From IMG/VR virus record IMGVR_UViG_3300017749_000012, positions 1 through 53,887 of that record: DNA of 53,887 nt, one strand, 5' to 3'. A program made the translations under genes and the position numbers. This DNA comes from a virus (taxonomy: Duplodnaviria > Caudoviricetes). Under the pieces are notes generated by a model, which was not told where the DNA came from, ran no database searches, and worked only from the letters and a program-made list of their open reading frames with translations. Shown in pieces: positions 1 to 53,887 of this stretch (positions are counted from its first letter, which is position 1; the number at the start of each line of letters is the position of its first letter).

Positions 1-1
1 C

Positions 2-142
2 CTTTCTACGGAAATGCTCACGCGTCACATTCGCGCATGGGGTTTCGACACTGGTATCGACGAGCGAGGACTCGAAGCCGCTCGACGGCTCGCTTTCACG
101 GCCAAAAATCTTCAGCCGGTGGTCCTTGAGACGCATTGCTGA
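2..142 (+). CDS. C-terminal fragment of an HMG-CoA lyase / DRE-TIM metallolyase-like protein (5' truncated by window)
   Basis: Frame 2 reads LSTEMLTRHIRAWGFDTGIDERGLEAARRLAF...THC*, resembling the (GN)xxTExLxxxLxxxGxxTGIDxxxL C-terminal motif of the HMG-CoA lyase family. Not in the ORF track; only 46 aa visible. Confidence 0.55.
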   Translation, partial: LSTEMLTRHIRAWGFDTGIDERGLEAARRLAFTAKNLQPVVLETHC

Positions 143-158
143 GTCCCGAAGAAGAGTA

Positions 159-170
159 GGCTCTTAACCG
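159..170 (+). promoter_or_regulatory. Putative archaeal TATA-like box (GGCTCTTAAC) for a leaderless start at 190
   Basis: TTAA about 23 nt before the ATG; same geometry at about 800, 1744, 3500, 5150, 7489 and 26938. Confidence 0.4.
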
Positions 171-189
171 CCAACCTCATGCGGTGACC

Positions 190-720
190 ATGAGCGAAGC
201 CTTTGACGCAGCGTGGGCTGTAGTTAAGGCTGAGAGAGATACGCTCATGCGAATCGGTGACGGTAGTTTCGAGCCAAGGAAGATGCCGCCTGCGTTGCCC
301 GTGGGTGGGATTCGCGGGCTAAAAAATGTCCAATCTTTCGAGGCGCAGATGAGCGGGGAGCCTGACTACGACTATTACCCCGCTAACGCGAGAGTCGCTC
401 ATCCTGCCATTCAGGGGTTGATGTCGAGGCGGGGTATGCCGGTGTATTCTCGCAGGTCGCAAGTCGTCGCATCACCTGACCCAAACAGCGGCGTGGAGAT
501 GGAGCGTTATCTGAAACCTGACACGGTTTTCGACCCTGATGTCGGAGCGCAAGTGGCTGTGCACGGCTACCGCGACCCGACGATTGCCCATTCTCAGTTC
601 CACCCCGAAGGGCTGGCTCAGCGACAAATGAGGCAAGAAGAGGGGGACCAAATGCGTGAGCAAAAGCGGCTTTTCGGCATTGACCCGTCATTTACACGCT
701 ACCCCGAATTCACGCCGTGA
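190..720 (+). CDS. Hypothetical protein with N-terminal AFDAAWAVVK|A tag (putative internal head protein)
   Basis: ORF 184..720, ATG at 190; carries the shared tag and an internal HPAIxGxxxR motif also found in the next gene. Confidence 0.75.
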   Translation: MSEAFDAAWAVVKAERDTLMRIGDGSFEPRKMPPALPVGGIRGLKNVQSFEAQMSGEPDYDYYPANARVAHPAIQGLMSRRGMPVYSRRSQVVASPDPNSGVEMERYLKPDTVFDPDVGAQVAVHGYRDPTIAHSQFHPEGLAQRQMRQEEGDQMREQKRLFGIDPSFTRYPEFTP

Positions 721-728
721 TGCCGCAT

Positions 729-770
729 GACTCCTTTCGGGAGGTCCCCTTGAGAGGGAGGCCAACCTCC
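729..770. other. Cluster of short GC-rich hairpins in intergenic DNA (possible terminator or structured RNA)
   Basis: CTCC-TTTCG-GGAG (731-743), CCCT-TGAG-AGGG (747-758), GGAGG-CCAA-CCTCC (757-770). Confidence 0.35.
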
Positions 771-827
771 GACGCCTCTACTCTGATTGAACAGTAACTT
801 CTTATCAAGCGACATCATCCCATGGTC

Positions 828-1721
828 ATGAGCAGTGCGTTTGATGCCGCTTTTGACATCGTCAAGATGAATCACTTCAGCACCGTGTATGGTGTTGCTT
901 TGTTCGATGAACTCATCTCCAAGGCGATGCATGACGACGAACTGCGCAAGGGCGTCGAGGAATACTTGCAGATGTCGATGGGTGAATTGGCAGACTTGCC
1001 GCCCGAGGAGAAGGCCCACGCCTTCAACCTCCTCCAACAGCATATGGCTCAGCAACCGAAGGCCACTGCGAACCCACAGGGCGAGGCACCTATGCCTCAG
1101 GAGGCGGAGCCGCTGCAGAAAGCGTTCCGTGCCCTGCTTGACCATCATTTTTTTTTGAACAAAGCGCTGCCTGAGCAGCAGATGTTCGTAGAGCGCTCGC
1201 CTCGTGAAATCGCGGGAGGCGCTGAAGACTTCGAGTTCTTCCAAGAAGGTAACCCCGAAATTGACCGCTTTGGCGCTCGCTCCATGGGGACCGTTCACCC
1301 CGCCATCTACGGCATGCTTCAGCGAAACAGGGAAAACAGCCACCAAACTAAGGGCCTTTATCCAAACTTGAACTTGGATTTGGGAGCCGCTGAACAGCGG
1401 CGCATTGCGAGGCCTTTCAGCACCATGCGCTCCCCACTGTCTCCTGAAGAGCAAGCAGCAGACTATCGTGCTGGTATGTCCATCGCGCAAGGTCCTGAAT
1501 TTAACCGAACAATGTATGATGGCGAGAGAGCCAGCGAAGTGATGCAGTCAGTTGTTGACAAGGAGCGGAACAGGGTTCCCGGTGACCACAGAAGGAATGT
1601 TCCCAACTACTTGCAGCGGACGCACGATGACGCGAAATTCCCTCAGAGCAGTAGTGGTTTTGGTTATCCACGCCACATCCTCGATTATCCCACGCCTGAG
1701 GAAAGAGAACTCTACAGTTGA
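828..1721 (+). CDS. Hypothetical protein with N-terminal AFDAAFDIVK|M tag; distant paralog of 190..720
   Basis: ORF 822..1721; TTCTTATC box at about 800; internal TVHPAIYGMLQR; several xxK|A sites (LISKA, LQKA, LNKA). Confidence 0.75.
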   Translation: MSSAFDAAFDIVKMNHFSTVYGVALFDELISKAMHDDELRKGVEEYLQMSMGELADLPPEEKAHAFNLLQQHMAQQPKATANPQGEAPMPQEAEPLQKAFRALLDHHFFLNKALPEQQMFVERSPREIAGGAEDFEFFQEGNPEIDRFGARSMGTVHPAIYGMLQRNRENSHQTKGLYPNLNLDLGAAEQRRIARPFSTMRSPLSPEEQAADYRAGMSIAQGPEFNRTMYDGERASEVMQSVVDKERNRVPGDHRRNVPNYLQRTHDDAKFPQSSSGFGYPRHILDYPTPEERELYS

Positions 1722-1723
1722 TT

Positions 1724-1738
1724 CCGCTTCTTAAGCGG
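1724..1738. terminator. Hairpin CCGCTT-CTT-AAGCGG just after the stop at 1721
   Basis: Perfect 6-bp stem followed by GGCTTTTGT. Confidence 0.3.
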
Positions 1739-1771
1739 CAGGCTTTTGTCAGCACGGCCCATGGTTCTGCC

Positions 1772-3370
1772 ATGGCGGAAGCGTTCAACCCTGACGAGGT
1801 TGAGAAGTTTCTACCCGCAATTGCCGCTGCGGGTCGTGCTGCTCTTGGCTCTGCTAAAGTAGCAGGCAAAGCCGCTGCGAGCAAGGTCGGAGGAGCAGCA
1901 AAAGTCGCCGGTAGCAAGGCCGCCGAGATTGGTAGCGAAGTAGCCTCCAAAGTTGGTGATGTTGCTGAGCGTGCCAAAGATGCGACAAAAACGACTGAAG
2001 GCATGATGACAGACAAGCAGAAGACGCTGTCGCAAGCCGCCTCACAAGCCAAACAACAAATGCACGACAGTCAAATGCAGAATATGCAGCAGCGCCGTGA
2101 CCAAGAACAACGCGCCATCGAGACGGCTCGTAGTGCAGCGTCGACGGGCAGTCAGATTGGTAAAGCAGAAGATTTTGAAATTGACTACGATACTCCCTCT
2201 CACCTCTCGAGCGGTGATATTCTCAGTCCCGACACTATGTGTCAAATGTGCAAGCAAAACCCAGCACAATACAAAGCAGGTTACTCTTCCCGTGGTCGAC
2301 CCAATACTCCTATCGAATACAATCTGTGCGAGGCATGCTTCGACTCCTTTGGCACCGGTGGTGCCATGTCAACCTACTCTCGCTTCATTCGCGGCTCACC
2401 GATGAACATCGCTTGGCAGTTACTCAAGGCTCAGCAAACGATGTTGAAATCGAACGAATACATGGAAGAGGCCTTCGACTTAGGTTACCCACTCATCGAC
2501 CACAATGACTTGCACGACAAGCAACGAGCCATCGTCGACCTCATCGCCAACAAAGACGGAGCGAGGAAGGAATCCTACTGGAATGACCCCGCCAGCGGTG
2601 AATATGAGACCGATGCCTACAACGGTCTATTTCGACAGGACACGCATCAGCATTACCCCGATGAAGCATTTGAGCAATACCATCGCTACCTACAGCATTA
2701 CTTCGATGCTGCCGAGCAGACTGCCGCGTTGCCTCGCCAAAAGCAAATGGAAATCATGGACGCTGGACACCCGGAGCACCCAAATCGAATTGCCATGGCA
2801 CGAATGGCCAAGGAGTTTCCCGAGTGGGATGTTGAAAATCCACATCGGGCCTTTGACGAACGCTACTATCCGTCGGAGGAGGAGCGTAGACCGCAGCGAG
2901 GTCGCGCTGCCCGTATGGCATCAGGGGGTTTCCTTCGCTCAGAAGTGCTCGTCAAAGAGCGCCAGTCTCCTGAAGCCATGCGTCACAAGAGGGAATACGA
3001 CGCTGCATACAACAAGCGCCCTGACCAAGTCAAGTATCGTGAAGAACTCAACCGCGAGCGTCGACGCCGTGGCATCATGGGCAGTCACGACCACATGGAC
3101 GTCAGTCACACGCAGGGCGGCAAGTTGACTCTTGAGCCCGAACACTCCAACCGTGCTCGTCACTTCAGGGACAAAGGCACGTTGCGCGTTGTCAAGTCCG
3201 TCAAAGACGACGTCGAGATATTGCGCAATTTGATGCAGGGGCCGATGGATGAACAGGACAAGAAAATCGCTACAGCCATGGTCGGCATGCTCGAAGAACG
3301 GCACGCTGACGAGGAAGAGGAGAGCGAACTGGTGCAACCGATGTTTGGCGGTGCTCATCTATTCGCATAA
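1772..3370 (+). CDS. Modular protein: A/G/K-rich N-terminus, CxxC..CxxC zinc finger, internal PMNIAWQLLK|A tag, C-terminal HNH-like basic domain
   Basis: ORF 1718..3370, likely ATG at 1772; CQMC...CEAC; YNKRP..KYREELNRERR..DVSH..G......SNRAR resembles small phage HNH-like domains. Confidence 0.75.
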   Translation: MAEAFNPDEVEKFLPAIAAAGRAALGSAKVAGKAAASKVGGAAKVAGSKAAEIGSEVASKVGDVAERAKDATKTTEGMMTDKQKTLSQAASQAKQQMHDSQMQNMQQRRDQEQRAIETARSAASTGSQIGKAEDFEIDYDTPSHLSSGDILSPDTMCQMCKQNPAQYKAGYSSRGRPNTPIEYNLCEACFDSFGTGGAMSTYSRFIRGSPMNIAWQLLKAQQTMLKSNEYMEEAFDLGYPLIDHNDLHDKQRAIVDLIANKDGARKESYWNDPASGEYETDAYNGLFRQDTHQHYPDEAFEQYHRYLQHYFDAAEQTAALPRQKQMEIMDAGHPEHPNRIAMARMAKEFPEWDVENPHRAFDERYYPSEEERRPQRGRAARMASGGFLRSEVLVKERQSPEAMRHKREYDAAYNKRPDQVKYREELNRERRRRGIMGSHDHMDVSHTQGGKLTLEPEHSNRARHFRDKGTLRVVKSVKDDVEILRNLMQGPMDEQDKKIATAMVGMLEERHADEEEESELVQPMFGGAHLFA

Positions 3371-3390
3371 CGCCTATACGCGAGTAGCAC

Positions 3391-3486
3391 GTTGTCTCTG
3401 TTGTATTGTTAATATTATATATCATAGTAGTAGTATAGAGAATAGTAAGGACTTATCTCAAGACAACCTGCACAACGACGGACAAT
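3391..3486. promoter_or_regulatory. AT-rich core flanked by inward-facing GTTGT/ACAAC repeats (origin-like or packaging-site-like element)
   Basis: GTTGTC 3391, GTTGTA 3400, ATTGTT 3405; AT-rich 3405-3460; GACAAC 3462, CACAAC 3471, GACAAT 3481. GTTGTCT/AGACAAC is a perfect 7-bp inverted repeat. Confidence 0.45.
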
Positions 3487-3502
3487 CAAAGCGGGAACAT
3501 TT

Positions 3503-4135
3503 ATGTCTACCTCAGCAGTGCCCTCATCAGTGGTCGCTATGGATGACGACATGCAACACGAGGCCGAAATTCGCCTACTTGGGTTGATTCTCGCTCAGTC
3601 TACGCTGGTTGGCGTAGGTATCGGCGTTTTCGATGCTGACCTTTGGCTCAAAAACGACACGCCAATGCTGAACGGTTTCACTTACGCCATGGGGGCGTTT
3701 TTCATCCAAGGTATCGCTTACTACATGTTCAAGGTCTTTTTCGAGCAGGGTATGCGAGAGCGTGCCCGCATGTCTCAAATCGACCGGGAACGCACAAGCA
3801 AGTATCGCAACATGCAGCACTCATTCGACGAGCGTCGTGCGGAAATGGAACTACGCATGCAAGAAGCACAACTCGAGAAAGAGTTGCGCTGGATGGAGGC
3901 TAATCCCGGTCAGATGCCCCCGAGTTGGGGTGTGCGCGGTGGCTCACCGTCGCTCGTCGGTCAATATGACAGTCGCGGTGGGGCAGCAAGTCACTTTGAC
4001 GGCAGTCGCATTCCTACTCATACCGCTCACTCACAATCACCCCTCAGTCTGGGTGTTGCTGAGGAGAATCCTGAAAGCACTCCGCTGAAGAAAGACGGCA
4101 CGCCTGACAAGCGATACGTCAAGAAGGTGGAGTGA
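3503..4135 (+). CDS. Membrane protein (2 TM helices, coiled coil, C-terminal KKDGTPDKRY motif); true start may be 3530 or 3539
   Basis: Hydrophobic segments LLGLILAQSTLVGVGIGVF and FTYAMGAFFIQGIAYYMFKVFF; charged helix AEMELRMQEAQLEKEL. Confidence 0.75.
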   Translation: MSTSAVPSSVVAMDDDMQHEAEIRLLGLILAQSTLVGVGIGVFDADLWLKNDTPMLNGFTYAMGAFFIQGIAYYMFKVFFEQGMRERARMSQIDRERTSKYRNMQHSFDERRAEMELRMQEAQLEKELRWMEANPGQMPPSWGVRGGSPSLVGQYDSRGGAASHFDGSRIPTHTAHSQSPLSLGVAEENPESTPLKKDGTPDKRYVKKVE

Positions 4136-4140
4136 AGTGC

Positions 4141-4395
4141 ATGGGCCGTATCTTCAAGACGGTGTCCGACAATGCGACTGAGGAAACCCTTCGAGCGATT
4201 CATCTTGCTAACACGGTTGATACGACATATGAACGAGCGTGGGGTTGGGTTAAGACGCTCCTCGCATCTGTTCTAACAGCACTCGTCGTGAGCGGTATTG
4301 AATTTCACAACACTGAGTTCAGCGTCTATGAGTCGACTATCGACTGGGCAGCACAAAAGTTGAGAGACTTCGCCAATTGGTTGAAGTGGTGGTAG
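4141..4395 (+). CDS. Small membrane protein (1 TM plus Trp-rich amphipathic C-terminus)
   Basis: WGWVKTLLASVLTALVVSGI; C-terminus LRDFANWLKWW; AGGTGGAG SD before the ATG at 4141. Confidence 0.7.
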   Translation: MGRIFKTVSDNATEETLRAIHLANTVDTTYERAWGWVKTLLASVLTALVVSGIEFHNTEFSVYESTIDWAAQKLRDFANWLKWW

Positions 4396-4405
4396 AGGTG
4401 TCAGG

Positions 4406-5131
4406 ATGGTTGAGCCTGCAGGGACAGCATTGGTTGGCGCTGCCGTGTGGGGCCAAGCCCTCTACAATTCGTGGCGACCGCGAAAAGTCGGAATCTACGG
4501 GGCCCCCAAAGTCGGAAAAACTACTCTCGACCGATACATGACCACACCCGGTGAGATGGAAGCCATTTCAGACGAGGACCGCACCACTCACGAAAAGATG
4601 TTCAAGGTCATCGGGGCCTACAAAATGCCGAAACCGACTCGAAAGCGCATCGGGTGGGAAGGTCAGAAACGAGTGGTCTACTCCTCAGATGTCGGTGGCC
4701 AAGAGCGATTTTGGAATCTGTGGGTCGAAGACATGGTCACCCGTGGTGTTGAGGCCGTGGTCTACGTGTTCGATGAGCGTGCGTTCAAGGGAGGGGACGA
4801 AGGCTTGCAGCAGATTGCTGGCTTTCGTTTTCTCGTTGACCGCCTCATTACGAGAGATTATCGTTACCGCTCTTTCAAAGCAAGATTTCGCGGTCGTCGT
4901 TACGCACCTCGTCTTGTGATGTTGGTTGCCAATAAAGCCGACCGCTTCTTTGACGAAACGGCATCGAAGTTGTGGCACGACGGGCGTATTGGGGAGCACA
5001 AGGTCTTCGACCCCTTCAGGGACGACCTTATTCGTCTGCAAAAAGCAGGCATTCCAACTAAGCGCTCGTTCATGGCAACACGTATCGGATGGAACGTCGA
5101 GAAAACCATGCTGGACCTCTTGACCTCTTGA
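4406..5131 (+). CDS. Ras-superfamily small GTPase (Arf/Rab-like)
   Basis: G1 GAPKVGKTT (4499), G2 candidate DRTT, G3 DVGGQERF (4688), G4 NKAD (4931), G5-like MATRIGWNVE; hydrophobic N-terminal helix ALVGAAVWGQALYNSW. Confidence 0.9.
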   Translation: MVEPAGTALVGAAVWGQALYNSWRPRKVGIYGAPKVGKTTLDRYMTTPGEMEAISDEDRTTHEKMFKVIGAYKMPKPTRKRIGWEGQKRVVYSSDVGGQERFWNLWVEDMVTRGVEAVVYVFDERAFKGGDEGLQQIAGFRFLVDRLITRDYRYRSFKARFRGRRYAPRLVMLVANKADRFFDETASKLWHDGRIGEHKVFDPFRDDLIRLQKAGIPTKRSFMATRIGWNVEKTMLDLLTS

Positions 5132-5146
5132 TTGACCTATCAGGAA

Positions 5147-5158
5147 GGCTTTTATTTG
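5147..5158 (+). promoter_or_regulatory. Putative TATA-like box GGCTTTTATTTG for a leaderless start at 5178
   Basis: TTTTAT about 22 nt upstream of the ATG; no SD visible. Confidence 0.45.
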
Positions 5159-5177
5159 CATCGCTCTTGGTGAGCCC

Positions 5178-5387
5178 ATGGGCAGAAATGTTTCCACGAC
5201 TACGTTGCATGCTGCATCGTCAAAGACGGGCAGTTTGCGAACCACCGTGCCCATGTGGATTATCAACCACTTCAACCTCTCCGCTGGAGATGATGTGGAT
5301 TGGCGCTTCCATGTCCAAGATGGGAAGATGGTCGTAGTCATGGAACCTGTGGAGGGCGTCTTCGATGCTACCAAGAATCTCAAATAA
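5178..5387 (+). CDS. AbrB/SpoVT-type swapped-hairpin DNA-binding protein
   Basis: SLRTTVPMWIINHFNLSAGDDVDW matches the archaeal AbrB-like SxxxTIPxxIxxxLxLxxGDxxxW pattern; 69 aa. Confidence 0.75.
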   Translation: MGRNVSTTTLHAASSKTGSLRTTVPMWIINHFNLSAGDDVDWRFHVQDGKMVVVMEPVEGVFDATKNLK

Positions 5388-6309
5388 TCCTGCGCTTTAC
5401 CAGAGCAATGCTGCGCACCTTGCGACGTTAGCGACGCAAGGGAATGAGCAACTCACACAAGCAGCCTTGACTGAGATGATGGCTGCCCAGCAAGGTATGC
5501 AGGAAGTAGCAGCCCATCAAAACCTCGAAGTTCCGAAGGTGAACTTCTATCCGAGCACCCACCCTGACCCTCGAAAAGCACGTCGGAGGGACATCAAACA
5601 GGCCTACAAGTTGCTTCAGCCTGCTAAGCGTAGCATTTTCAACCCTCTTCGCTGGGCCGGTAACAAGCATCGCTATGCGAAGGACACCGGCGTATGTGTT
5701 GTCGACGGGTGCAACGTCACTGAACTCATCAAGCACGACAATCTCTACATGCGCATCTGCGATGAGGGGACAGGGCGTAGCCTCGACGAGATGTATTGGC
5801 AGAATCCAGTAACCGGTCAACCGGAAGCCTTCATCGCTCGTGACCGCGTGACTGGGGGTAAGAAAATGCGCGGCACGTATTGCCCTGAGCATCTACATCT
5901 CTATCACCTGCTCACAAAGTGGGAGGCTGAAGAGGACAAGCAGAACGAGATGAACCCTCGGCGTCTGCGTGACAAGGTCAAGCGCGGTGTTTCCATTGTG
6001 ACTGTGCCTGTGGCTGCGGTTAGGACGAAGGAAGTCATGCCTCCCCTTGTTGTGAAGTATGAACCGTGGTTTGATGAACTAATGCGGGATGCTGGTCGCA
6101 CCAAAGCCATCCGCATCGAGCGCTTTGATAATCCGCTGAGCGGCGAGAATGACTTGGTGCAAGTGACGTTCGATAGTCGTTACATGCGCTGGGAAATGGA
6201 GCAGGCTAACCTACCAACGGCTGAGTTTCAGGCCCTCCTCGCACAACAACAGGCGATGTTAACGCCTCAACAGAACCTTGATGTCGATGGACTCGCTGGG
6301 CAGGTGTGA
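5365..6309 (+). CDS. Hypothetical protein with a probable Zn-binding site (CVVDGC ... YCPEH)
   Basis: GGAGG SD at 5351; 314-aa ORF; CxxxxC and CxxH pairs; Q-rich termini. Confidence 0.7.
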   Translation: MLPRISNNPALYQSNAAHLATLATQGNEQLTQAALTEMMAAQQGMQEVAAHQNLEVPKVNFYPSTHPDPRKARRRDIKQAYKLLQPAKRSIFNPLRWAGNKHRYAKDTGVCVVDGCNVTELIKHDNLYMRICDEGTGRSLDEMYWQNPVTGQPEAFIARDRVTGGKKMRGTYCPEHLHLYHLLTKWEAEEDKQNEMNPRRLRDKVKRGVSIVTVPVAAVRTKEVMPPLVVKYEPWFDELMRDAGRTKAIRIERFDNPLSGENDLVQVTFDSRYMRWEMEQANLPTAEFQALLAQQQAMLTPQQNLDVDGLAGQV

Positions 6310-6314
6310 GTCTG

Positions 6315-6965
6315 ATGTTCAACTTTGGTCAACCCCAGCAACCCGCCGGACTAAATCTTTCGCAAACGGGGGCTCCAACGGGAGCCATGCAACATCCTCA
6401 ATCGTTTGGCCTCGGAGTTGCACAGCCACCTCAACAGAACGCCTTCATGAACGGGATGATGGGGGGTATGGGCACTCAACAACAATACGGTCAGATGCAG
6501 CAGTTCGGTCAACAGCCCGTCGCTCCTCCAAGTGAAATGGAATTGATGAACGCTCTCTTGCAGTCTCAAAATCCAATCCACCGTTTTATCGCAACGGGTG
6601 GACTGGCTGCAGTCATCGACCTCGTTGCCACTGCTACGTCCCTCTCGTTGCTCACGATTCTCAAAGAAGCCACCTTTGTCATTGATGACGAGGAAGGAGC
6701 CATGAAGATGGACATGACTTCGCTTCCCGACGCCCTCAAGACGCTTAGTGCCGAGAACGTAGGAATGGCCCTGAATCAAGTTGTGAACTCGAGTCAGCAG
6801 ACTATTCAGCAGGCTGAAATGCAGCGTCAGCAGATTCTCGCTTTGAGTCAACAATCCATGATGGGTGGTGCTCTCGCTGCTGCGATGGCTGATGACAACA
6901 TGATAGAGAAGGTTGGCGGTGGCATTGGCACTGTCGCTCGCTCATTCATGGGACTCCCGAAATAA
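6315..6965 (+). CDS. Q/G/M-rich low-complexity protein with FG motifs, a hydrophobic helix and an amphipathic C-terminus
   Basis: MFNFGQPQQ..SFGLG..QQFGQQP; FIATGGLAAVIDLVATATSLSLLTIL; IEKVGGGIGTVARSFMGLPK. Confidence 0.7.
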   Translation: MFNFGQPQQPAGLNLSQTGAPTGAMQHPQSFGLGVAQPPQQNAFMNGMMGGMGTQQQYGQMQQFGQQPVAPPSEMELMNALLQSQNPIHRFIATGGLAAVIDLVATATSLSLLTILKEATFVIDDEEGAMKMDMTSLPDALKTLSAENVGMALNQVVNSSQQTIQQAEMQRQQILALSQQSMMGGALAAAMADDNMIEKVGGGIGTVARSFMGLPK

Positions 6966-6974
6966 TGAGGTGAA

Positions 6975-7229
6975 ATGATGCAACGACGACCGCAAGGATT
7001 TGGGCCGATGGAATCGCTATCTCAAGGTAGCGTGCAGGTGTTTTCACCGACGCGAAGCGTCATCACTGACATGATAATGGTGCAGTTCATCAGCATGATT
7101 GTCGTCTTTGGTCTCATTCTGCTGCTCAAGGGAGGCACGCTGGGTGCAAACTCAGTCAGCGCTTACCTCATCGGCATCATGTTTTCCTCGGTTGTCCTCG
7201 GTCGCATCTACAGCAGTCTCACTCGGTGA
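6975..7229 (+). CDS. Small 2-TM membrane protein (holin-like size)
   Basis: GAGGTGA SD; IMVQFISMIVVFGLILLL and VSAYLIGIMFSSVVLG. Confidence 0.7.
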   Translation: MMQRRPQGFGPMESLSQGSVQVFSPTRSVITDMIMVQFISMIVVFGLILLLKGGTLGANSVSAYLIGIMFSSVVLGRIYSSLTR

Positions 7230-7457
7230 CCACTTCCCAATTGGGCAACTCATCGAAGGTGAAGCGGCTTTCACTTTGACGAAGCATCCGCATTTCCAGC
7301 ACACGTCGACTGCTTTGAGCAAGAAATCGCAACCGTGACATGCGGCCAACCGGTCCATGTATTCGCTCTTCGTTACTCGGTTTTTCCGAGCGATGTCTTT
7401 GACTGTCGTTATGACGTCGGATGCTTGCTTGGGCACCCTTGGCACTCGTCCGAACAT
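7152..7457 (-). CDS. Small Cys-rich protein (RxxxCxxC..CxxCGC..K..CPxxKW; DUF6171-like from recollection)
   Basis: RLAACHGC..CWKCGCFVKVK..SCPIGKW is a common phage Zn-binding pattern; the only convincing minus-strand gene. Confidence 0.7.
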   Translation of the reverse strand: MFGRVPRVPKQASDVITTVKDIARKNRVTKSEYMDRLAACHGCDFLLKAVDVCWKCGCFVKVKAASPSMSCPIGKWSPSETAVDATEDNRGKHDADEVSAD

Positions 7458-7481
7458 GGTAGGTCGTCCAACTACTGCGAG

Positions 7482-7493
7482 AAAAGGGTTATG
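7482..7493. promoter_or_regulatory. Overlapping divergent TATA-like boxes for starts at 7457 (-) and 7518 (+)
   Basis: AAAAGGGTTATG gives TTATG on + and CTTTT on -, each about 25 nt from its ATG. Confidence 0.3.
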
Positions 7494-7517
7494 TTCGATG
7501 TTGCTTTAGAAGCGCTC

Positions 7518-8204
7518 ATGGGGGGAGCGGAGCGTGTCACCAAGCGTTCTTGCCCGTTCTGCCAACATCCCTCTCGTGATGAACTTGAACAGGGTATGTT
7601 GCTGGGGGAAATCTCAGCGCGGCAACTCGATGAGGACATGGGTTGGCGCTTCAACACAAGTGACCGCCACTTCCGAAATCACATGGGTCAGTTCCACATG
7701 GCTTCCAACCCGCAATGCAAGGTGTGTTCGCATCCACAGCGTGCTGATTTCGAGCAGCGTTACTTTGCCGACGGCGCTGAGTCTGATGCGATTGCTGAAG
7801 AACTGGGCATCCGTGAGGAAAGCGTCTACCATCACATGAAACATCACTTCCAACCCATGGTTCAGCGTGCTGCTGTGGCTGAAGTGGCCATGGTTGTGGG
7901 TCGAGAAGTTGACACGCTTCGCTCGAATGTCGAGCACCTTAACAGCAAACTGTCAGAATTGCTCAGCGAAGGTAGCGTGCATGAAGACGGTTTTGTCCGA
8001 GACGCTGTGTCACTGCACAAAGAAGTCAGAGAGTCCATCAAAGACCTCGTCAAAATGCAGGAGAACTGGGGCCCGACTACCGAGAACAACGAGATTCACA
8101 ACACCATTAACATCCTCAAAGTTGAATTGGGTAAGGAAAGTCCCGACTCATGGGCACGCATCCGTGAGAAACTTTTGGGCCACGTTGAGGAGGAGATTGT
8201 ATGA
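7518..8204 (+). CDS. Duplicated Zn-finger/HTH protein with C-terminal coiled coil; candidate terminase small subunit
   Basis: Two units, CPFCQHPSR..RHFRNH and CKVCSHPQR..HHMKHH, followed by helical oligomerisation-like segments; likely ATG at 7518 within ORF 7335..8204. Confidence 0.55.
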   Translation: MGGAERVTKRSCPFCQHPSRDELEQGMLLGEISARQLDEDMGWRFNTSDRHFRNHMGQFHMASNPQCKVCSHPQRADFEQRYFADGAESDAIAEELGIREESVYHHMKHHFQPMVQRAAVAEVAMVVGREVDTLRSNVEHLNSKLSELLSEGSVHEDGFVRDAVSLHKEVRESIKDLVKMQENWGPTTENNEIHNTINILKVELGKESPDSWARIREKLLGHVEEEIV

Positions 8205-8605
8205 TGGAGGTGCCTGTTCCTGACCTTTTGCAGGTCAGTCACCCCGGCTACCGCCTCGTCGTTGCTCGTCCGAATTTGCGTGAAGGAGACGTCATGAACA
8301 TCGTCGAATACGCTGAGCGAATGGCTGAGCGTTTCGAGCATTATGGGCAAGTGTGCATCACGGCGCCCTTCCTTTTTGAGATGCTCAAAAATTCGTTTCG
8401 CACGCTTCTTCATGATGATGACCCCGGTGTCGTGCTCCCCGTTCGAGAACTTGCTTCTCGTTTGCTTGAAGAGCATGAAGCGATGACGCACAGCATGATT
8501 CGGGCGTTTCCAATCAACCCAATCGTGAAGAGCGTCTACACAGATTTGAGTGAACTGCTCTATGATGCCTTTCACATGTTGACTGGAGGTGAGTGGCTTG
8601 AGTGA
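8201..8605 (+). CDS. Hypothetical protein (134 aa)
   Basis: ATGA overlap with the upstream stop; GGAGGAG SD. Confidence 0.65.
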   Translation: MMEVPVPDLLQVSHPGYRLVVARPNLREGDVMNIVEYAERMAERFEHYGQVCITAPFLFEMLKNSFRTLLHDDDPGVVLPVRELASRLLEEHEAMTHSMIRAFPINPIVKSVYTDLSELLYDAFHMLTGGEWLE

Positions 8606-10316
8606 AGGGATGATGGGTCGTGGCTCAGACACCCGCATCTACGCCCCTCGCTCTGAGTCTTCGCACATGTTCCGTGCGAACCACGAGGATGAACGCACAC
8701 CCACCGGGATGGATGATGCTCGCGACAAGGATGCTCGTATGGACAAGCGTCAGAAAAAGAAGGAGGCGGAAGATAAGGAGGACCGCAAGATTCGCCACAT
8801 CAAAGTGCGTCGCCATCACATGGGTCTTGACAAACCAGAAGAAGAACGTGAGGAGGATGAGCCTTCGTTCAAGCCTCGCACCTCACCCAGCGAACCCACT
8901 CAGCCCGCTGGTGCTGGTGGATTCCTGACCAGTCTCGCCATGCAGGCGAGAGGCCCCGGTGCTGCTGGAGGCGAGATGATTCAGATGAGTGAGGCGATGG
9001 AGCACGCTTGGTCAACTTTACTGAAAATGTCTGAGGCTGAGGCTCTTGATTACCACAGCCCTGAAAATGAAGTCGAGCGAAAATTAGCGAGAAAAGAAGC
9101 CTATGAAGGTCGTCGTATGCGATTGCGGGACGGGTTATCTCGGAAAATAAGGGGAGATGCCGTGGCAGCAGGCGACCGAAACGTCATGGCTGGTATTGAC
9201 TCACGTCTACGCTTCGCTCACAGCACTCACCCTGAGATGATTCAGCAAAGGGGCATGCTCCCTGAAGAAAAAATGCCCCCTCTACCCCTTCGCGCTGAAG
9301 AGAGAAACGAAATTGCTGACCTGCGAGATGTCGCTCGTAGAGCCGGTATGAGTCCTGAGGCGCTCTACCACAGGCGAGCCTATTCTAACACCATGCTCCC
9401 TCCCGGTCCATTCGGTGAACCTGAACAGGGGCCAGTCGACATTCAAGATTCACCCATACCGGGAATGGCTTTTGTCAACGGCCAGTTGATGAGCGACCCC
9501 CGTATCAAGAACGCCAGCGCTCCGATGGACCACGCTTGGTCTGAGATTCTCAAGTCCAAGCGAAAGGGCGAGAAGCGTCAGAAAAAGGAGCGACGTGCCA
9601 AGTGGCGCCCGTCCACTGGTAAGTTCAAGCGACCTCGCGGTGGTTACACTGGACGTTCTGGAACCTCGGCGCGTGCGAAACTCCTGTCCCGTAACCTACC
9701 GATGGGACGCAAGACAGGTCTGATGCGACCTCACCTGTCAGTGGAAATGAGTCACCGTGGTATTGCGAGCAAACAACCCATGTCCAAGGACCCTCAAGCC
9801 TACGGTCAGTGGCGCGGTTACCAAGAGCAGCAAAATATTCGTGGTCAAATCGCCCCGCAAAGCGGAGCCTCTCTACCCTTCGGGCAAGTCAGTATGCCTC
9901 GTGTTCCGCGACCTCGCTTGCACCCAGTGCGTGCTCCTCCGATTCAACCACCTCGCTTGCGTCGACCACGTCTGAGTCGACCAAAAATGCCCGGTATGGT
10001 CACCATGAGCGAGGACCCTGTTCCTGACGGTGGTCTCATCAAGGCTGGTCAGAACCACTACCTCCTCGCTGAGGCTCGCACCGCACTTCGTGAAATGCGG
10101 CAACTCATGCGCCGAATGAAGGACAAGGACAGCAAAAAGAAGAACATGGGTGCACCTGATACGGCTGGTGCAGCCTCGACGCTGCCTAAATATCCCGGCA
10201 ACAATCCGAAGCAGACGACCCGTCCTGAGGGCGCTACTGAAGATGAAACTGATGCCCGGACTTTTGGCCTTGACCCAATCGGTTATCTGACTGGTCGGGG
10301 AGGCAACCGAGCATGA
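8598..10316 (+). CDS. Basic, disordered protein with two AW tags (AMEHAWSTLLK, PMDHAWSEILK); putative internal/DNA-condensing head protein
   Basis: GGAGGTGA SD then TTG at 8598 (or ATG at 8610); R/K/P-rich blocks such as KRKGEKRQKKERRAK and PRLRRPRLSRPK. Confidence 0.75.
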   Translation: MSEGMMGRGSDTRIYAPRSESSHMFRANHEDERTPTGMDDARDKDARMDKRQKKKEAEDKEDRKIRHIKVRRHHMGLDKPEEEREEDEPSFKPRTSPSEPTQPAGAGGFLTSLAMQARGPGAAGGEMIQMSEAMEHAWSTLLKMSEAEALDYHSPENEVERKLARKEAYEGRRMRLRDGLSRKIRGDAVAAGDRNVMAGIDSRLRFAHSTHPEMIQQRGMLPEEKMPPLPLRAEERNEIADLRDVARRAGMSPEALYHRRAYSNTMLPPGPFGEPEQGPVDIQDSPIPGMAFVNGQLMSDPRIKNASAPMDHAWSEILKSKRKGEKRQKKERRAKWRPSTGKFKRPRGGYTGRSGTSARAKLLSRNLPMGRKTGLMRPHLSVEMSHRGIASKQPMSKDPQAYGQWRGYQEQQNIRGQIAPQSGASLPFGQVSMPRVPRPRLHPVRAPPIQPPRLRRPRLSRPKMPGMVTMSEDPVPDGGLIKAGQNHYLLAEARTALREMRQLMRRMKDKDSKKKNMGAPDTAGAASTLPKYPGNNPKQTTRPEGATEDETDARTFGLDPIGYLTGRGGNRA

Positions 10317-12610
10317 GGTTCGTTCGCATCGTCAAGTCTGCGGACATCATTCTGAAAGGTCATGGGAACTATGCTTTCTATGGGGGTGTCCCCCATCTCT
10401 TGTCAAATCCACCGCCTGAAGCATTCAGTGGTGACCCGAACACGCCTGACGTTCCGTTGTTCGCGCACTACGGTTCGTATCGACCTCACTCTTCAGGTCA
10501 TCCCGGTATGGGTGAATTAATCCCCGGCTCTTTCCGTCGAGGTAAGCATGGAGAAATGGCCTACCACACTGATGGTTTCGACCACCATCACGGCCATGAC
10601 GCAGTGTGGCATCACCTCGGAGAAGCGCTTGCTGGGAAGGGGCTCGACCCAGCCGAGGCGAAGAATATCCTTCAACGAGCCATTGACGAATACAACGCTG
10701 CTCACAAAGATGAGAGCAGGCATCATCACCTTCCTGACGTTGATTCTATGGAGTGGCGCAAAATTAAGGCTACACCTTACAACGGGAACATGGAGCCTAC
10801 TCGTCGGCCAAACACGAGCGTTGACGGTCACTTTACGACAGCCTTTACCAATCGCCCAAACCGTCAAGAAAAAGTCGGACACTTCATCGAATCCTATTCT
10901 ATTCCCTATCACTCTCAACTTAAGCGCATCATTCAGGAGATGGGACTCGACACTATCGCCAATACTGAATGGGCTTCGAGAGGGCATCTCTCAATCGACG
11001 ATGCTCATCCCGCTGGTCGACGTCTTAAGGGACGCGGCGGTGACATCATTGGACCTCGTGGTGAACTACCGGATTCGCACATCACGAACGCCCCCGGCGG
11101 CGTCAATTTCGACCCCGCCTTCGACCAAATACAATCATGGTCGGTTATTCGACACGCTCCTGACCTCATGCACTACAAACTGGCCCGTCAGCAAACACCT
11201 GCGGCGGAAACCATGCGTAGCGCACGAGGGCACATCAAGCAAGCGCTTAAGCGGGCTGCTGAAAACCCTGAAATCGTCCCTGACGTGATGGTGCCCATCA
11301 ATACAGCGCAAACCTCAGGTGGCACCAACTACTCGATGCAGTCACTCAAAAGCGTGCTTCAAAGTGAAGAGATGACAAAAAATCTTCTCGGGGAGTTGGG
11401 TAGAACATCTGCGCTTACTGCTCTCTTTGGGCGTCTTAAGTCAGGTGGGCAAACTCGCCCTAACTCAGGGGCTCGAATTTTCAATCACTTGCTTGACGCG
11501 TTTGGTGGTGACCCTGATGAAGAAGGGAATCGAACGAAATATGACAACCTGATGCAACACGCGCTTCAAGGGCAACACGTCCCCCTTGAGCCTGAGTTTA
11601 TGTCAGGAAATAAACACCCGACGAAAAACGGGAGCACTCACAAAAATATGGCTCAAATGTATGTGAAGGCTATGCTTTCAGGGGCTCATGAAGATGGCAC
11701 GAGCAATCTTCGCCACTATAGTCCTGAGCCCGAGATTCTTCAGCAACTCGGCGTTAGCCACGAGGGCATCGAGCAAGAAAATGTCGATGCTCGACGTCAA
11801 GCCATTGAGGGTATTGCTACTATGATGGCTCGCGCATTCGGTCACGATGAGCATCGTGATGTGCCCGAGCAACTTCCCGAAGGCGGTCTTGCTGGACGCA
11901 CAGTGATGGGTTACCCTGACGAACTCATCGAAGCAATCCCCGGTCACGTCCCTTATTTCACTGACTTGGCTATGTCGACCACGGCTATGGCTTCAACGCC
12001 AACTCGTCCTGAACCCGCTCCTCGTCGCCCCGTTACTCAGAACGAACCTCTTCCTCCTGCTGGGACACCCCCCGTGGCAAGAGACCCAAGCAGGCAAGTG
12101 GCAGTTCGTGGCGCGAATGCTATGCCTCTCGGGCAACTGACACCTGAGCAGCAAGCCGCTCGAGCAGGTGTTGGTCAAGCCGACCCCGCAACGCTCCGCC
12201 AGTTTATGGGAATGACAGGGTTTGGGCCAACGGCAGGAACTGGTGCCCTGACTCCTCAGGAACAACAGTTCCAGCAATCATTCGGTGACCCTCGTCAACG
12301 TTTGCTTACTGAATACATGAAAAGCCAAGACAACGTGCTTCCCGAAACCGACCGATTGATGAAGGCGATGGAGAGCATGCAGCGCGACGCTGCTTTGCTT
12401 GAGACACGCGTTGTGAAAAATGCCCTACCTCGCCCAGTCAACATTGCAGATGAGCACGGGGTGCGCTATCTTGCCAAGCACATGGGCCTCACTCCAGTGG
12501 ATGTCCGCTCCATCGCTCATCAAATGGGTGACTGGGAACGTATTGCCAAGCGACTGAACGTCTCATCTGACGTAGTGAAGGTTGTCAAAATCAGTGTAGG
12601 GGGCATCTGA
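10313..12610 (+). CDS. Large His-rich hypothetical protein with C-terminal HTH-like region; putative internal virion protein
   Basis: 765 aa; N-terminal IVK|S and ILK|G; C-terminal LAKHMGLT..IAKRLNVSSDVV. Confidence 0.75.
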   Translation: MRFVRIVKSADIILKGHGNYAFYGGVPHLLSNPPPEAFSGDPNTPDVPLFAHYGSYRPHSSGHPGMGELIPGSFRRGKHGEMAYHTDGFDHHHGHDAVWHHLGEALAGKGLDPAEAKNILQRAIDEYNAAHKDESRHHHLPDVDSMEWRKIKATPYNGNMEPTRRPNTSVDGHFTTAFTNRPNRQEKVGHFIESYSIPYHSQLKRIIQEMGLDTIANTEWASRGHLSIDDAHPAGRRLKGRGGDIIGPRGELPDSHITNAPGGVNFDPAFDQIQSWSVIRHAPDLMHYKLARQQTPAAETMRSARGHIKQALKRAAENPEIVPDVMVPINTAQTSGGTNYSMQSLKSVLQSEEMTKNLLGELGRTSALTALFGRLKSGGQTRPNSGARIFNHLLDAFGGDPDEEGNRTKYDNLMQHALQGQHVPLEPEFMSGNKHPTKNGSTHKNMAQMYVKAMLSGAHEDGTSNLRHYSPEPEILQQLGVSHEGIEQENVDARRQAIEGIATMMARAFGHDEHRDVPEQLPEGGLAGRTVMGYPDELIEAIPGHVPYFTDLAMSTTAMASTPTRPEPAPRRPVTQNEPLPPAGTPPVARDPSRQVAVRGANAMPLGQLTPEQQAARAGVGQADPATLRQFMGMTGFGPTAGTGALTPQEQQFQQSFGDPRQRLLTEYMKSQDNVLPETDRLMKAMESMQRDAALLETRVVKNALPRPVNIADEHGVRYLAKHMGLTPVDVRSIAHQMGDWERIAKRLNVSSDVVKVVKISVGGI

Positions 12611-13866
12611 TGAGCAAGGTCCTCGTGCGAAAGGCCATCGAGCCTGTTGTCAACATCGGGAGCAGTGGTCCTGAGTTGGCTTTTCAACAAACGCTTGGAC
12701 GCAACTCTACAGACAAGAAATTGCCTGACAGGGGTCCGCTCGACCGCGAGACTCCGCTTGACGCATCGACTGCTCGTCATCAAGCCCGCGAGGCTGAGGC
12801 GGCGCTGGCTCAGGATTACAGCATGAGCCCACAGGAGTATTTCCTCGCAAATCAAAACAGGCCAGCGACTGAAGTTGACATGGACGAATACACTCGTGGA
12901 CGTCTTCAGGCCCAACGTAGGGCGAAAGAGGGGCAACCTCGCTCATACGCTGAACGCTATGGTGCTGATGCCTACGACCGCTTCACAAACAGTCAGAAAA
13001 CCTACAATCAACCGATTTCACATGAAGTCAGGGAGCGAGCGAACTTACGAGGCGCAAGAGCAGCAGATGTTGGTGTTCGCGGACGTCAGTTTGGGCGTGG
13101 GGTCGCTGGAGCGCTTGCTGGTCTTTCCTTCCTCGGTGGTCTTGAATCAGCAGGAGCGGCTGGCGCCGGTCTTGAGCAAGGCATTGGTGGTGGTGCGTTA
13201 CGAGCGCAAGCCACCTACGGACAAGCCGCACCTATGCTGACAAACATAGGTGGAGAGGCAGGCGCTCGTCTTGGCGCAGGGAGCGTCGGTGTAAGAGAGA
13301 GAGTGGATGAAGCGCGTGCAGCACAAGCAGCGCGAGCCGCCGCTCGACAACCTGTCGCCGTAGCAGCGCCCACCGTTGAGCCGCCTACTCAGCAAAGGTC
13401 ACAAATGACGTCTCCCTATTCCGACTATAGCGTTGAGCAGTTGGAGTCGATTCTCTCACACAACATGCCGGGAGCGTTACCTACCCATGAGGCAGCGTTA
13501 GTGGGGGCTCGTCGCCGAGCATCTCCTACGACAGCAAACCGACCCTTCGACATGCGAGGTGGTGCCTACAACGCCGATGTGTTCGAGCCTGTGCCTCAAT
13601 TTAACCCAGCATCACAAGCGCCCGGTGCCCCGGCAGGTCAAACTAACCTCACCTCTCTCATTGGTATTCAGCCCGCTCAGCCTAACGTGGCTGAGCCTAT
13701 GACCGCCGCTCCGATACCCACGACGGCAACAGGTATGGCGGCGGCTTTCCAACCACAGCAACAGGGAAGTGAGCCTGCTCCTCCTGCGGGTGGAGTCAAG
13801 GCTACTCAAGAACAAGCAAAGAGACTACAAGAGGGCTTTATGGGGGGAATGAACGGTGGGGAGTGA
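12610..13866 (+). CDS. Ala/Gly/Gln-rich protein; candidate DNA pilot or ejection protein
   Basis: N-terminal LVRK|A; Gly-zipper-like segment GRGVAGALAGLSFLGGLESAGAAGAGLEQGIGGGAL; disordered P/Q/A tail. Confidence 0.65.
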   Translation: MSKVLVRKAIEPVVNIGSSGPELAFQQTLGRNSTDKKLPDRGPLDRETPLDASTARHQAREAEAALAQDYSMSPQEYFLANQNRPATEVDMDEYTRGRLQAQRRAKEGQPRSYAERYGADAYDRFTNSQKTYNQPISHEVRERANLRGARAADVGVRGRQFGRGVAGALAGLSFLGGLESAGAAGAGLEQGIGGGALRAQATYGQAAPMLTNIGGEAGARLGAGSVGVRERVDEARAAQAARAAARQPVAVAAPTVEPPTQQRSQMTSPYSDYSVEQLESILSHNMPGALPTHEAALVGARRRASPTTANRPFDMRGGAYNADVFEPVPQFNPASQAPGAPAGQTNLTSLIGIQPAQPNVAEPMTAAPIPTTATGMAAAFQPQQQGSEPAPPAGGVKATQEQAKRLQEGFMGGMNGGE

Positions 13867-15343
13867 CAAGTCCGCTGAAATGCAGACACTTGTCCTTGAG
13901 ATGGACAAGAAGATGTCCACTCGCTCTTTCAAATACTTCTTTGAGACGGTGTTAGGGTTCGACTACGCCGACCATCACGGCATGTGGGATAAGGGGTTGA
14001 GCGACAACCGCTACTATTGCGTGAAAGCAAGTCGCGACCATGGCAAGTCCGTGTTCTTCATGTCTTACGCGCTGTGGATTGCGGCATTCAAACCCGGCAC
14101 GCACATCATGATTTTCTCTCACTCGTTGGAACAGACGCTCGAGCACATGCGTTTCATTCGACAGAACATTCAGAACTCGCCGTGCCTAAAGGAACTGATT
14201 CCTTCGGGCAAACCGTGGCGCAAGACCTACTTTGAGTTCACCAACGGTAGCCGTATCATGGCAAAGTCCGTCGGCGGGGGAACTCGTGGATTCCACCCTG
14301 ATGTTGTTCTCTGTGACGACATTTTGTGGGGCACTACTGGGTCTGAATTACAGCGTGCAGCAGACTGGTTCTACGGTGTTCTACTCCCTGTGCTCCACCA
14401 CACCGGTCGTCTGATGATGGTCGGCACACCTTTCAGTTACAACGACTTGTATGCTCAACTTGAGAAGACTGAGACCTTCCAAGTGGAAACTTACCCTGCC
14501 ATCAATCGTGAAGGTGAAGCGTTGTGGCCTGAGCGCTGGGACCTTGAGTCTCTCGACCAACGGCGTATGACGATGCCTGCCATTCAATTCACACGCGAAT
14601 ATCTGTGTGAACCGATTCACGACGTTGCCAGCATGTTCCCAATGGCACTCCTTGAGAAGGCACGCGACCATAATCTGAAACTCTTGGATGTAGCCGACAG
14701 TGAATACGATGAGAACGGTGACCGCGTCGGTGTTCTTGGTCATCACTTCGTGGGTTGGGACACGGCCATCGCATCGGACAAGAACGCTGACTACACGGCC
14801 ATGACTGTCTTGCGCACGTTGCCTGATGAGGACATCAAGCAAATCGTTGGTATTGTGCACGAGCAGGGTATGGGGTCTGCAGCGCAGAAGCGTGCCATCA
14901 TCATCCTCAACAACAAGTTTCAGCCTGACCTCATCGAACTTGAGGGTAACAACTTCCAGCGGATGTTTGCCATGGAACTGCAAGACATCCGTCAAGACAT
15001 TCCGATTCGCACCTTCATGACTACGCGCACCCGTAAGGAGAGCCTCTTCATGTCGCTGCTCATGGCGTTTGAGCAGGGCCAAATCAAAACGCCCTACGGC
15101 GATGACCGCTCCAAGCGTTTCACGCACAAACTCGAAGAGGAGTTGACTCGTTTTGGTATGCAAAAGAGCGGACGCCTCGAAAGCGTCGGTGTTCACGATG
15201 ACCTCGCCATGAGCCTCGCTCTTGCTAATTGGGCGACCAAGGAGTTCAGGGGCAGTGTCATTATGTTGGATGACTTCATGCCCGGATTCGACGAGTGGTT
15301 GACGGGCAAGCCCCGCAAGAAAGATGGATGGATGATACCATGA
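13856..15343 (+). CDS. terL: Terminase large subunit
   Basis: Walker A ASRDHGKS, Walker B VVLCDD, coupling motif VGTP, nuclease motifs VGWDTA..DYTA and HDDLAMSLALA. Confidence 0.95.
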   Translation: MGSDKSAEMQTLVLEMDKKMSTRSFKYFFETVLGFDYADHHGMWDKGLSDNRYYCVKASRDHGKSVFFMSYALWIAAFKPGTHIMIFSHSLEQTLEHMRFIRQNIQNSPCLKELIPSGKPWRKTYFEFTNGSRIMAKSVGGGTRGFHPDVVLCDDILWGTTGSELQRAADWFYGVLLPVLHHTGRLMMVGTPFSYNDLYAQLEKTETFQVETYPAINREGEALWPERWDLESLDQRRMTMPAIQFTREYLCEPIHDVASMFPMALLEKARDHNLKLLDVADSEYDENGDRVGVLGHHFVGWDTAIASDKNADYTAMTVLRTLPDEDIKQIVGIVHEQGMGSAAQKRAIIILNNKFQPDLIELEGNNFQRMFAMELQDIRQDIPIRTFMTTRTRKESLFMSLLMAFEQGQIKTPYGDDRSKRFTHKLEEELTRFGMQKSGRLESVGVHDDLAMSLALANWATKEFRGSVIMLDDFMPGFDEWLTGKPRKKDGWMIP

Positions 15344-16287
15344 AAGAAGAGAAAGTTGGAAAGAAGCCCAAAGGCGCAGTGCTCGTCATCTCAATCGGCA
15401 AGCCGTCAGACAAGAGTCCCATGCGTGCTGCTGACCCTGATACGAAAGAGAAGGCTGAGCGCAATCCTCCTGCCTTCTTATCCAAAGCCACTCCGGCTGA
15501 ACTCATGGGGGAAGCCGAGCGAATGCGCGGAGCCGGTGAGAAGGGTCATGCTCGACGCTTTGCTGATGTTGCTTCTCAAATGGAGAGGGGCCCTGCACTT
15601 AGGGAGTCAACCATCGAGCGACTTGGGACTGAAGCATCTCAATTGCTGGGTGATGATGAAGATGACCGTGAGGCTTTTGCTCGCTTCCTCTACGGTGAGG
15701 GTAAGCGAGGCGCAGATTACCAAGACATGCGTATCAATCCGAGTCTCTACGACCCCAGCGCTCGTCGACGTTTCATGAAGGTCATGTCTCAGATGGAGCG
15801 ACAAAAGGGACGCGCCGAAGCCATGGAGTCTGAAGGGCAGGAACAATTGCAGGCGCTTCGCGCCGAAGACCCAACACGGTTCTTTGCTGACCAAGACATG
15901 GTGCAACGGGCACTCGACAACCTCGAAGCACTTGATGCGTTGCAGAAGGGTGCAGCAGTCGATTTTTGCTCGTGTTGCACACCCAGTGAAATTGCTTGGG
16001 CCATCGCGAAAGCCAAGAAGAAGTCCAAGCCCTTTCACGGTTATAATCCGAATCGCCATCACAAGAAGGGTGGGTTGAACGCTAAGGGTCGTGCAAAAGC
16101 CAAGCGCGAGACTGGAGCGAACCTTAAGCCACCTGTTACTACCAAACCGAGCAAACTCAAACCCGGCTCCAAGAAAGCCAAGCGTCGCAAATCGTTCTGC
16201 GCTCGCATGGGTGGCATGAAGGGACCAACGTCCAAGAAGGGCAAACTCACACCGAAAGGTGCTGCACTGAGAAGGTGGAATTGTTGA
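15340..16287 (+). CDS. Protein with PSEIAWAIAK|A tag followed by a basic C-terminal domain (GGLNxKGR..RRKSFCARM..LRRWNC; DUF6321-like from recollection)
   Basis: ATGA overlap with the terL stop; recognisable marine-phage basic domain. Confidence 0.75.
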   Translation: MKEEKVGKKPKGAVLVISIGKPSDKSPMRAADPDTKEKAERNPPAFLSKATPAELMGEAERMRGAGEKGHARRFADVASQMERGPALRESTIERLGTEASQLLGDDEDDREAFARFLYGEGKRGADYQDMRINPSLYDPSARRRFMKVMSQMERQKGRAEAMESEGQEQLQALRAEDPTRFFADQDMVQRALDNLEALDALQKGAAVDFCSCCTPSEIAWAIAKAKKKSKPFHGYNPNRHHKKGGLNAKGRAKAKRETGANLKPPVTTKPSKLKPGSKKAKRRKSFCARMGGMKGPTSKKGKLTPKGAALRRWNC

Positions 16288-16457
16288 GCGACCCGTTTGA
16301 CATCTGTTTTGACGACCTACGCAAGAAGTTGTGCCCCGCAGGGAAAGCAGCAGCCAAGAGGAAGTTCAAGGTCTACCCCTCAGCCTATGCAAACGGCTGG
16401 GCTGTGCAATACTGCAAGGGGAAATTCCGTGGCAAGAAGGGTGGGAAAAAGAAATGA
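16284..16457 (+). CDS. Small basic protein (PFDICFDDLRK tag-like segment, then KxKFKVYPSAYA domain)
   Basis: AGGTGG SD; YPSAYA motif common in small viral basic proteins. Confidence 0.7.
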   Translation: MSDPFDICFDDLRKKLCPAGKAAAKRKFKVYPSAYANGWAVQYCKGKFRGKKGGKKK

Positions 16458-16639
16458 GCAAAAGCGAACTCAAGAGGAAGTCCTGCTGTTGCGGGGGGAC
16501 TGAATCGACACCGTGCGTCTGTATGCTTAAGGGCGTCATGCAATGCTCAATGAACGAGCCAAAATGTCCTTGCTATGCTTTGCTTGACAAGCAGAAGAAG
16601 AAGGCAAAGGAAGTGTCGAAGATGGTGGGCGTTTTCTGA
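16454..16639 (+). CDS. Small Cys-rich protein (8 Cys in 61 aa)
   Basis: ATGA overlap at 16454; SCCCGG..PCVCM..QC..KCPCY. Confidence 0.6.
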   Translation: MSKSELKRKSCCCGGTESTPCVCMLKGVMQCSMNEPKCPCYALLDKQKKKAKEVSKMVGVF

Positions 16640-16953
16640 TGAGCGACCGCTGCACCTGCTATGACGTGCTTATCGTCAAGGACTTGAACCGCTGGTTCAA
16701 GGAAAAGTGGGTGGACGTGAGTCGCAAGGATAAGGACGGGAAGCATCCGCCATGTGGTCGCTCTAAGGCTAAGAAAGGCAGCAAGGGTTACCCTAAGTGC
16801 CGTCCGTCCGTCAAGGTCAGCGGCAAGACGCCCAAAACTTCCGGCTCTATGAGTGAAGGTCAGAAGCGTGCAGCCACCAAGCGGAAGCGTGCAAAGAAGC
16901 AGGGCGTGGGCGGCAAGCCAACTATCGTCAAAGGCTGGGTCGGGGTTAAGTAG
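16639..16953 (+). CDS. Small basic protein (LNRWFKEKWVDV..CGR..YPKCRP..TPKT; DUF5872-like from recollection)
   Basis: TGATG overlap; motif seen in other marine viruses; preceded by LIVK|D. Confidence 0.75.
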   Translation: MSDRCTCYDVLIVKDLNRWFKEKWVDVSRKDKDGKHPPCGRSKAKKGSKGYPKCRPSVKVSGKTPKTSGSMSEGQKRAATKRKRAKKQGVGGKPTIVKGWVGVK

Positions 16954-16975
16954 AGGTAACTTGTGAGGTAAAATC

Positions 16976-18202
16976 ATGTGGGGGTCTGCATTGATTGAAG
17001 ATGACTTTGTCATCAAGGCCGAGCAGCCTTACCAAGAGGAGGTTGTTGAAGCCATTCGCAAGACTTACCGCTTCGCACCCAATGGTGACGGGTGGTTCGA
17101 GTCTAAGATGAATTGCACGGCAGGTCAGTTGGTTAAACGTCTGCGTAAAGCGCGACGCCATAACAAGAACAGCAGCAGTGATATCGACCTCTTCATTGAC
17201 GACGTTCGCACCATCAAGGCACTCGAAACTGAACTGACCATTCGCAATCTGTCGTGGGCTAATGGCGTGGAGCATTGCATCAAGGGCCTCGGTCTATCTG
17301 ACCGGTCACTCAAACACTTGCGGCAGTTCGGTGAGGCGAGGTCAATCTCGCTGCAGCAGGCTTGTCAATTGTGGGATAAGGCTGAGGTTACCATGAAGAT
17401 GCTTGACGAGCACGAAGATGTGTGGGGTGTTGAAGAACAACAAGCATGGGCCAATGCGATGCGTGACCGTAGCGACGCTCGTAAAATGTGGCGCACAGCG
17501 CTGTTTCATGCTGACAAACTCTCCAAGGCTGAGAGTGGATATCTTGAGTTCGTCGCTGAAGAACTGAAGAAGGGACCAATGCGTGTTAGCATTCTACAGG
17601 ACAACATGAATGAAGCAGGTTTGCTTCGCAAGTCCTTCACTACTCGAAAGTTCACGACTCTCCTCAACATGTATGGGGAAGAATTTGACATCATCAAGGG
17701 CGCAGAACGCGGCTCCTACGTTCGCGTTGCCAACGACGGTCTTGTTCTCAAGGACGTGTGGGCCTACGGTGCTGGTTTCCTTGACGCTGACGGTTACATC
17801 ACCATCACTGAGCGAGGAGAGCCTCGTGCTGGAATGATTGCTACGGGAGAGCGCGGGCGAGTCCACTGTGAAGACCTCTACAAAACGATGGACTGTGGCG
17901 TGCTGCAATTGAACAACAAAGTCCACAAGAACTCAACTCGCAGCCAACATAGGCTGCAATTCTATTCTAAGGCAGACCTTCGTAAATTCTTGACTGGTGT
18001 GATGCCTCATCTCAAAATGAAAGGCATGCAAGCAAAAGCGGTGTTGGCTTTCATTGATGAGAGCGACCCCGTGAGAAAAGAAGAATTGAAGCGTTTGGTG
18101 CGTTTCAAGAATTGGGAAGATGACTCGAAGAAGGCGTCCGAACTGCTTAACTCGTGGGGCGTCGACGCTGATACCATCGGCAAGTATGCGGAGGGTCTGT
18201 GA
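16976..18202 (+). CDS. Free-standing LAGLIDADG-domain protein with a long N-terminal helical extension
   Basis: WAYGAGFLDADGYITI motif, downstream HLKMKGMQA; no intein splice residues; GAGGT SD. Confidence 0.8.
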   Translation: MWGSALIEDDFVIKAEQPYQEEVVEAIRKTYRFAPNGDGWFESKMNCTAGQLVKRLRKARRHNKNSSSDIDLFIDDVRTIKALETELTIRNLSWANGVEHCIKGLGLSDRSLKHLRQFGEARSISLQQACQLWDKAEVTMKMLDEHEDVWGVEEQQAWANAMRDRSDARKMWRTALFHADKLSKAESGYLEFVAEELKKGPMRVSILQDNMNEAGLLRKSFTTRKFTTLLNMYGEEFDIIKGAERGSYVRVANDGLVLKDVWAYGAGFLDADGYITITERGEPRAGMIATGERGRVHCEDLYKTMDCGVLQLNNKVHKNSTRSQHRLQFYSKADLRKFLTGVMPHLKMKGMQAKAVLAFIDESDPVRKEELKRLVRFKNWEDDSKKASELLNSWGVDADTIGKYAEGL

Positions 18203-19905
18203 TGCCGGAAGAAGAGCGAGGTCCAGTCAGTCGTTTTCTCTCGGCTTTGGCGAGTCCGTTTCGCCGACGCACAACGCCTCAGCCCCAGATGCCGCTCTAC
18301 ACGACCGGCATTCAGGAACCAGTTCTCGCGCAAGGTATCACATTGCCCGCGCTCTATGCTGTGAGTCAAGAGAATCTTATTCTACGGACTGTGCAATCCA
18401 AACTCCGTCAGGAAATTTTTCGACGTGGCTATCACTGGGAGAAGAAGTTTCGAAAGAAGTGCACTGAGTGTGAAGAAGAGTTCCAGCACGACGTCGACAT
18501 GTGCAAGTCTTGCGGTGGTGAGGTGCGTGCGCCTGACCCTGAGCAGGTCATTTACCCCAAGTGGCTTCTCGGTCAGGAGAACGCTATGGAACAGACGTTC
18601 ATGCAGGTGTTGGGTGAAATTGAAAACGACCTGAACATCGTCGATGATGCATTCATGCTCCTCATCAAGGAATACTATGTTGACCCTGAGACGGGAGAAA
18701 TCGCCTTCTATCGCGTTAAGGACATCGTGCGTGGTGACCCCATTTTCATGCGCATCATCGCAGACAAGCGAGGTGTTCGCGGAGGGCGTTACAAGATTTG
18801 CCGACTCCACCGGGACCAAGTGGCTTATCCGGGTCAAGAGGGCAATTGCCAAGTCTGCGGCTCTCGCATGGTTGACGCTCATTATGTCAACATGGCGGGG
18901 AGCGGGAAGAATCAGTATTTCACCAAGGGTGAGGTCATCCATCTCAGCAAGTATAACCCTTCCAAACTCTACGGGCGAAGCCCGGTCAATACGATGTGGC
19001 GTCAAGCGATGAGCCTCACCGCTATGGACAATTACATCTACACTGCTTACCAAAAGCGTCGCACCCCTAAGGGCATCATCTCAGTTACGACGGACAACCT
19101 CGAGTCAATGAAGTCATTCTGGAAGTCCGTTGACGAGAAAATGGAGCGCGACCCACACTACGTCCCCAAGGTTGGTATCGAATCTTCTTCGGGTCGTGGT
19201 GGGGTCAACTGGGTCAAGTTCATGGACACGCTGGAAGAGATGCAATACATTGCTGTGCGTGACGAGATTCGTAACCGTATCGCTGCCTTCTATGGTGTCT
19301 CGAGCATCTTCATGATTGACAACGGTAAGTCCGGCGGGCTCAACAATGAGGGTTTGCAGATTCTTGTGACCAACCGCGCCGTTGAGTTTGGTCAGAAAGT
19401 CTACACAGACAATCTGTTCCCGCGTATGTTGCGTGAGATGGACATCACCGATTGGAAATTGACACTCTACCCCAACGAAGAAGAAGACGAAATCACTCGT
19501 CTGCGGCGCGACGAGATGGAAGTCAACCTTGCGCAGCGTATGGCAATGCTTGGCTACAAGCCGGAGTTGCTTGAAGAAGGTGACCGTGACATCCGCTTTG
19601 TCTACCGCAAACAGCCGGGAGGCGAGGAAACGGCTGGGGCGGCACAACAGATGCCCGGTCAACCTCCGATGATGGGTATGCCTCCTCAAGTTGCCGGTGG
19701 TCAGCGTCCACCAATGCCTCCATCGCAACCCGGTGGTGAGGGTATGGGCATTCGCACACCTCGTAGCCCAGCACGCCCTCAAGCACGCGCCTCAGTAGGC
19801 GCAGGCTCACCTATGTCGAGCGTTCAGCAGCGCGGCCCTCAGCCGGGATTGCCGCAGCAGAATAGTGACGCACTCTTGGACGCTCGTATGCCACGAGGGC
19901 AGTAA
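18202..19905 (+). CDS. Portal protein with two Zn-ribbon insertions and a P/Q-rich tail
   Basis: Position after terL; GEVIHLS..LYGRSPV, PKGII, IAAFYGVS portal motifs; CTEC..CKSC and CRLH..CQVC. Confidence 0.9.
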   Translation: MPEEERGPVSRFLSALASPFRRRTTPQPQMPLYTTGIQEPVLAQGITLPALYAVSQENLILRTVQSKLRQEIFRRGYHWEKKFRKKCTECEEEFQHDVDMCKSCGGEVRAPDPEQVIYPKWLLGQENAMEQTFMQVLGEIENDLNIVDDAFMLLIKEYYVDPETGEIAFYRVKDIVRGDPIFMRIIADKRGVRGGRYKICRLHRDQVAYPGQEGNCQVCGSRMVDAHYVNMAGSGKNQYFTKGEVIHLSKYNPSKLYGRSPVNTMWRQAMSLTAMDNYIYTAYQKRRTPKGIISVTTDNLESMKSFWKSVDEKMERDPHYVPKVGIESSSGRGGVNWVKFMDTLEEMQYIAVRDEIRNRIAAFYGVSSIFMIDNGKSGGLNNEGLQILVTNRAVEFGQKVYTDNLFPRMLREMDITDWKLTLYPNEEEDEITRLRRDEMEVNLAQRMAMLGYKPELLEEGDRDIRFVYRKQPGGEETAGAAQQMPGQPPMMGMPPQVAGGQRPPMPPSQPGGEGMGIRTPRSPARPQARASVGAGSPMSSVQQRGPQPGLPQQNSDALLDARMPRGQ

Positions 19906-19949
19906 TCTCTTTTAGGGCGGCATCACTACGGATAACGAGAGGGAAGAGT

Positions 19950-20303
19950 ATGGACCTACTGAAGATGGACCCAATGGCTCGGAAAATGGCACTACATAGC
20001 GAGGCTTTTGTGAAAGCACTCGAAAGCGGCGATGCAGGTGAAGCGCAAAGCCACATCAATGAGGTCATCAAGTTTGCAGGCTATCTCTCCGAAGACATTC
20101 ACAGCGCTGTTGTGAAGAGTCAACGTGAAACGGTCGACTTGAATGTCCCTAACCCCATGCTTCACAAGATGAACACGAGCGGACAGAATTTCGATGTGAG
20201 TCAGCGTGACTCGGTCCTTCCCGGCACCGTCATCGCCGCTCGCACCAATCGCAGCATGAGTGTCCACCGTGGAACGTTCGGGCGCTTTGTCCCTGATTCC
20301 TGA
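19950..20303 (+). CDS. Hypothetical head-associated protein
   Basis: Purine-rich SD; LLK|M, FVK|A and VVK|S sites; located between portal and protease. Confidence 0.7.
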   Translation: MDLLKMDPMARKMALHSEAFVKALESGDAGEAQSHINEVIKFAGYLSEDIHSAVVKSQRETVDLNVPNPMLHKMNTSGQNFDVSQRDSVLPGTVIAARTNRSMSVHRGTFGRFVPDS

Positions 20304-20312
20304 GGTGAACCT

Positions 20313-20642
20313 ATGACTGAAGACATGTCTGTAACCGAGCGTTTGATGACCACTCTCATCTCGAAGATGGAAACCATGGACACTGACCTGCAATCTCTGA
20401 AGCACGAGAACGCCATGCTTCGGAAAGCCATTCGCGACCCAGTTTCCATGCTTCGCAAAGCAGGCTTCGTTTCATCCTCCACGCCGTTGACCGATGGTGT
20501 TGAAGCCGATGCATTCCGTGCGAATGACGACGCCATCATCAAGGGACATGACAACTTCTCCAACTCTCAGATTCATCAGATGACTTGGGATGAAATTCAC
20601 GACATGGCTGCACAAGCCAAGAGCACTGAGGTGATTGCGTGA
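20313..20642 (+). CDS. Mini-scaffold-like protein (coiled coil plus C-terminal MTWDEIHDMA motif)
   Basis: GAGGTGA SD; the C-terminal motif matches MSWEEVHQLA at the end of the protease-scaffold. Confidence 0.7.
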   Translation: MTEDMSVTERLMTTLISKMETMDTDLQSLKHENAMLRKAIRDPVSMLRKAGFVSSSTPLTDGVEADAFRANDDAIIKGHDNFSNSQIHQMTWDEIHDMAAQAKSTEVIA

Positions 20643-21457
20643 GACCCATCCCATCTCCATACGGTAGAGATGCGCTGAATTTGCTGAGCAAGGCACAGCG
20701 TCTGCTTGAAAAAGCGGAAAAAATAGACATGGTTGAGCATGAGGGCAAGAAAGTCCCGTCTTTTGCCGCTGACGGCAAGGGCGCGAAGGACATGAAAGCA
20801 AAGGCCAAGTGCGACTGCAAGAAGGGCGAATCTTGTCGCGATTGCGAAAAGTGCCCTGAATGCGGCGAGGCCATGAACAAGGGCAGTTGCATGAAGATGG
20901 GTTGTGGTGCAAAAATGCAGAAGGGCGAGGATTGCCCTGAGTGTGGCGCTAAGATGGAAAAGGGCGCTTGCATGAAGATGGGGTGCGGTGCGAAAATGCA
21001 GAAATCCTTCGAGGAGGGAGCGCAACCCGGTTTCACCACATCCTTTGACTCCAAGCCTGCTGGTGTGATGTTCATGGCTGAGAGCGGTGGTCAGACACGC
21101 AACGCCTACTACACCACCAATCAATATCCCTACCACGCTGAGGATGTTACGAACAAAGGCTCCTCGTCCGAGTCAGTCAACTTTGAGACACTCGGTCAGC
21201 AGATGAACCCCCATCATGACAGTGTCCCCCGTCAAGTTGAGAATGGGTCGTTGACCAAGGCAGCCGTAGAGGCTCTTGCTGGAGCCAATGATGCAGTCGC
21301 TAAGGCAATGTGTGAACAGTGCGGTGGAAACCAATTTACTGGCTGCCGCTTCGGCTTCGGCGATGAGTGCCCCGGTCTTGAGGGCACCACTGGAGTTGGT
21401 GAGGGAGCAAGCCGCGACCGTCAGAACCCACAAGACTACATGCGCAACCAATACTGA
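20639..21457 (+). CDS. Cys-rich protein with tandem CPECG..CMKMGCGAKMQK repeats
   Basis: GAGGTGA SD then GTG; MVEHEGKKVPSFAADGKG motif; many K|A, K|G and K|S sites. Confidence 0.7.
   Translation: MRPIPSPYGRDALNLLSKAQRLLEKAEKIDMVEHEGKKVPSFAADGKGAKDMKAKAKCDCKKGESCRDCEKCPECGEAMNKGSCMKMGCGAKMQKGEDCPECGAKMEKGACMKMGCGAKMQKSFEEGAQPGFTTSFDSKPAGVMFMAESGGQTRNAYYTTNQYPYHAEDVTNKGSSSESVNFETLGQQMNPHHDSVPRQVENGSLTKAAVEALAGANDAVAKAMCEQCGGNQFTGCRFGFGDECPGLEGTTGVGEGASRDRQNPQDYMRNQY
20852..21004 (+). repeat. Two tandem copies of a 27-aa (81-bp period) Cys-rich unit
   Basis: CPECGEAMNKGSCMKMGCGAKMQK at 20852 and CPECGAKMEKGACMKMGCGAKMQK at 20933. Confidence 0.85.
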
Positions 21458-21470
21458 AGGTGGTGTGAAT

Positions 21471-24400
21471 GTGCGAGAAGAGGCCACAGATTGGTATCTG
21501 AGAGCACGTTCTGACCTTCTTAAGTCAATTCTTGACGAACTCGATTACGAGCAGTCAGCCGCCAACTTCATTCTCGCTAAGCAAAACCTTGACCACCATG
21601 GTTTTGAAGTGCTCAAGGGTCCTGATGACTTCTTGTGCGACATCGTTGCTAAGGAAGAAGTCGACAATGCTCGTAAGCGTCTGACGCTTGAAGAGTTTGA
21701 GCGATTGGCTGCCGAGGGTGAAGATGGAGAAAAGTCATCTGCTGAAGGAAAGAGCGACCGAGAGCGGCTACGAGAAAGGGGTCGAGAAAAAGACGAAGAT
21801 ACCTACCTGACCTTTGGTAGGCTTCCTGACCTTGCCCCTGACCATCATTGGAGGGGGCGTTTCCAAGAATCCAATCTACACGACTTCGTGTCGTTGTTCC
21901 CCGATGCCGAGTTTGCTCAAGGTAGTCTTTACCCCGACGACCATCACTTTCAGGCAAGGCACCATCCTCTTCGTCAGCAGAACGTCGTCAGCGGTTTGCC
22001 CGCTTATCTTGAGACGCTTAAGGCACTCTATTTGCCATCGCGCCCCGGCGCTGTTTCCTTGGCTGAACAAATCAAACGCCACGAATCTCTCCAAGAGGAC
22101 CATCACAGCAAGAAGGGGAACATGCACTTCACGGGAGTCAAGGATAAGATGAGGGGAGATACGTCTCATCATTTTGCTGGCCCGCTACACGATAGTCATC
22201 TCCACGACCTCTATCTTCACAACTTTGAGGAGTGGAAGCGCAACAACTCCAGCACAGTGGATGCTCTTGTTCAGCAATACCCCAACGCTGCCGAGCATGA
22301 TTACGCCATCGCTCAAGCCCACATGGACGATGCGATTCAAGGGTGGGTGAACACTGAGATGGGTGAAGGCGGGCGGCGAACATCTCTCGGTTGGGGAGGT
22401 TACAACCTCGGCCTTGAGTGGCTGTCGCCCGAAGACCGGGAAAACGTCGTGCAGCATCTCATGGAACGTGGGTCCACTGGAGAGGCTCACGATGTGCAGA
22501 ACATCAAATTGAGCGACGGTCGCACCATTTCAGCCGGTCGGGTGAAGCGTAACATTGCTCACCGTTTCACACCTGAGTTCCTTCATTCCATGCGTGGGCA
22601 AATCTACCCATCGCAGAACCAGAGGAAGCACGTTGAGAGTGAAAGTGACGTTGCCAACCCTCAGTCACACAATTACTCAGTTCTTCACGATGCGCTTCAT
22701 GAAACACCCCATGAGGAACACGGCACCATGGCGCAAGCCATCATCAACGCACTGAATGAAAAACACGCCGACGAAGGTGTGGTTCTATCCAACTTGAATT
22801 TTCTACGAAAGAAGGGTTTGACCGAGCAAGCCATCGGTAGCAGTGAGCCGCTTACCAACATGTTCAACGTAGAAAGTGGAGGAAGAGCAGGTATTGACGA
22901 GTCCTCACTCCATCGCCTCCTTGGTATCAAGAGGGATAAGGAAGGCAATTACTCGTTCACTGGCAAGGGACATTTTGGTGAGAGTGATGCCCCTCTTTCG
23001 CTTGATGACTTGAAAGCACTCGAGGGAGGTAAGAGCGCTGCTTTCAGCAATTTGCTGAGGCACAAGAGCGTTCGTCATGCTGATGCTTACTCTCACTTGG
23101 GTTTCAACGGCCCACATGAGGAGCACATTCCCGAAGATGAGGCTGACTTGTGGATGCGCACGCCACATGGCCCAGTCGGAAACGGTGCCATCTTCCACCT
23201 CCCATTCATTCGTGGAGGTTCAGGACGCAGCGCGTTGGCTCGTTTGGAAATTCTTCATGACTGGATGCCCAAAGATGCTGAAGGTAAGAGTTTGATTGGG
23301 AGCCTCGGTAGAGACGGTATCTTCACGCCCTCATCAAAGAATGTCGGCCTCTTTGGACGATATGTCCCACCAAGTAGGGGCTTTCGAACTCATGGTGAGG
23401 GTGACACTCACGCCCAAGCCCAGTCGTTTTGGGACGCTTCTCACCATCAGAAACGAGGAAAGACTCAGCGTTTCGCGAGTCGGAATACGAAGAACACCCC
23501 AATGATTGGACACTCGACACTTGACCCCGGCTTCGCCAACATGCTCGGCGCTCTAACCCCTGAAGAGCGGATTGACCTTCTTGGAAAGGATTTCACCGAG
23601 CGTCTCGATAGTGACCCTGCATCTTTGCACAACGCGCTTATGGCCGGTGGAGTTGATGGTGTTGAAACTCGCTATGCTCAGAATAGTCGCTTAACACACA
23701 ACGTGACCTCACGTCTTGGAAGGCTCCACCCTCCACATGAGCCCTTTGAGAAAGAGATGCTTAGGCATGACGAATTGGACTCTCCAAAAGAGAGTGTGGC
23801 GAGAGCGCGAAGCCACGACCAAGGAAACCCTCGAGCCTTCGCAATGACTCACAAATTGAGTGGGAGGAGTGTCAAAGAATTACCGGTCCGAGCAACGACT
23901 GAGTTCCTCGAAAACTTGGAAGATGCCTCAATGCAAGCCGAAAAATTGGAGGCATTGATGTCAACATACGCTGGTTCAGACGAGGGAGCGCCTGCCGAAC
24001 TGCGCGAGCGTTACTTCGCCGCACTTGAGCGTGTGAGGCACCTTGAGAGTGTAGAAGGGATGACTGAAACTGGGAAACCGGCGAAGTTCCATCACTCTAA
24101 CTTTGACAAAAAAATGAGTGGTGACCTTGAAGCCATCAAGACCATGGCCCAACGCATCAAACCTATCATGGAGAAAGTTGACCCTGAGGCGTTCGACCCG
24201 TCGAACAAGGTGAAGTTCCTTGCCAACTCCAGTCGCCTATATCATGATGCAAATCGTATGCTGATGCTAATGCCTCATGATAAACACGGCTTGACCACTT
24301 GGGGGCGGAGTCTCGACACGGAGGAGCGTGAGTCAGCCAGCGCCATCGCTTCAAAGGTGACTGGGGAAACGGTTGTCCCCCATCGCAACATCTTGAGCAG

Positions 24401-26927
24401 CATCATGAATCATGGTGCTGAATTGACGCAAGACATGACGACTGAGCAAATTATGGAAGCGCTTGGTTTTGACCATGATAAGAATGACCCTGACTATCAA
24501 GAGCACTACAAGCAGGCTGAGAAAATCCGCGCCACTGTGCCTGAATCTGGTCTTCGGGCCATGACCTCAGGCACTGCTCTTAGCACAGGTATGCAGTTTC
24601 ACCCCCGTGGTCAAGATATTTCACTTTCTCACGAACATCACACCAACCATATCAAAGCCTTCGATGAAGCATATGCTGAGAACCCAGCAGTTCAAGCCTA
24701 TCGCAGCGAGGAGAGCGAGAGGAAGAAGGGGACTCGAGAGGGAGGGCGAGGTAAGACGACAGGGTCACGACGAAAGGAGGGCGGTAGCGTTAGCGATTTC
24801 CTTAGGAATTACAGCAATAGGTTGGGAGCCTTCACTCACCTCTTTAGAGGAGGTTACCAGAATGAGGCTGGGAAATACGGCCTGACGCGTCACGCTATGG
24901 GAGAGGTCAGGGAAAGAGGTAAGGACAAGGCGAAAATCAAATCGTTGCTTCACGACATCATCACAGTCAATCCATCAGTCATCGACCCTGCGTTACTGAT
25001 GGACGCTCAAATCGACCAAAATAAGACCGATGCAAACGTCATTGGGCGTAGGCTCGGTCAGCAGATTCACCCTGCAGCCTCCCTAAAGGGAAACAACATC
25101 GGTGATTACTATGTTGCGGGCGTTATGGAGCATGGCTACAAGATGCAACCTACCGTTGGCGTTGAGTGGGACGGTAACAACATTGTCGCTGGTAGCAACA
25201 TGCCTGACGAACAATACCTGCACTCGATTCAGCGACCGATGCTCGAAGCCGTGCATGGCAAGGATGTGGTCGACAGCGCACTTAGTGGAGTTGGTCTTAT
25301 TCAGTCTCAGCCGAATGCCATCACCGCTACACCTGCGACCAACTATCAAGCAGAAAACACCAACCCCGATAGCATTGGTAAATCGTTGATGGCCTTGATG
25401 GACCCTGATGTTCTGATGAAGAATGATGGGAAGAAGCCGATGCCTATCTTACCGATGCACCGCATCTTCTCGCTGAAGGACTTCGCCTCGCTTCGCGGCT
25501 TCAGCGGAGAATGGGCTGCTTCACTGCTTCCTGAAGGAGAGCGCTTCATCGTTCGACGTAAGAGCGGGCGCGTGACAGCCTATGATTCAGAAGGTGACGT
25601 TTCACTTTCATCCGAAGATAAGACGCAGTTCAAAGCACTCACTGAGAAAAACTTCCTTGTCGATGCTGTTCGTCACGATGATGAAATTCACCTTGTGGAC
25701 ATCATCGAATACGATGACACGAATGTCGCTGACATGAGCGTCCGTGAGCGGTTGAAGGTGCTGCGAGGTCAGTTTGACAGTCATGAGCACGTCATTGTCC
25801 CCGGCCCGCACAACCTCCGCCTTACCGACAGTGAGGGTTTGCCTGACGTGATTGAGAGTCTCAAAGAATCAGGAAATCGCATCCTTCTACGCGATGCTAC
25901 GTCTACCTACATGCGTGGGGAACGACGTCATCCTAAGTGGTTCTTGCTCCGTCCCGACAAAAAGGTCAGCCTCATTGTTCTTGATGTGCGGGGTAAAGGA
26001 CCCTACACCTATCGACTGGGTGCCGGTCCACTGGATGCTGAAGGGTTCGGTAATCGAGGAGTCGAACACGAGGGGGAGTCGTTCCTTGACGTCGGCACTG
26101 TCACCAGCCCGAAACCGTTCAATGAGGGCGATGTGGTCAATGTGTCTGTGTCAGGTGTCCGCTCAAGAAAGCGGGGCGACAAGACCATCTACGATGTTAC
26201 TGCTTCCAAGGTGGCCGGTGAGAGTGACGATTCTCCAGCATCGTTGGAAACTCTGTCTCTATTGACCAAGTCACACCCTGTTATCCCTGTTCAGTTCTCA
26301 GTTGATGTTGAGAGTGACCGCCTCATTCTTTCGTTCCCTGAAGTGGACACGGTCATCTACAAGATGGAAACTAACCGACATGGGACATGGGCGCATTCAC
26401 CGAAGTCAACGCTTGGTGAACTGCAGGGTAGTGAGTATTCGTTGCTACTGGCTGAGAGCCTGCGTCCGCTGTGGTCACCTGCTGCATCGTTGATGTTGAA
26501 GGGCGTCAAGGTCGCTATCGAAAGTGAGGCTCGCAGCATGAGTGACCCGAAGCACCGTGAAGAGTCCGAGAAGGAATCTGCAGGCGTCATTGATGCGGAT
26601 GATGATGCAGCCATCATCAAACCGAAGCGCTTGGAGGTCATGACGAAGACGTTGCTTCGTATCGCTGACCTCGTAGACCGAGTTGAGAAGGAAAAGATGA
26701 CCGGCGGTCCCGGTGCACGTGGTATGGGAATCGACGTTGCTTCGGGTATCGAATCACCGCGTGGTCCTACAAGCCTGATGTCTGAAGAGTCGCTTCCTGA
26801 TTGGGATATGATTGACCGACCTACAGAGGACCCCGAGGAAGAATACCCGGCAGCGCGTAACAAGAGGCTCAAGGAAAAAACTGGAGCGCAGTCTACTTCT
26901 TATGAGGCAGAATCGGAAAATGATTGA
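21471..26927 (+). CDS. ~1,820-aa protein with a C-terminal degenerate ATP-dependent DNA ligase (adenylation plus OB-fold) region
   Basis: AGGTGGTG SD then GTG at 21471; EWAASLLPEGERF (motif I lacking K), FLVDA..IHLVDII..ERLKVL, ILLRDATSTYMRGERRHPKWFLLR, OB-fold-like VSLIVLDV..YRLGAG..DVGTV. Confidence 0.8.
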   Translation: MREEATDWYLRARSDLLKSILDELDYEQSAANFILAKQNLDHHGFEVLKGPDDFLCDIVAKEEVDNARKRLTLEEFERLAAEGEDGEKSSAEGKSDRERLRERGREKDEDTYLTFGRLPDLAPDHHWRGRFQESNLHDFVSLFPDAEFAQGSLYPDDHHFQARHHPLRQQNVVSGLPAYLETLKALYLPSRPGAVSLAEQIKRHESLQEDHHSKKGNMHFTGVKDKMRGDTSHHFAGPLHDSHLHDLYLHNFEEWKRNNSSTVDALVQQYPNAAEHDYAIAQAHMDDAIQGWVNTEMGEGGRRTSLGWGGYNLGLEWLSPEDRENVVQHLMERGSTGEAHDVQNIKLSDGRTISAGRVKRNIAHRFTPEFLHSMRGQIYPSQNQRKHVESESDVANPQSHNYSVLHDALHETPHEEHGTMAQAIINALNEKHADEGVVLSNLNFLRKKGLTEQAIGSSEPLTNMFNVESGGRAGIDESSLHRLLGIKRDKEGNYSFTGKGHFGESDAPLSLDDLKALEGGKSAAFSNLLRHKSVRHADAYSHLGFNGPHEEHIPEDEADLWMRTPHGPVGNGAIFHLPFIRGGSGRSALARLEILHDWMPKDAEGKSLIGSLGRDGIFTPSSKNVGLFGRYVPPSRGFRTHGEGDTHAQAQSFWDASHHQKRGKTQRFASRNTKNTPMIGHSTLDPGFANMLGALTPEERIDLLGKDFTERLDSDPASLHNALMAGGVDGVETRYAQNSRLTHNVTSRLGRLHPPHEPFEKEMLRHDELDSPKESVARARSHDQGNPRAFAMTHKLSGRSVKELPVRATTEFLENLEDASMQAEKLEALMSTYAGSDEGAPAELRERYFAALERVRHLESVEGMTETGKPAKFHHSNFDKKMSGDLEAIKTMAQRIKPIMEKVDPEAFDPSNKVKFLANSSRLYHDANRMLMLMPHDKHGLTTWGRSLDTEERESASAIASKVTGETVVPHRNILSSIMNHGAELTQDMTTEQIMEALGFDHDKNDPDYQEHYKQAEKIRATVPESGLRAMTSGTALSTGMQFHPRGQDISLSHEHHTNHIKAFDEAYAENPAVQAYRSEESERKKGTREGGRGKTTGSRRKEGGSVSDFLRNYSNRLGAFTHLFRGGYQNEAGKYGLTRHAMGEVRERGKDKAKIKSLLHDIITVNPSVIDPALLMDAQIDQNKTDANVIGRRLGQQIHPAASLKGNNIGDYYVAGVMEHGYKMQPTVGVEWDGNNIVAGSNMPDEQYLHSIQRPMLEAVHGKDVVDSALSGVGLIQSQPNAITATPATNYQAENTNPDSIGKSLMALMDPDVLMKNDGKKPMPILPMHRIFSLKDFASLRGFSGEWAASLLPEGERFIVRRKSGRVTAYDSEGDVSLSSEDKTQFKALTEKNFLVDAVRHDDEIHLVDIIEYDDTNVADMSVRERLKVLRGQFDSHEHVIVPGPHNLRLTDSEGLPDVIESLKESGNRILLRDATSTYMRGERRHPKWFLLRPDKKVSLIVLDVRGKGPYTYRLGAGPLDAEGFGNRGVEHEGESFLDVGTVTSPKPFNEGDVVNVSVSGVRSRKRGDKTIYDVTASKVAGESDDSPASLETLSLLTKSHPVIPVQFSVDVESDRLILSFPEVDTVIYKMETNRHGTWAHSPKSTLGELQGSEYSLLLAESLRPLWSPAASLMLKGVKVAIESEARSMSDPKHREESEKESAGVIDADDDAAIIKPKRLEVMTKTLLRIADLVDRVEKEKMTGGPGARGMGIDVASGIESPRGPTSLMSEESLPDWDMIDRPTEDPEEEYPAARNKRLKEKTGAQSTSYEAESEND

Positions 26928-26932
26928 TGCCG

Positions 26933-26943
26933 CTTTATTTATG
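26933..26943 (+). promoter_or_regulatory. Putative TATA box CTTTATTTATG upstream of the protease-capsid operon
   Basis: AT-rich box in a short intergenic gap, about 28 nt before the GTG at 26972. Confidence 0.5.
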
Positions 26944-26959
26944 TAGGTGAGCACAGCAA

Positions 26960-28333
26960 GTGGTGAACAGTGTGTTACTCCGAAGCCGACAGCCGGACAG
27001 CCTCTCCCTCCTCAAAGGGAGCAACGACCTCGTGGTCGCAGGCTATGCCAGTGTCGAGTTGGTGGACAAACAGGGGGATTTGATTACTCGTTCGGCCTTG
27101 AAAGACGCTTTCAAGAAGTTCATGGCCGACCCAAAATATCGAAATGTGCAACTCGCGCACTCGAACATTCAGGTAGGGGAAGTCGTTCCGCAATACACAG
27201 ACAGTGAAGGGAGGTTTTGGAAGAGCGAAGTTGATGACGCCGGAATGTTCGTCGTAGTTCAACTCAGAAATGACATCGAAAAGGCACGAGAAGTGGCAGC
27301 CGAAGTCAGGAAGGGTAACTTAGCGGGATTCAGCATCGGAGGACAAGCATTCAAGCGAGTTCGAAAACACGATAGCAGCCACGGCAACTACCAAGAAATC
27401 AGCAAACTCGAACTTCACGAAATCACAATCTGCGAAAAAGGAATCAACCCCGAAGCAACATTCAAAATTCTGAAAGAAGACAAACAGGAGATGAAAAAAA
27501 TGACTGACGACGTTATGGAACAAATGAACACAGTGCTCGAGCGCCTTGAAGGTCGCCTCGACTCGATGGAAAAGGGAATGCCCCCTCAATTCGAGAAGAA
27601 GAATAAGAAAGAGGAAGAGGACATGCCCGAGAAAAAGAAGGACATGCCCGAGAAGGCCTACAAGGCCGATGACGAAGAGGAGAAGAAGGACGAGAAGAAG
27701 AAGTCCGAGTTCTCCGATGTCATCACCGCCGAATACCTCGACTGGATGGAGCACACCCTCAAGTCCGCTGGTGTGGACACTGACGGTGCTCGCGCCCACT
27801 TCGATGGTATCGCTAAGGCGAACCTCGGCTCCACGCCTGAGGAACTCTCTGACTACGATACTCGCTTCGCTGCTCAGGTCAAGGGACGCGCCCAAGAAGG
27901 CGGCTCCCCATCCACCAACGCTCTTTCCCGCGCTGGTCTTTCCAGCGGTGGCAAAGTCAGCAAGTCTGACTTCGTCACCAGCGTCGACTCTGTCTCTGTG
28001 GAGCACGCTTACGAAGTCTTCAAGGCCGCCAAGCAGGAAGAAGAACTGCGCAAGGCCATGGAGAACAACTTCGAGTCGCGCTACACCAACGAGCGCACTG
28101 AAGAGATTACCAAGGCTCAGGCTCAAGCGTTTGACGCTCGCGGCCCTCTTGACAAGGTCATGAAGGCCCTCGGTGACCTCAATGAGCGCATCGACAACAT
28201 CGGTTCCGTGGAATCCACGACCATCGCAAAGTCTGCTTCCCCCGCAGTTGAGGTGCCTTCTACGGCTGACCTCGCCAACATGTCGTGGGAAGAGGTTCAC
28301 CAACTCGCCGGAGGTCTGTTCCGCGACGAGTGA
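26960..28333 (+). CDS. HK97-type prohead protease fused to a C-terminal scaffold domain (start may be GTG 26972)
   Basis: VVAGYASVELVDKQGD, LAHSN (His), GFSIGG (Ser), EITICEKGINPEA; E/K-rich coiled-coil C-terminal half. Confidence 0.92.
   Translation: MVNSVLLRSRQPDSLSLLKGSNDLVVAGYASVELVDKQGDLITRSALKDAFKKFMADPKYRNVQLAHSNIQVGEVVPQYTDSEGRFWKSEVDDAGMFVVVQLRNDIEKAREVAAEVRKGNLAGFSIGGQAFKRVRKHDSSHGNYQEISKLELHEITICEKGINPEATFKILKEDKQEMKKMTDDVMEQMNTVLERLEGRLDSMEKGMPPQFEKKNKKEEEDMPEKKKDMPEKAYKADDEEEKKDEKKKSEFSDVITAEYLDWMEHTLKSAGVDTDGARAHFDGIAKANLGSTPEELSDYDTRFAAQVKGRAQEGGSPSTNALSRAGLSSGGKVSKSDFVTSVDSVSVEHAYEVFKAAKQEEELRKAMENNFESRYTNERTEEITKAQAQAFDARGPLDKVMKALGDLNERIDNIGSVESTTIAKSASPAVEVPSTADLANMSWEEVHQLAGGLFRDE
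27500..28333 (+). CDS. Putative separately translated scaffolding protein (internal in-frame start)
   Basis: AGGAGATGAAAAAAATG at 27486-27502 is nearly identical to the capsid gene RBS AGGAGATGAAAAAATG; codon usage appears to shift to capsid-like C/G-ending codons downstream. Confidence 0.55.
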   Translation: MTDDVMEQMNTVLERLEGRLDSMEKGMPPQFEKKNKKEEEDMPEKKKDMPEKAYKADDEEEKKDEKKKSEFSDVITAEYLDWMEHTLKSAGVDTDGARAHFDGIAKANLGSTPEELSDYDTRFAAQVKGRAQEGGSPSTNALSRAGLSSGGKVSKSDFVTSVDSVSVEHAYEVFKAAKQEEELRKAMENNFESRYTNERTEEITKAQAQAFDARGPLDKVMKALGDLNERIDNIGSVESTTIAKSASPAVEVPSTADLANMSWEEVHQLAGGLFRDE

Positions 28334-28374
28334 GCCTCGAGCAGACGCAAATTGAAAATTAAGGAGATGAAAAA

Positions 28375-29550
28375 ATGGCACGAAACTACGTTCGCACAGT
28401 TACTGACATGGAGCGCTACTACTATGGCGCAGGCAATGCAATGGGCTACTCATACACTGGCTCAGAACTTTTGAAGGCTGACAGCCCAATGCTGTCCACG
28501 ACGGCTGGGACCTACCAAGCCATCTACGGACGCAAGGTGTGGAGTCAACTCAACCAAGAGTTCAACGCCTTCTCGATTCTTCCAAAGCGCCCATGGGAGC
28601 GCAGCGGATGGCGAGTCATCACGGATAAGCCAAACGCAGGTGTTATCCACGGTGGAATTGCAGAAAACGGCACGCTGCCTGAAACTGTCAAGCCAACCTT
28701 CCAGCACGTTGCTGCAAAGCCCAAGACCATCGCGCACACCTTTGACGTGAGCGAAGTCTCGGTCTTCTTGTCCGACAAGGACGACGGCCTCGGTGACATG
28801 CGCTCAGTCCTCAAGGAGGAAATGGGCAAGCACCACGCTGAGATGGTCAACAAGATGCTCCTCACGGACTCTGAGACGGTCGCAGGCAACAACTTCGAGT
28901 CTCTCGACCGCATCACCGGCAACGACGGTGGCGCCTCCGGTGGCCTCACCTCCATGGAAACCGGTGCCTCTGCAGGAACCGACCACTGTGGTGCATCAGA
29001 CCTCGACATCTACAGCATCGACCGTGACGCCAACTCATGGTCCAACGCTGTGGTCAACTGCGGTTCTGACCGTGCAGCGGGCAACCAGCGTGTCATGTCC
29101 CTCGACCAACTGGACGACGTGTTCCAGCGCATGTGGGAACTTGGTGGCAACCCCAAGGTCATCCTGACGGGTTACGACACCTTGATGCGACTCCAGCAAC
29201 TCTTGCAGGCGCAGCAGCGCTTCATGGAAGAGAAGCGGGTTACCCCCACCTACAACGGTGTCAAGGGTGTCCCCGGCATCGAAGCCGGGTTCATCGTCGC
29301 CACCTACAACGGTGTGCCCATCATTCCCTCCAAGGACGTCGTGAAGGACGGCATCAGCCGCATGTATTTCCTTGACACGGATTACCTCTACTTCTCCACG
29401 GCTATCCCGACTCAATACTTCGAGTCCGGTATCGAGACCGGCGACCCCTTCGCCATCAACCGTCTCGGTCAGGAAGGTCTCTTCAGGACCATGGGCGAAG
29501 TCTGGACCACCTTCTTCCGCGCACAAGGGAGCATTCGTGACCTCAAGTGA
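28375..29550 (+). CDS. Major capsid protein (HK97 fold)
   Basis: Follows the protease; strong codon bias; AIYGRKVW..N.E, TYNGVPIIPS, YFLDTD, GLFRTMGE; N-terminal ELLK34|ADS candidate maturation site. Confidence 0.92.
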   Translation: MARNYVRTVTDMERYYYGAGNAMGYSYTGSELLKADSPMLSTTAGTYQAIYGRKVWSQLNQEFNAFSILPKRPWERSGWRVITDKPNAGVIHGGIAENGTLPETVKPTFQHVAAKPKTIAHTFDVSEVSVFLSDKDDGLGDMRSVLKEEMGKHHAEMVNKMLLTDSETVAGNNFESLDRITGNDGGASGGLTSMETGASAGTDHCGASDLDIYSIDRDANSWSNAVVNCGSDRAAGNQRVMSLDQLDDVFQRMWELGGNPKVILTGYDTLMRLQQLLQAQQRFMEEKRVTPTYNGVKGVPGIEAGFIVATYNGVPIIPSKDVVKDGISRMYFLDTDYLYFSTAIPTQYFESGIETGDPFAINRLGQEGLFRTMGEVWTTFFRAQGSIRDLK

Positions 29551-29584
29551 TGGAGACAAAAAAGAACATAGGAGATGATTAAGA

Positions 29585-30007
29585 ATGGCAGTTACATTTA
29601 CACGAACGACTGGAGCAGGCGGCATTATGGCCGTTGACTTTGAATTGGACCTTTACGCGGGGGCTCTCGTGGACGGAACTCGATGGCTCGATGGTGCGGC
29701 TGGCGCAAGCGGCGCATACCCCGGTTCCATCACCGGTTTCCAAGCCACCAATGATGATACGACCAACACGGCAGGCCGTGGGCTCAAACTCATCATGGGT
29801 GTCATGACTCTCGTGCAGAACTCCAACGTCTTCACCGTCGGTGGAGATGCGGACACGATTCACGGAATGGTCGTTGGCGGCTCTGGTGTCGCTGGAAAGT
29901 CCCTCACCTGCACCACTGACTTCAGTGGCGCTGGAAGCGCAACCGCAACCATGCTCGCAGAAGGAACGCTCGACAACCGCACGCTGTTCATGGCCATTGT
30001 GTCCTGA
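29585..30007 (+). CDS. Small structural protein (candidate capsid decoration)
   Basis: GGAGATGA SD; G/T/A-rich beta-type sequence directly after the capsid gene. Confidence 0.65.
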   Translation: MAVTFTRTTGAGGIMAVDFELDLYAGALVDGTRWLDGAAGASGAYPGSITGFQATNDDTTNTAGRGLKLIMGVMTLVQNSNVFTVGGDADTIHGMVVGGSGVAGKSLTCTTDFSGAGSATATMLAEGTLDNRTLFMAIVS

Positions 30008-30018
30008 GGTGAGCATTC

Positions 30019-30420
30019 GTGCCCACTGTGACCTACATTGGACGCTCGCACGTTCGTCGTGCGACGGACCCTACCATGCGCGACTGGGAGCAAAACAGAC
30101 CAGTCGACGTCACCTCGGCTTGGCTCGACCACTACGGTGCGCGACTTGGTCCTGAGAACTTCCGCATCGAGGGCTGGACCCTAACCGAAGCAGAAGAGCG
30201 AACTGTGGACCAAGGCAGCGACGGCATCCCCGACAAGGGTTGGAACAAGAAGGACATTGCCACTTGGCTTGCCTCCTACAACCTCAAGCCGTCAGGCTAT
30301 GCCACCAAAACTCAACTCCTCGATATCGTCGCTACTGTTATGAGTCCCGACGGTGTCGAAGAAACAGCAGAGATTGCTCAAGACATCGCTGCTGAAGAAG
30401 AATCCACAGAGAGTGAGTGA
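30019..30420 (+). CDS. Protein with a C-terminal HeH/SAP-like motif
   Basis: GAGGTGA SD then GTG; WNKKDIATWLASYNL...ATKTQLL. Confidence 0.7.
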   Translation: MPTVTYIGRSHVRRATDPTMRDWEQNRPVDVTSAWLDHYGARLGPENFRIEGWTLTEAEERTVDQGSDGIPDKGWNKKDIATWLASYNLKPSGYATKTQLLDIVATVMSPDGVEETAEIAQDIAAEEESTESE

Positions 30421-30422
30421 AC

Positions 30423-30731
30423 ATGGCAGTGACTATTGACCCCCGACCAACCTACTTTGGCGACCGCATGATTGTGACCGGCTCTTATGAGGCTGGAGAC
30501 ACCAGCATCGTTCTTGGCGACATCCTCGCGAGCGTTGACGCATTCATCCTGAACCCGTCTTCAGCCGTCGGCCAAGTGGTTGACACGACGCCCGCTGACG
30601 ACGGTGGCACTCCCGGCACCCTGAATCTCTTGGACGTCGCGACCGTCGATGGCACGACTGTGACCATCGCTGGGGCTGCGTCAGGAACCACTGTTGCTGG
30701 CACTTTCCTCGCTATCGGTCGCCGCTCCTGA
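30423..30731 (+). CDS. Small structural protein
   Basis: MAVTIDPRPTYFGDRMIVTG; T/G/A-rich; head-completion context. Confidence 0.7.
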   Translation: MAVTIDPRPTYFGDRMIVTGSYEAGDTSIVLGDILASVDAFILNPSSAVGQVVDTTPADDGGTPGTLNLLDVATVDGTTVTIAGAASGTTVAGTFLAIGRRS

Positions 30732-30744
30732 AGGCGGTGATTGA

Positions 30745-30918
30745 ATGGCAAAGTCCGTGACCATCCTTGGCCCTTACCCGCCAAAGGACTTCGCAGATAG
30801 CACAGCGAGAACCGCTATTGCCACAGAAATTAGCACCGCTATCGGTAGCAATACTTGTGTGTCGGCTGACCCACACGTTGTGTTGGGAAATGTCTACATC
30901 ATCGTGACCACCAGTTGA
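30745..30918 (+). CDS. 57-aa small protein missing from the ORF track
   Basis: GCGGTGA SD, ATG at 30745, MAKSVTILGPYPPKDF...VYIIVTTS*; fills the gap between neighbours. Confidence 0.65.
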   Translation: MAKSVTILGPYPPKDFADSTARTAIATEISTAIGSNTCVSADPHVVLGNVYIIVTTS

Positions 30919-30933
30919 GTGTGAGGGAGATGA

Positions 30934-31233
30934 ATGGGCTTCGACTTGTCTGCAATTGACTTCGATGACATCAGTCGTTTTCAAAAGCAAGGTGTTCGCT
31001 CGGACATCACCATTGACCAATCCGCCTTTGTGGACCCTGAGAACCCTCTCAAGGGAGTCGTCAAAGAACAACGTAACCGCAATAGAGATGCTTCTGACGT
31101 CTTGAACATCGGGTCAGGCACTCGCTGTCAGCACTGTGGTATGTTGCATTTTCTATGGCGTGAGAACTGCGGCTCCTGCGGCAAGCCCATGGAGTATAAT
31201 CTCGCCAGTCGAAGTGAGGAGGCTCGAGAGTAA
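30934..31233 (+). CDS. Zn-ribbon protein
   Basis: GGAGATGA SD; CQHCG..CGSCG. Confidence 0.7.
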   Translation: MGFDLSAIDFDDISRFQKQGVRSDITIDQSAFVDPENPLKGVVKEQRNRNRDASDVLNIGSGTRCQHCGMLHFLWRENCGSCGKPMEYNLASRSEEARE

Positions 31234-32837
31234 TGCCGATGGTGTTCAACCCCGGTGAGAGTGAGACTCGACCGCTCGACCCCAGCGCTACAGTCTACAC
31301 GACGCCGCAGAAGGTCGCTGATTACCTCGGTATCGGACCTCAAGAGCCAGTGGCTGCGTCTGCTGACTCTGTGAGCGACGGTGTGTTCATCACTGGTGAA
31401 GACTACCGCCGTTGCGGCACTGAGGTTGGCGATACTATCCTCATCTACAGCGATGCCAATCCTCTCGGCGTTGAAAAGGAGATTACAGCCATCACCAACG
31501 GCGGTGCCAGTGGCGTTAAGTTGGCTTTCACCGGCTCTTTCACACACGCTGATTTCGAGGCGGCTGACGACACCTACGTTCAGAACCTCGCTTCGTTCAC
31601 CAACGCCAAGGTTGGTCGGCAGCGTGGCGTTACCAAGGCCATCGTGCAGAACCGTATTCGGGAAGTGCAGGACAAAATTGACAACATCACTCACAATGCT
31701 TGGCGGCCCTACCTCGTCAGTGCCGAATACATCAACTTCGACACCTACAAGCCCTATCGACGTCGTTACTACACCGATTACGTTGGGACGACACCACTCT
31801 TATTTCGCAACGTGCAGCAGATTCTGCGCCTTGAACTATGGCAGGGTGACGACTATCGTGAGATTTGCGGCGCCGAGGCTCGCATTCAAATTCCGACGGA
31901 CGTGCGTTCTATCAGTGGCTCCATCGTGTTTTCTCCCGGCAACGGCACTGCTGCTGTTTTGACTGCACAGAAGAACTTTGATGCCACGACCACCACCACC
32001 AAGTGGCGCACGGATTTTGATGCCACGACCACAGCACAGAACCTTGCTGACCTCATCAACAAGGAAGATAGAGTGAACAAGGCTGCTGTCGACTTTTCAC
32101 CTGCCTTCACCCTCGAAGGCTCCACATCGAACGTTGCCATCCACAACGAGTTTTTCGCTTCTGCCAATGCAGACTACGGGACTGGCGTTGTGAAGGTCAG
32201 CAGCATGCGACCTGTGAAAGCAGGTGAGACATGCAGCGTTGTGTGCACTGACAGCAGCGTTGCCATTTCACAGACTAAGCGTAACACGGCCACTATAACG
32301 GGCACAAGCGGTGATTTTGGTTCAGCCGCCACTGGCGTTGTCACGATTGCTGACACTGAAGGATTCGCAAAAGCAGGCGTGTTCAGTGACAACACCAACG
32401 TTATTCGATACACTGGGGTGACTTCTACTACATTCACAGGCTGCGAAGCAGTCGTAGGAAGCGCCCCCAGTGGCGATATCATCCAAGACCTACTGCAAGT
32501 TGACCTGCATGGCGGTAGTGCCAGTGGTGACAACGCTCGTCTCAAGGATTGGTGGATGGATTACGAAATGGGCATCATCTACTTCAACAACTCTTATCCA
32601 TTCTTTGAATGGAATGCCGTCAAGGTGTCCTACATCTATGGAGAGCGCTATCTTGAGAAAGCCATCGAAGAGACTGCTACGAAGATGGTCGTCATCGACC
32701 TCCTGATGTCAGATGACCGCACTGTCCTCCTACCCGAAGGCACAAGCAACATTGACATCACCGCTAAGGTGCAACTCCTGCAAGGTGAAATCGACAGGAT
32801 TTTGCCGCGCTATCAGGAAATGGTGCTCTTTGAGTGA
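31233..32837 (+). CDS. Head-tail adaptor/connector-like protein with inserted beta domains
   Basis: YTTPQKVADYLG at the N-terminus, VKVSYIYG and IEETATKMVVIDLL at the C-terminus (gp6/gp15-like); 534 aa implies insertions. Confidence 0.65.
   Translation: MPMVFNPGESETRPLDPSATVYTTPQKVADYLGIGPQEPVAASADSVSDGVFITGEDYRRCGTEVGDTILIYSDANPLGVEKEITAITNGGASGVKLAFTGSFTHADFEAADDTYVQNLASFTNAKVGRQRGVTKAIVQNRIREVQDKIDNITHNAWRPYLVSAEYINFDTYKPYRRRYYTDYVGTTPLLFRNVQQILRLELWQGDDYREICGAEARIQIPTDVRSISGSIVFSPGNGTAAVLTAQKNFDATTTTTKWRTDFDATTTAQNLADLINKEDRVNKAAVDFSPAFTLEGSTSNVAIHNEFFASANADYGTGVVKVSSMRPVKAGETCSVVCTDSSVAISQTKRNTATITGTSGDFGSAATGVVTIADTEGFAKAGVFSDNTNVIRYTGVTSTTFTGCEAVVGSAPSGDIIQDLLQVDLHGGSASGDNARLKDWWMDYEMGIIYFNNSYPFFEWNAVKVSYIYGERYLEKAIEETATKMVVIDLLMSDDRTVLLPEGTSNIDITAKVQLLQGEIDRILPRYQEMVLFE
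31977..32032 (+). repeat. 17-bp direct repeat TTTGATGCCACGACCAC (39-bp period)
   Basis: Copies at 31977 and 32016; encodes FDATT twice. Confidence 0.8.
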
Positions 32838-33187
32838 TGCTGATGGTCAAGACGGAGGTTGACGAGTTCCTTTTGGAGCACTTAACCGAAGCAATGCTTG
32901 ACCCCACGAGGCAGGAAGAACTCAAACAGGTCGTTACTCAGACGCCCGAGGCTTTTCGACGTTTGGTCGAGCAACGCGAACTGGCTATGGAGGGTATCAC
33001 TCGAAACGAGTCAGGTGCATTTGAGCAGCAAGGAAGAGAGCCCGACCCCAGCACTCTTAAGGCAGCATTAGATAGGGTGGACAAGCGGATGCTGGTTGAG
33101 TCTCCCGCCCTCGTGACCTACAAGTTGCGACTTAGTGGCGGAAACCTCGTGCCGGACGCTGCTGCATACAAGCGGGAGGTGGAGTGA
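32837..33187 (+). CDS. Hypothetical protein (head/tail completion region)
   Basis: TGATG coupling on both sides. Confidence 0.65.
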   Translation: MLMVKTEVDEFLLEHLTEAMLDPTRQEELKQVVTQTPEAFRRLVEQRELAMEGITRNESGAFEQQGREPDPSTLKAALDRVDKRMLVESPALVTYKLRLSGGNLVPDAAAYKREVE

Positions 33188-33633
33188 TGGTCGCAACATT
33201 TGCTGAAGGACTGGACTCCGTCATCGCGGCGCTTGGCGACTGGAATCGCGCTAACACGAGCAACATCAAGCCCATCATTGCTGACATCGCTACGCTCAGC
33301 CCTGAGCGAGGTAAGCGTATCGACATGAAGAAATCGGACTACATCATGTGCTACGAGACTGCGCATAACGAAGAAGCACCCGAAATCCTCTACGACTTCG
33401 TGACAACGCGCATCAACATCACGGTTGACGTGCGCACAACGAAGTCACGTAAGCACCTACAGGCGATGGAAAACGAGGTGCGTCGCCTCATTCATCTCAA
33501 GCGAAAGGGGGATGGTGTCGCTTTCGACCGCCTCGTGTTCAAGACCCGAACCGACCTTTCTGATAGAACCAAGAATTTGTTCCGCATGACCTTTCAAATC
33601 GAGGTTGTTATATTCGCGGAACTCGTGCCATAA
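33187..33633 (+). CDS. Putative tail terminator / tail completion protein
   Basis: About 148 aa directly before the tail tube; INITVDVRT...FRMTFQIEV beta pattern; GGAGGTGG SD. Confidence 0.6.
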   Translation: MVATFAEGLDSVIAALGDWNRANTSNIKPIIADIATLSPERGKRIDMKKSDYIMCYETAHNEEAPEILYDFVTTRINITVDVRTTKSRKHLQAMENEVRRLIHLKRKGDGVAFDRLVFKTRTDLSDRTKNLFRMTFQIEVVIFAELVP

Positions 33634-33644
33634 GGTGAGCGAAC

Positions 33645-35621
33645 ATGCCGTCGACAGTCTACAAGGGAGATTTGACCGAGATTTCGTTCGGTCACGAGAC
33701 AGGATTGGAACTTCCTCACCATTACGATGCGTCCAATTCGTTCACTTTCACGCATCAGTCCACTGATGCCGCTGCGGGCACGAGCACCATTCGTCTTGCG
33801 GGTGGTGCGGCCAACACGCCTGTTGAATCAGGAGTGCTCCAACTGCCTCGGGGTATGCTCGTCGGCGTCAAACTCAGCATCATCGGTGGGACGAATTTCA
33901 CCTTGGATGACGCTACCTCGACCGGTAAGGTGTTCACCGTTGTTGAACATCAACCAACTGCTACTGAGACTGATTTCGTCGTGACGCCTGCGCTCAAGGA
34001 GGCTACTTCTACGACCAGTGGCACCAATGATGCACTCCACTTCCACTCTTTCACGTTGCCTTCCGTTGATGTTGGAATGGGTTACCACGATACCGCTGGC
34101 ACGTCAAGTGAGTCAGTCTTGACCGACCAATTCCTCGGGCTTGCTGCTACGGTGACGCTGCCTGAGACGAAAGTCGACCTCAAGCGTTACCATGTCGTCG
34201 GCCTCGGTCGTGACGTGGCCGTGCAAGTGCCGGGGCGCCTCATCAACGAAGGCGGCTCCTTCGAAGTCAACATGCACAACCCTCGGTGGCTCTACTACTG
34301 CCTCGGTATGGAGGCGGTGGATGTTGGCGCGACCTACGACGCCCTGCTTAACACGGACAACGATTTCAAACTGACCGCTGCTACGAAAGTCGGAGCAACG
34401 ACCATCACCTACGACGGAAGCAACGCGCCCCCAAACTGGGGTAGCGCTGGTGCAGACCCTGTTGTCGCTGGTGACTATGTCATCATCAAGAACACCATCA
34501 ACGGCGGTAGTGCTGATGCGAGCGCTGTCGCTGATGTCATCACCTACAACGAAGCGGACGACGCTAACACCTTCGGCGTTGTCGCCAGCCCTGAGACGAC
34601 CTACTTCGACAAGACTGAAACCAGTGAGATTCGTCGCATTGTTGCCATCACCGCTGCCCGCATCTTCCTTGATGACGCATTGTGCTTCCCGCACTCGGAC
34701 AACACCGACATCAAGTTCGCTCGCTTTGCGAGTGACAACGCCACCGGTAGCCCTAACCGTGAGTCGACGGGCAACATTCAGAACCCGGTCAAGCGCCTGC
34801 TTTACTCTCGTAGCACCGTGCCTTCTTTCGCCATGGAAGTCAGCATCCGCCGCCGAGATAGCGATGGTTCAGCCGATGACGTCACCGACGGTGGTGTGAC
34901 CGATACCAAGCAACTTACCCGTGTGTTCCGTGGCTGCAAGGTCAAGGATTTCTCACTCACGGCTGACACGGATGCTGCGCTGCGTCTGAACGTCAACTTC
35001 GACTCGGCCCTATGCTACACTGACACAGGTCGCCTTGAGGCGAGTAAGGGTGACCGCTACAACCCTCACCGCATGTTCGAAGACACGGCGAACACTGATG
35101 CCAAGCGCAAGGAAGCAGGCATCGCCAAGGGCTCGCAGAAGCCCTACATGTTCTACAACGGCACCATTGACCTCGCTGGTGTTCGCATCGGACAGGTCGT
35201 GTCGTTCAACCTCAACGGTAGCACGGGTGTGCAGCAATTCTACACCATCAACGGCGCACCCATCGCTGACAGCGCTACGGACCAAGTTCCTCACGCTGGC
35301 TCTCGTAACGCCTCCATCGCCGTTGAGGGCAAGACGGAATACATGATGGACATGGAAATCATCGTCGACGACCCTGTGTTCTACCACCACATGCGCCGTG
35401 CTGTGGACTTCAGCGCAACGACTGCCAACATGATTCGTCTTTCATTCACCAAGCAGGGCAGCGGTGCTACTCGTGAGCGCATCGACATCTTGCTTGACGA
35501 CTACGTCATCACCGAGGCGCCGCTCCCCATCCCTGAGGATAAAGGACCAATTCGCGCTGCTCTCAAGGTGATGCCAAAAGCCATGCGTGTCATTTCCACC
35601 GACACGTTGTTCCATTGTTGA
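33645..35621 (+). CDS. Major tail tube protein with inserted decoration domains
   Basis: ISFGHET, GGSFEVN..WLYYCLG, PSFAMEV, RVFRGCKVKDFSL, PYMFYNGTI are tail-tube-like segments; strong codon bias; GGTGA SD. Confidence 0.75.
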   Translation: MPSTVYKGDLTEISFGHETGLELPHHYDASNSFTFTHQSTDAAAGTSTIRLAGGAANTPVESGVLQLPRGMLVGVKLSIIGGTNFTLDDATSTGKVFTVVEHQPTATETDFVVTPALKEATSTTSGTNDALHFHSFTLPSVDVGMGYHDTAGTSSESVLTDQFLGLAATVTLPETKVDLKRYHVVGLGRDVAVQVPGRLINEGGSFEVNMHNPRWLYYCLGMEAVDVGATYDALLNTDNDFKLTAATKVGATTITYDGSNAPPNWGSAGADPVVAGDYVIIKNTINGGSADASAVADVITYNEADDANTFGVVASPETTYFDKTETSEIRRIVAITAARIFLDDALCFPHSDNTDIKFARFASDNATGSPNRESTGNIQNPVKRLLYSRSTVPSFAMEVSIRRRDSDGSADDVTDGGVTDTKQLTRVFRGCKVKDFSLTADTDAALRLNVNFDSALCYTDTGRLEASKGDRYNPHRMFEDTANTDAKRKEAGIAKGSQKPYMFYNGTIDLAGVRIGQVVSFNLNGSTGVQQFYTINGAPIADSATDQVPHAGSRNASIAVEGKTEYMMDMEIIVDDPVFYHHMRRAVDFSATTANMIRLSFTKQGSGATRERIDILLDDYVITEAPLPIPEDKGPIRAALKVMPKAMRVISTDTLFHC

Positions 35622-35632
35622 GGTGACCAAGA

Positions 35633-36178
35633 ATGCCAACGCCAGCCGAATCTGTCTATCACTACCGCCGTAAAAGTAGGGAAGCGTATGCTGTTTGGTT
35701 CGGTAAGCAACTTGGTCTAACCAGTGAAGAATCCCGCTCAGCAGCCACGGTTGGCGTGCGAAAGAGTATCGAAGCAGAACTGCGTCGCATCTCAGTAGCC
35801 AAGGTGGATGCCGCCGCCGAAGAATCTCACGAAGAGGAAGAGGCAGTTGTCTCCGAAGAAACTGAGCGGGTTGAAGACATCCCCAACAGCGAGGACTTCC
35901 CTGCCGACCTCTCTTACGATGCCATGACGCTTGCCGAACTCCGTGAGGAGTGCGTCGCTCGAGGCTTGCCAGTCTCAGGCACCAAGGCCCAACTGGCCCT
36001 CCGTCTCAAGCGAGACGACGAGGGCATTACCGAGTCCACACCGACGCCGGAAGCCCCCGCTGATGAAGCGGCTGCCGAGGAAGAGGTGGACGCCCCCGCT
36101 GATGAAGCGGCTGCGACCGAGGTGGAGATGAATGCCGAAATTACCGAACAAGAGCCAACTACTGAGACAGACGAATGA
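35633..36178 (+). CDS. Acidic protein with a SAP domain
   Basis: YDAMTLAELREECVARGLPVSGTKAQLALRL is a canonical SAP pattern; GAGGTGA SD. Confidence 0.8.
   Translation: MPTPAESVYHYRRKSREAYAVWFGKQLGLTSEESRSAATVGVRKSIEAELRRISVAKVDAAAEESHEEEEAVVSEETERVEDIPNSEDFPADLSYDAMTLAELREECVARGLPVSGTKAQLALRLKRDDEGITESTPTPEAPADEAAAEEEVDAPADEAAATEVEMNAEITEQEPTTETDE
36053..36114 (+). repeat. 23-bp direct repeat GCCCCCGCTGATGAAGCGGCTGC (39-bp period)
   Basis: Copies at 36053 and 36092; encodes APADEAAA twice. Confidence 0.85.
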
Positions 36179-36503
36179 GACAAAGCACGAGATTCCCGTG
36201 GACCCCGGTGACCCTGAAGTGGTCATGGAAGTGTGGGTTAGGGACATCTCCTTCTTTGACGTTCAACGCGCTGCTCAGGAAATGCTAACGCTCGGTAAAG
36301 ATGGCGAGATGTCTCTCGACCTCGAATCCTACTGGAAGCACGCCTTTACCCACTGGCTCGTGCGCACCAACCCCGAACTCACTGTTGACGAACTTCTGAA
36401 CCTGAAGGGCGACATTGGGCAGCGTATCGCTGCTGTGCTTCCAAGTCCCGAGAAGGTCGGGCAGATGCTTCAGGGGGATTTTACGAGCGGCGACGTTCAG
36501 TGA
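36132..36503 (+). CDS. Tail assembly chaperone (gpG-like)
   Basis: Between tail tube and tape measure; GAGGTGGAG SD; ends just after a slippery site. Confidence 0.7.
   Translation: MPKLPNKSQLLRQTNETKHEIPVDPGDPEVVMEVWVRDISFFDVQRAAQEMLTLGKDGEMSLDLESYWKHAFTHWLVRTNPELTVDELLNLKGDIGQRIAAVLPSPEKVGQMLQGDFTSGDVQ
36474..36482 (+). promoter_or_regulatory. Predicted -1 programmed ribosomal frameshift site (G GAT TTT)
   Basis: GGG GAT TTT; the -1 frame is open (TAC GAG CGG CGA CGT TCA GTG) into ORF 36500..36778. Confidence 0.6.
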
Positions 36504-36778
36504 TTGAGGGTTTCCTCAGTCGCAAGACCGTCGCCAGTCCCGAAGACGTAGTGATGCAGATGGAACTGTGGGGTTACATCGTGGCCAAACACTACGCTAT
36601 CTCGTTAAAGGAAGTGCATGAGATGAGTCCCGCTACTTTTGAGCAATCACTTGTTTGGGCGCTCGTAGGTCGCAATCAAGAGGAAAAGGAAATGAGGCGG
36701 CAGCGACAAGAGGCAAAAAGCGGAGGTCAGGAGACTGTGTCTCTCGACTATGCTTGGCTCGATACGGAGGACTTCTGA
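36500..36778 (+). CDS. Tail assembly chaperone C-terminal part (gpT-like, likely made by frameshift)
   Basis: In the -1 frame relative to 36132..36503; no clear SD; YxISLKEVHEMS pattern. Confidence 0.65.
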   Translation: MIEGFLSRKTVASPEDVVMQMELWGYIVAKHYAISLKEVHEMSPATFEQSLVWALVGRNQEEKEMRRQRQEAKSGGQETVSLDYAWLDTEDF

Positions 36779-38094
36779 TGGTAGCACTGGCTGGATTAAC
36801 GGTCGCTCTAAGCGGCTTGACCACGTCCGCTGGGAGTCTTAGCGGTGTTCTCAGCAGTATCGGTAGCACAGTCGCATCAGCGGGAACAGCCATTATGAAT
36901 GCCATCGGTGGTGCAATCGACTTCGTCAAAGAGAAGTTTCAGGGCATCAAGGACTTTTGGACCGAGAACGTCACGCCTATTTGGGAAGAGTTCGCTGCAT
37001 TCGCCACACCTATCATTCAGACCATTGGTGACTTTTTCAACACGACATTCGGGACGGCTTTTGATTTACTGAAAGCATCATGGGAAGCCACCGTGGGTGT
37101 CATTCAGGCTGCGTGGAACACATTCGTGCAACCTCTCGTCGACCTCTTCACCGGAGCCTTCACAGGCGGTATGGCGCTTCTGCAGGGCGATTTTGCTGGC
37201 GCAATGGAAGCGGCGGCTGGCATTTGGGATGCTGTCTTGATGCCTCTTGTCCAACCCTTCGTTGACTTGTTCAAAGCAGGTATGTCTCTCGTCAAGGGTG
37301 ACTGGGACGGCGTCATGACTGGTCTCAAGGCCGTGTGGGATGGGACCATTGGGCCGCTTGTTAGCGCCTTCCTCGACCCTTTCTTGAACGCCCTGACCAG
37401 CATTCGTGAACGTTGGAGCACAATGGTCGAAAGCATGCGTGAACGGTTCGGTTTTATCGACGCCATCTTCACCAAATTGGAGGAGTTCAAGGCCAAGTTC
37501 GACTTCATTCGCGACAACTGGTCACTTATGGTCGAAGTCATGCGTCAACGTTTCAACGATTTCATTCAACCGCTCAAAGAGAGGCTGGCAGGGCCGGTCG
37601 ATGCATTGAGTGAGAAATTGACGCTTATCAAAAGTCGCTTTGGTGAACTCAAAACAAAAGCGACTGATTTCAGGGACACCGTTGTCGTGGCTTTTCAGGA
37701 CTTCATGCAACCGAAATTGGACACCTTTACCGAAGTCATGGGTAGGCTCAAGGATGGGCTGGCCTCGGTGAAGGACTTTGGCGGTAACGTTGCATCGGGG
37801 GTTAGAGAGAGGCTACCTGAGTTTTCTGCTGGGGGTATCGCCAGTGGACCGTCGAGTGGTTACCCCGCTGTGTTGCACGGCACGGAAGCGGTTGTGCCCT
37901 TGGCCGGAGGTCGTTCTATCCCTGTTGAGATGAAGGGCGGCGGAAGCGGCTCTCAGACGTTCAACATCACCATCAACCCAAGCGGCATCACCGACCGCAC
38001 TGACAAGCGCGAGATGGCCCGTCAGATGGGCAACATGATTCAGCAAGAAGTCTCTCGTGCACTTGGCGGCACCACCATGCGAGGGAGGTTCTGA
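36778..38094 (+). CDS. Tape measure protein (438 aa)
   Basis: TGATG-coupled ATG at 36778; periodic W/F helical repeats; C-terminal FSAGGIASGP..AVLHGTEAVVPL. Confidence 0.85.
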   Translation: MVALAGLTVALSGLTTSAGSLSGVLSSIGSTVASAGTAIMNAIGGAIDFVKEKFQGIKDFWTENVTPIWEEFAAFATPIIQTIGDFFNTTFGTAFDLLKASWEATVGVIQAAWNTFVQPLVDLFTGAFTGGMALLQGDFAGAMEAAAGIWDAVLMPLVQPFVDLFKAGMSLVKGDWDGVMTGLKAVWDGTIGPLVSAFLDPFLNALTSIRERWSTMVESMRERFGFIDAIFTKLEEFKAKFDFIRDNWSLMVEVMRQRFNDFIQPLKERLAGPVDALSEKLTLIKSRFGELKTKATDFRDTVVVAFQDFMQPKLDTFTEVMGRLKDGLASVKDFGGNVASGVRERLPEFSAGGIASGPSSGYPAVLHGTEAVVPLAGGRSIPVEMKGGGSGSQTFNITINPSGITDRTDKREMARQMGNMIQQEVSRALGGTTMRGRF

Positions 38095-38096
38095 GT

Positions 38097-39296
38097 ATGG
38101 CTGACGGTTACGGCACGCCCATCCGCCTCATCTTCGACAAGCCTGAGAACATGAGATTCGCTGGTTATGAGAACGGTATGGAACTCAACGCCCTGTCCAT
38201 TGCTCTCAGCGTCGAGCGCAAAGTGGGTGGTATGCCTGCGCCTTTGATGGGTGGTAGGCGCTTTGGCGTTGACCTCAACCGCGTCAACTCCACCATCATC
38301 ATCGAGGGTATTTTCGTTGATGATGACCTCAACCGCCGCACGCAGAACGCCCGAGGCGCGAGCGGTCAAATTGACTTCGGTCTGCGAAGAAAGGATGCAG
38401 ACAGTGTGGGTGACGTCCCCGCTATCGACACAAGCAAGTTCGGTCGATTGGCAGGAGGTGCCGCAAAACTTGTGCTTACTGAGAAGGATGGGACTGAGCA
38501 TACAGTGACCTTTGTGGAAAGTGCGGGTTCTGTCGGGCATGTCGGCGGAGGAACAGTGCGTGTGCAGAATACCACCAGTTCTACTTTCATCACAGCCGCT
38601 CAACTGGCCTCGGCAGTCGCTACAGCCATCGCCACATTTAGCGCCTTCACGACGACTGTGTCCGGCTCAGTTCTCAATCCGAGTGAGGGAAACTCCTTGC
38701 TAAGCATCACTCAGAATGCTACTGGTCCGATGGACAGGTCGAACAGCATTCGCTTCAGAAACTCCACGTTCTACGTCCCCTATCACGAGAACTTCAGTGG
38801 GGGCAGCAATGCAGTAACGAGGTCAAAGTCTGCTGGTGACAAGGTGCAGGACCTCTACGGTATCTTGCACAACACGCAGCGGGCAGGAGCATCTGCTCTT
38901 GGAGGCATCGCTGTTGCTGCTGGTGTTGCCTTTGCTACTGGGGGCCTCGGGCTTGTAGCCGGACTGGCTATCGGAGGAACGTCGGCAGCACAGGGATTGC
39001 TTGCTGTGGACGGTGACTACCCTATCGGTCTTCAGATTCCATACAACTCGATGGTTACGGCACCGGATGGCAAAGAATACACTGCTCGTAACTTCCTTGT
39101 TCCAACTGGAAACCTGAAGAAGGTTGATGAGAAAATGTCGCAAGGCAACACCAATTCGGCTGGAGTAGAGTTTTCAAAAGGTGACAACATGACTGGCATT
39201 CAAGGTGCTATTCAGAAGTTTGACGTCGGCTACAGCGCAGGTGAGCAGGTCTACACCTACCAGATGGTCTTCGCGCCCATCGACGTTATCGCATGA
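38097..39296 (+). CDS. Putative distal tail / hub protein
   Basis: Directly after the tape measure; IIIEGIF near the N-terminus and GAIQKFDVGYSAGEQVYTYQMVF at the C-terminus. Confidence 0.55.
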   Translation: MADGYGTPIRLIFDKPENMRFAGYENGMELNALSIALSVERKVGGMPAPLMGGRRFGVDLNRVNSTIIIEGIFVDDDLNRRTQNARGASGQIDFGLRRKDADSVGDVPAIDTSKFGRLAGGAAKLVLTEKDGTEHTVTFVESAGSVGHVGGGTVRVQNTTSSTFITAAQLASAVATAIATFSAFTTTVSGSVLNPSEGNSLLSITQNATGPMDRSNSIRFRNSTFYVPYHENFSGGSNAVTRSKSAGDKVQDLYGILHNTQRAGASALGGIAVAAGVAFATGGLGLVAGLAIGGTSAAQGLLAVDGDYPIGLQIPYNSMVTAPDGKEYTARNFLVPTGNLKKVDEKMSQGNTNSAGVEFSKGDNMTGIQGAIQKFDVGYSAGEQVYTYQMVFAPIDVIA

Positions 39297-39305
39297 GGTG
39301 AAACA

Positions 39306-42300
39306 ATGCCAATCATGCTTCAGTCCAATCACGCCCTCTTCTTTGATGGCGTGAGTGATGGAGTCATCATTCCTCAAGGTGCCTTCAGTGGACTGGGTCG
39401 GGACAGTGCTGACGGGGACCGTAGCGCTTCCGACATCATCAGTGAGTCTTCTCAAGGTGCGCGTGTGGGGAGCATCATTTCCGATGCTATCGGTGGAGAA
39501 CTTGCGATTGAGGCATGGGTTACGCCCGATTGCGGTGGCGTGGTGCTGACAAAGAGTGGGCAGTTTCATCTAAGCATCGGTAACGTCGATACACCCGGAC
39601 CTGCTGTGTTCGAGGTCAACGTCATCACCGACACGGGTGTGCGTAAAATCATCTTGAGGACGGCTACTCCGGTGAGCACAGGCTTTGACGGGACAGTCTA
39701 TCCTTCAACTACGTTCGGTGGTTTTGAGGACTCTTACAATCGCTTCGACGGCGCCAAAGACGATGCTACCAACCTGAATCTCAACCAGCGTCCACTCATT
39801 CACATCGTCGCCGCAGTCAGTCAGGGTTACGCTTCTCTCTACATTAACGGAGAACTGATGGTCGAGGAGGCTCTACCCAGCGACTTCGTCTTGCCTGAAT
39901 CAGATGACCACGTCTACATCGGAGGTAGGGGCGGTGAGTTTCGTGGTGTTGTTGAGAGCGTGCACATCACCGGCGTTCTCACAGATGAGATGAAAACCCG
40001 CAGCGCTCCTTTGGTTGGCAACAGCACGCTGGCCTTGTTTCGCTTTGAGGAGCCAGTGGCCCCGATTGAGGGCACCTATGACATTTCATCTATCGCTGAT
40101 TCGAGTGGGCTGTCTACCATTACCGTCAGTGCAAATGATGCGAAAACGTTGGCTACGGAGTTGACTGGCAATTCAGTGACATCTGGAACTGTCGATTTCA
40201 CGAAGTCGCCTTACTCGTCCGGGGACTACTCAGTGGTCGACTACCTCACATCACCGGGCACACGTCGCGCTCACGCCGTCCCGCACGTTCCATACAACCT
40301 TCTCATCAACCCCGGTGCCATCAATCGAGCGACGCAGAAACCCAATCAGTCTCCGCCTGAGCGTGTTCGGCTACACAACATCAACACTGACACCGGTGCT
40401 CTTCTTGTTAGCAGTATTCACCTTGATTTCGCAAACAGCACACACGACAGTAGGGACGATGCTTCCCTGCATGATGGTCTACGAGGTGTGTTGCACAGTC
40501 GTAGTGCGGTTACAGGTGACGATTACTTTGTAGTCATCGCTGCAGACCTGCTCCTCGATAACGGCACGGCGCGTCCCTATCAACCGCCACATCTTGCATC
40601 TCAACTGATTGACCGCACTGGTCAAATGGTGCTTGATGAGAGTGACTTTGAGCAACACGCACTCGTGTTCTCAAGTCGCATGGCTACGACGACCAGTGAC
40701 AGCAACAACCCCTTCGCTGTCGCTTGGCCCAACACCCTCGATGAGTCATTTCAGATTGGGCACTCAGGACGTCACATCTTCAACCATGTCTCAGGTCACC
40801 AATACCTTCGCAACATGCCGCGAGCCAACGAGGAAATCCTCGACCAACAGGTAGGTAACGCTGACATTTTGGAACTCGTCTTTGACGAAAGTGCAAAGGG
40901 CATTGACCGGCAGTTCCCCATCAACAGTGAAGTCGATTACTACCGCGACATCGCTCAATCGCGCATCGTCGACGTAACATCAAGCAGCGTCGCTTACGAA
41001 GCAGTGGACAACGGTCTTACTGCTGCCAACAGGAAACTGATTGCGATTGGTGGCGCAGGGACCAACGTTGAGTTTGACCCGTTCCCATTCATGCTCAAGG
41101 GCCCTGTCCCCCAGCAGGTCAGTGATGTAGATGCCAACATGCGCAATCACCACCTTCGACCTTCGGCAACCAGCCGTATCGCAATTCTTGAAGTGGACCT
41201 TTCGTCGTATGGCCTCGCCTCTTTCGTCGAGATTCACTACAACGCCATCGACTTCACTGGGGTAAGTATGAGCAAAACTGCACCGATGCTGATGGTTGAG
41301 AAGACCGTTCCAGCATCGAATCATCTGCTGACTGGGAGCACCTATGTCATTGATGCCATTGAGGCCTCACTCAGTAGCGGTAAAACGTTGCACGCGCCGG
41401 GTGGCATTATCGAAGTGACAGACGCCTTTGAGGGAAACTACGCTCAAGCGGTCTTCACTCATTCTCTCATTGGGGACAACAGCGAGGGGTTCGAGAGTGA
41501 TGACGAACTCGATGAGCGCTACACGCCTCAGAATTATGCGACAGTGCGTAGTGAACCGCGACGACCGCCGCAAAACATCACAGCCTCTCATACCACGAAA
41601 AGCGGACACGATTCCGTCTTCCACCGCGTTATCATCGAGGCTGCACCACCGGGAGCATACGCAAGCCCGCGTAGGAGTCCCGCTACCGACCTAACCTCAC
41701 CGAGCAACGGTCAGTTTGACACAGGCATCGCTGCCTCCTCGGGCCCAGTGCACGAAGTCTTTGACATCGTTGACAACCACGCTATCCTACAGCCGACATC
41801 TGCTCAGCGTATCTTTGTTCAGCCTTCCGACCGCTCTCGCAGCGCTCAGTTGAGGCATGTCAAGACGGAGGCGAGTGACGGCAAGGATAGCCACTACGTG
41901 ACCGTGATGTATCTGATGACCCGCGCTCTACTTCGTAGTATCACCGAGGAGGAAAGTGACGGCGGCTCTCGTTTCACCAAGGTTCACTGCGTAGGTATCA
42001 ACTCCGCTGCTATTACTCGAGACATTGACGAAATCGGCTCAGGCAGCCCTGACTCTCACGTTGTGAAGGAGATTGACCCCAACGCACCAGTCGTCTCAGT
42101 TACTCTGGGTGGCATCGGTCAAGGCGCCTACGACACAAACCCGTCGTTTGACCCCAGCACGCTTTCGAGGTTGCCCTACAATACTCGACGCGGCTTCTCT
42201 TGTTTTGCTACAGCCGTTCGTGTTGACCGTGACACAACAGCGGCTGACCGTATTCAGTTCATTGAGGTGCGCGCGCTCAACAACAACACTGATGACTTGA

Positions 42301-45300
42301 AGACGTGGGGCACCTACCCCTTCCCAAAGAAAGGTAGGTTGTTCCTCAAGACAGGCGCAAGCGCTGAATACACCAGCAAGACAGGTGTCGCGTTCATCTT
42401 TACGGATTCAAGCGTCGGCACAGGTCGCTTTGTGTTGCCTGATGGTTCTGAGGTCGGCAATTTCTACGAATGGGTAGACGCCACTGGCCTCGCAGCGCAG
42501 GCTGGGGCAGTCGCGAGCGGCAACGCTGACACATTTTCCCTTGGTGAAATCATTCTCGGTGACGGTGATTTCTACATGGAAAACGCAGCATCGGATGGCA
42601 CCACTGTGAACGACCGTATGTTCCAATCCATGGACACTGTCACTCATGATTACCAACTTGGCACGCAATTCGCCAGCACTCGCGCTCTTGTAGAAATCCC
42701 ACTCTTCAATGCGCAGTTCTTTGAGAGCGTCACTGAGAGCATTTTCCCCGGTCCTGACAACTCGCTGAAATTGCACCTTGACCCTACTATGACGGCTCAC
42801 ACTTGGAATCCGTCACCAGTTGGCCGCCGTTACCCCGAAACAATGCCTGCTGACCGCAGTGCTCATGCAGCCTATGCATACGCACTGTCTCAAAATGAAC
42901 ATACCCGTAGTGCTGCTATTCAGCATAAAGCGGAACTTGTGAGTGGGAAATATCGCTTGTATGTCAGTAACCCTACAATTTTCCCCGCTGCTGACATCAA
43001 CTTCGGTGGTGGGAGCGAGCCTGATTACCACTACGTTGAAAGAGTTCAGCGCTATCAACGGGCCTTTCTCCCAACGGGAGATTGGGTCATCTATCAGAAT
43101 GACCCCAATACTGACGGTTACATTGAGTTTGAAGACGAGAGTTGGGCGTTTTCAGATGGTTTCATTCGGGCTCATGAGACTGGGATGTTGCTCTTGGTCG
43201 GCGCGGGCTACAGTTCAGAAGCATTGGTGCCCTTAGAGGGTAGCCCCCTGATGCCCTCTTCGGCCATTGAGAGGCGAGGTGAATATTACCATGACGCAGC
43301 GAACGTGAAAACACAGGGTGGTAACGTCGATTACGGATTGCGGCAATACGTCAGCGCTGTTGAGTTCAAGGCAGGGCCGACCACAAACCCTCACGCCCCT
43401 CGCATCAAAACAGGACGTGCGCGGGGCAGTGTTCTCGGCGTTACACCCATCATGAACTCCTCAACCTTCACCGGTCTTGTGGTCATCTCTCTGTCTGAAG
43501 AAGATGCTGCGTTGTTCCCTAACGTTGAGACGAACGTAGACGGCGTCGGCAACATCGTCTACGAAAGTGGCGACTACCACTTTCAGGTCAGCACATCTTC
43601 ACCTGATGGGACAACGAGGCGCTTCATCTACAGGGGCGATGCTGCTGCAACCTTCAGCGCCCTAAGTGGCTCTCCGACAAGTCCTGACCAATTTCGCAAC
43701 TCCATTCTTGCCGAGGATATCTTCAACAAGGGAGGGGCCTTGCCAAATTACCTTGACCGCACTCAGTCCGAGTTCATCATTGACCAAGAAGTTCTACTTG
43801 AACGCCGTGGCTTTGACCTCGGGTTCGACGTTTTACCGGATAGCCCATCACTCGAGAGCACGTTGAACATTGTGAATAGTTACCGTCCACCTACGGCACG
43901 TCACCCTTGGACCATCAAGTCGTCACCAACACCAAACAGTAGTGCCATCACAGTCACCAACGCTACGCATAATGGTCTACTGCAAGCCAGTGTCACCGGA
44001 TTAAACGTGCAAAATGCTGACTCACTCTACTGTGAAGTCACAACTACGAGCACCGGGGTAATTCGACATGTTCTCTATCTCGGGAACGTAACTGGTATTG
44101 CAGAAGGTCAAGCGCAATCAACACCGTCAACTGACACCGTCATCAACCTCGATGCGAGTATGTCAGCATCCGCCTTGTCACAGATGCAAACGGCTGCTGG
44201 CGATGCTACAGCGACGCTGTTTCTACGAGTTGGGATTAACAGCATCATGAAGAACGATGATGAGGCTATCCTCAATCGTTCGTGGTTGTTCCCCTATGCC
44301 CCCGGAGGGCTACGTCACGGGGACACGGTGTGGGCCAACATGACCTACAACAACCCTCACGCCGTCGAAGGGTTGTTTGCCAAAAGTCGAGGAGTCTACA
44401 ACGAGGCGTTAGTATGGAGTGGTTTCAACGGCGGGTTGGGTGCACTCGCAACTGAGGCTCGTGACAGTATTCCGCTTGAGAACTTCTTAATTGGAGATAC
44501 TTGCCGGGAGACTGCTGAGAACTACGTTCAACACATCAACAAAACAGTCGAGTTGAACTATCGTGAACTTGGCCTCACCAGTGGTTTCCCCGTAGTCGCT
44601 TATCTTGACCCTATGTTGAGCGACGACGGCCACTCCCGTGTTTTGCTCTATGACGTGGCGCACGACCGTGAGTTCATCGCTTTCCAAGACTTGCACATGC
44701 AAGTTCAGTCAAGTCCAAAAGTCGCTGAAATCGGCTTCCAACGCCATACGTCGGCCAACAACGTCACGAACTCGACAAGTCAAATTGACCTTGCTGAGTA
44801 TTCTGCTAAATACAACGGCGGCTCTCAACACGGCTACACCACTCAGATTGATACACTCGCGGGCTACCCGAGTCAGAACAAATACCTACGCAACAGGGTT
44901 CGTTCACGATTCATGGAGAGCGCCTACGCCCATGACCTCGCCAACCACTTCGCTGCGAGCATTATGAAGCAACCTGTTACCGGTAAGGTCACCTCCTTAG
45001 TGCAATTTTACGGGACAGGTGGTAATGGGTCGGGCTACAGTGGTGCTACTGGTGCAGCCACTACAACCCCCGGTAACGGTAGTGGGTTGACAGTCAACAC
45101 CACGGTCAGCGGCGGAGGCATCACTGCAGCAGTCATCAATGCTGCTGGCACAGGTTACGCTCACAACGACATCATCACGGTCAGCGGAGGAACAGGTGGG
45201 CGTTTCCGCGTGCGCATCTCGCCCAGTTCAGTGTCAAGTCACTTAACGTCAATCGAGCGAATTAACCAGTTCGGAAAGGCACATGGTCACATCGTTCACA

Positions 45301-48300
45301 CGGGCTATTACACTGGTGCTGCCTTTGATGAGCGAGCGATTGGAGACAGCATCCTACCCCGGACTAAAGATGCGGTTGCTATCCCCTATTGGGCTGATTC
45401 TCTTCACACCTTCACTCGAAAAATTCGCTCCAGTCTCGACCGATTTATTGTGGCTTTAACGCTCCATCGGGAAGAAAGTGTGCGCACTACAGTGCGCGAC
45501 CCTTCAACGCTGTTCGACACGCCTGATGGGACTCGTGTTGTTCCGGCATTCCTTGCCCTACGAGGCATTCGTTCAGGTGCCCTTGATTTGAGCAGCCACA
45601 GCGAGCAGCGTCTACAGCATCTGAAGCACTGGACAAGCATGGATTTCACTCGCAGGCTGACCATTGATTGTGGTGAAATAGCCACGCGAGATGGCGTTAC
45701 TGACATCGAGGCCGCCGCGCGTGAAGTTGTTCGAATCATCAATCAAGCGGGCGCAGATAACGCTCGCGCAAACACCACCGGCGGTGAAACTGGCTCGGCG
45801 TTCGACCCAGCAGTATGGTGGGACTCAGACAAAGCATTCGCCTCTAAGGACCAAGGTAGCCACATGGGTTACTTCCGAGCCCATCTTGGGCGTGTTGTGC
45901 AGGACATCAAGGGACGGGAAGGATTCTCAGTCGTCATTCATAGCACTGTGCCGGGCGCAACTGGTCGTAACTTCGCAGTGTGGCTTGACAACGCAAGAGG
46001 GCAATCTCCCTATCAGCCTGAGTTCCTCATCGGTCATGGCGGACGTTTCAGAACTTTCTGGTGTCAGCCTGACGAGATGAGCGGGGAAGCCATGCACCCT
46101 GCGCCAATGCCACTCAACAAGCACGGTCGTCCGTTTGCACCAGTTACGACGTTGCGCGGTTACACGCTACCTGACTTCTCGTCATCTGATGTTAAGCCAA
46201 CAACAGATTTTGCCCGTCGTGGTGACGAAGACTCTGACCCAGTTATGCGAGCCATTTCTATGGTCAGTGGTTCAGGCCAGTCGATGAATACAGTCAACAC
46301 CGAGTCACTCGAGGCTGAAGGTTACGTCAACACCTATACTGAAGGGCTTAGAGTTGGCTCTTCTGCAGTAGGTCGAGTCAACTTTGGCGGTATCGTTGCT
46401 GCAGGAATCCCCGGATTCGCCCCTGATGCGGGTTCATGGGGGTTCGGTCGTAAGGGAGACAAGCGTTTCAACAAGCACTATGGCGACGTGCACAACATTT
46501 CTGGTGACACCGTTGCATCAACCTACACTTCACATGTGCCCGCCAGTCAAATTTCACATGATGCCATTGGCAACAGCCCTCTCTATGCTTTCCAATTTGT
46601 AGACCACCTTGGTAACCGACACGCCATTCGTATCGTCTATCGCGGTATTGACCAAGACTTTACTCTCGATGAGACTCAGTTACCCGATACACTTGAAGAC
46701 GAAATTGTCGTCTACATCGACGACCGCGACGTTGGGCAGGGCGGCTTCACCATCGGTCGTCACATGCACGGTCTTGGTGACGCTACTGGTCGTTTTGGCG
46801 CCAACCCAACCAACGCCACTTTGGCATCTTGGAGAGGTAATCGTTGGAACGCTGTGCCGGGAGTCAACGCAGCCTATGACTGTAAGGCAACGTATGATGA
46901 TGCAAACAAAACACTCACACTTGTCTTAGAGGCACCATACGACTCTTGCCCGCACTTTGACGTTCTTGGTTACATGGGCTTCCCAATGGAAAACGGTGTC
47001 ATTCAGGTGTCTGACCCATTTAACGACTCAAGCGCAGTTGGTAACTGGGGACACATGTTCTCCTACGGCAGCCGCACGCGCAACGACAACTCAGGTGCAC
47101 ATGTTTTCTATGGCGTTGAGGGCGAGCGTTTTGGCTCATGTCAAGCCTACAACAACTCGGCTTCAGTGACATTGGCAACCAAGGGTTTCGGCGATAGTTC
47201 GGTCGACATCCGGGCGCTTGTTTCATCCTGCGCCAATTGGACTACCTTGGTCACTGATGAACTCCTCGCGGCAATTATCACGGCCACCGTCAACCTCGAT
47301 AACCCAAATGTCGAAGAGGGTGTGCCTTTCGATTGTCGCGACCTCTTCGCAAGTGACGGGCGAACGTTTGGGGAATGGGGTGTGGCTGACGATGCTATTC
47401 GTATTCGAGCCTACAATACCAATCGAGGGGTTCGGCCAATTTCAGACTTCTTCAGCGCCACACTGCACCGCGATATGGCAATTCAAGCAGCCCACGTAGA
47501 GCACGGGGACATTCAATTTGTCAAGACAACAGCGAGCGGCGTCATTCTTCCTACGACTAATCGTTCAGCACCAGATGCCTCGATTGATGCTGGGTTGAGG
47601 GCAGAAGTAGGCTACATTCCCTTCACGGTATTGCAGGTTACAACCAAGGGAAGAGGTGCCAATGCGAACACGGCATCCCCTGTCCTCGTTGATTCCAGCA
47701 ACGATGTGGTTGATACCGAAGTGTGGAGTCAAGGGCTCAACGGTCATCGTTTCACAGCCTATTCAGGTGACCGCATTTTACCAATGGTGAACAACCCAAC
47801 GTTGGTCATTGACACAATTACTGGGAACAACATCGCTGTGAAGGGGACGAATGACCCATGGCACTTTGTTCGACCAGCCGGTAACAAGACTGCAAACTCA
47901 ATCACTGACGGTAGCAGCGCAATTGACCATGTGGCTGCTTTCGGTAGTCAGTCGCTTTTGTTTTACGGTGAAGACTTCGCTCTTGTGGAGAGTGAAGCAG
48001 GTAACCCGTTGACGCAACTTGACGCGGTCGCCGACACCGCAAGTAAGGACTGGGCCAATAAGACGACTGGCGTTCACATCGTTCAGCGTTTCGGAGACAG
48101 TCGGGCCGCAAGCACAGCAGGCGTTCGAGGTCTTGGTAGTCTCCATTCGCGACCGCAAGTCTTCTTCCGAGGTGGGCGAGATAGCACAGACCACTGGGTG
48201 CCGTTGTTCTTTGGTGGTGGTTTCAGTGGCGTCACACTCGACATTAACGATGGTAGCGTCAACGATTACAGTGAGAAATACACACACCCGTATGCAAATG

Positions 48301-51300
48301 GTCCCACAGGTGTCGCGGGTATTCAACATGCTAACGAAACGCTTTCATCGTTTTCTATGGTTGACTGCAACGCCATTATGGCCTTTTTCCCCGGCACGGC
48401 TCTCTTGAATCAGCATCGTGGTAGCCTCAATCCACCGTTTTTCAACCAAGACAGCATTCTCAGCCCTGACCTCAAAAGAGGGACTCAAGCAGTCAACGTA
48501 AATCACCCAAATGCAGCACCCTACTCAGCGGGCGTGCACATTCAAGTGCCTGTTCCATTGGTGCTTCGCTTCGCTCATCCGACTGCGCGTTACCACGACC
48601 ACCGTGACAGCACTGAGAACAAAACTACGTTCCTCATTTTTGGCCCCGGTCAGGCCTTCCCATTCACACAAGAAGTAGCAACACCGGTCAACACCTTCGA
48701 ACCAGCACCCGGTCGAGCCATTACGGTTGGTAACACTTGGTCTAAGGTCCCGAGTCACACTGGTAGCAACACGGCTTTCATGCCTAACCACATCATCAAT
48801 GACGCCGGTCATTACATGCCTTGGACCAGCGCGTATCAGACCGACCGGGGTCGCTTCCATTGGCGACAGACTGTCAATTGGGAACCTCCTCAAGGTAAGC
48901 CCAACGTTGCTATCTTGGCTCAGCGTCCTGAGTCCGGGCGCATGTATGGTGAAGTCTTCACTTCAGGCGTGTCGAACCTCACCACTTCTAACGTCCACGA
49001 CTATCGCATGGCTCACCCCAGCCGACATGCCGTCTACATGGGCTTCTCTATGGTCAGTAGTTCAGACTGGTGTTACCACATGGATGGTGGTTATCACCCC
49101 GGTGGTTCATGGCTTGACAATCAAATTACCTTCAACCCACCTCATCCTGATGATGATAGCCGTGTGACGAAAAGCAGCATCAGTGGTAACGAGTTGCACC
49201 CAAGCGCTTTCCGAGTCGCAGGCCCCCTTGCCAAGAAAGTGCTCTACGGGTCATCCGGCTCGTTTGCTGCTGAAACATTGGACAAAGACGACGTTGACAT
49301 GGAATACATCGCCGTTGATGCAACACGCTGTCAAAACAGTGAAGAGATGGCTGCGTTGCTCGGCGCTGCCATCAACGCTTATCCGGGTGGTGGCGCCCTC
49401 AAAGCGATGGGTGGGACCTTCCTCCCAAGTATGGGTAACGCCATGCGTCAGGACCGCTACGGGTGGCGTGAAGTTGAGGGTTCTGACGTCGTGCAATACT
49501 CCAAAGCGACTGCCTTGAGCACGAACCTAAACGCTGCCTTCATCACATTGGATATGGGCTCGAGTAGCGACCACGCCTACAATATCCCTGAGACGGGGTG
49601 GCTGCGCACGACCAGCATCTATGCTACTGGTGTGGGCTCTGAAAACTCACCTGCTTTCGCACCCTACTATGCTCGTATTGTGATGCAATCAGGTAGCGAC
49701 TTCCACGTCAAATTCTTCCTTGGGCAAAACCGTATCACCGGATTCACCGCTTTCGAGAGCGTCGCTACGTGGGACAACCATCTCGACTCCGCTACCTTGA
49801 CGTTCCCCACCATCGCCAACACTGACTCGGGACTCAAGATTTACGTGTGGACCAAGGGCGGCGTTCATCGTTTCCGCAACTCAGCACGCAGCGGCGGCTA
49901 TGATGCTGTTCACTTTAGCGGTCTTGTGGACGCCATTGACCGCACCAAACCTGTCGGTGTTGCAGGTTGGCACGGTGAACGTTACTCCTATCTGAACACG
50001 CTGCAACCTGAATCCAGCAAGTATGCTGCTGGTCTCGGAGCATGGCATTCCTGTCTTGGTTTCTCACCATACGGCGGTAGCATGGGTTGCGCGAGCACGC
50101 TCGGGCATCTGCCCAATATTACTCCGATGCCAAACAGCCCTGAGTCAGGTGAGCCGAATGAGGGTGATGATGGGATTGGCGCTTACCCTACGCCAACCAA
50201 TCCTGACGCTCCACAAGATGCATACAGCATGACAGATAGTTCTCCAACCTACACCGTTGGCTTTTCGGATAGCAGCGACTTCAACACACCACCCGTGATG
50301 GAAAACGAAAATGAGTTGCAGAAGGAGTTGACACACACGCAAGGTGTCTTCTCTCGCGGTTTGCTGGTTGTTGCCCATGAATCTGAACTTGCACTCATCG
50401 CCAAGACAGACCGCGACGGACAGAAGTGCATTGGGGATTGGTTGCGTCTTGCTGACGCCTCAGACCTAACCAAGGCTGGCACCACTCGTTGGGATGACCG
50501 TATTCACGGTCAAGACCGTTTCTACGCTCCAGCAAATGCTGGACCGAACGTTGAGGCACTGATTCACAACGCTACGACGCGTCCGAGCATTTCCGATTAC
50601 ACCGCCTCAAACGCCCTCGACGCTGCTCCGTTCAATGCAGCCTTCTTTTTCAATACGGCAATCACCGCTGACCTCGAACTGGACAACGCTGAACCGTGCC
50701 TCATGAAAACCGGCGACCTCTTTTTCGACCTTGACAAGAGCATCGGCTCCCACTTTTCAGCCAGCGCCGGGGCGCAGCGAAACGTCGCTGCCGATTTCTA
50801 TTCTTCCGCGTCAACTCAACCCTCCACGCTCTTCGGTGGTAACAAGCAGAAGAACTCGTTTTGGGTTGGTGACGTCAACGCATATGACATGTATGTGCGC
50901 TCGCCTGCTGAGAACTTCAACGTTGAGCATGTTGTGTGGAAGCGTATGGATGGAGGTAGCCTCTCTATGCCAGCAGTCAACGCACGAGGCCTCGGTGCTG
51001 TCCCATGGGTCAACCGCGTAAGTGGTGGTGTTGGTTACACGACTGGTGAGAAGTTGCTCGGAAACGTCCGTTTTTCCTTTGAGACAACCAACAGCGCCAT
51101 GCTCCCTATCATACAGGCTCAGGAACTCAGTCACCCTCAATTGGCTGAGAAGCACCCCATGCTACTGAAGAACGCACTTGAAATTCCCAACGAACACCTA
51201 CAGTTCGAGGACATGAGCGTTGTTGATGATACAGGGCAATCGCATACGCTTAGCGGCGGTTCACCGTTAGGTGTGGTGATTCGGGCATTCAGCGCGGCAG

Positions 51301-53887
51301 GTGAACGCCTTGCCAGTGGATTGGCACCGTCAGTTGCCAACACCTCGACGTCCCCCAACCTCTTGGTGCAACTACCTGACCCTGAGTCCATCCCCGGTAA
51401 TATCATCGTTCGTAGTGGGTTTGACCGCTTACAGGCTTACCAAAACGAGACTATGGGTGATGGTGGTATGCTACACCCAGACCTCGGTGCAAGTCACATT
51501 GGGCATCTGTTTGACAATGCAGTCAAGGGACCTCGCTTTGGTCCGACAATGAACGAGGTCGGTTGGGAACATATGGCGGATGGTGCAGCGTTCCCCGATA
51601 GCAGCAAAGATGGCTGGGTTGAGGCAACCGGTAATCGAACCCTGCAGTCCTCCTACGAACAACACGACCGCACTTTGTTCTTCCACGTCACGAAGATGGG
51701 GCACAGCCACAGCGAGCGCTTCAACGCAGTGTATTCACACAGCAATGGCGTGGAGTCGCAGTCATTGACCATCAGTTCCTACAGCAGCGGCACACTGACC
51801 GTATCTGCAACTGTCAACACTCGATTGTTTGACGCTGATTTCGGAACAAAGGAAGTCAGCGACAACCGACGTTTCTTACGCCTATCAAGTGGTAGCGATT
51901 CGTGCGTTGTCTCCTACACCGGTATCAGCGGTGTCACATTCACTGGTGTCGTTGGTGACATCGACTTCACTCAGTTCATCGCTGACCACCCCAACGCTTC
52001 TGTTGCACCTTCCTATTACATTCCTGCCGGTAGCACTCGCTTCTTTGCAGCACGTCGTCTACGCGACCATGCTGAGGTCAGCGGTAACAGTCCTGACATG
52101 GCTCACACCGAGTATGCTTCAGGTAATCAAAACACGCTTATCATTGACCGTTACAACAAGCCGCAACTGACGCCAATGCCGATGCCTCGCATGGGTCATC
52201 ATTTTGTCAACGCAACAATGCCAATGCTACCCGGACACTGGGCACATCCCGCCTATCAGGGGCTTTATGGCAAACATGAGTCTGAGCGTCGCGCCGCACT
52301 GCAAGACCCTGACTTGATTCGTTTGCTGGATGCTACCACTCCGACTATGACAACGTTGGGTGCTGAACTTACCGACTACTTCCACCCCCTCAATCCGCAA
52401 CTGCGTATTGGTAGTCTCACAGCCACACCAAGTGGGCCGAGTGACATCCATGGCGGTGCGTTCACGTTGATGTTTGAGAGCAAGGTGCGATTTGACGGCT
52501 ATGGCGTCCTTGCGTCCAAGGGCACAGCCGGGGGCATGAACAAGTTGGGAGGTCACTCGATTGTGTTGGAGGCTGGTGGAAACTACACGCAAGACGGTCA
52601 CTTCCCTGACCCTGCCGAGGTTGGTGCTTACCAAATCGTCATCCAGCCCAATCTACGAAAGCAACAAATTGCAGGTTTTCATCACAACAACAGTAACGCT
52701 GCAGCGCTACCTGACGGGTCTGCTCGCGAATTGACTGGTCAACAGGTGAACCTCGTCATCGGTATCAAATACGACTCGGAGCGCGGTGGTTCTGCGATTG
52801 GAGGGGCGACTCTCATCCTTGCTGAAGCGACACTGGCCGATGTGCGTGGTTGTGAAATCTTTGTCAATGAACTCATCCTCGACCATAACCCTGACCACGG
52901 GAGTCAGTTCACCAACATCCCACCGATGTTGCTCTATAACGCACTGGGCGTGCAAGGTAGCGAGTCACCGGCATTTACTCGCCGTAGTCAAGCATACCAT
53001 ACGAGTATGTTCGTAGACGCAACACCGGGGTTCACGCTCAACATTCCTTGGTGGAGCATTGTTCACAAGGTTGGTCCCGATGACAGCACAGCCACTGGGT
53101 TCCGTCACCTGTCCATCTACCGTCTTGACAATTACTACGAGTTCTGCCGAGCGTCACACGGTGCAGTCGGGGCTCAATTGACGTTGGCGGGCTATCCGTC
53201 CATCAGTCCCGACTTCTACTCCAAGGTGCTGGCCAATGCGTCCCTCACACCAACTGCTACTGTGCAAAGCAAGGGTAGCGGTTACATCCAAGTCGACGAC
53301 GCATCACTGTTCCCTGAGGTCCCCTACTACGGTCAGCAACTCATCTACACTGCTGCTGATGGCAACACAGTGACTCAGGCTTACACCAAGCGCACGGGCA
53401 CGACGCACGCCAGCGCTACAATGAATCAACCCTACCGCTTCATCATTAGCGGCACATCAAGTGTGCCCGACGGCGCCGTGCTGCGGCTCACTCAACCTTA
53501 CAGTCGTGAGGTCACGACCGCTCTTGTCACCAGCACGAAGGGAGTTATGCCTCGCAACATTGACCAATTGCGGGGCGGCACTCGGGACACAAACAGTCTC
53601 TACATGCCCGACGCCTTTGTGTGTGCATGGAGCCCAAATCTTGGTCGCCCTCACACATTCTATTCCGATGGTAGCCGGACATGGGGCACTCCCACAAGTG
53701 ACCGTGCTGTCAACAAGGCCGCCTACAATAGCATGCCTGAACACTATGAGACAATCCACTACCATGGTGTCAACTATGCAGCAAGCCTCGGTCCACTCAA
53801 CCTTGATTTCAAGACACCTAAGCCGCCCAATCAGTTTTCAGGCACCTTCAGTTCAGTGACCGGCTCACCATCAGTCATCACGATGTC
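39306..53887 (+). CDS. Giant tail tip/fibre or adhesin-like protein, >4,860 aa, with an N-terminal LamG/concanavalin-like domain (3' truncated)
   Basis: GAGGTGA SD, ATG at 39306 (MPIMLQSNHALFFDGVSD..IEAWVTP..LYINGEL..YIGG..FRG). Spot checks at about 45000 and 53820 are in the same frame, and the ORF track lists nothing ending in this frame, consistent with no stop. Confidence 0.85.
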   Translation, partial: MPIMLQSNHALFFDGVSDGVIIPQGAFSGLGRDSADGDRSASDIISESSQGARVGSIISDAIGGELAIEAWVTPDCGGVVLTKSGQFHLSIGNVDTPGPAVFEVNVITDTGVRKIILRTATPVSTGFDGTVYPSTTFGGFEDSYNRFDGAKDDATNLNLNQRPLIHIVAAVSQGYASLYINGELMVEEALPSDFVLPESDDHVYIGGRGGEFRGVVESVHITGVLTDEMKTRSAPLVGNSTLALFRFEEPVAPIEGTYDISSIADSSGLSTITVSANDAKTLATELTGNSVTSGTVDFTKSPYSSGDYSVVDYLTSPGTRRAHAVPHVPYNLLINPGAINRATQKPNQSPPERVRLHNINTDTGALLVSSIHLDFANSTHDSRDDASLHDGLRGVLHSRSAVTGDDYFVVIAADLLLDNGTARPYQPPHLASQLIDRTGQMVLDESDFEQHALVFSSRMATTTSDSNNPFAVAWPNTLDESFQIGHSGRHIFNHVSGHQYLRNMPRANEEILDQQVGNADILELVFDESAKGIDRQFPINSEVDYYRDIAQSRIVDVTSSSVAYEAVDNGLTAANRKLIAIGGAGTNVEFDPFPFMLKGPVPQQVSDVDANMRNHHLRPSATSRIAILEVDLSSYGLASFVEIHYNAIDFTGVSMSKTAPMLMVEKTVPASNHLLTGSTYVIDAIEASLSSGKTLHAPGGIIEVTDAFEGNYAQAVFTHSLIGDNSEGFESDDELDERYTPQNYATVRSEPRRPPQNITASHTTKSGHDSVFHRVIIEAAPPGAYASPRRSPATDLTSPSNGQFDTGIAASSGPVHEVFDIVDNHAILQPTSAQRIFVQPSDRSRSAQLRHVKTEASDGKDSHYVTVMYLMTRALLRSITEEESDGGSRFTKVHCVGINSAAITRDIDEIGSGSPDSHVVKEIDPNAPVVSVTLGGIGQGAYDTNPSFDPSTLSRLPYNTRRGFSCFATAVRVDRDTTAADRIQFIEVRALNNNTDDLKTWGTYPFPKKGRLFLKTGASAEYTSKTGVAFIFTDSSVGTGRFVLPDGSEVGNFYEWVDATGLAAQAGAVASGNADTFSLGEIILGDGDFYMENAASDGTTVNDRMFQSMDTVTHDYQLGTQFASTRALVEIPLFNAQFFESVTESIFPGPDNSLKLHLDPTMTAHTWNPSPVGRRYPETMPADRSAHAAYAYALSQNEHTRSAAIQHKAELVSGKYRLYVSNPTIFPAADINFGGGSEPDYHYVERVQRYQRAFLPTGDWVIYQNDPNTDGYIEFEDESWAFSDGFIRAHETGMLLLVGAGYSSEALVPLEGSPLMPSSAIERRGEYYHDAANVKTQGGNVDYGLRQYVSAVEFKAGPTTNPHAPRIKTGRARGSVLGVTPIMNSSTFTGLVVISLSEEDAALFPNVETNVDGVGNIVYESGDYHFQVSTSSPDGTTRRFIYRGDAAATFSALSGSPTSPDQFRNSILAEDIFNKGGALPNYLDRTQSEFIIDQEVLLERRGFDLGFDVLPDSPSLESTLNIVNSYRPPTARHPWTIKSSPTPNSSAITVTNATHNGLLQASVTGLNVQNADSLYCEVTTTSTGVIRHVLYLGNVTGIAEGQAQSTPSTDTVINLDASMSASALSQMQTAAGDATATLFLRVGINSIMKNDDEAILNRSWLFPYAPGGLRHGDTVWANMTYNNPHAVEGLFAKSRGVYNEALVWSGFNGGLGALATEARDSIPLENFLIGDTCRETAENYVQHINKTVELNYRELGLTSGFPVVAYLDPMLSDDGHSRVLLYDVAHDREFIAFQDLHMQVQSSPKVAEIGFQRHTSANNVTNSTSQIDLAEYSAKYNGGSQHGYTTQIDTLAGYPSQNKYLRNRVRSRFMESAYAHDLANHFAASIMKQPVTGKVTSLVQFYGTGGNGSGYSGATGAATTTPGNGSGLTVNTTVSGGGITAAVINAAGTGYAHNDIITVSGGTGGRFRVRISPSSVSSHLTSIERINQFGKAHGHIVHTGYYTGAAFDERAIGDSILPRTKDAVAIPYWADSLHTFTRKIRSSLDRFIVALTLHREESVRTTVRDPSTLFDTPDGTRVVPAFLALRGIRSGALDLSSHSEQRLQHLKHWTSMDFTRRLTIDCGEIATRDGVTDIEAAAREVVRIINQAGADNARANTTGGETGSAFDPAVWWDSDKAFASKDQGSHMGYFRAHLGRVVQDIKGREGFSVVIHSTVPGATGRNFAVWLDNARGQSPYQPEFLIGHGGRFRTFWCQPDEMSGEAMHPAPMPLNKHGRPFAPVTTLRGYTLPDFSSSDVKPTTDFARRGDEDSDPVMRAISMVSGSGQSMNTVNTESLEAEGYVNTYTEGLRVGSSAVGRVNFGGIVAAGIPGFAPDAGSWGFGRKGDKRFNKHYGDVHNISGDTVASTYTSHVPASQISHDAIGNSPLYAFQFVDHLGNRHAIRIVYRGIDQDFTLDETQLPDTLEDEIVVYIDDRDVGQGGFTIGRHMHGLGDATGRFGANPTNATLASWRGNRWNAVPGVNAAYDCKATYDDANKTLTLVLEAPYDSCPHFDVLGYMGFPMENGVIQVSDPFNDSSAVGNWGHMFSYGSRTRNDNSGAHVFYGVEGERFGSCQAYNNSASVTLATKGFGDSSVDIRALVSSCANWTTLVTDELLAAIITATVNLDNPNVEEGVPFDCRDLFASDGRTFGEWGVADDAIRIRAYNTNRGVRPISDFFSATLHRDMAIQAAHVEHGDIQFVKTTASGVILPTTNRSAPDASIDAGLRAEVGYIPFTVLQVTTKGRGANANTASPVLVDSSNDVVDTEVWSQGLNGHRFTAYSGDRILPMVNNPTLVIDTITGNNIAVKGTNDPWHFVRPAGNKTANSITDGSSAIDHVAAFGSQSLLFYGEDFALVESEAGNPLTQLDAVADTASKDWANKTTGVHIVQRFGDSRAASTAGVRGLGSLHSRPQVFFRGGRDSTDHWVPLFFGGGFSGVTLDINDGSVNDYSEKYTHPYANGPTGVAGIQHANETLSSFSMVDCNAIMAFFPGTALLNQHRGSLNPPFFNQDSILSPDLKRGTQAVNVNHPNAAPYSAGVHIQVPVPLVLRFAHPTARYHDHRDSTENKTTFLIFGPGQAFPFTQEVATPVNTFEPAPGRAITVGNTWSKVPSHTGSNTAFMPNHIINDAGHYMPWTSAYQTDRGRFHWRQTVNWEPPQGKPNVAILAQRPESGRMYGEVFTSGVSNLTTSNVHDYRMAHPSRHAVYMGFSMVSSSDWCYHMDGGYHPGGSWLDNQITFNPPHPDDDSRVTKSSISGNELHPSAFRVAGPLAKKVLYGSSGSFAAETLDKDDVDMEYIAVDATRCQNSEEMAALLGAAINAYPGGGALKAMGGTFLPSMGNAMRQDRYGWREVEGSDVVQYSKATALSTNLNAAFITLDMGSSSDHAYNIPETGWLRTTSIYATGVGSENSPAFAPYYARIVMQSGSDFHVKFFLGQNRITGFTAFESVATWDNHLDSATLTFPTIANTDSGLKIYVWTKGGVHRFRNSARSGGYDAVHFSGLVDAIDRTKPVGVAGWHGERYSYLNTLQPESSKYAAGLGAWHSCLGFSPYGGSMGCASTLGHLPNITPMPNSPESGEPNEGDDGIGAYPTPTNPDAPQDAYSMTDSSPTYTVGFSDSSDFNTPPVMENENELQKELTHTQGVFSRGLLVVAHESELALIAKTDRDGQKCIGDWLRLADASDLTKAGTTRWDDRIHGQDRFYAPANAGPNVEALIHNATTRPSISDYTASNALDAAPFNAAFFFNTAITADLELDNAEPCLMKTGDLFFDLDKSIGSHFSASAGAQRNVAADFYSSASTQPSTLFGGNKQKNSFWVGDVNAYDMYVRSPAENFNVEHVVWKRMDGGSLSMPAVNARGLGAVPWVNRVSGGVGYTTGEKLLGNVRFSFETTNSAMLPIIQAQELSHPQLAEKHPMLLKNALEIPNEHLQFEDMSVVDDTGQSHTLSGGSPLGVVIRAFSAAGERLASGLAPSVANTSTSPNLLVQLPDPESIPGNIIVRSGFDRLQAYQNETMGDGGMLHPDLGASHIGHLFDNAVKGPRFGPTMNEVGWEHMADGAAFPDSSKDGWVEATGNRTLQSSYEQHDRTLFFHVTKMGHSHSERFNAVYSHSNGVESQSLTISSYSSGTLTVSATVNTRLFDADFGTKEVSDNRRFLRLSSGSDSCVVSYTGISGVTFTGVVGDIDFTQFIADHPNASVAPSYYIPAGSTRFFAARRLRDHAEVSGNSPDMAHTEYASGNQNTLIIDRYNKPQLTPMPMPRMGHHFVNATMPMLPGHWAHPAYQGLYGKHESERRAALQDPDLIRLLDATTPTMTTLGAELTDYFHPLNPQLRIGSLTATPSGPSDIHGGAFTLMFESKVRFDGYGVLASKGTAGGMNKLGGHSIVLEAGGNYTQDGHFPDPAEVGAYQIVIQPNLRKQQIAGFHHNNSNAAALPDGSARELTGQQVNLVIGIKYDSERGGSAIGGATLILAEATLADVRGCEIFVNELILDHNPDHGSQFTNIPPMLLYNALGVQGSESPAFTRRSQAYHTSMFVDATPGFTLNIPWWSIVHKVGPDDSTATGFRHLSIYRLDNYYEFCRASHGAVGAQLTLAGYPSISPDFYSKVLANASLTPTATVQSKGSGYIQVDDASLFPEVPYYGQQLIYTAADGNTVTQAYTKRTGTTHASATMNQPYRFIISGTSSVPDGAVLRLTQPYSREVTTALVTSTKGVMPRNIDQLRGGTRDTNSLYMPDAFVCAWSPNLGRPHTFYSDGSRTWGTPTSDRAVNKAAYNSMPEHYETIHYHGVNYAASLGPLNLDFKTPKPPNQFSGTFSSVTGSPSVITM

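Follow-up and report, generated by a model that had tools for sequence, protein, structure and literature searches.

A lysine-ended peptide tag on diverse proteins of magrovirus-like archaeal viruses, a candidate signal for head loading and processing

Magroviruses are among the most abundant viruses of the archaea of the ocean surface, but most of their genes are without known function, and the viruses are uncultured. The DNA analysed here, a stretch of 53,887 nucleotides from a tailed archaeal virus (the window), raises the question of why one short peptide with a lysine at its end recurs on a set of diverse proteins. A preliminary description proposed that the peptide docks varied cargo to the procapsid and is then cut by the prohead protease. 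We thus analysed the tag in the window and in related viral loci, together with the head genes of the virus.

Tag copies in the window

All seven sites reported in the preliminary description were recovered at their positions on the + strand, in six ORFs, and comparison with relatives brought to light a decayed and a degenerate copy. The copies are as follows, with scores from the motif HMM in brackets and a slash marking the bond after the tag lysine.

199..228, + strand: AFDAAWAVVK, N-terminus of ORF 184-720 (16.1 bits)
837..866, + strand: AFDAAFDIVK, N-terminus of ORF 822-1721
2399..2428, + strand: PMNIAWQLLK, internal in ORF 1718-3370, residues 228-237 (20.6 bits)
2927..2965 (approximate), + strand: GFLRSEVLVK/ERQSPEA, decayed remnant of a tag in ORF 1718-3370, found via relatives
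8994..9026, + strand: AMEHAWSTLLK, internal in the basic protein ORF 8589-10316, residues 136-146 (25.9 bits)
9522..9554, + strand: PMDHAWSEILK, internal in ORF 8589-10316, residues 312-322 (22.4 bits)
15982..16011, + strand: PSEIAWAIAK, ORF 15295-16287, residues 230-239 (8.1 bits)
16293..16325, + strand: PFDICFDDLRK, N-terminus of the 60-residue ORF 16275-16457 (24.1 bits)
16642..16680, + strand: SDRCTCYDVLIVK, degenerate tag-like N-terminus of ORF 16639-16953, found via relatives

The true start of ORF 184-720 is likely the ATG at 190, which gives an N-terminus beginning MSE. Within ORF 1718-3370, the tag at 2399 parts a Cys-rich N-part from the C-part, and the remnant at 2927..2965 directly precedes a phrog_6437 domain (residues 415-484); relatives carry an intact tag at the latter position, for example GFTRSEPMNIAFQLLK/ERVSPEAKRHK. 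The Lys/Arg-rich C-part of ORF 8589-10316 starts directly after the tag at 9522. Similarly, the tag at 15982 directly precedes a DUF6321 domain (PF19846, residues 256-328, Pfam 2.9e-16), which belongs to this Pfam family with 60.3 bits against a gathering score of 28.5. The copy at 16293, the most divergent of the window tags with C-F in place of A-W, lies within a Cys-bearing mini-domain. Its ORF represents the N-half of DUF5872, as it matched phrog_27331 at 1.9e-16 and positions 11-44 of the Pfam profile with 16.8 bits, where the gathering score is 27.5. ORF 16639-16953 is the C-half (PF19197, profile positions 55-114, 43.1 bits against the cut-off of 27.5), and in relatives this C-half module sits after an intact tag (SEPMDLAFDAIKK/NLNRWFKEKW). 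The DUF5872 family is split here between two ORFs, each of which is separately tagged.

The tagged proteins had also been described as otherwise unrelated. When the tags were masked, this held for all pairs in the window except ORFs 184 and 822, between which there is a weak relationship (35 residues, E 0.013) and which have a VHPAIxG motif in common.

Conservation and modular placement of the tag

A regex derived from the reported sites gave 8 matches in the six frames of the window, one of which, on the - strand, spans a stop, while 300 residue shuffles of the window yielded a mean of 0.03 matches with this regex and 0.53 with a looser one. Since the regex was composed after the sites were known, the relatives provided the independent test. 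Across 80 related viral loci, matches to the loose regex numbered 118 on the gene strand against 5 on the opposite one. Furthermore, the motif HMM scan suggested in the preliminary description, performed over 28,134 stop-to-stop ORFs with a model trained on 82 instances from those very loci, returned 209 copies scoring at least 10 bits on the gene strand versus 0 antisense. The motif is real, a modular and position-independent element on otherwise unrelated proteins.

The clade that carries the tag consists of magrovirus-like archaeal viruses of ~100 kb. Strict back-translated patterns had 0 matches in 185,579 cellular genomes. The tag is also absent from HVTV-1, the nearest cultured relative, in which the best score was 4.7 bits, and we found no description of it in the published literature. 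Even if it had no signalling role, the motif would stand as a linear element that is strongly conserved in an abundant virus group and has not been described before.

The consensus reads [SG]-E-P-M-[DE]-x-A-W-x(1,2)-L-L-K. Of 149 distinct copies, 147 have the lysine, 70 of them at W+4 and 77 at W+5, and its column was never occupied by Arg. The L-L-K therefore moves by one residue relative to A-W, which matches the expectation for a separate element. In the predicted structure, the tag forms an isolated helix with low pLDDT that is not packed against the adjoining module. Because the codons vary among the copies, the tag is conserved as protein and not as DNA.

The tag had been described as an address at an N-terminus or directly before a domain. 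The view of it as an N-terminal address is too narrow, since this placement applied to 84 of the 209 copies (at most 30 residues from the upstream stop), the remaining 125 being internal; the N-terminal position itself would not be required of a purely inter-domain cleavage site. The tag both heads stand-alone genes and divides the modules of polyprotein-like chains, with 1-5 copies per chain. Of the 2084 local homology blocks detected between 114 multi-tag proteins, 66% begin at a tag, as compared with 8% for random points, and 53% end at a tag lysine, 517 exactly on it. The conserved module sequence begins immediately after the lysine, while the upstream side is variable. The internal tags thus serve to bound the shuffled modules within the polyprotein-like chains.

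Homology blocks that break at tags would also be seen if the tag carried no signal, and were either the inherited first helix of a small-domain family or a conserved joint easing the recombination of cassettes. In the N-half of DUF5872, the tag helix could in fact join a three-helix mini-fold with a conserved Cys, according to a low-confidence model (mean pLDDT 56.7). However, the 203 segments downstream of the tags fell into 48 BLAST clusters that are mutually unrelated, including ParB/Srx, GNAT-like and basic mini-domains as well as disordered basic regions, and the similarity to phage homologues of the DUF5872 and DUF6321 proteins begins only past the tag (phrog_27331 from residue 17 of ORF 16275). 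In addition, conservation at the DNA level would be expected of a recombination joint, whereas the tag codons vary. We thus regard a tag without a signalling role as improbable.

The tag was present in 51 of 53 orthologous ORFs of ORF 8589, with 1-4 tags each, and in 43 of 45 orthologous ORFs of ORF 16275. It was found in none of the orthologues of the terminase (0/84), the portal (0/82) and ORF 10313 (0/59), and no orthologue of the other untagged genes carries it. Particular gene families carry the tag as a constant feature. The tagged genes are grouped within the head-morphogenesis module or adjacent to it, and share its strand. The replication module contained no tagged genes in G000-G003. 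In G007, three tagged small ORFs directly follow the capsid gene. In G006, however, two tags lie ~30 kb downstream of it, one of them on the opposite strand, which speaks against a link to head assembly.

Lysine junctions in the prohead protease and the capsid protein

The archaeal virus is tailed and encodes a prohead protease of the HK97 family (Peptidase_S78), the gene of which adjoins the capsid gene. The relevant features are as follows.

26960..28333, + strand: prohead protease (Peptidase_S78, PF04586 at 1e-9) fused to a scaffold-like C-part
27008..27016, + strand: L17-L18-K19 of the protease-scaffold, directly before the conserved catalytic domain and after a variable leader
27461..27475, + strand: F168-K-I-L-K172 of the protease-scaffold, at the end of the S78 domain and followed by a variable, gapped linker
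28375..29550, + strand: major capsid protein, HK97 fold, 33-34% identical to haloarchaeal siphovirus MCPs
28462..28482, + strand: S30-E-L-L-K34/A35-D36 of the capsid protein, where the conserved HK97-fold N-arm begins

The protease matched annotated prohead proteases in tblastn and is 28% identical to HK97 gp4 over 151 residues. We presume that this protease-scaffold is the processing enzyme for the tags. Its K19 accounts for 61 of the 61 residues of the alignment column and is invariant in 45 sequences. F168-K-I-L-K172, which aligns with HK97 gp4 ...AAMK159, is a candidate junction only. The capsid sequence SELLK/AD, to which the end of the tag had been likened, was confirmed at residues 30-36. 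In column 34 of 120 diverse capsid proteins, Lys occurs 89 times and Arg 14 times, and the part upstream of it ranges from 16 to 108 residues; this conservation makes K34/A35 a candidate maturation cleavage site.

At the sequence level, hydrophobic-x-K is common to the tag and to the junction in the 120 capsid proteins, and it occurs in the protease N-terminus and in the experimentally established HK97 site F-N-K103/S104 as well. The capsid proteins (n=120) and the protease share an architecture of variable leader, hydrophobic-x-K and conserved domain. The features of an S78-type site are present at the sequence level, namely the Lys, a hydrophobic residue two positions before it, and an exposed stretch ahead of a fold. 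Hydrophobic-hydrophobic-K is nonetheless a common tripeptide, with 0-6 occurrences per window protein, so that its match to the tag end carries little statistical weight alone. Moreover, the protease-scaffold has a different conserved C-terminal motif, MSWEEVHxLA, which is a more obvious means of docking the scaffold to the capsid than the tag; the capsid address is therefore not necessarily the tag. HVTV-1 possesses a related protease and capsid protein without the tag, indicating that the protease system functions without tags.

One alternative is a tag that acts independently of the protease, as a short linear interaction motif whose amphipathic helix (M/F...A-W..L-L) binds the hydrophobic groove of one viral or host hub. 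The hub would gather the proteins at an assembly or replication factory or at a host machine, with neither encapsidation nor cleavage, and the Lys would be a contact residue. The occurrence of the tag at N-termini and internally, in several copies per chain, resembles that of multivalent motifs, and its predicted isolated, unpacked helix suits such a role. The hub could be among the conserved untagged genes that always accompany the tagged ones (ORFs 3503, 4406, 5365, 6306, 7335, 10313 and 12610, with 11-59 orthologous ORFs each). However, the conserved module starts at the Lys without a linker, while the upstream side varies, an asymmetry that is better explained by a propeptide junction than by a docking motif standing on its own. 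The sliding of L-L-K against A-W would be odd for a single rigid binding face, Arg never replaces Lys, and the capsid protein and the protease have the same hydrophobic-x-K junction. An interaction motif of this kind is accordingly doubtful.

Alternatively, the tag might be a polyprotein processing site of another protease, either an embedded HExxH module or a host enzyme, and be unrelated to capsid loading. Chains of 3-6 tagged modules do occur, and HExxH was read by eye in two of the chains, in P0021 (HELGH) and P0025 (HEFTH). Embedded metallopeptidases are proposed to release phage polyvalent proteins, in the passages cited here (PMC5512222). Nevertheless, profile searches gave no confirmation of the HExxH modules of P0021 and P0025, and none of the tagged proteins in the window contains HExxH; the sole HExxH there is found in an untagged 1883-residue ORF, in an atypical context. 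The S78 prohead protease is the only recognisable protease in the window, and stand-alone proteins of 53-63 residues bear an N-terminal tag with nothing upstream to cut off. We thus consider processing by another protease improbable.

A possible loading and processing signal and its known counterparts

The tagged modules of relatives appear to include a ParB/Srx-like fold (best VIA match Osa, 4ovb_A, Z 6.7, 119 residues; sulfiredoxins at the top in Foldseek, E 0.12) and a GNAT-like fold (VIA Z 2.4-3.7; Pfam GNAT matches below the cut-off, E 0.015 and 0.023), fold calls with modest scores from a low-confidence model of mean pLDDT 49.5 (module 60-82). One homologue is named RimI-like acetylase by JGI and another has a precomputed PF00583. 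ParB/Srx and GNAT are both types reported for capsid-packaged phage polyvalent proteins in the cited passages (PMC5512222).

The conserved modular tag, the match of the hydrophobic-x-K junctions, and the ParB/Srx-like and GNAT-like tagged modules make a loading and processing signal like the capsid-targeting sequence (CTS) of T4 the best reading, at a probability of roughly 40%; the docking, cleavage and delivery of the tagged proteins are what we infer from these observations. The magrovirus-like archaeal tailed viruses would then use a portable two-part signal, composed of a short amphipathic helix, [SG]-E-P-M-[DE]-x-A-W, and a hydrophobic-hydrophobic-Lys end, placed directly before each cargo module of a stand-alone small gene or a polyprotein-like chain. 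Through the helix, the protein would dock to the core of the prohead during assembly (scaffold or inner shell), and the S78 prohead protease would cut after the tag Lys, as it may do at capsid K34/A35 and at its own K19. N-terminal tags would thereby be removed and the chain modules freed inside the head, to remain with the DNA or be delivered along with it. The cargo encoded in the window would comprise the small proteins of ORFs 184 and 822, both halves of ORF 1718, the parts of the strongly basic ORF 8589, the DUF6321 domain and the DUF5872 half-domain.

A wider proposal, which we put forward tentatively, is that the portable tag of ~12 residues serves magroviruses as address and cut mark for loading arbitrary modules into the head, and also as the joint at which these are shuffled. 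Nucleases, acetyltransferases and basic domains that coat DNA would be among such modules, and the shuffling would run between genes and genomes. If true, a signal for both capsid targeting and processing would thereby be described for the first time in an archaeal virus and for a protease of the HK97/S78 type, and the tag would offer a ready-made handle to pack foreign proteins into such capsids. The tag would sort a large, fast-changing gene set as head-carried and host-delivered, providing a first handle on the takeover of Marine Group II archaea by these viruses. It would also supply a simple rule of module exchange, with cassettes bounded by tags, and marine viromes could be searched with it for candidate injected effectors.

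Among known systems, HK97 has the same protease family, PF04586, and a similar site, with Lys at P1 and a hydrophobic residue at P3, immediately ahead of the N-arm (F-N-K/S in HK97, L-L-K/A here). The known substrates of the HK97 protease are the scaffold domain of the capsid protein and the protease itself, and we know of no family of tagged cargo proteins in HK97. Unlike in HK97, the scaffold here is fused to the protease and not to the capsid protein. The cargo-loading peptides of encapsulins are likewise short and portable, and send unrelated cargo inside an HK97-fold shell. They differ in being usually C-terminal, in not being removed by a protease, and in sequence.

In T4, according to the cited passages (PMC3012670, PMC7411985), the internal proteins have only an N-terminal CTS of 10-20 residues in common, which docks them to the core of the prohead and which the prohead protease cuts off at the motif of its own; the present tag resembles this CTS (IPI-III, Alt) as a short peptide on otherwise diverse proteins encoded near head genes. 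The tagged gene set is also highly variable among relatives, as in the T4 system. In contrast to T4, the protease is of the S78/HK97 type, the cut would follow Lys and not Glu, the host is an archaeon, and the tag is also internal and repeated, bounding the modules of polyprotein-like chains. Homology to the T4 CTS or gp21 was not seen, the protease being a Peptidase_S78 (HK97 type) and the tag sequence, to our knowledge, unrelated to that of the T4 CTS. Since both the protease family and the tag sequence differ, the tag would be at most a functional analogue of the T4 signal and not a member of that system, its function being assigned by inference.

The polyvalent proteins of phages and conjugative elements, as presented in the cited passages (Iyer et al. 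2017, PMC5512222), are likewise long chains of biochemically unrelated domains beside virion genes; ParB/Srx DNase-like domains and GNAT domains of the RimI-like type are among those they contain, and their packing into the capsid and proteolytic release have been proposed. This architecture (2-15 unrelated domains, near structural genes) was found in the relatives P0001, P0004, P0006, P0021, P0025 and P0288, and in weaker form in the window, where ORF 1718 and ORF 8589 are made up of two or three parts. In the same passages (PMC5512222), polyvalent proteins are described from bacteria and their elements, their release is mostly ascribed to embedded zincin peptidases, and a conserved inter-domain tag is not described, the word 'linker' occurring 0 times in the main text. 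The present tag differs from the polyvalent proteins further in that it also heads genes of a single module.

Recovery and anatomy of the tag

All seven copies of the tag (the element of about 12 residues, AW...LLK, that ends in Lys) that the preliminary description had placed between positions 199 and 16328 were recovered there on the + strand, in six ORFs named here by their window starts (ORF 184 (184-720), and ORFs 822, 1718, 8589, 15295 and 16275). The original pattern gave 8 matches in the six-frame translation of the window, against a mean of 0.03 in 300 residue shuffles (0.53 for a looser pattern). Since this pattern was derived from the window's own seven sites, the true test is provided by the relatives and not by the window. 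In 80 related loci, chosen around terminases with 70-94% identity, the loose pattern produced 118 matches on the gene strand as against 5 on the opposite one. A motif-profile scan of related viral loci, the check proposed with the original description, bore it out with 209 matches of at least 10 bits on the gene strand and 0 antisense (28,134 stop-to-stop ORFs), in a scan that is partly circular because the profile comprised 82 distinct instances from the same loci. Furthermore, the same residues are encoded by different codons in the window copies, which argues that selection acts on the peptide and not on a DNA repeat. A chance origin and a DNA repeat were thus ruled out by the shuffle counts and the codon differences.

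The 149 distinct tag contexts fell into two spacing classes, [MKR]-[SG]-E-P-M-D-[IL]-A-W-[QR]-L-L-K (n = 70) and M-S-E-P-M-[DE]-x-A-W-S-[SE]-L-L-K (n = 77). The aromatic position was occupied by W, F, M or Y, and Arg never replaced the Lys in these contexts; only two matches lacked Lys, both inside a protein of about 1850 residues, and these are probably false. The L-L-K offset relative to A-W shifts by one residue between the classes, which suggests that the tag consists of two sub-elements, a helix and then an end. In the AlphaFold model of a two-module relative, both tags formed short helices with pLDDT of about 30, as compared with 60-82 for the adjacent module, and the tag helices are thus predicted not to pack on it. 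The fold of the 60-residue ORF 16275 had a mean pLDDT of 56.7, too low to place the tag helix against the domain. Such a helix might instead serve, without any cleavage, as a docking motif for some hub, a possible but doubtful reading next to the Lys-only rule.

Tags as module boundaries

The 203 segments downstream of tags formed 48 BLAST clusters. The tagged window proteins had been described as otherwise unrelated; with the tags masked this held, except that ORF 184 and ORF 822 matched weakly. Chains with 3-6 tags between unrelated modules were found in relatives, and for one chain 93 of 93 other homologues carried between 1 and 5 tags and differed in the order of their shared modules. Among 114 proteins with at least two tags (340 tags, 2084 local homology blocks), 66% of block starts lay between -10 and +3 residues from the tag start, vs 8% for a random point, and 53% of block ends lay between -3 and +8 residues from the tag Lys, 517 of them exactly on it. 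Module conservation sets in immediately C-terminal to the Lys.

Starts of conserved modules after the tag Lys (slash, bond after Lys)
K/MPVVDTDVPG
K/AKKKSKPFHGYNP
K/KLCPEGKAAAK
K/ERVSPEAKRHK

Modules of separate window ORFs also recur elsewhere as tagged links of one chain (relatives' proteins P0006, P0090 and P0096), namely the DUF5872 C-half (16639), DUF6321 and the phrog_6437 domain of ORF 1718. Two altered copies lie in the window itself.

Altered tags
16642-16680: degenerate tag
about 2927-2965: decayed tag

The motif and its modularity are solid. A boundary of this kind might act just as a joint, structural or recombinational, and carry no signal, which is quite improbable.

Pfam DUF5872 is split in the window between ORF 16275-16457 (profile positions 11-44) and ORF 16639-16953 (55-114), each with its own tag or tag remnant. 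Since the halves occur in relatives as independent tagged modules, this Pfam family seems to combine two separate units. The N-terminally tagged ORFs 184-720 and 822-1721 have a further short motif in common, (T)VHPAIxG[LM], which is found again in the related genome G001 (locus L082), in about eight tagged paralogues arranged in tandem.

The tagged modules of the window are a DUF6321 domain, the two DUF5872 halves, the phrog_6437 domain, ORF 8589 and two small proteins; Pfam, PHROGs and NCBIfam searches of the tagged proteins returned no family beyond DUF6321, DUF5872 and phrog_6437. In the ESM Atlas, residues 247-550 of ORF 1718 matched viral hypothetical clusters and, at 0.85, HNH_3, a relation that we take as a lead for the phrog_6437 domain, and ORF 828-1721 had no usable match there. 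The ORF 8589 protein is very basic (106 Lys+Arg per 575 residues) and probably disordered.

One tagged module of the relatives bears the motif GGHRMEALRQMGHGDTPVPV. Its model best matched the ParB/Srx-fold protein Osa (4ovb_A, Z 6.7, rmsd 4.2, 119 residues), followed by sulfiredoxins (Z 4.6-4.7), PadC, a ParB-N domain and KorB, and Foldseek independently ranked sulfiredoxins at the top (E 0.12). The module after it matched GNAT acetyltransferases (Z 2.4-3.7), along with sub-threshold Pfam matches, a homologue named RimI-like acetylase and another with a precomputed PF00583. Both fold matches have modest scores and come from a model that is poor overall (mean pLDDT 49.5). Another chain in relatives carries DUF7831 and a YAcAr SLOG domain. 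ParB/Srx DNase-like and RimI-like GNAT domains belong to the usual repertoire of phage polyvalent proteins, for which packing into capsids has been proposed (PMC5512222).

Tagged genes and the head module

The window (53.9 kb) is a whole virus record with an estimated completeness of about 50%, and contains the following head genes.

Head genes of the window
13856-15343: T4-type large terminase
18199-19905: portal
26960-28333: prohead protease (Peptidase_S78) with a scaffold-like C-part fused to it
28375-29550: HK97-fold capsid protein

This capsid protein shares 33-34% identity with its counterparts in the haloarchaeal siphoviruses HVTV-1 and HCTV-1/5/16, the level also given for magroviruses (PMC5434244), and the relatives are contigs of about 100-110 kb whose B-family DNA polymerase gene lies on the opposite strand. 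On these grounds we class the window as a portion of a magrovirus-like genome, whose putative host, Marine Group II archaea, is taken from PMC5434244.

Every tag in the window and the near-complete relatives G001-G003 lies on the structural-gene strand, confined to one 20-25-kb stretch from upstream of to just past the terminase gene; the polymerase gene is on the opposite strand, at a distance of tens of kilobases. In the complete genome G007 (terminase 53% identical), three small ORFs with N-terminal tags directly follow the capsid gene (loci L228-L229, about 24,991-25,907). The complete genome G006 has one tagged ORF directly 3' of its capsid gene (L225 region) two more about 30 kb farther on, and one on the opposite strand. 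The association with the head module is thus strong, not absolute, and the tagged gene set sits in different places in different lineages, adjoining the capsid gene in distant relatives. Carriage of the tag is a stable trait of particular genes.

Tagged fraction of orthologous ORFs
ORF 8589: 51/53, with 1-4 copies each
ORF 16275: 43/45
ORF 15295: 14/42 with the cut-off at 10 bits (tags of its type score low)
Terminase: 0/84
Portal: 0/82
ORF 10313: 0/59
Every other untagged window gene: 0

A search of viral contigs found no relatives of ORF 822. Strict back-translated patterns, which represent the commonest tag forms only, matched 39 stretches in IMG/VR, and two of them gave 0 matches in 185,579 bacterial and archaeal species (one genome each). 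HVTV-1, the nearest cultured relative, had no tag (best 4.7 bits in the first 100,000 of 102,319 bases). A profile search of 5.8 billion proteins gave 117 with E <=1 among 8000 scored, all of marine metagenome origin; one bears a Parvibaculum MAG label and is presumably mis-binned.

Several other window genes were inspected. ORF 4406-5131 (241 residues; kept in 39 related ORFs) has the small-GTPase motifs GAPKVGKTT, DVGGQ and NKAD with sub-threshold Pfam matches to Roc and MMR_HSR1, and looks like a virus-encoded Arf/Rab-like GTPase. In the terminase-portal interval, ORF 16976-18202 (408 residues, no Pfam match) contains a LAGLIDADG-like stretch, GFLDADGYI, and is kept in 82 related ORFs, which is unusual for a homing endonuclease. 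ORF 20639-21457 (272 residues, no Pfam match, kept in 81 related ORFs) has a tandem Cys-rich unit, CPECG...KG.CMKMGCGAKMQK. Between portal and protease, the untagged ORF 21276-26927 (1883 residues, no Pfam family) takes the place that gene 115 has in HVTV-1 (1313 residues; 'zeta toxin' in the depositors' annotation) and is a candidate large head-internal protein. The open frame 39306-53885 (at least 4860 residues), downstream of the tail genes and continuing past the window end, presumably encodes a giant fibre or host-recognition protein.

In an alignment of 120 diverse capsid homologues (31-58% identity), the window's K34/A35-D36 falls in a conserved junction.

Conserved capsid junction (of 120 sequences)
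P3 (two before Lys): hydrophobic 92
P1: K 89, R 14, Q 7
P1': A 63, K 23, S 12
Position after P1': D 98
+4 after Lys: P 87

The junction is preceded by a segment of variable length (16 to 108 residues) and followed by a [LVI]-[LI]-[TS]-[TS]-T-T-G run. Just one solved relative was found, 6j3q_A, whose start lies at about the junction, and HVTV-1 has a leader 70 residues longer with an identical K-A-D. We infer from this conservation that K/A-D would be the capsid cleavage site. For comparison, the established HK97 site is K103/S104 (PMC10275583), where the sequence record reads F-N-K/S. The protease-scaffold likewise has a variable leader, L17-L18-K19 (K in 61 of 61 residues of the column) and then its conserved catalytic domain. 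A second conserved element, F-x-I-L-K172, closes the S78 domain and has a gapped linker behind it. Its counterpart in the alignment with HK97 gp4 is ...AAMK159, and it is only a candidate junction. Judged by sequence, capsid protein, protease and cargo modules share a variable, putatively removable leader, hydrophobic-x-K and a conserved domain, and this common architecture is our main argument for reading the tag end as a putative prohead-protease site. The hydrophobic-x-K tripeptide is so common that by itself it counts for little, and the Lys might mark a processing site of another protease with no capsid role, an alternative that is unlikely.

Both the protease-scaffold (28280-28309) and the 109-residue ORF 20313-20642 (20580-20609) end in another short motif, M-[ST]-W-[DE]-E-[VI]-H-x-[LM]-A, which may be a capsid-binding tail of two scaffold-type proteins. 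In 63 protease-scaffold sequences its residues M, W, V, H, L and A do not vary. Since this motif, rather than the tag, is more likely to be the scaffold's shell-binding element, the tag would dock more plausibly to the core than to the shell. A predicted complex of capsid protein, protease-scaffold and tag scored 0.00 ('no answer'), which is neutral on binding.

A putative loading and processing signal compared with known systems

In T4, proteins that are diverse and evolve rapidly have in common a short peptide, which docks to the prohead core and which the prohead protease cuts off (PMC3012670, PMC7411985). We tentatively regard the tag, at a probability of about 40%, as a functional analogue of this capsid targeting sequence (CTS) combined with a polyvalent-like stringing of modules. 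The tag helix would dock the cargo protein to the prohead core, and the prohead protease would remove the tag by cutting after the Lys. Loading and processing, as first proposed for the tag, are our working hypothesis, favoured by four features: no linker separates the Lys from the module, Lys is used to the exclusion of Arg, L-L-K slides relative to A-W, and proteins of 53-63 residues carry the tag at their N-terminus.

The main texts searched in the magrovirus and archaeal capsid-targeting literature contained no description of the tag. The word 'motif' is absent from the main text of PMC5434244; 'N-terminal', 'polyprotein' and 'internal protein' are not mentioned in PMC11706807; and literature on 'capsid targeting sequence' with 'archaeal' included no archaeal virus, judged by titles. 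The tag falls outside the T4 CTS family: its sequence is different, and so is the protease family. As for polyvalent proteins, their account in PMC5512222 describes no conserved inter-module tag, whereas the clade of the window has one; relative to that description, this conserved inter-module tag is new.
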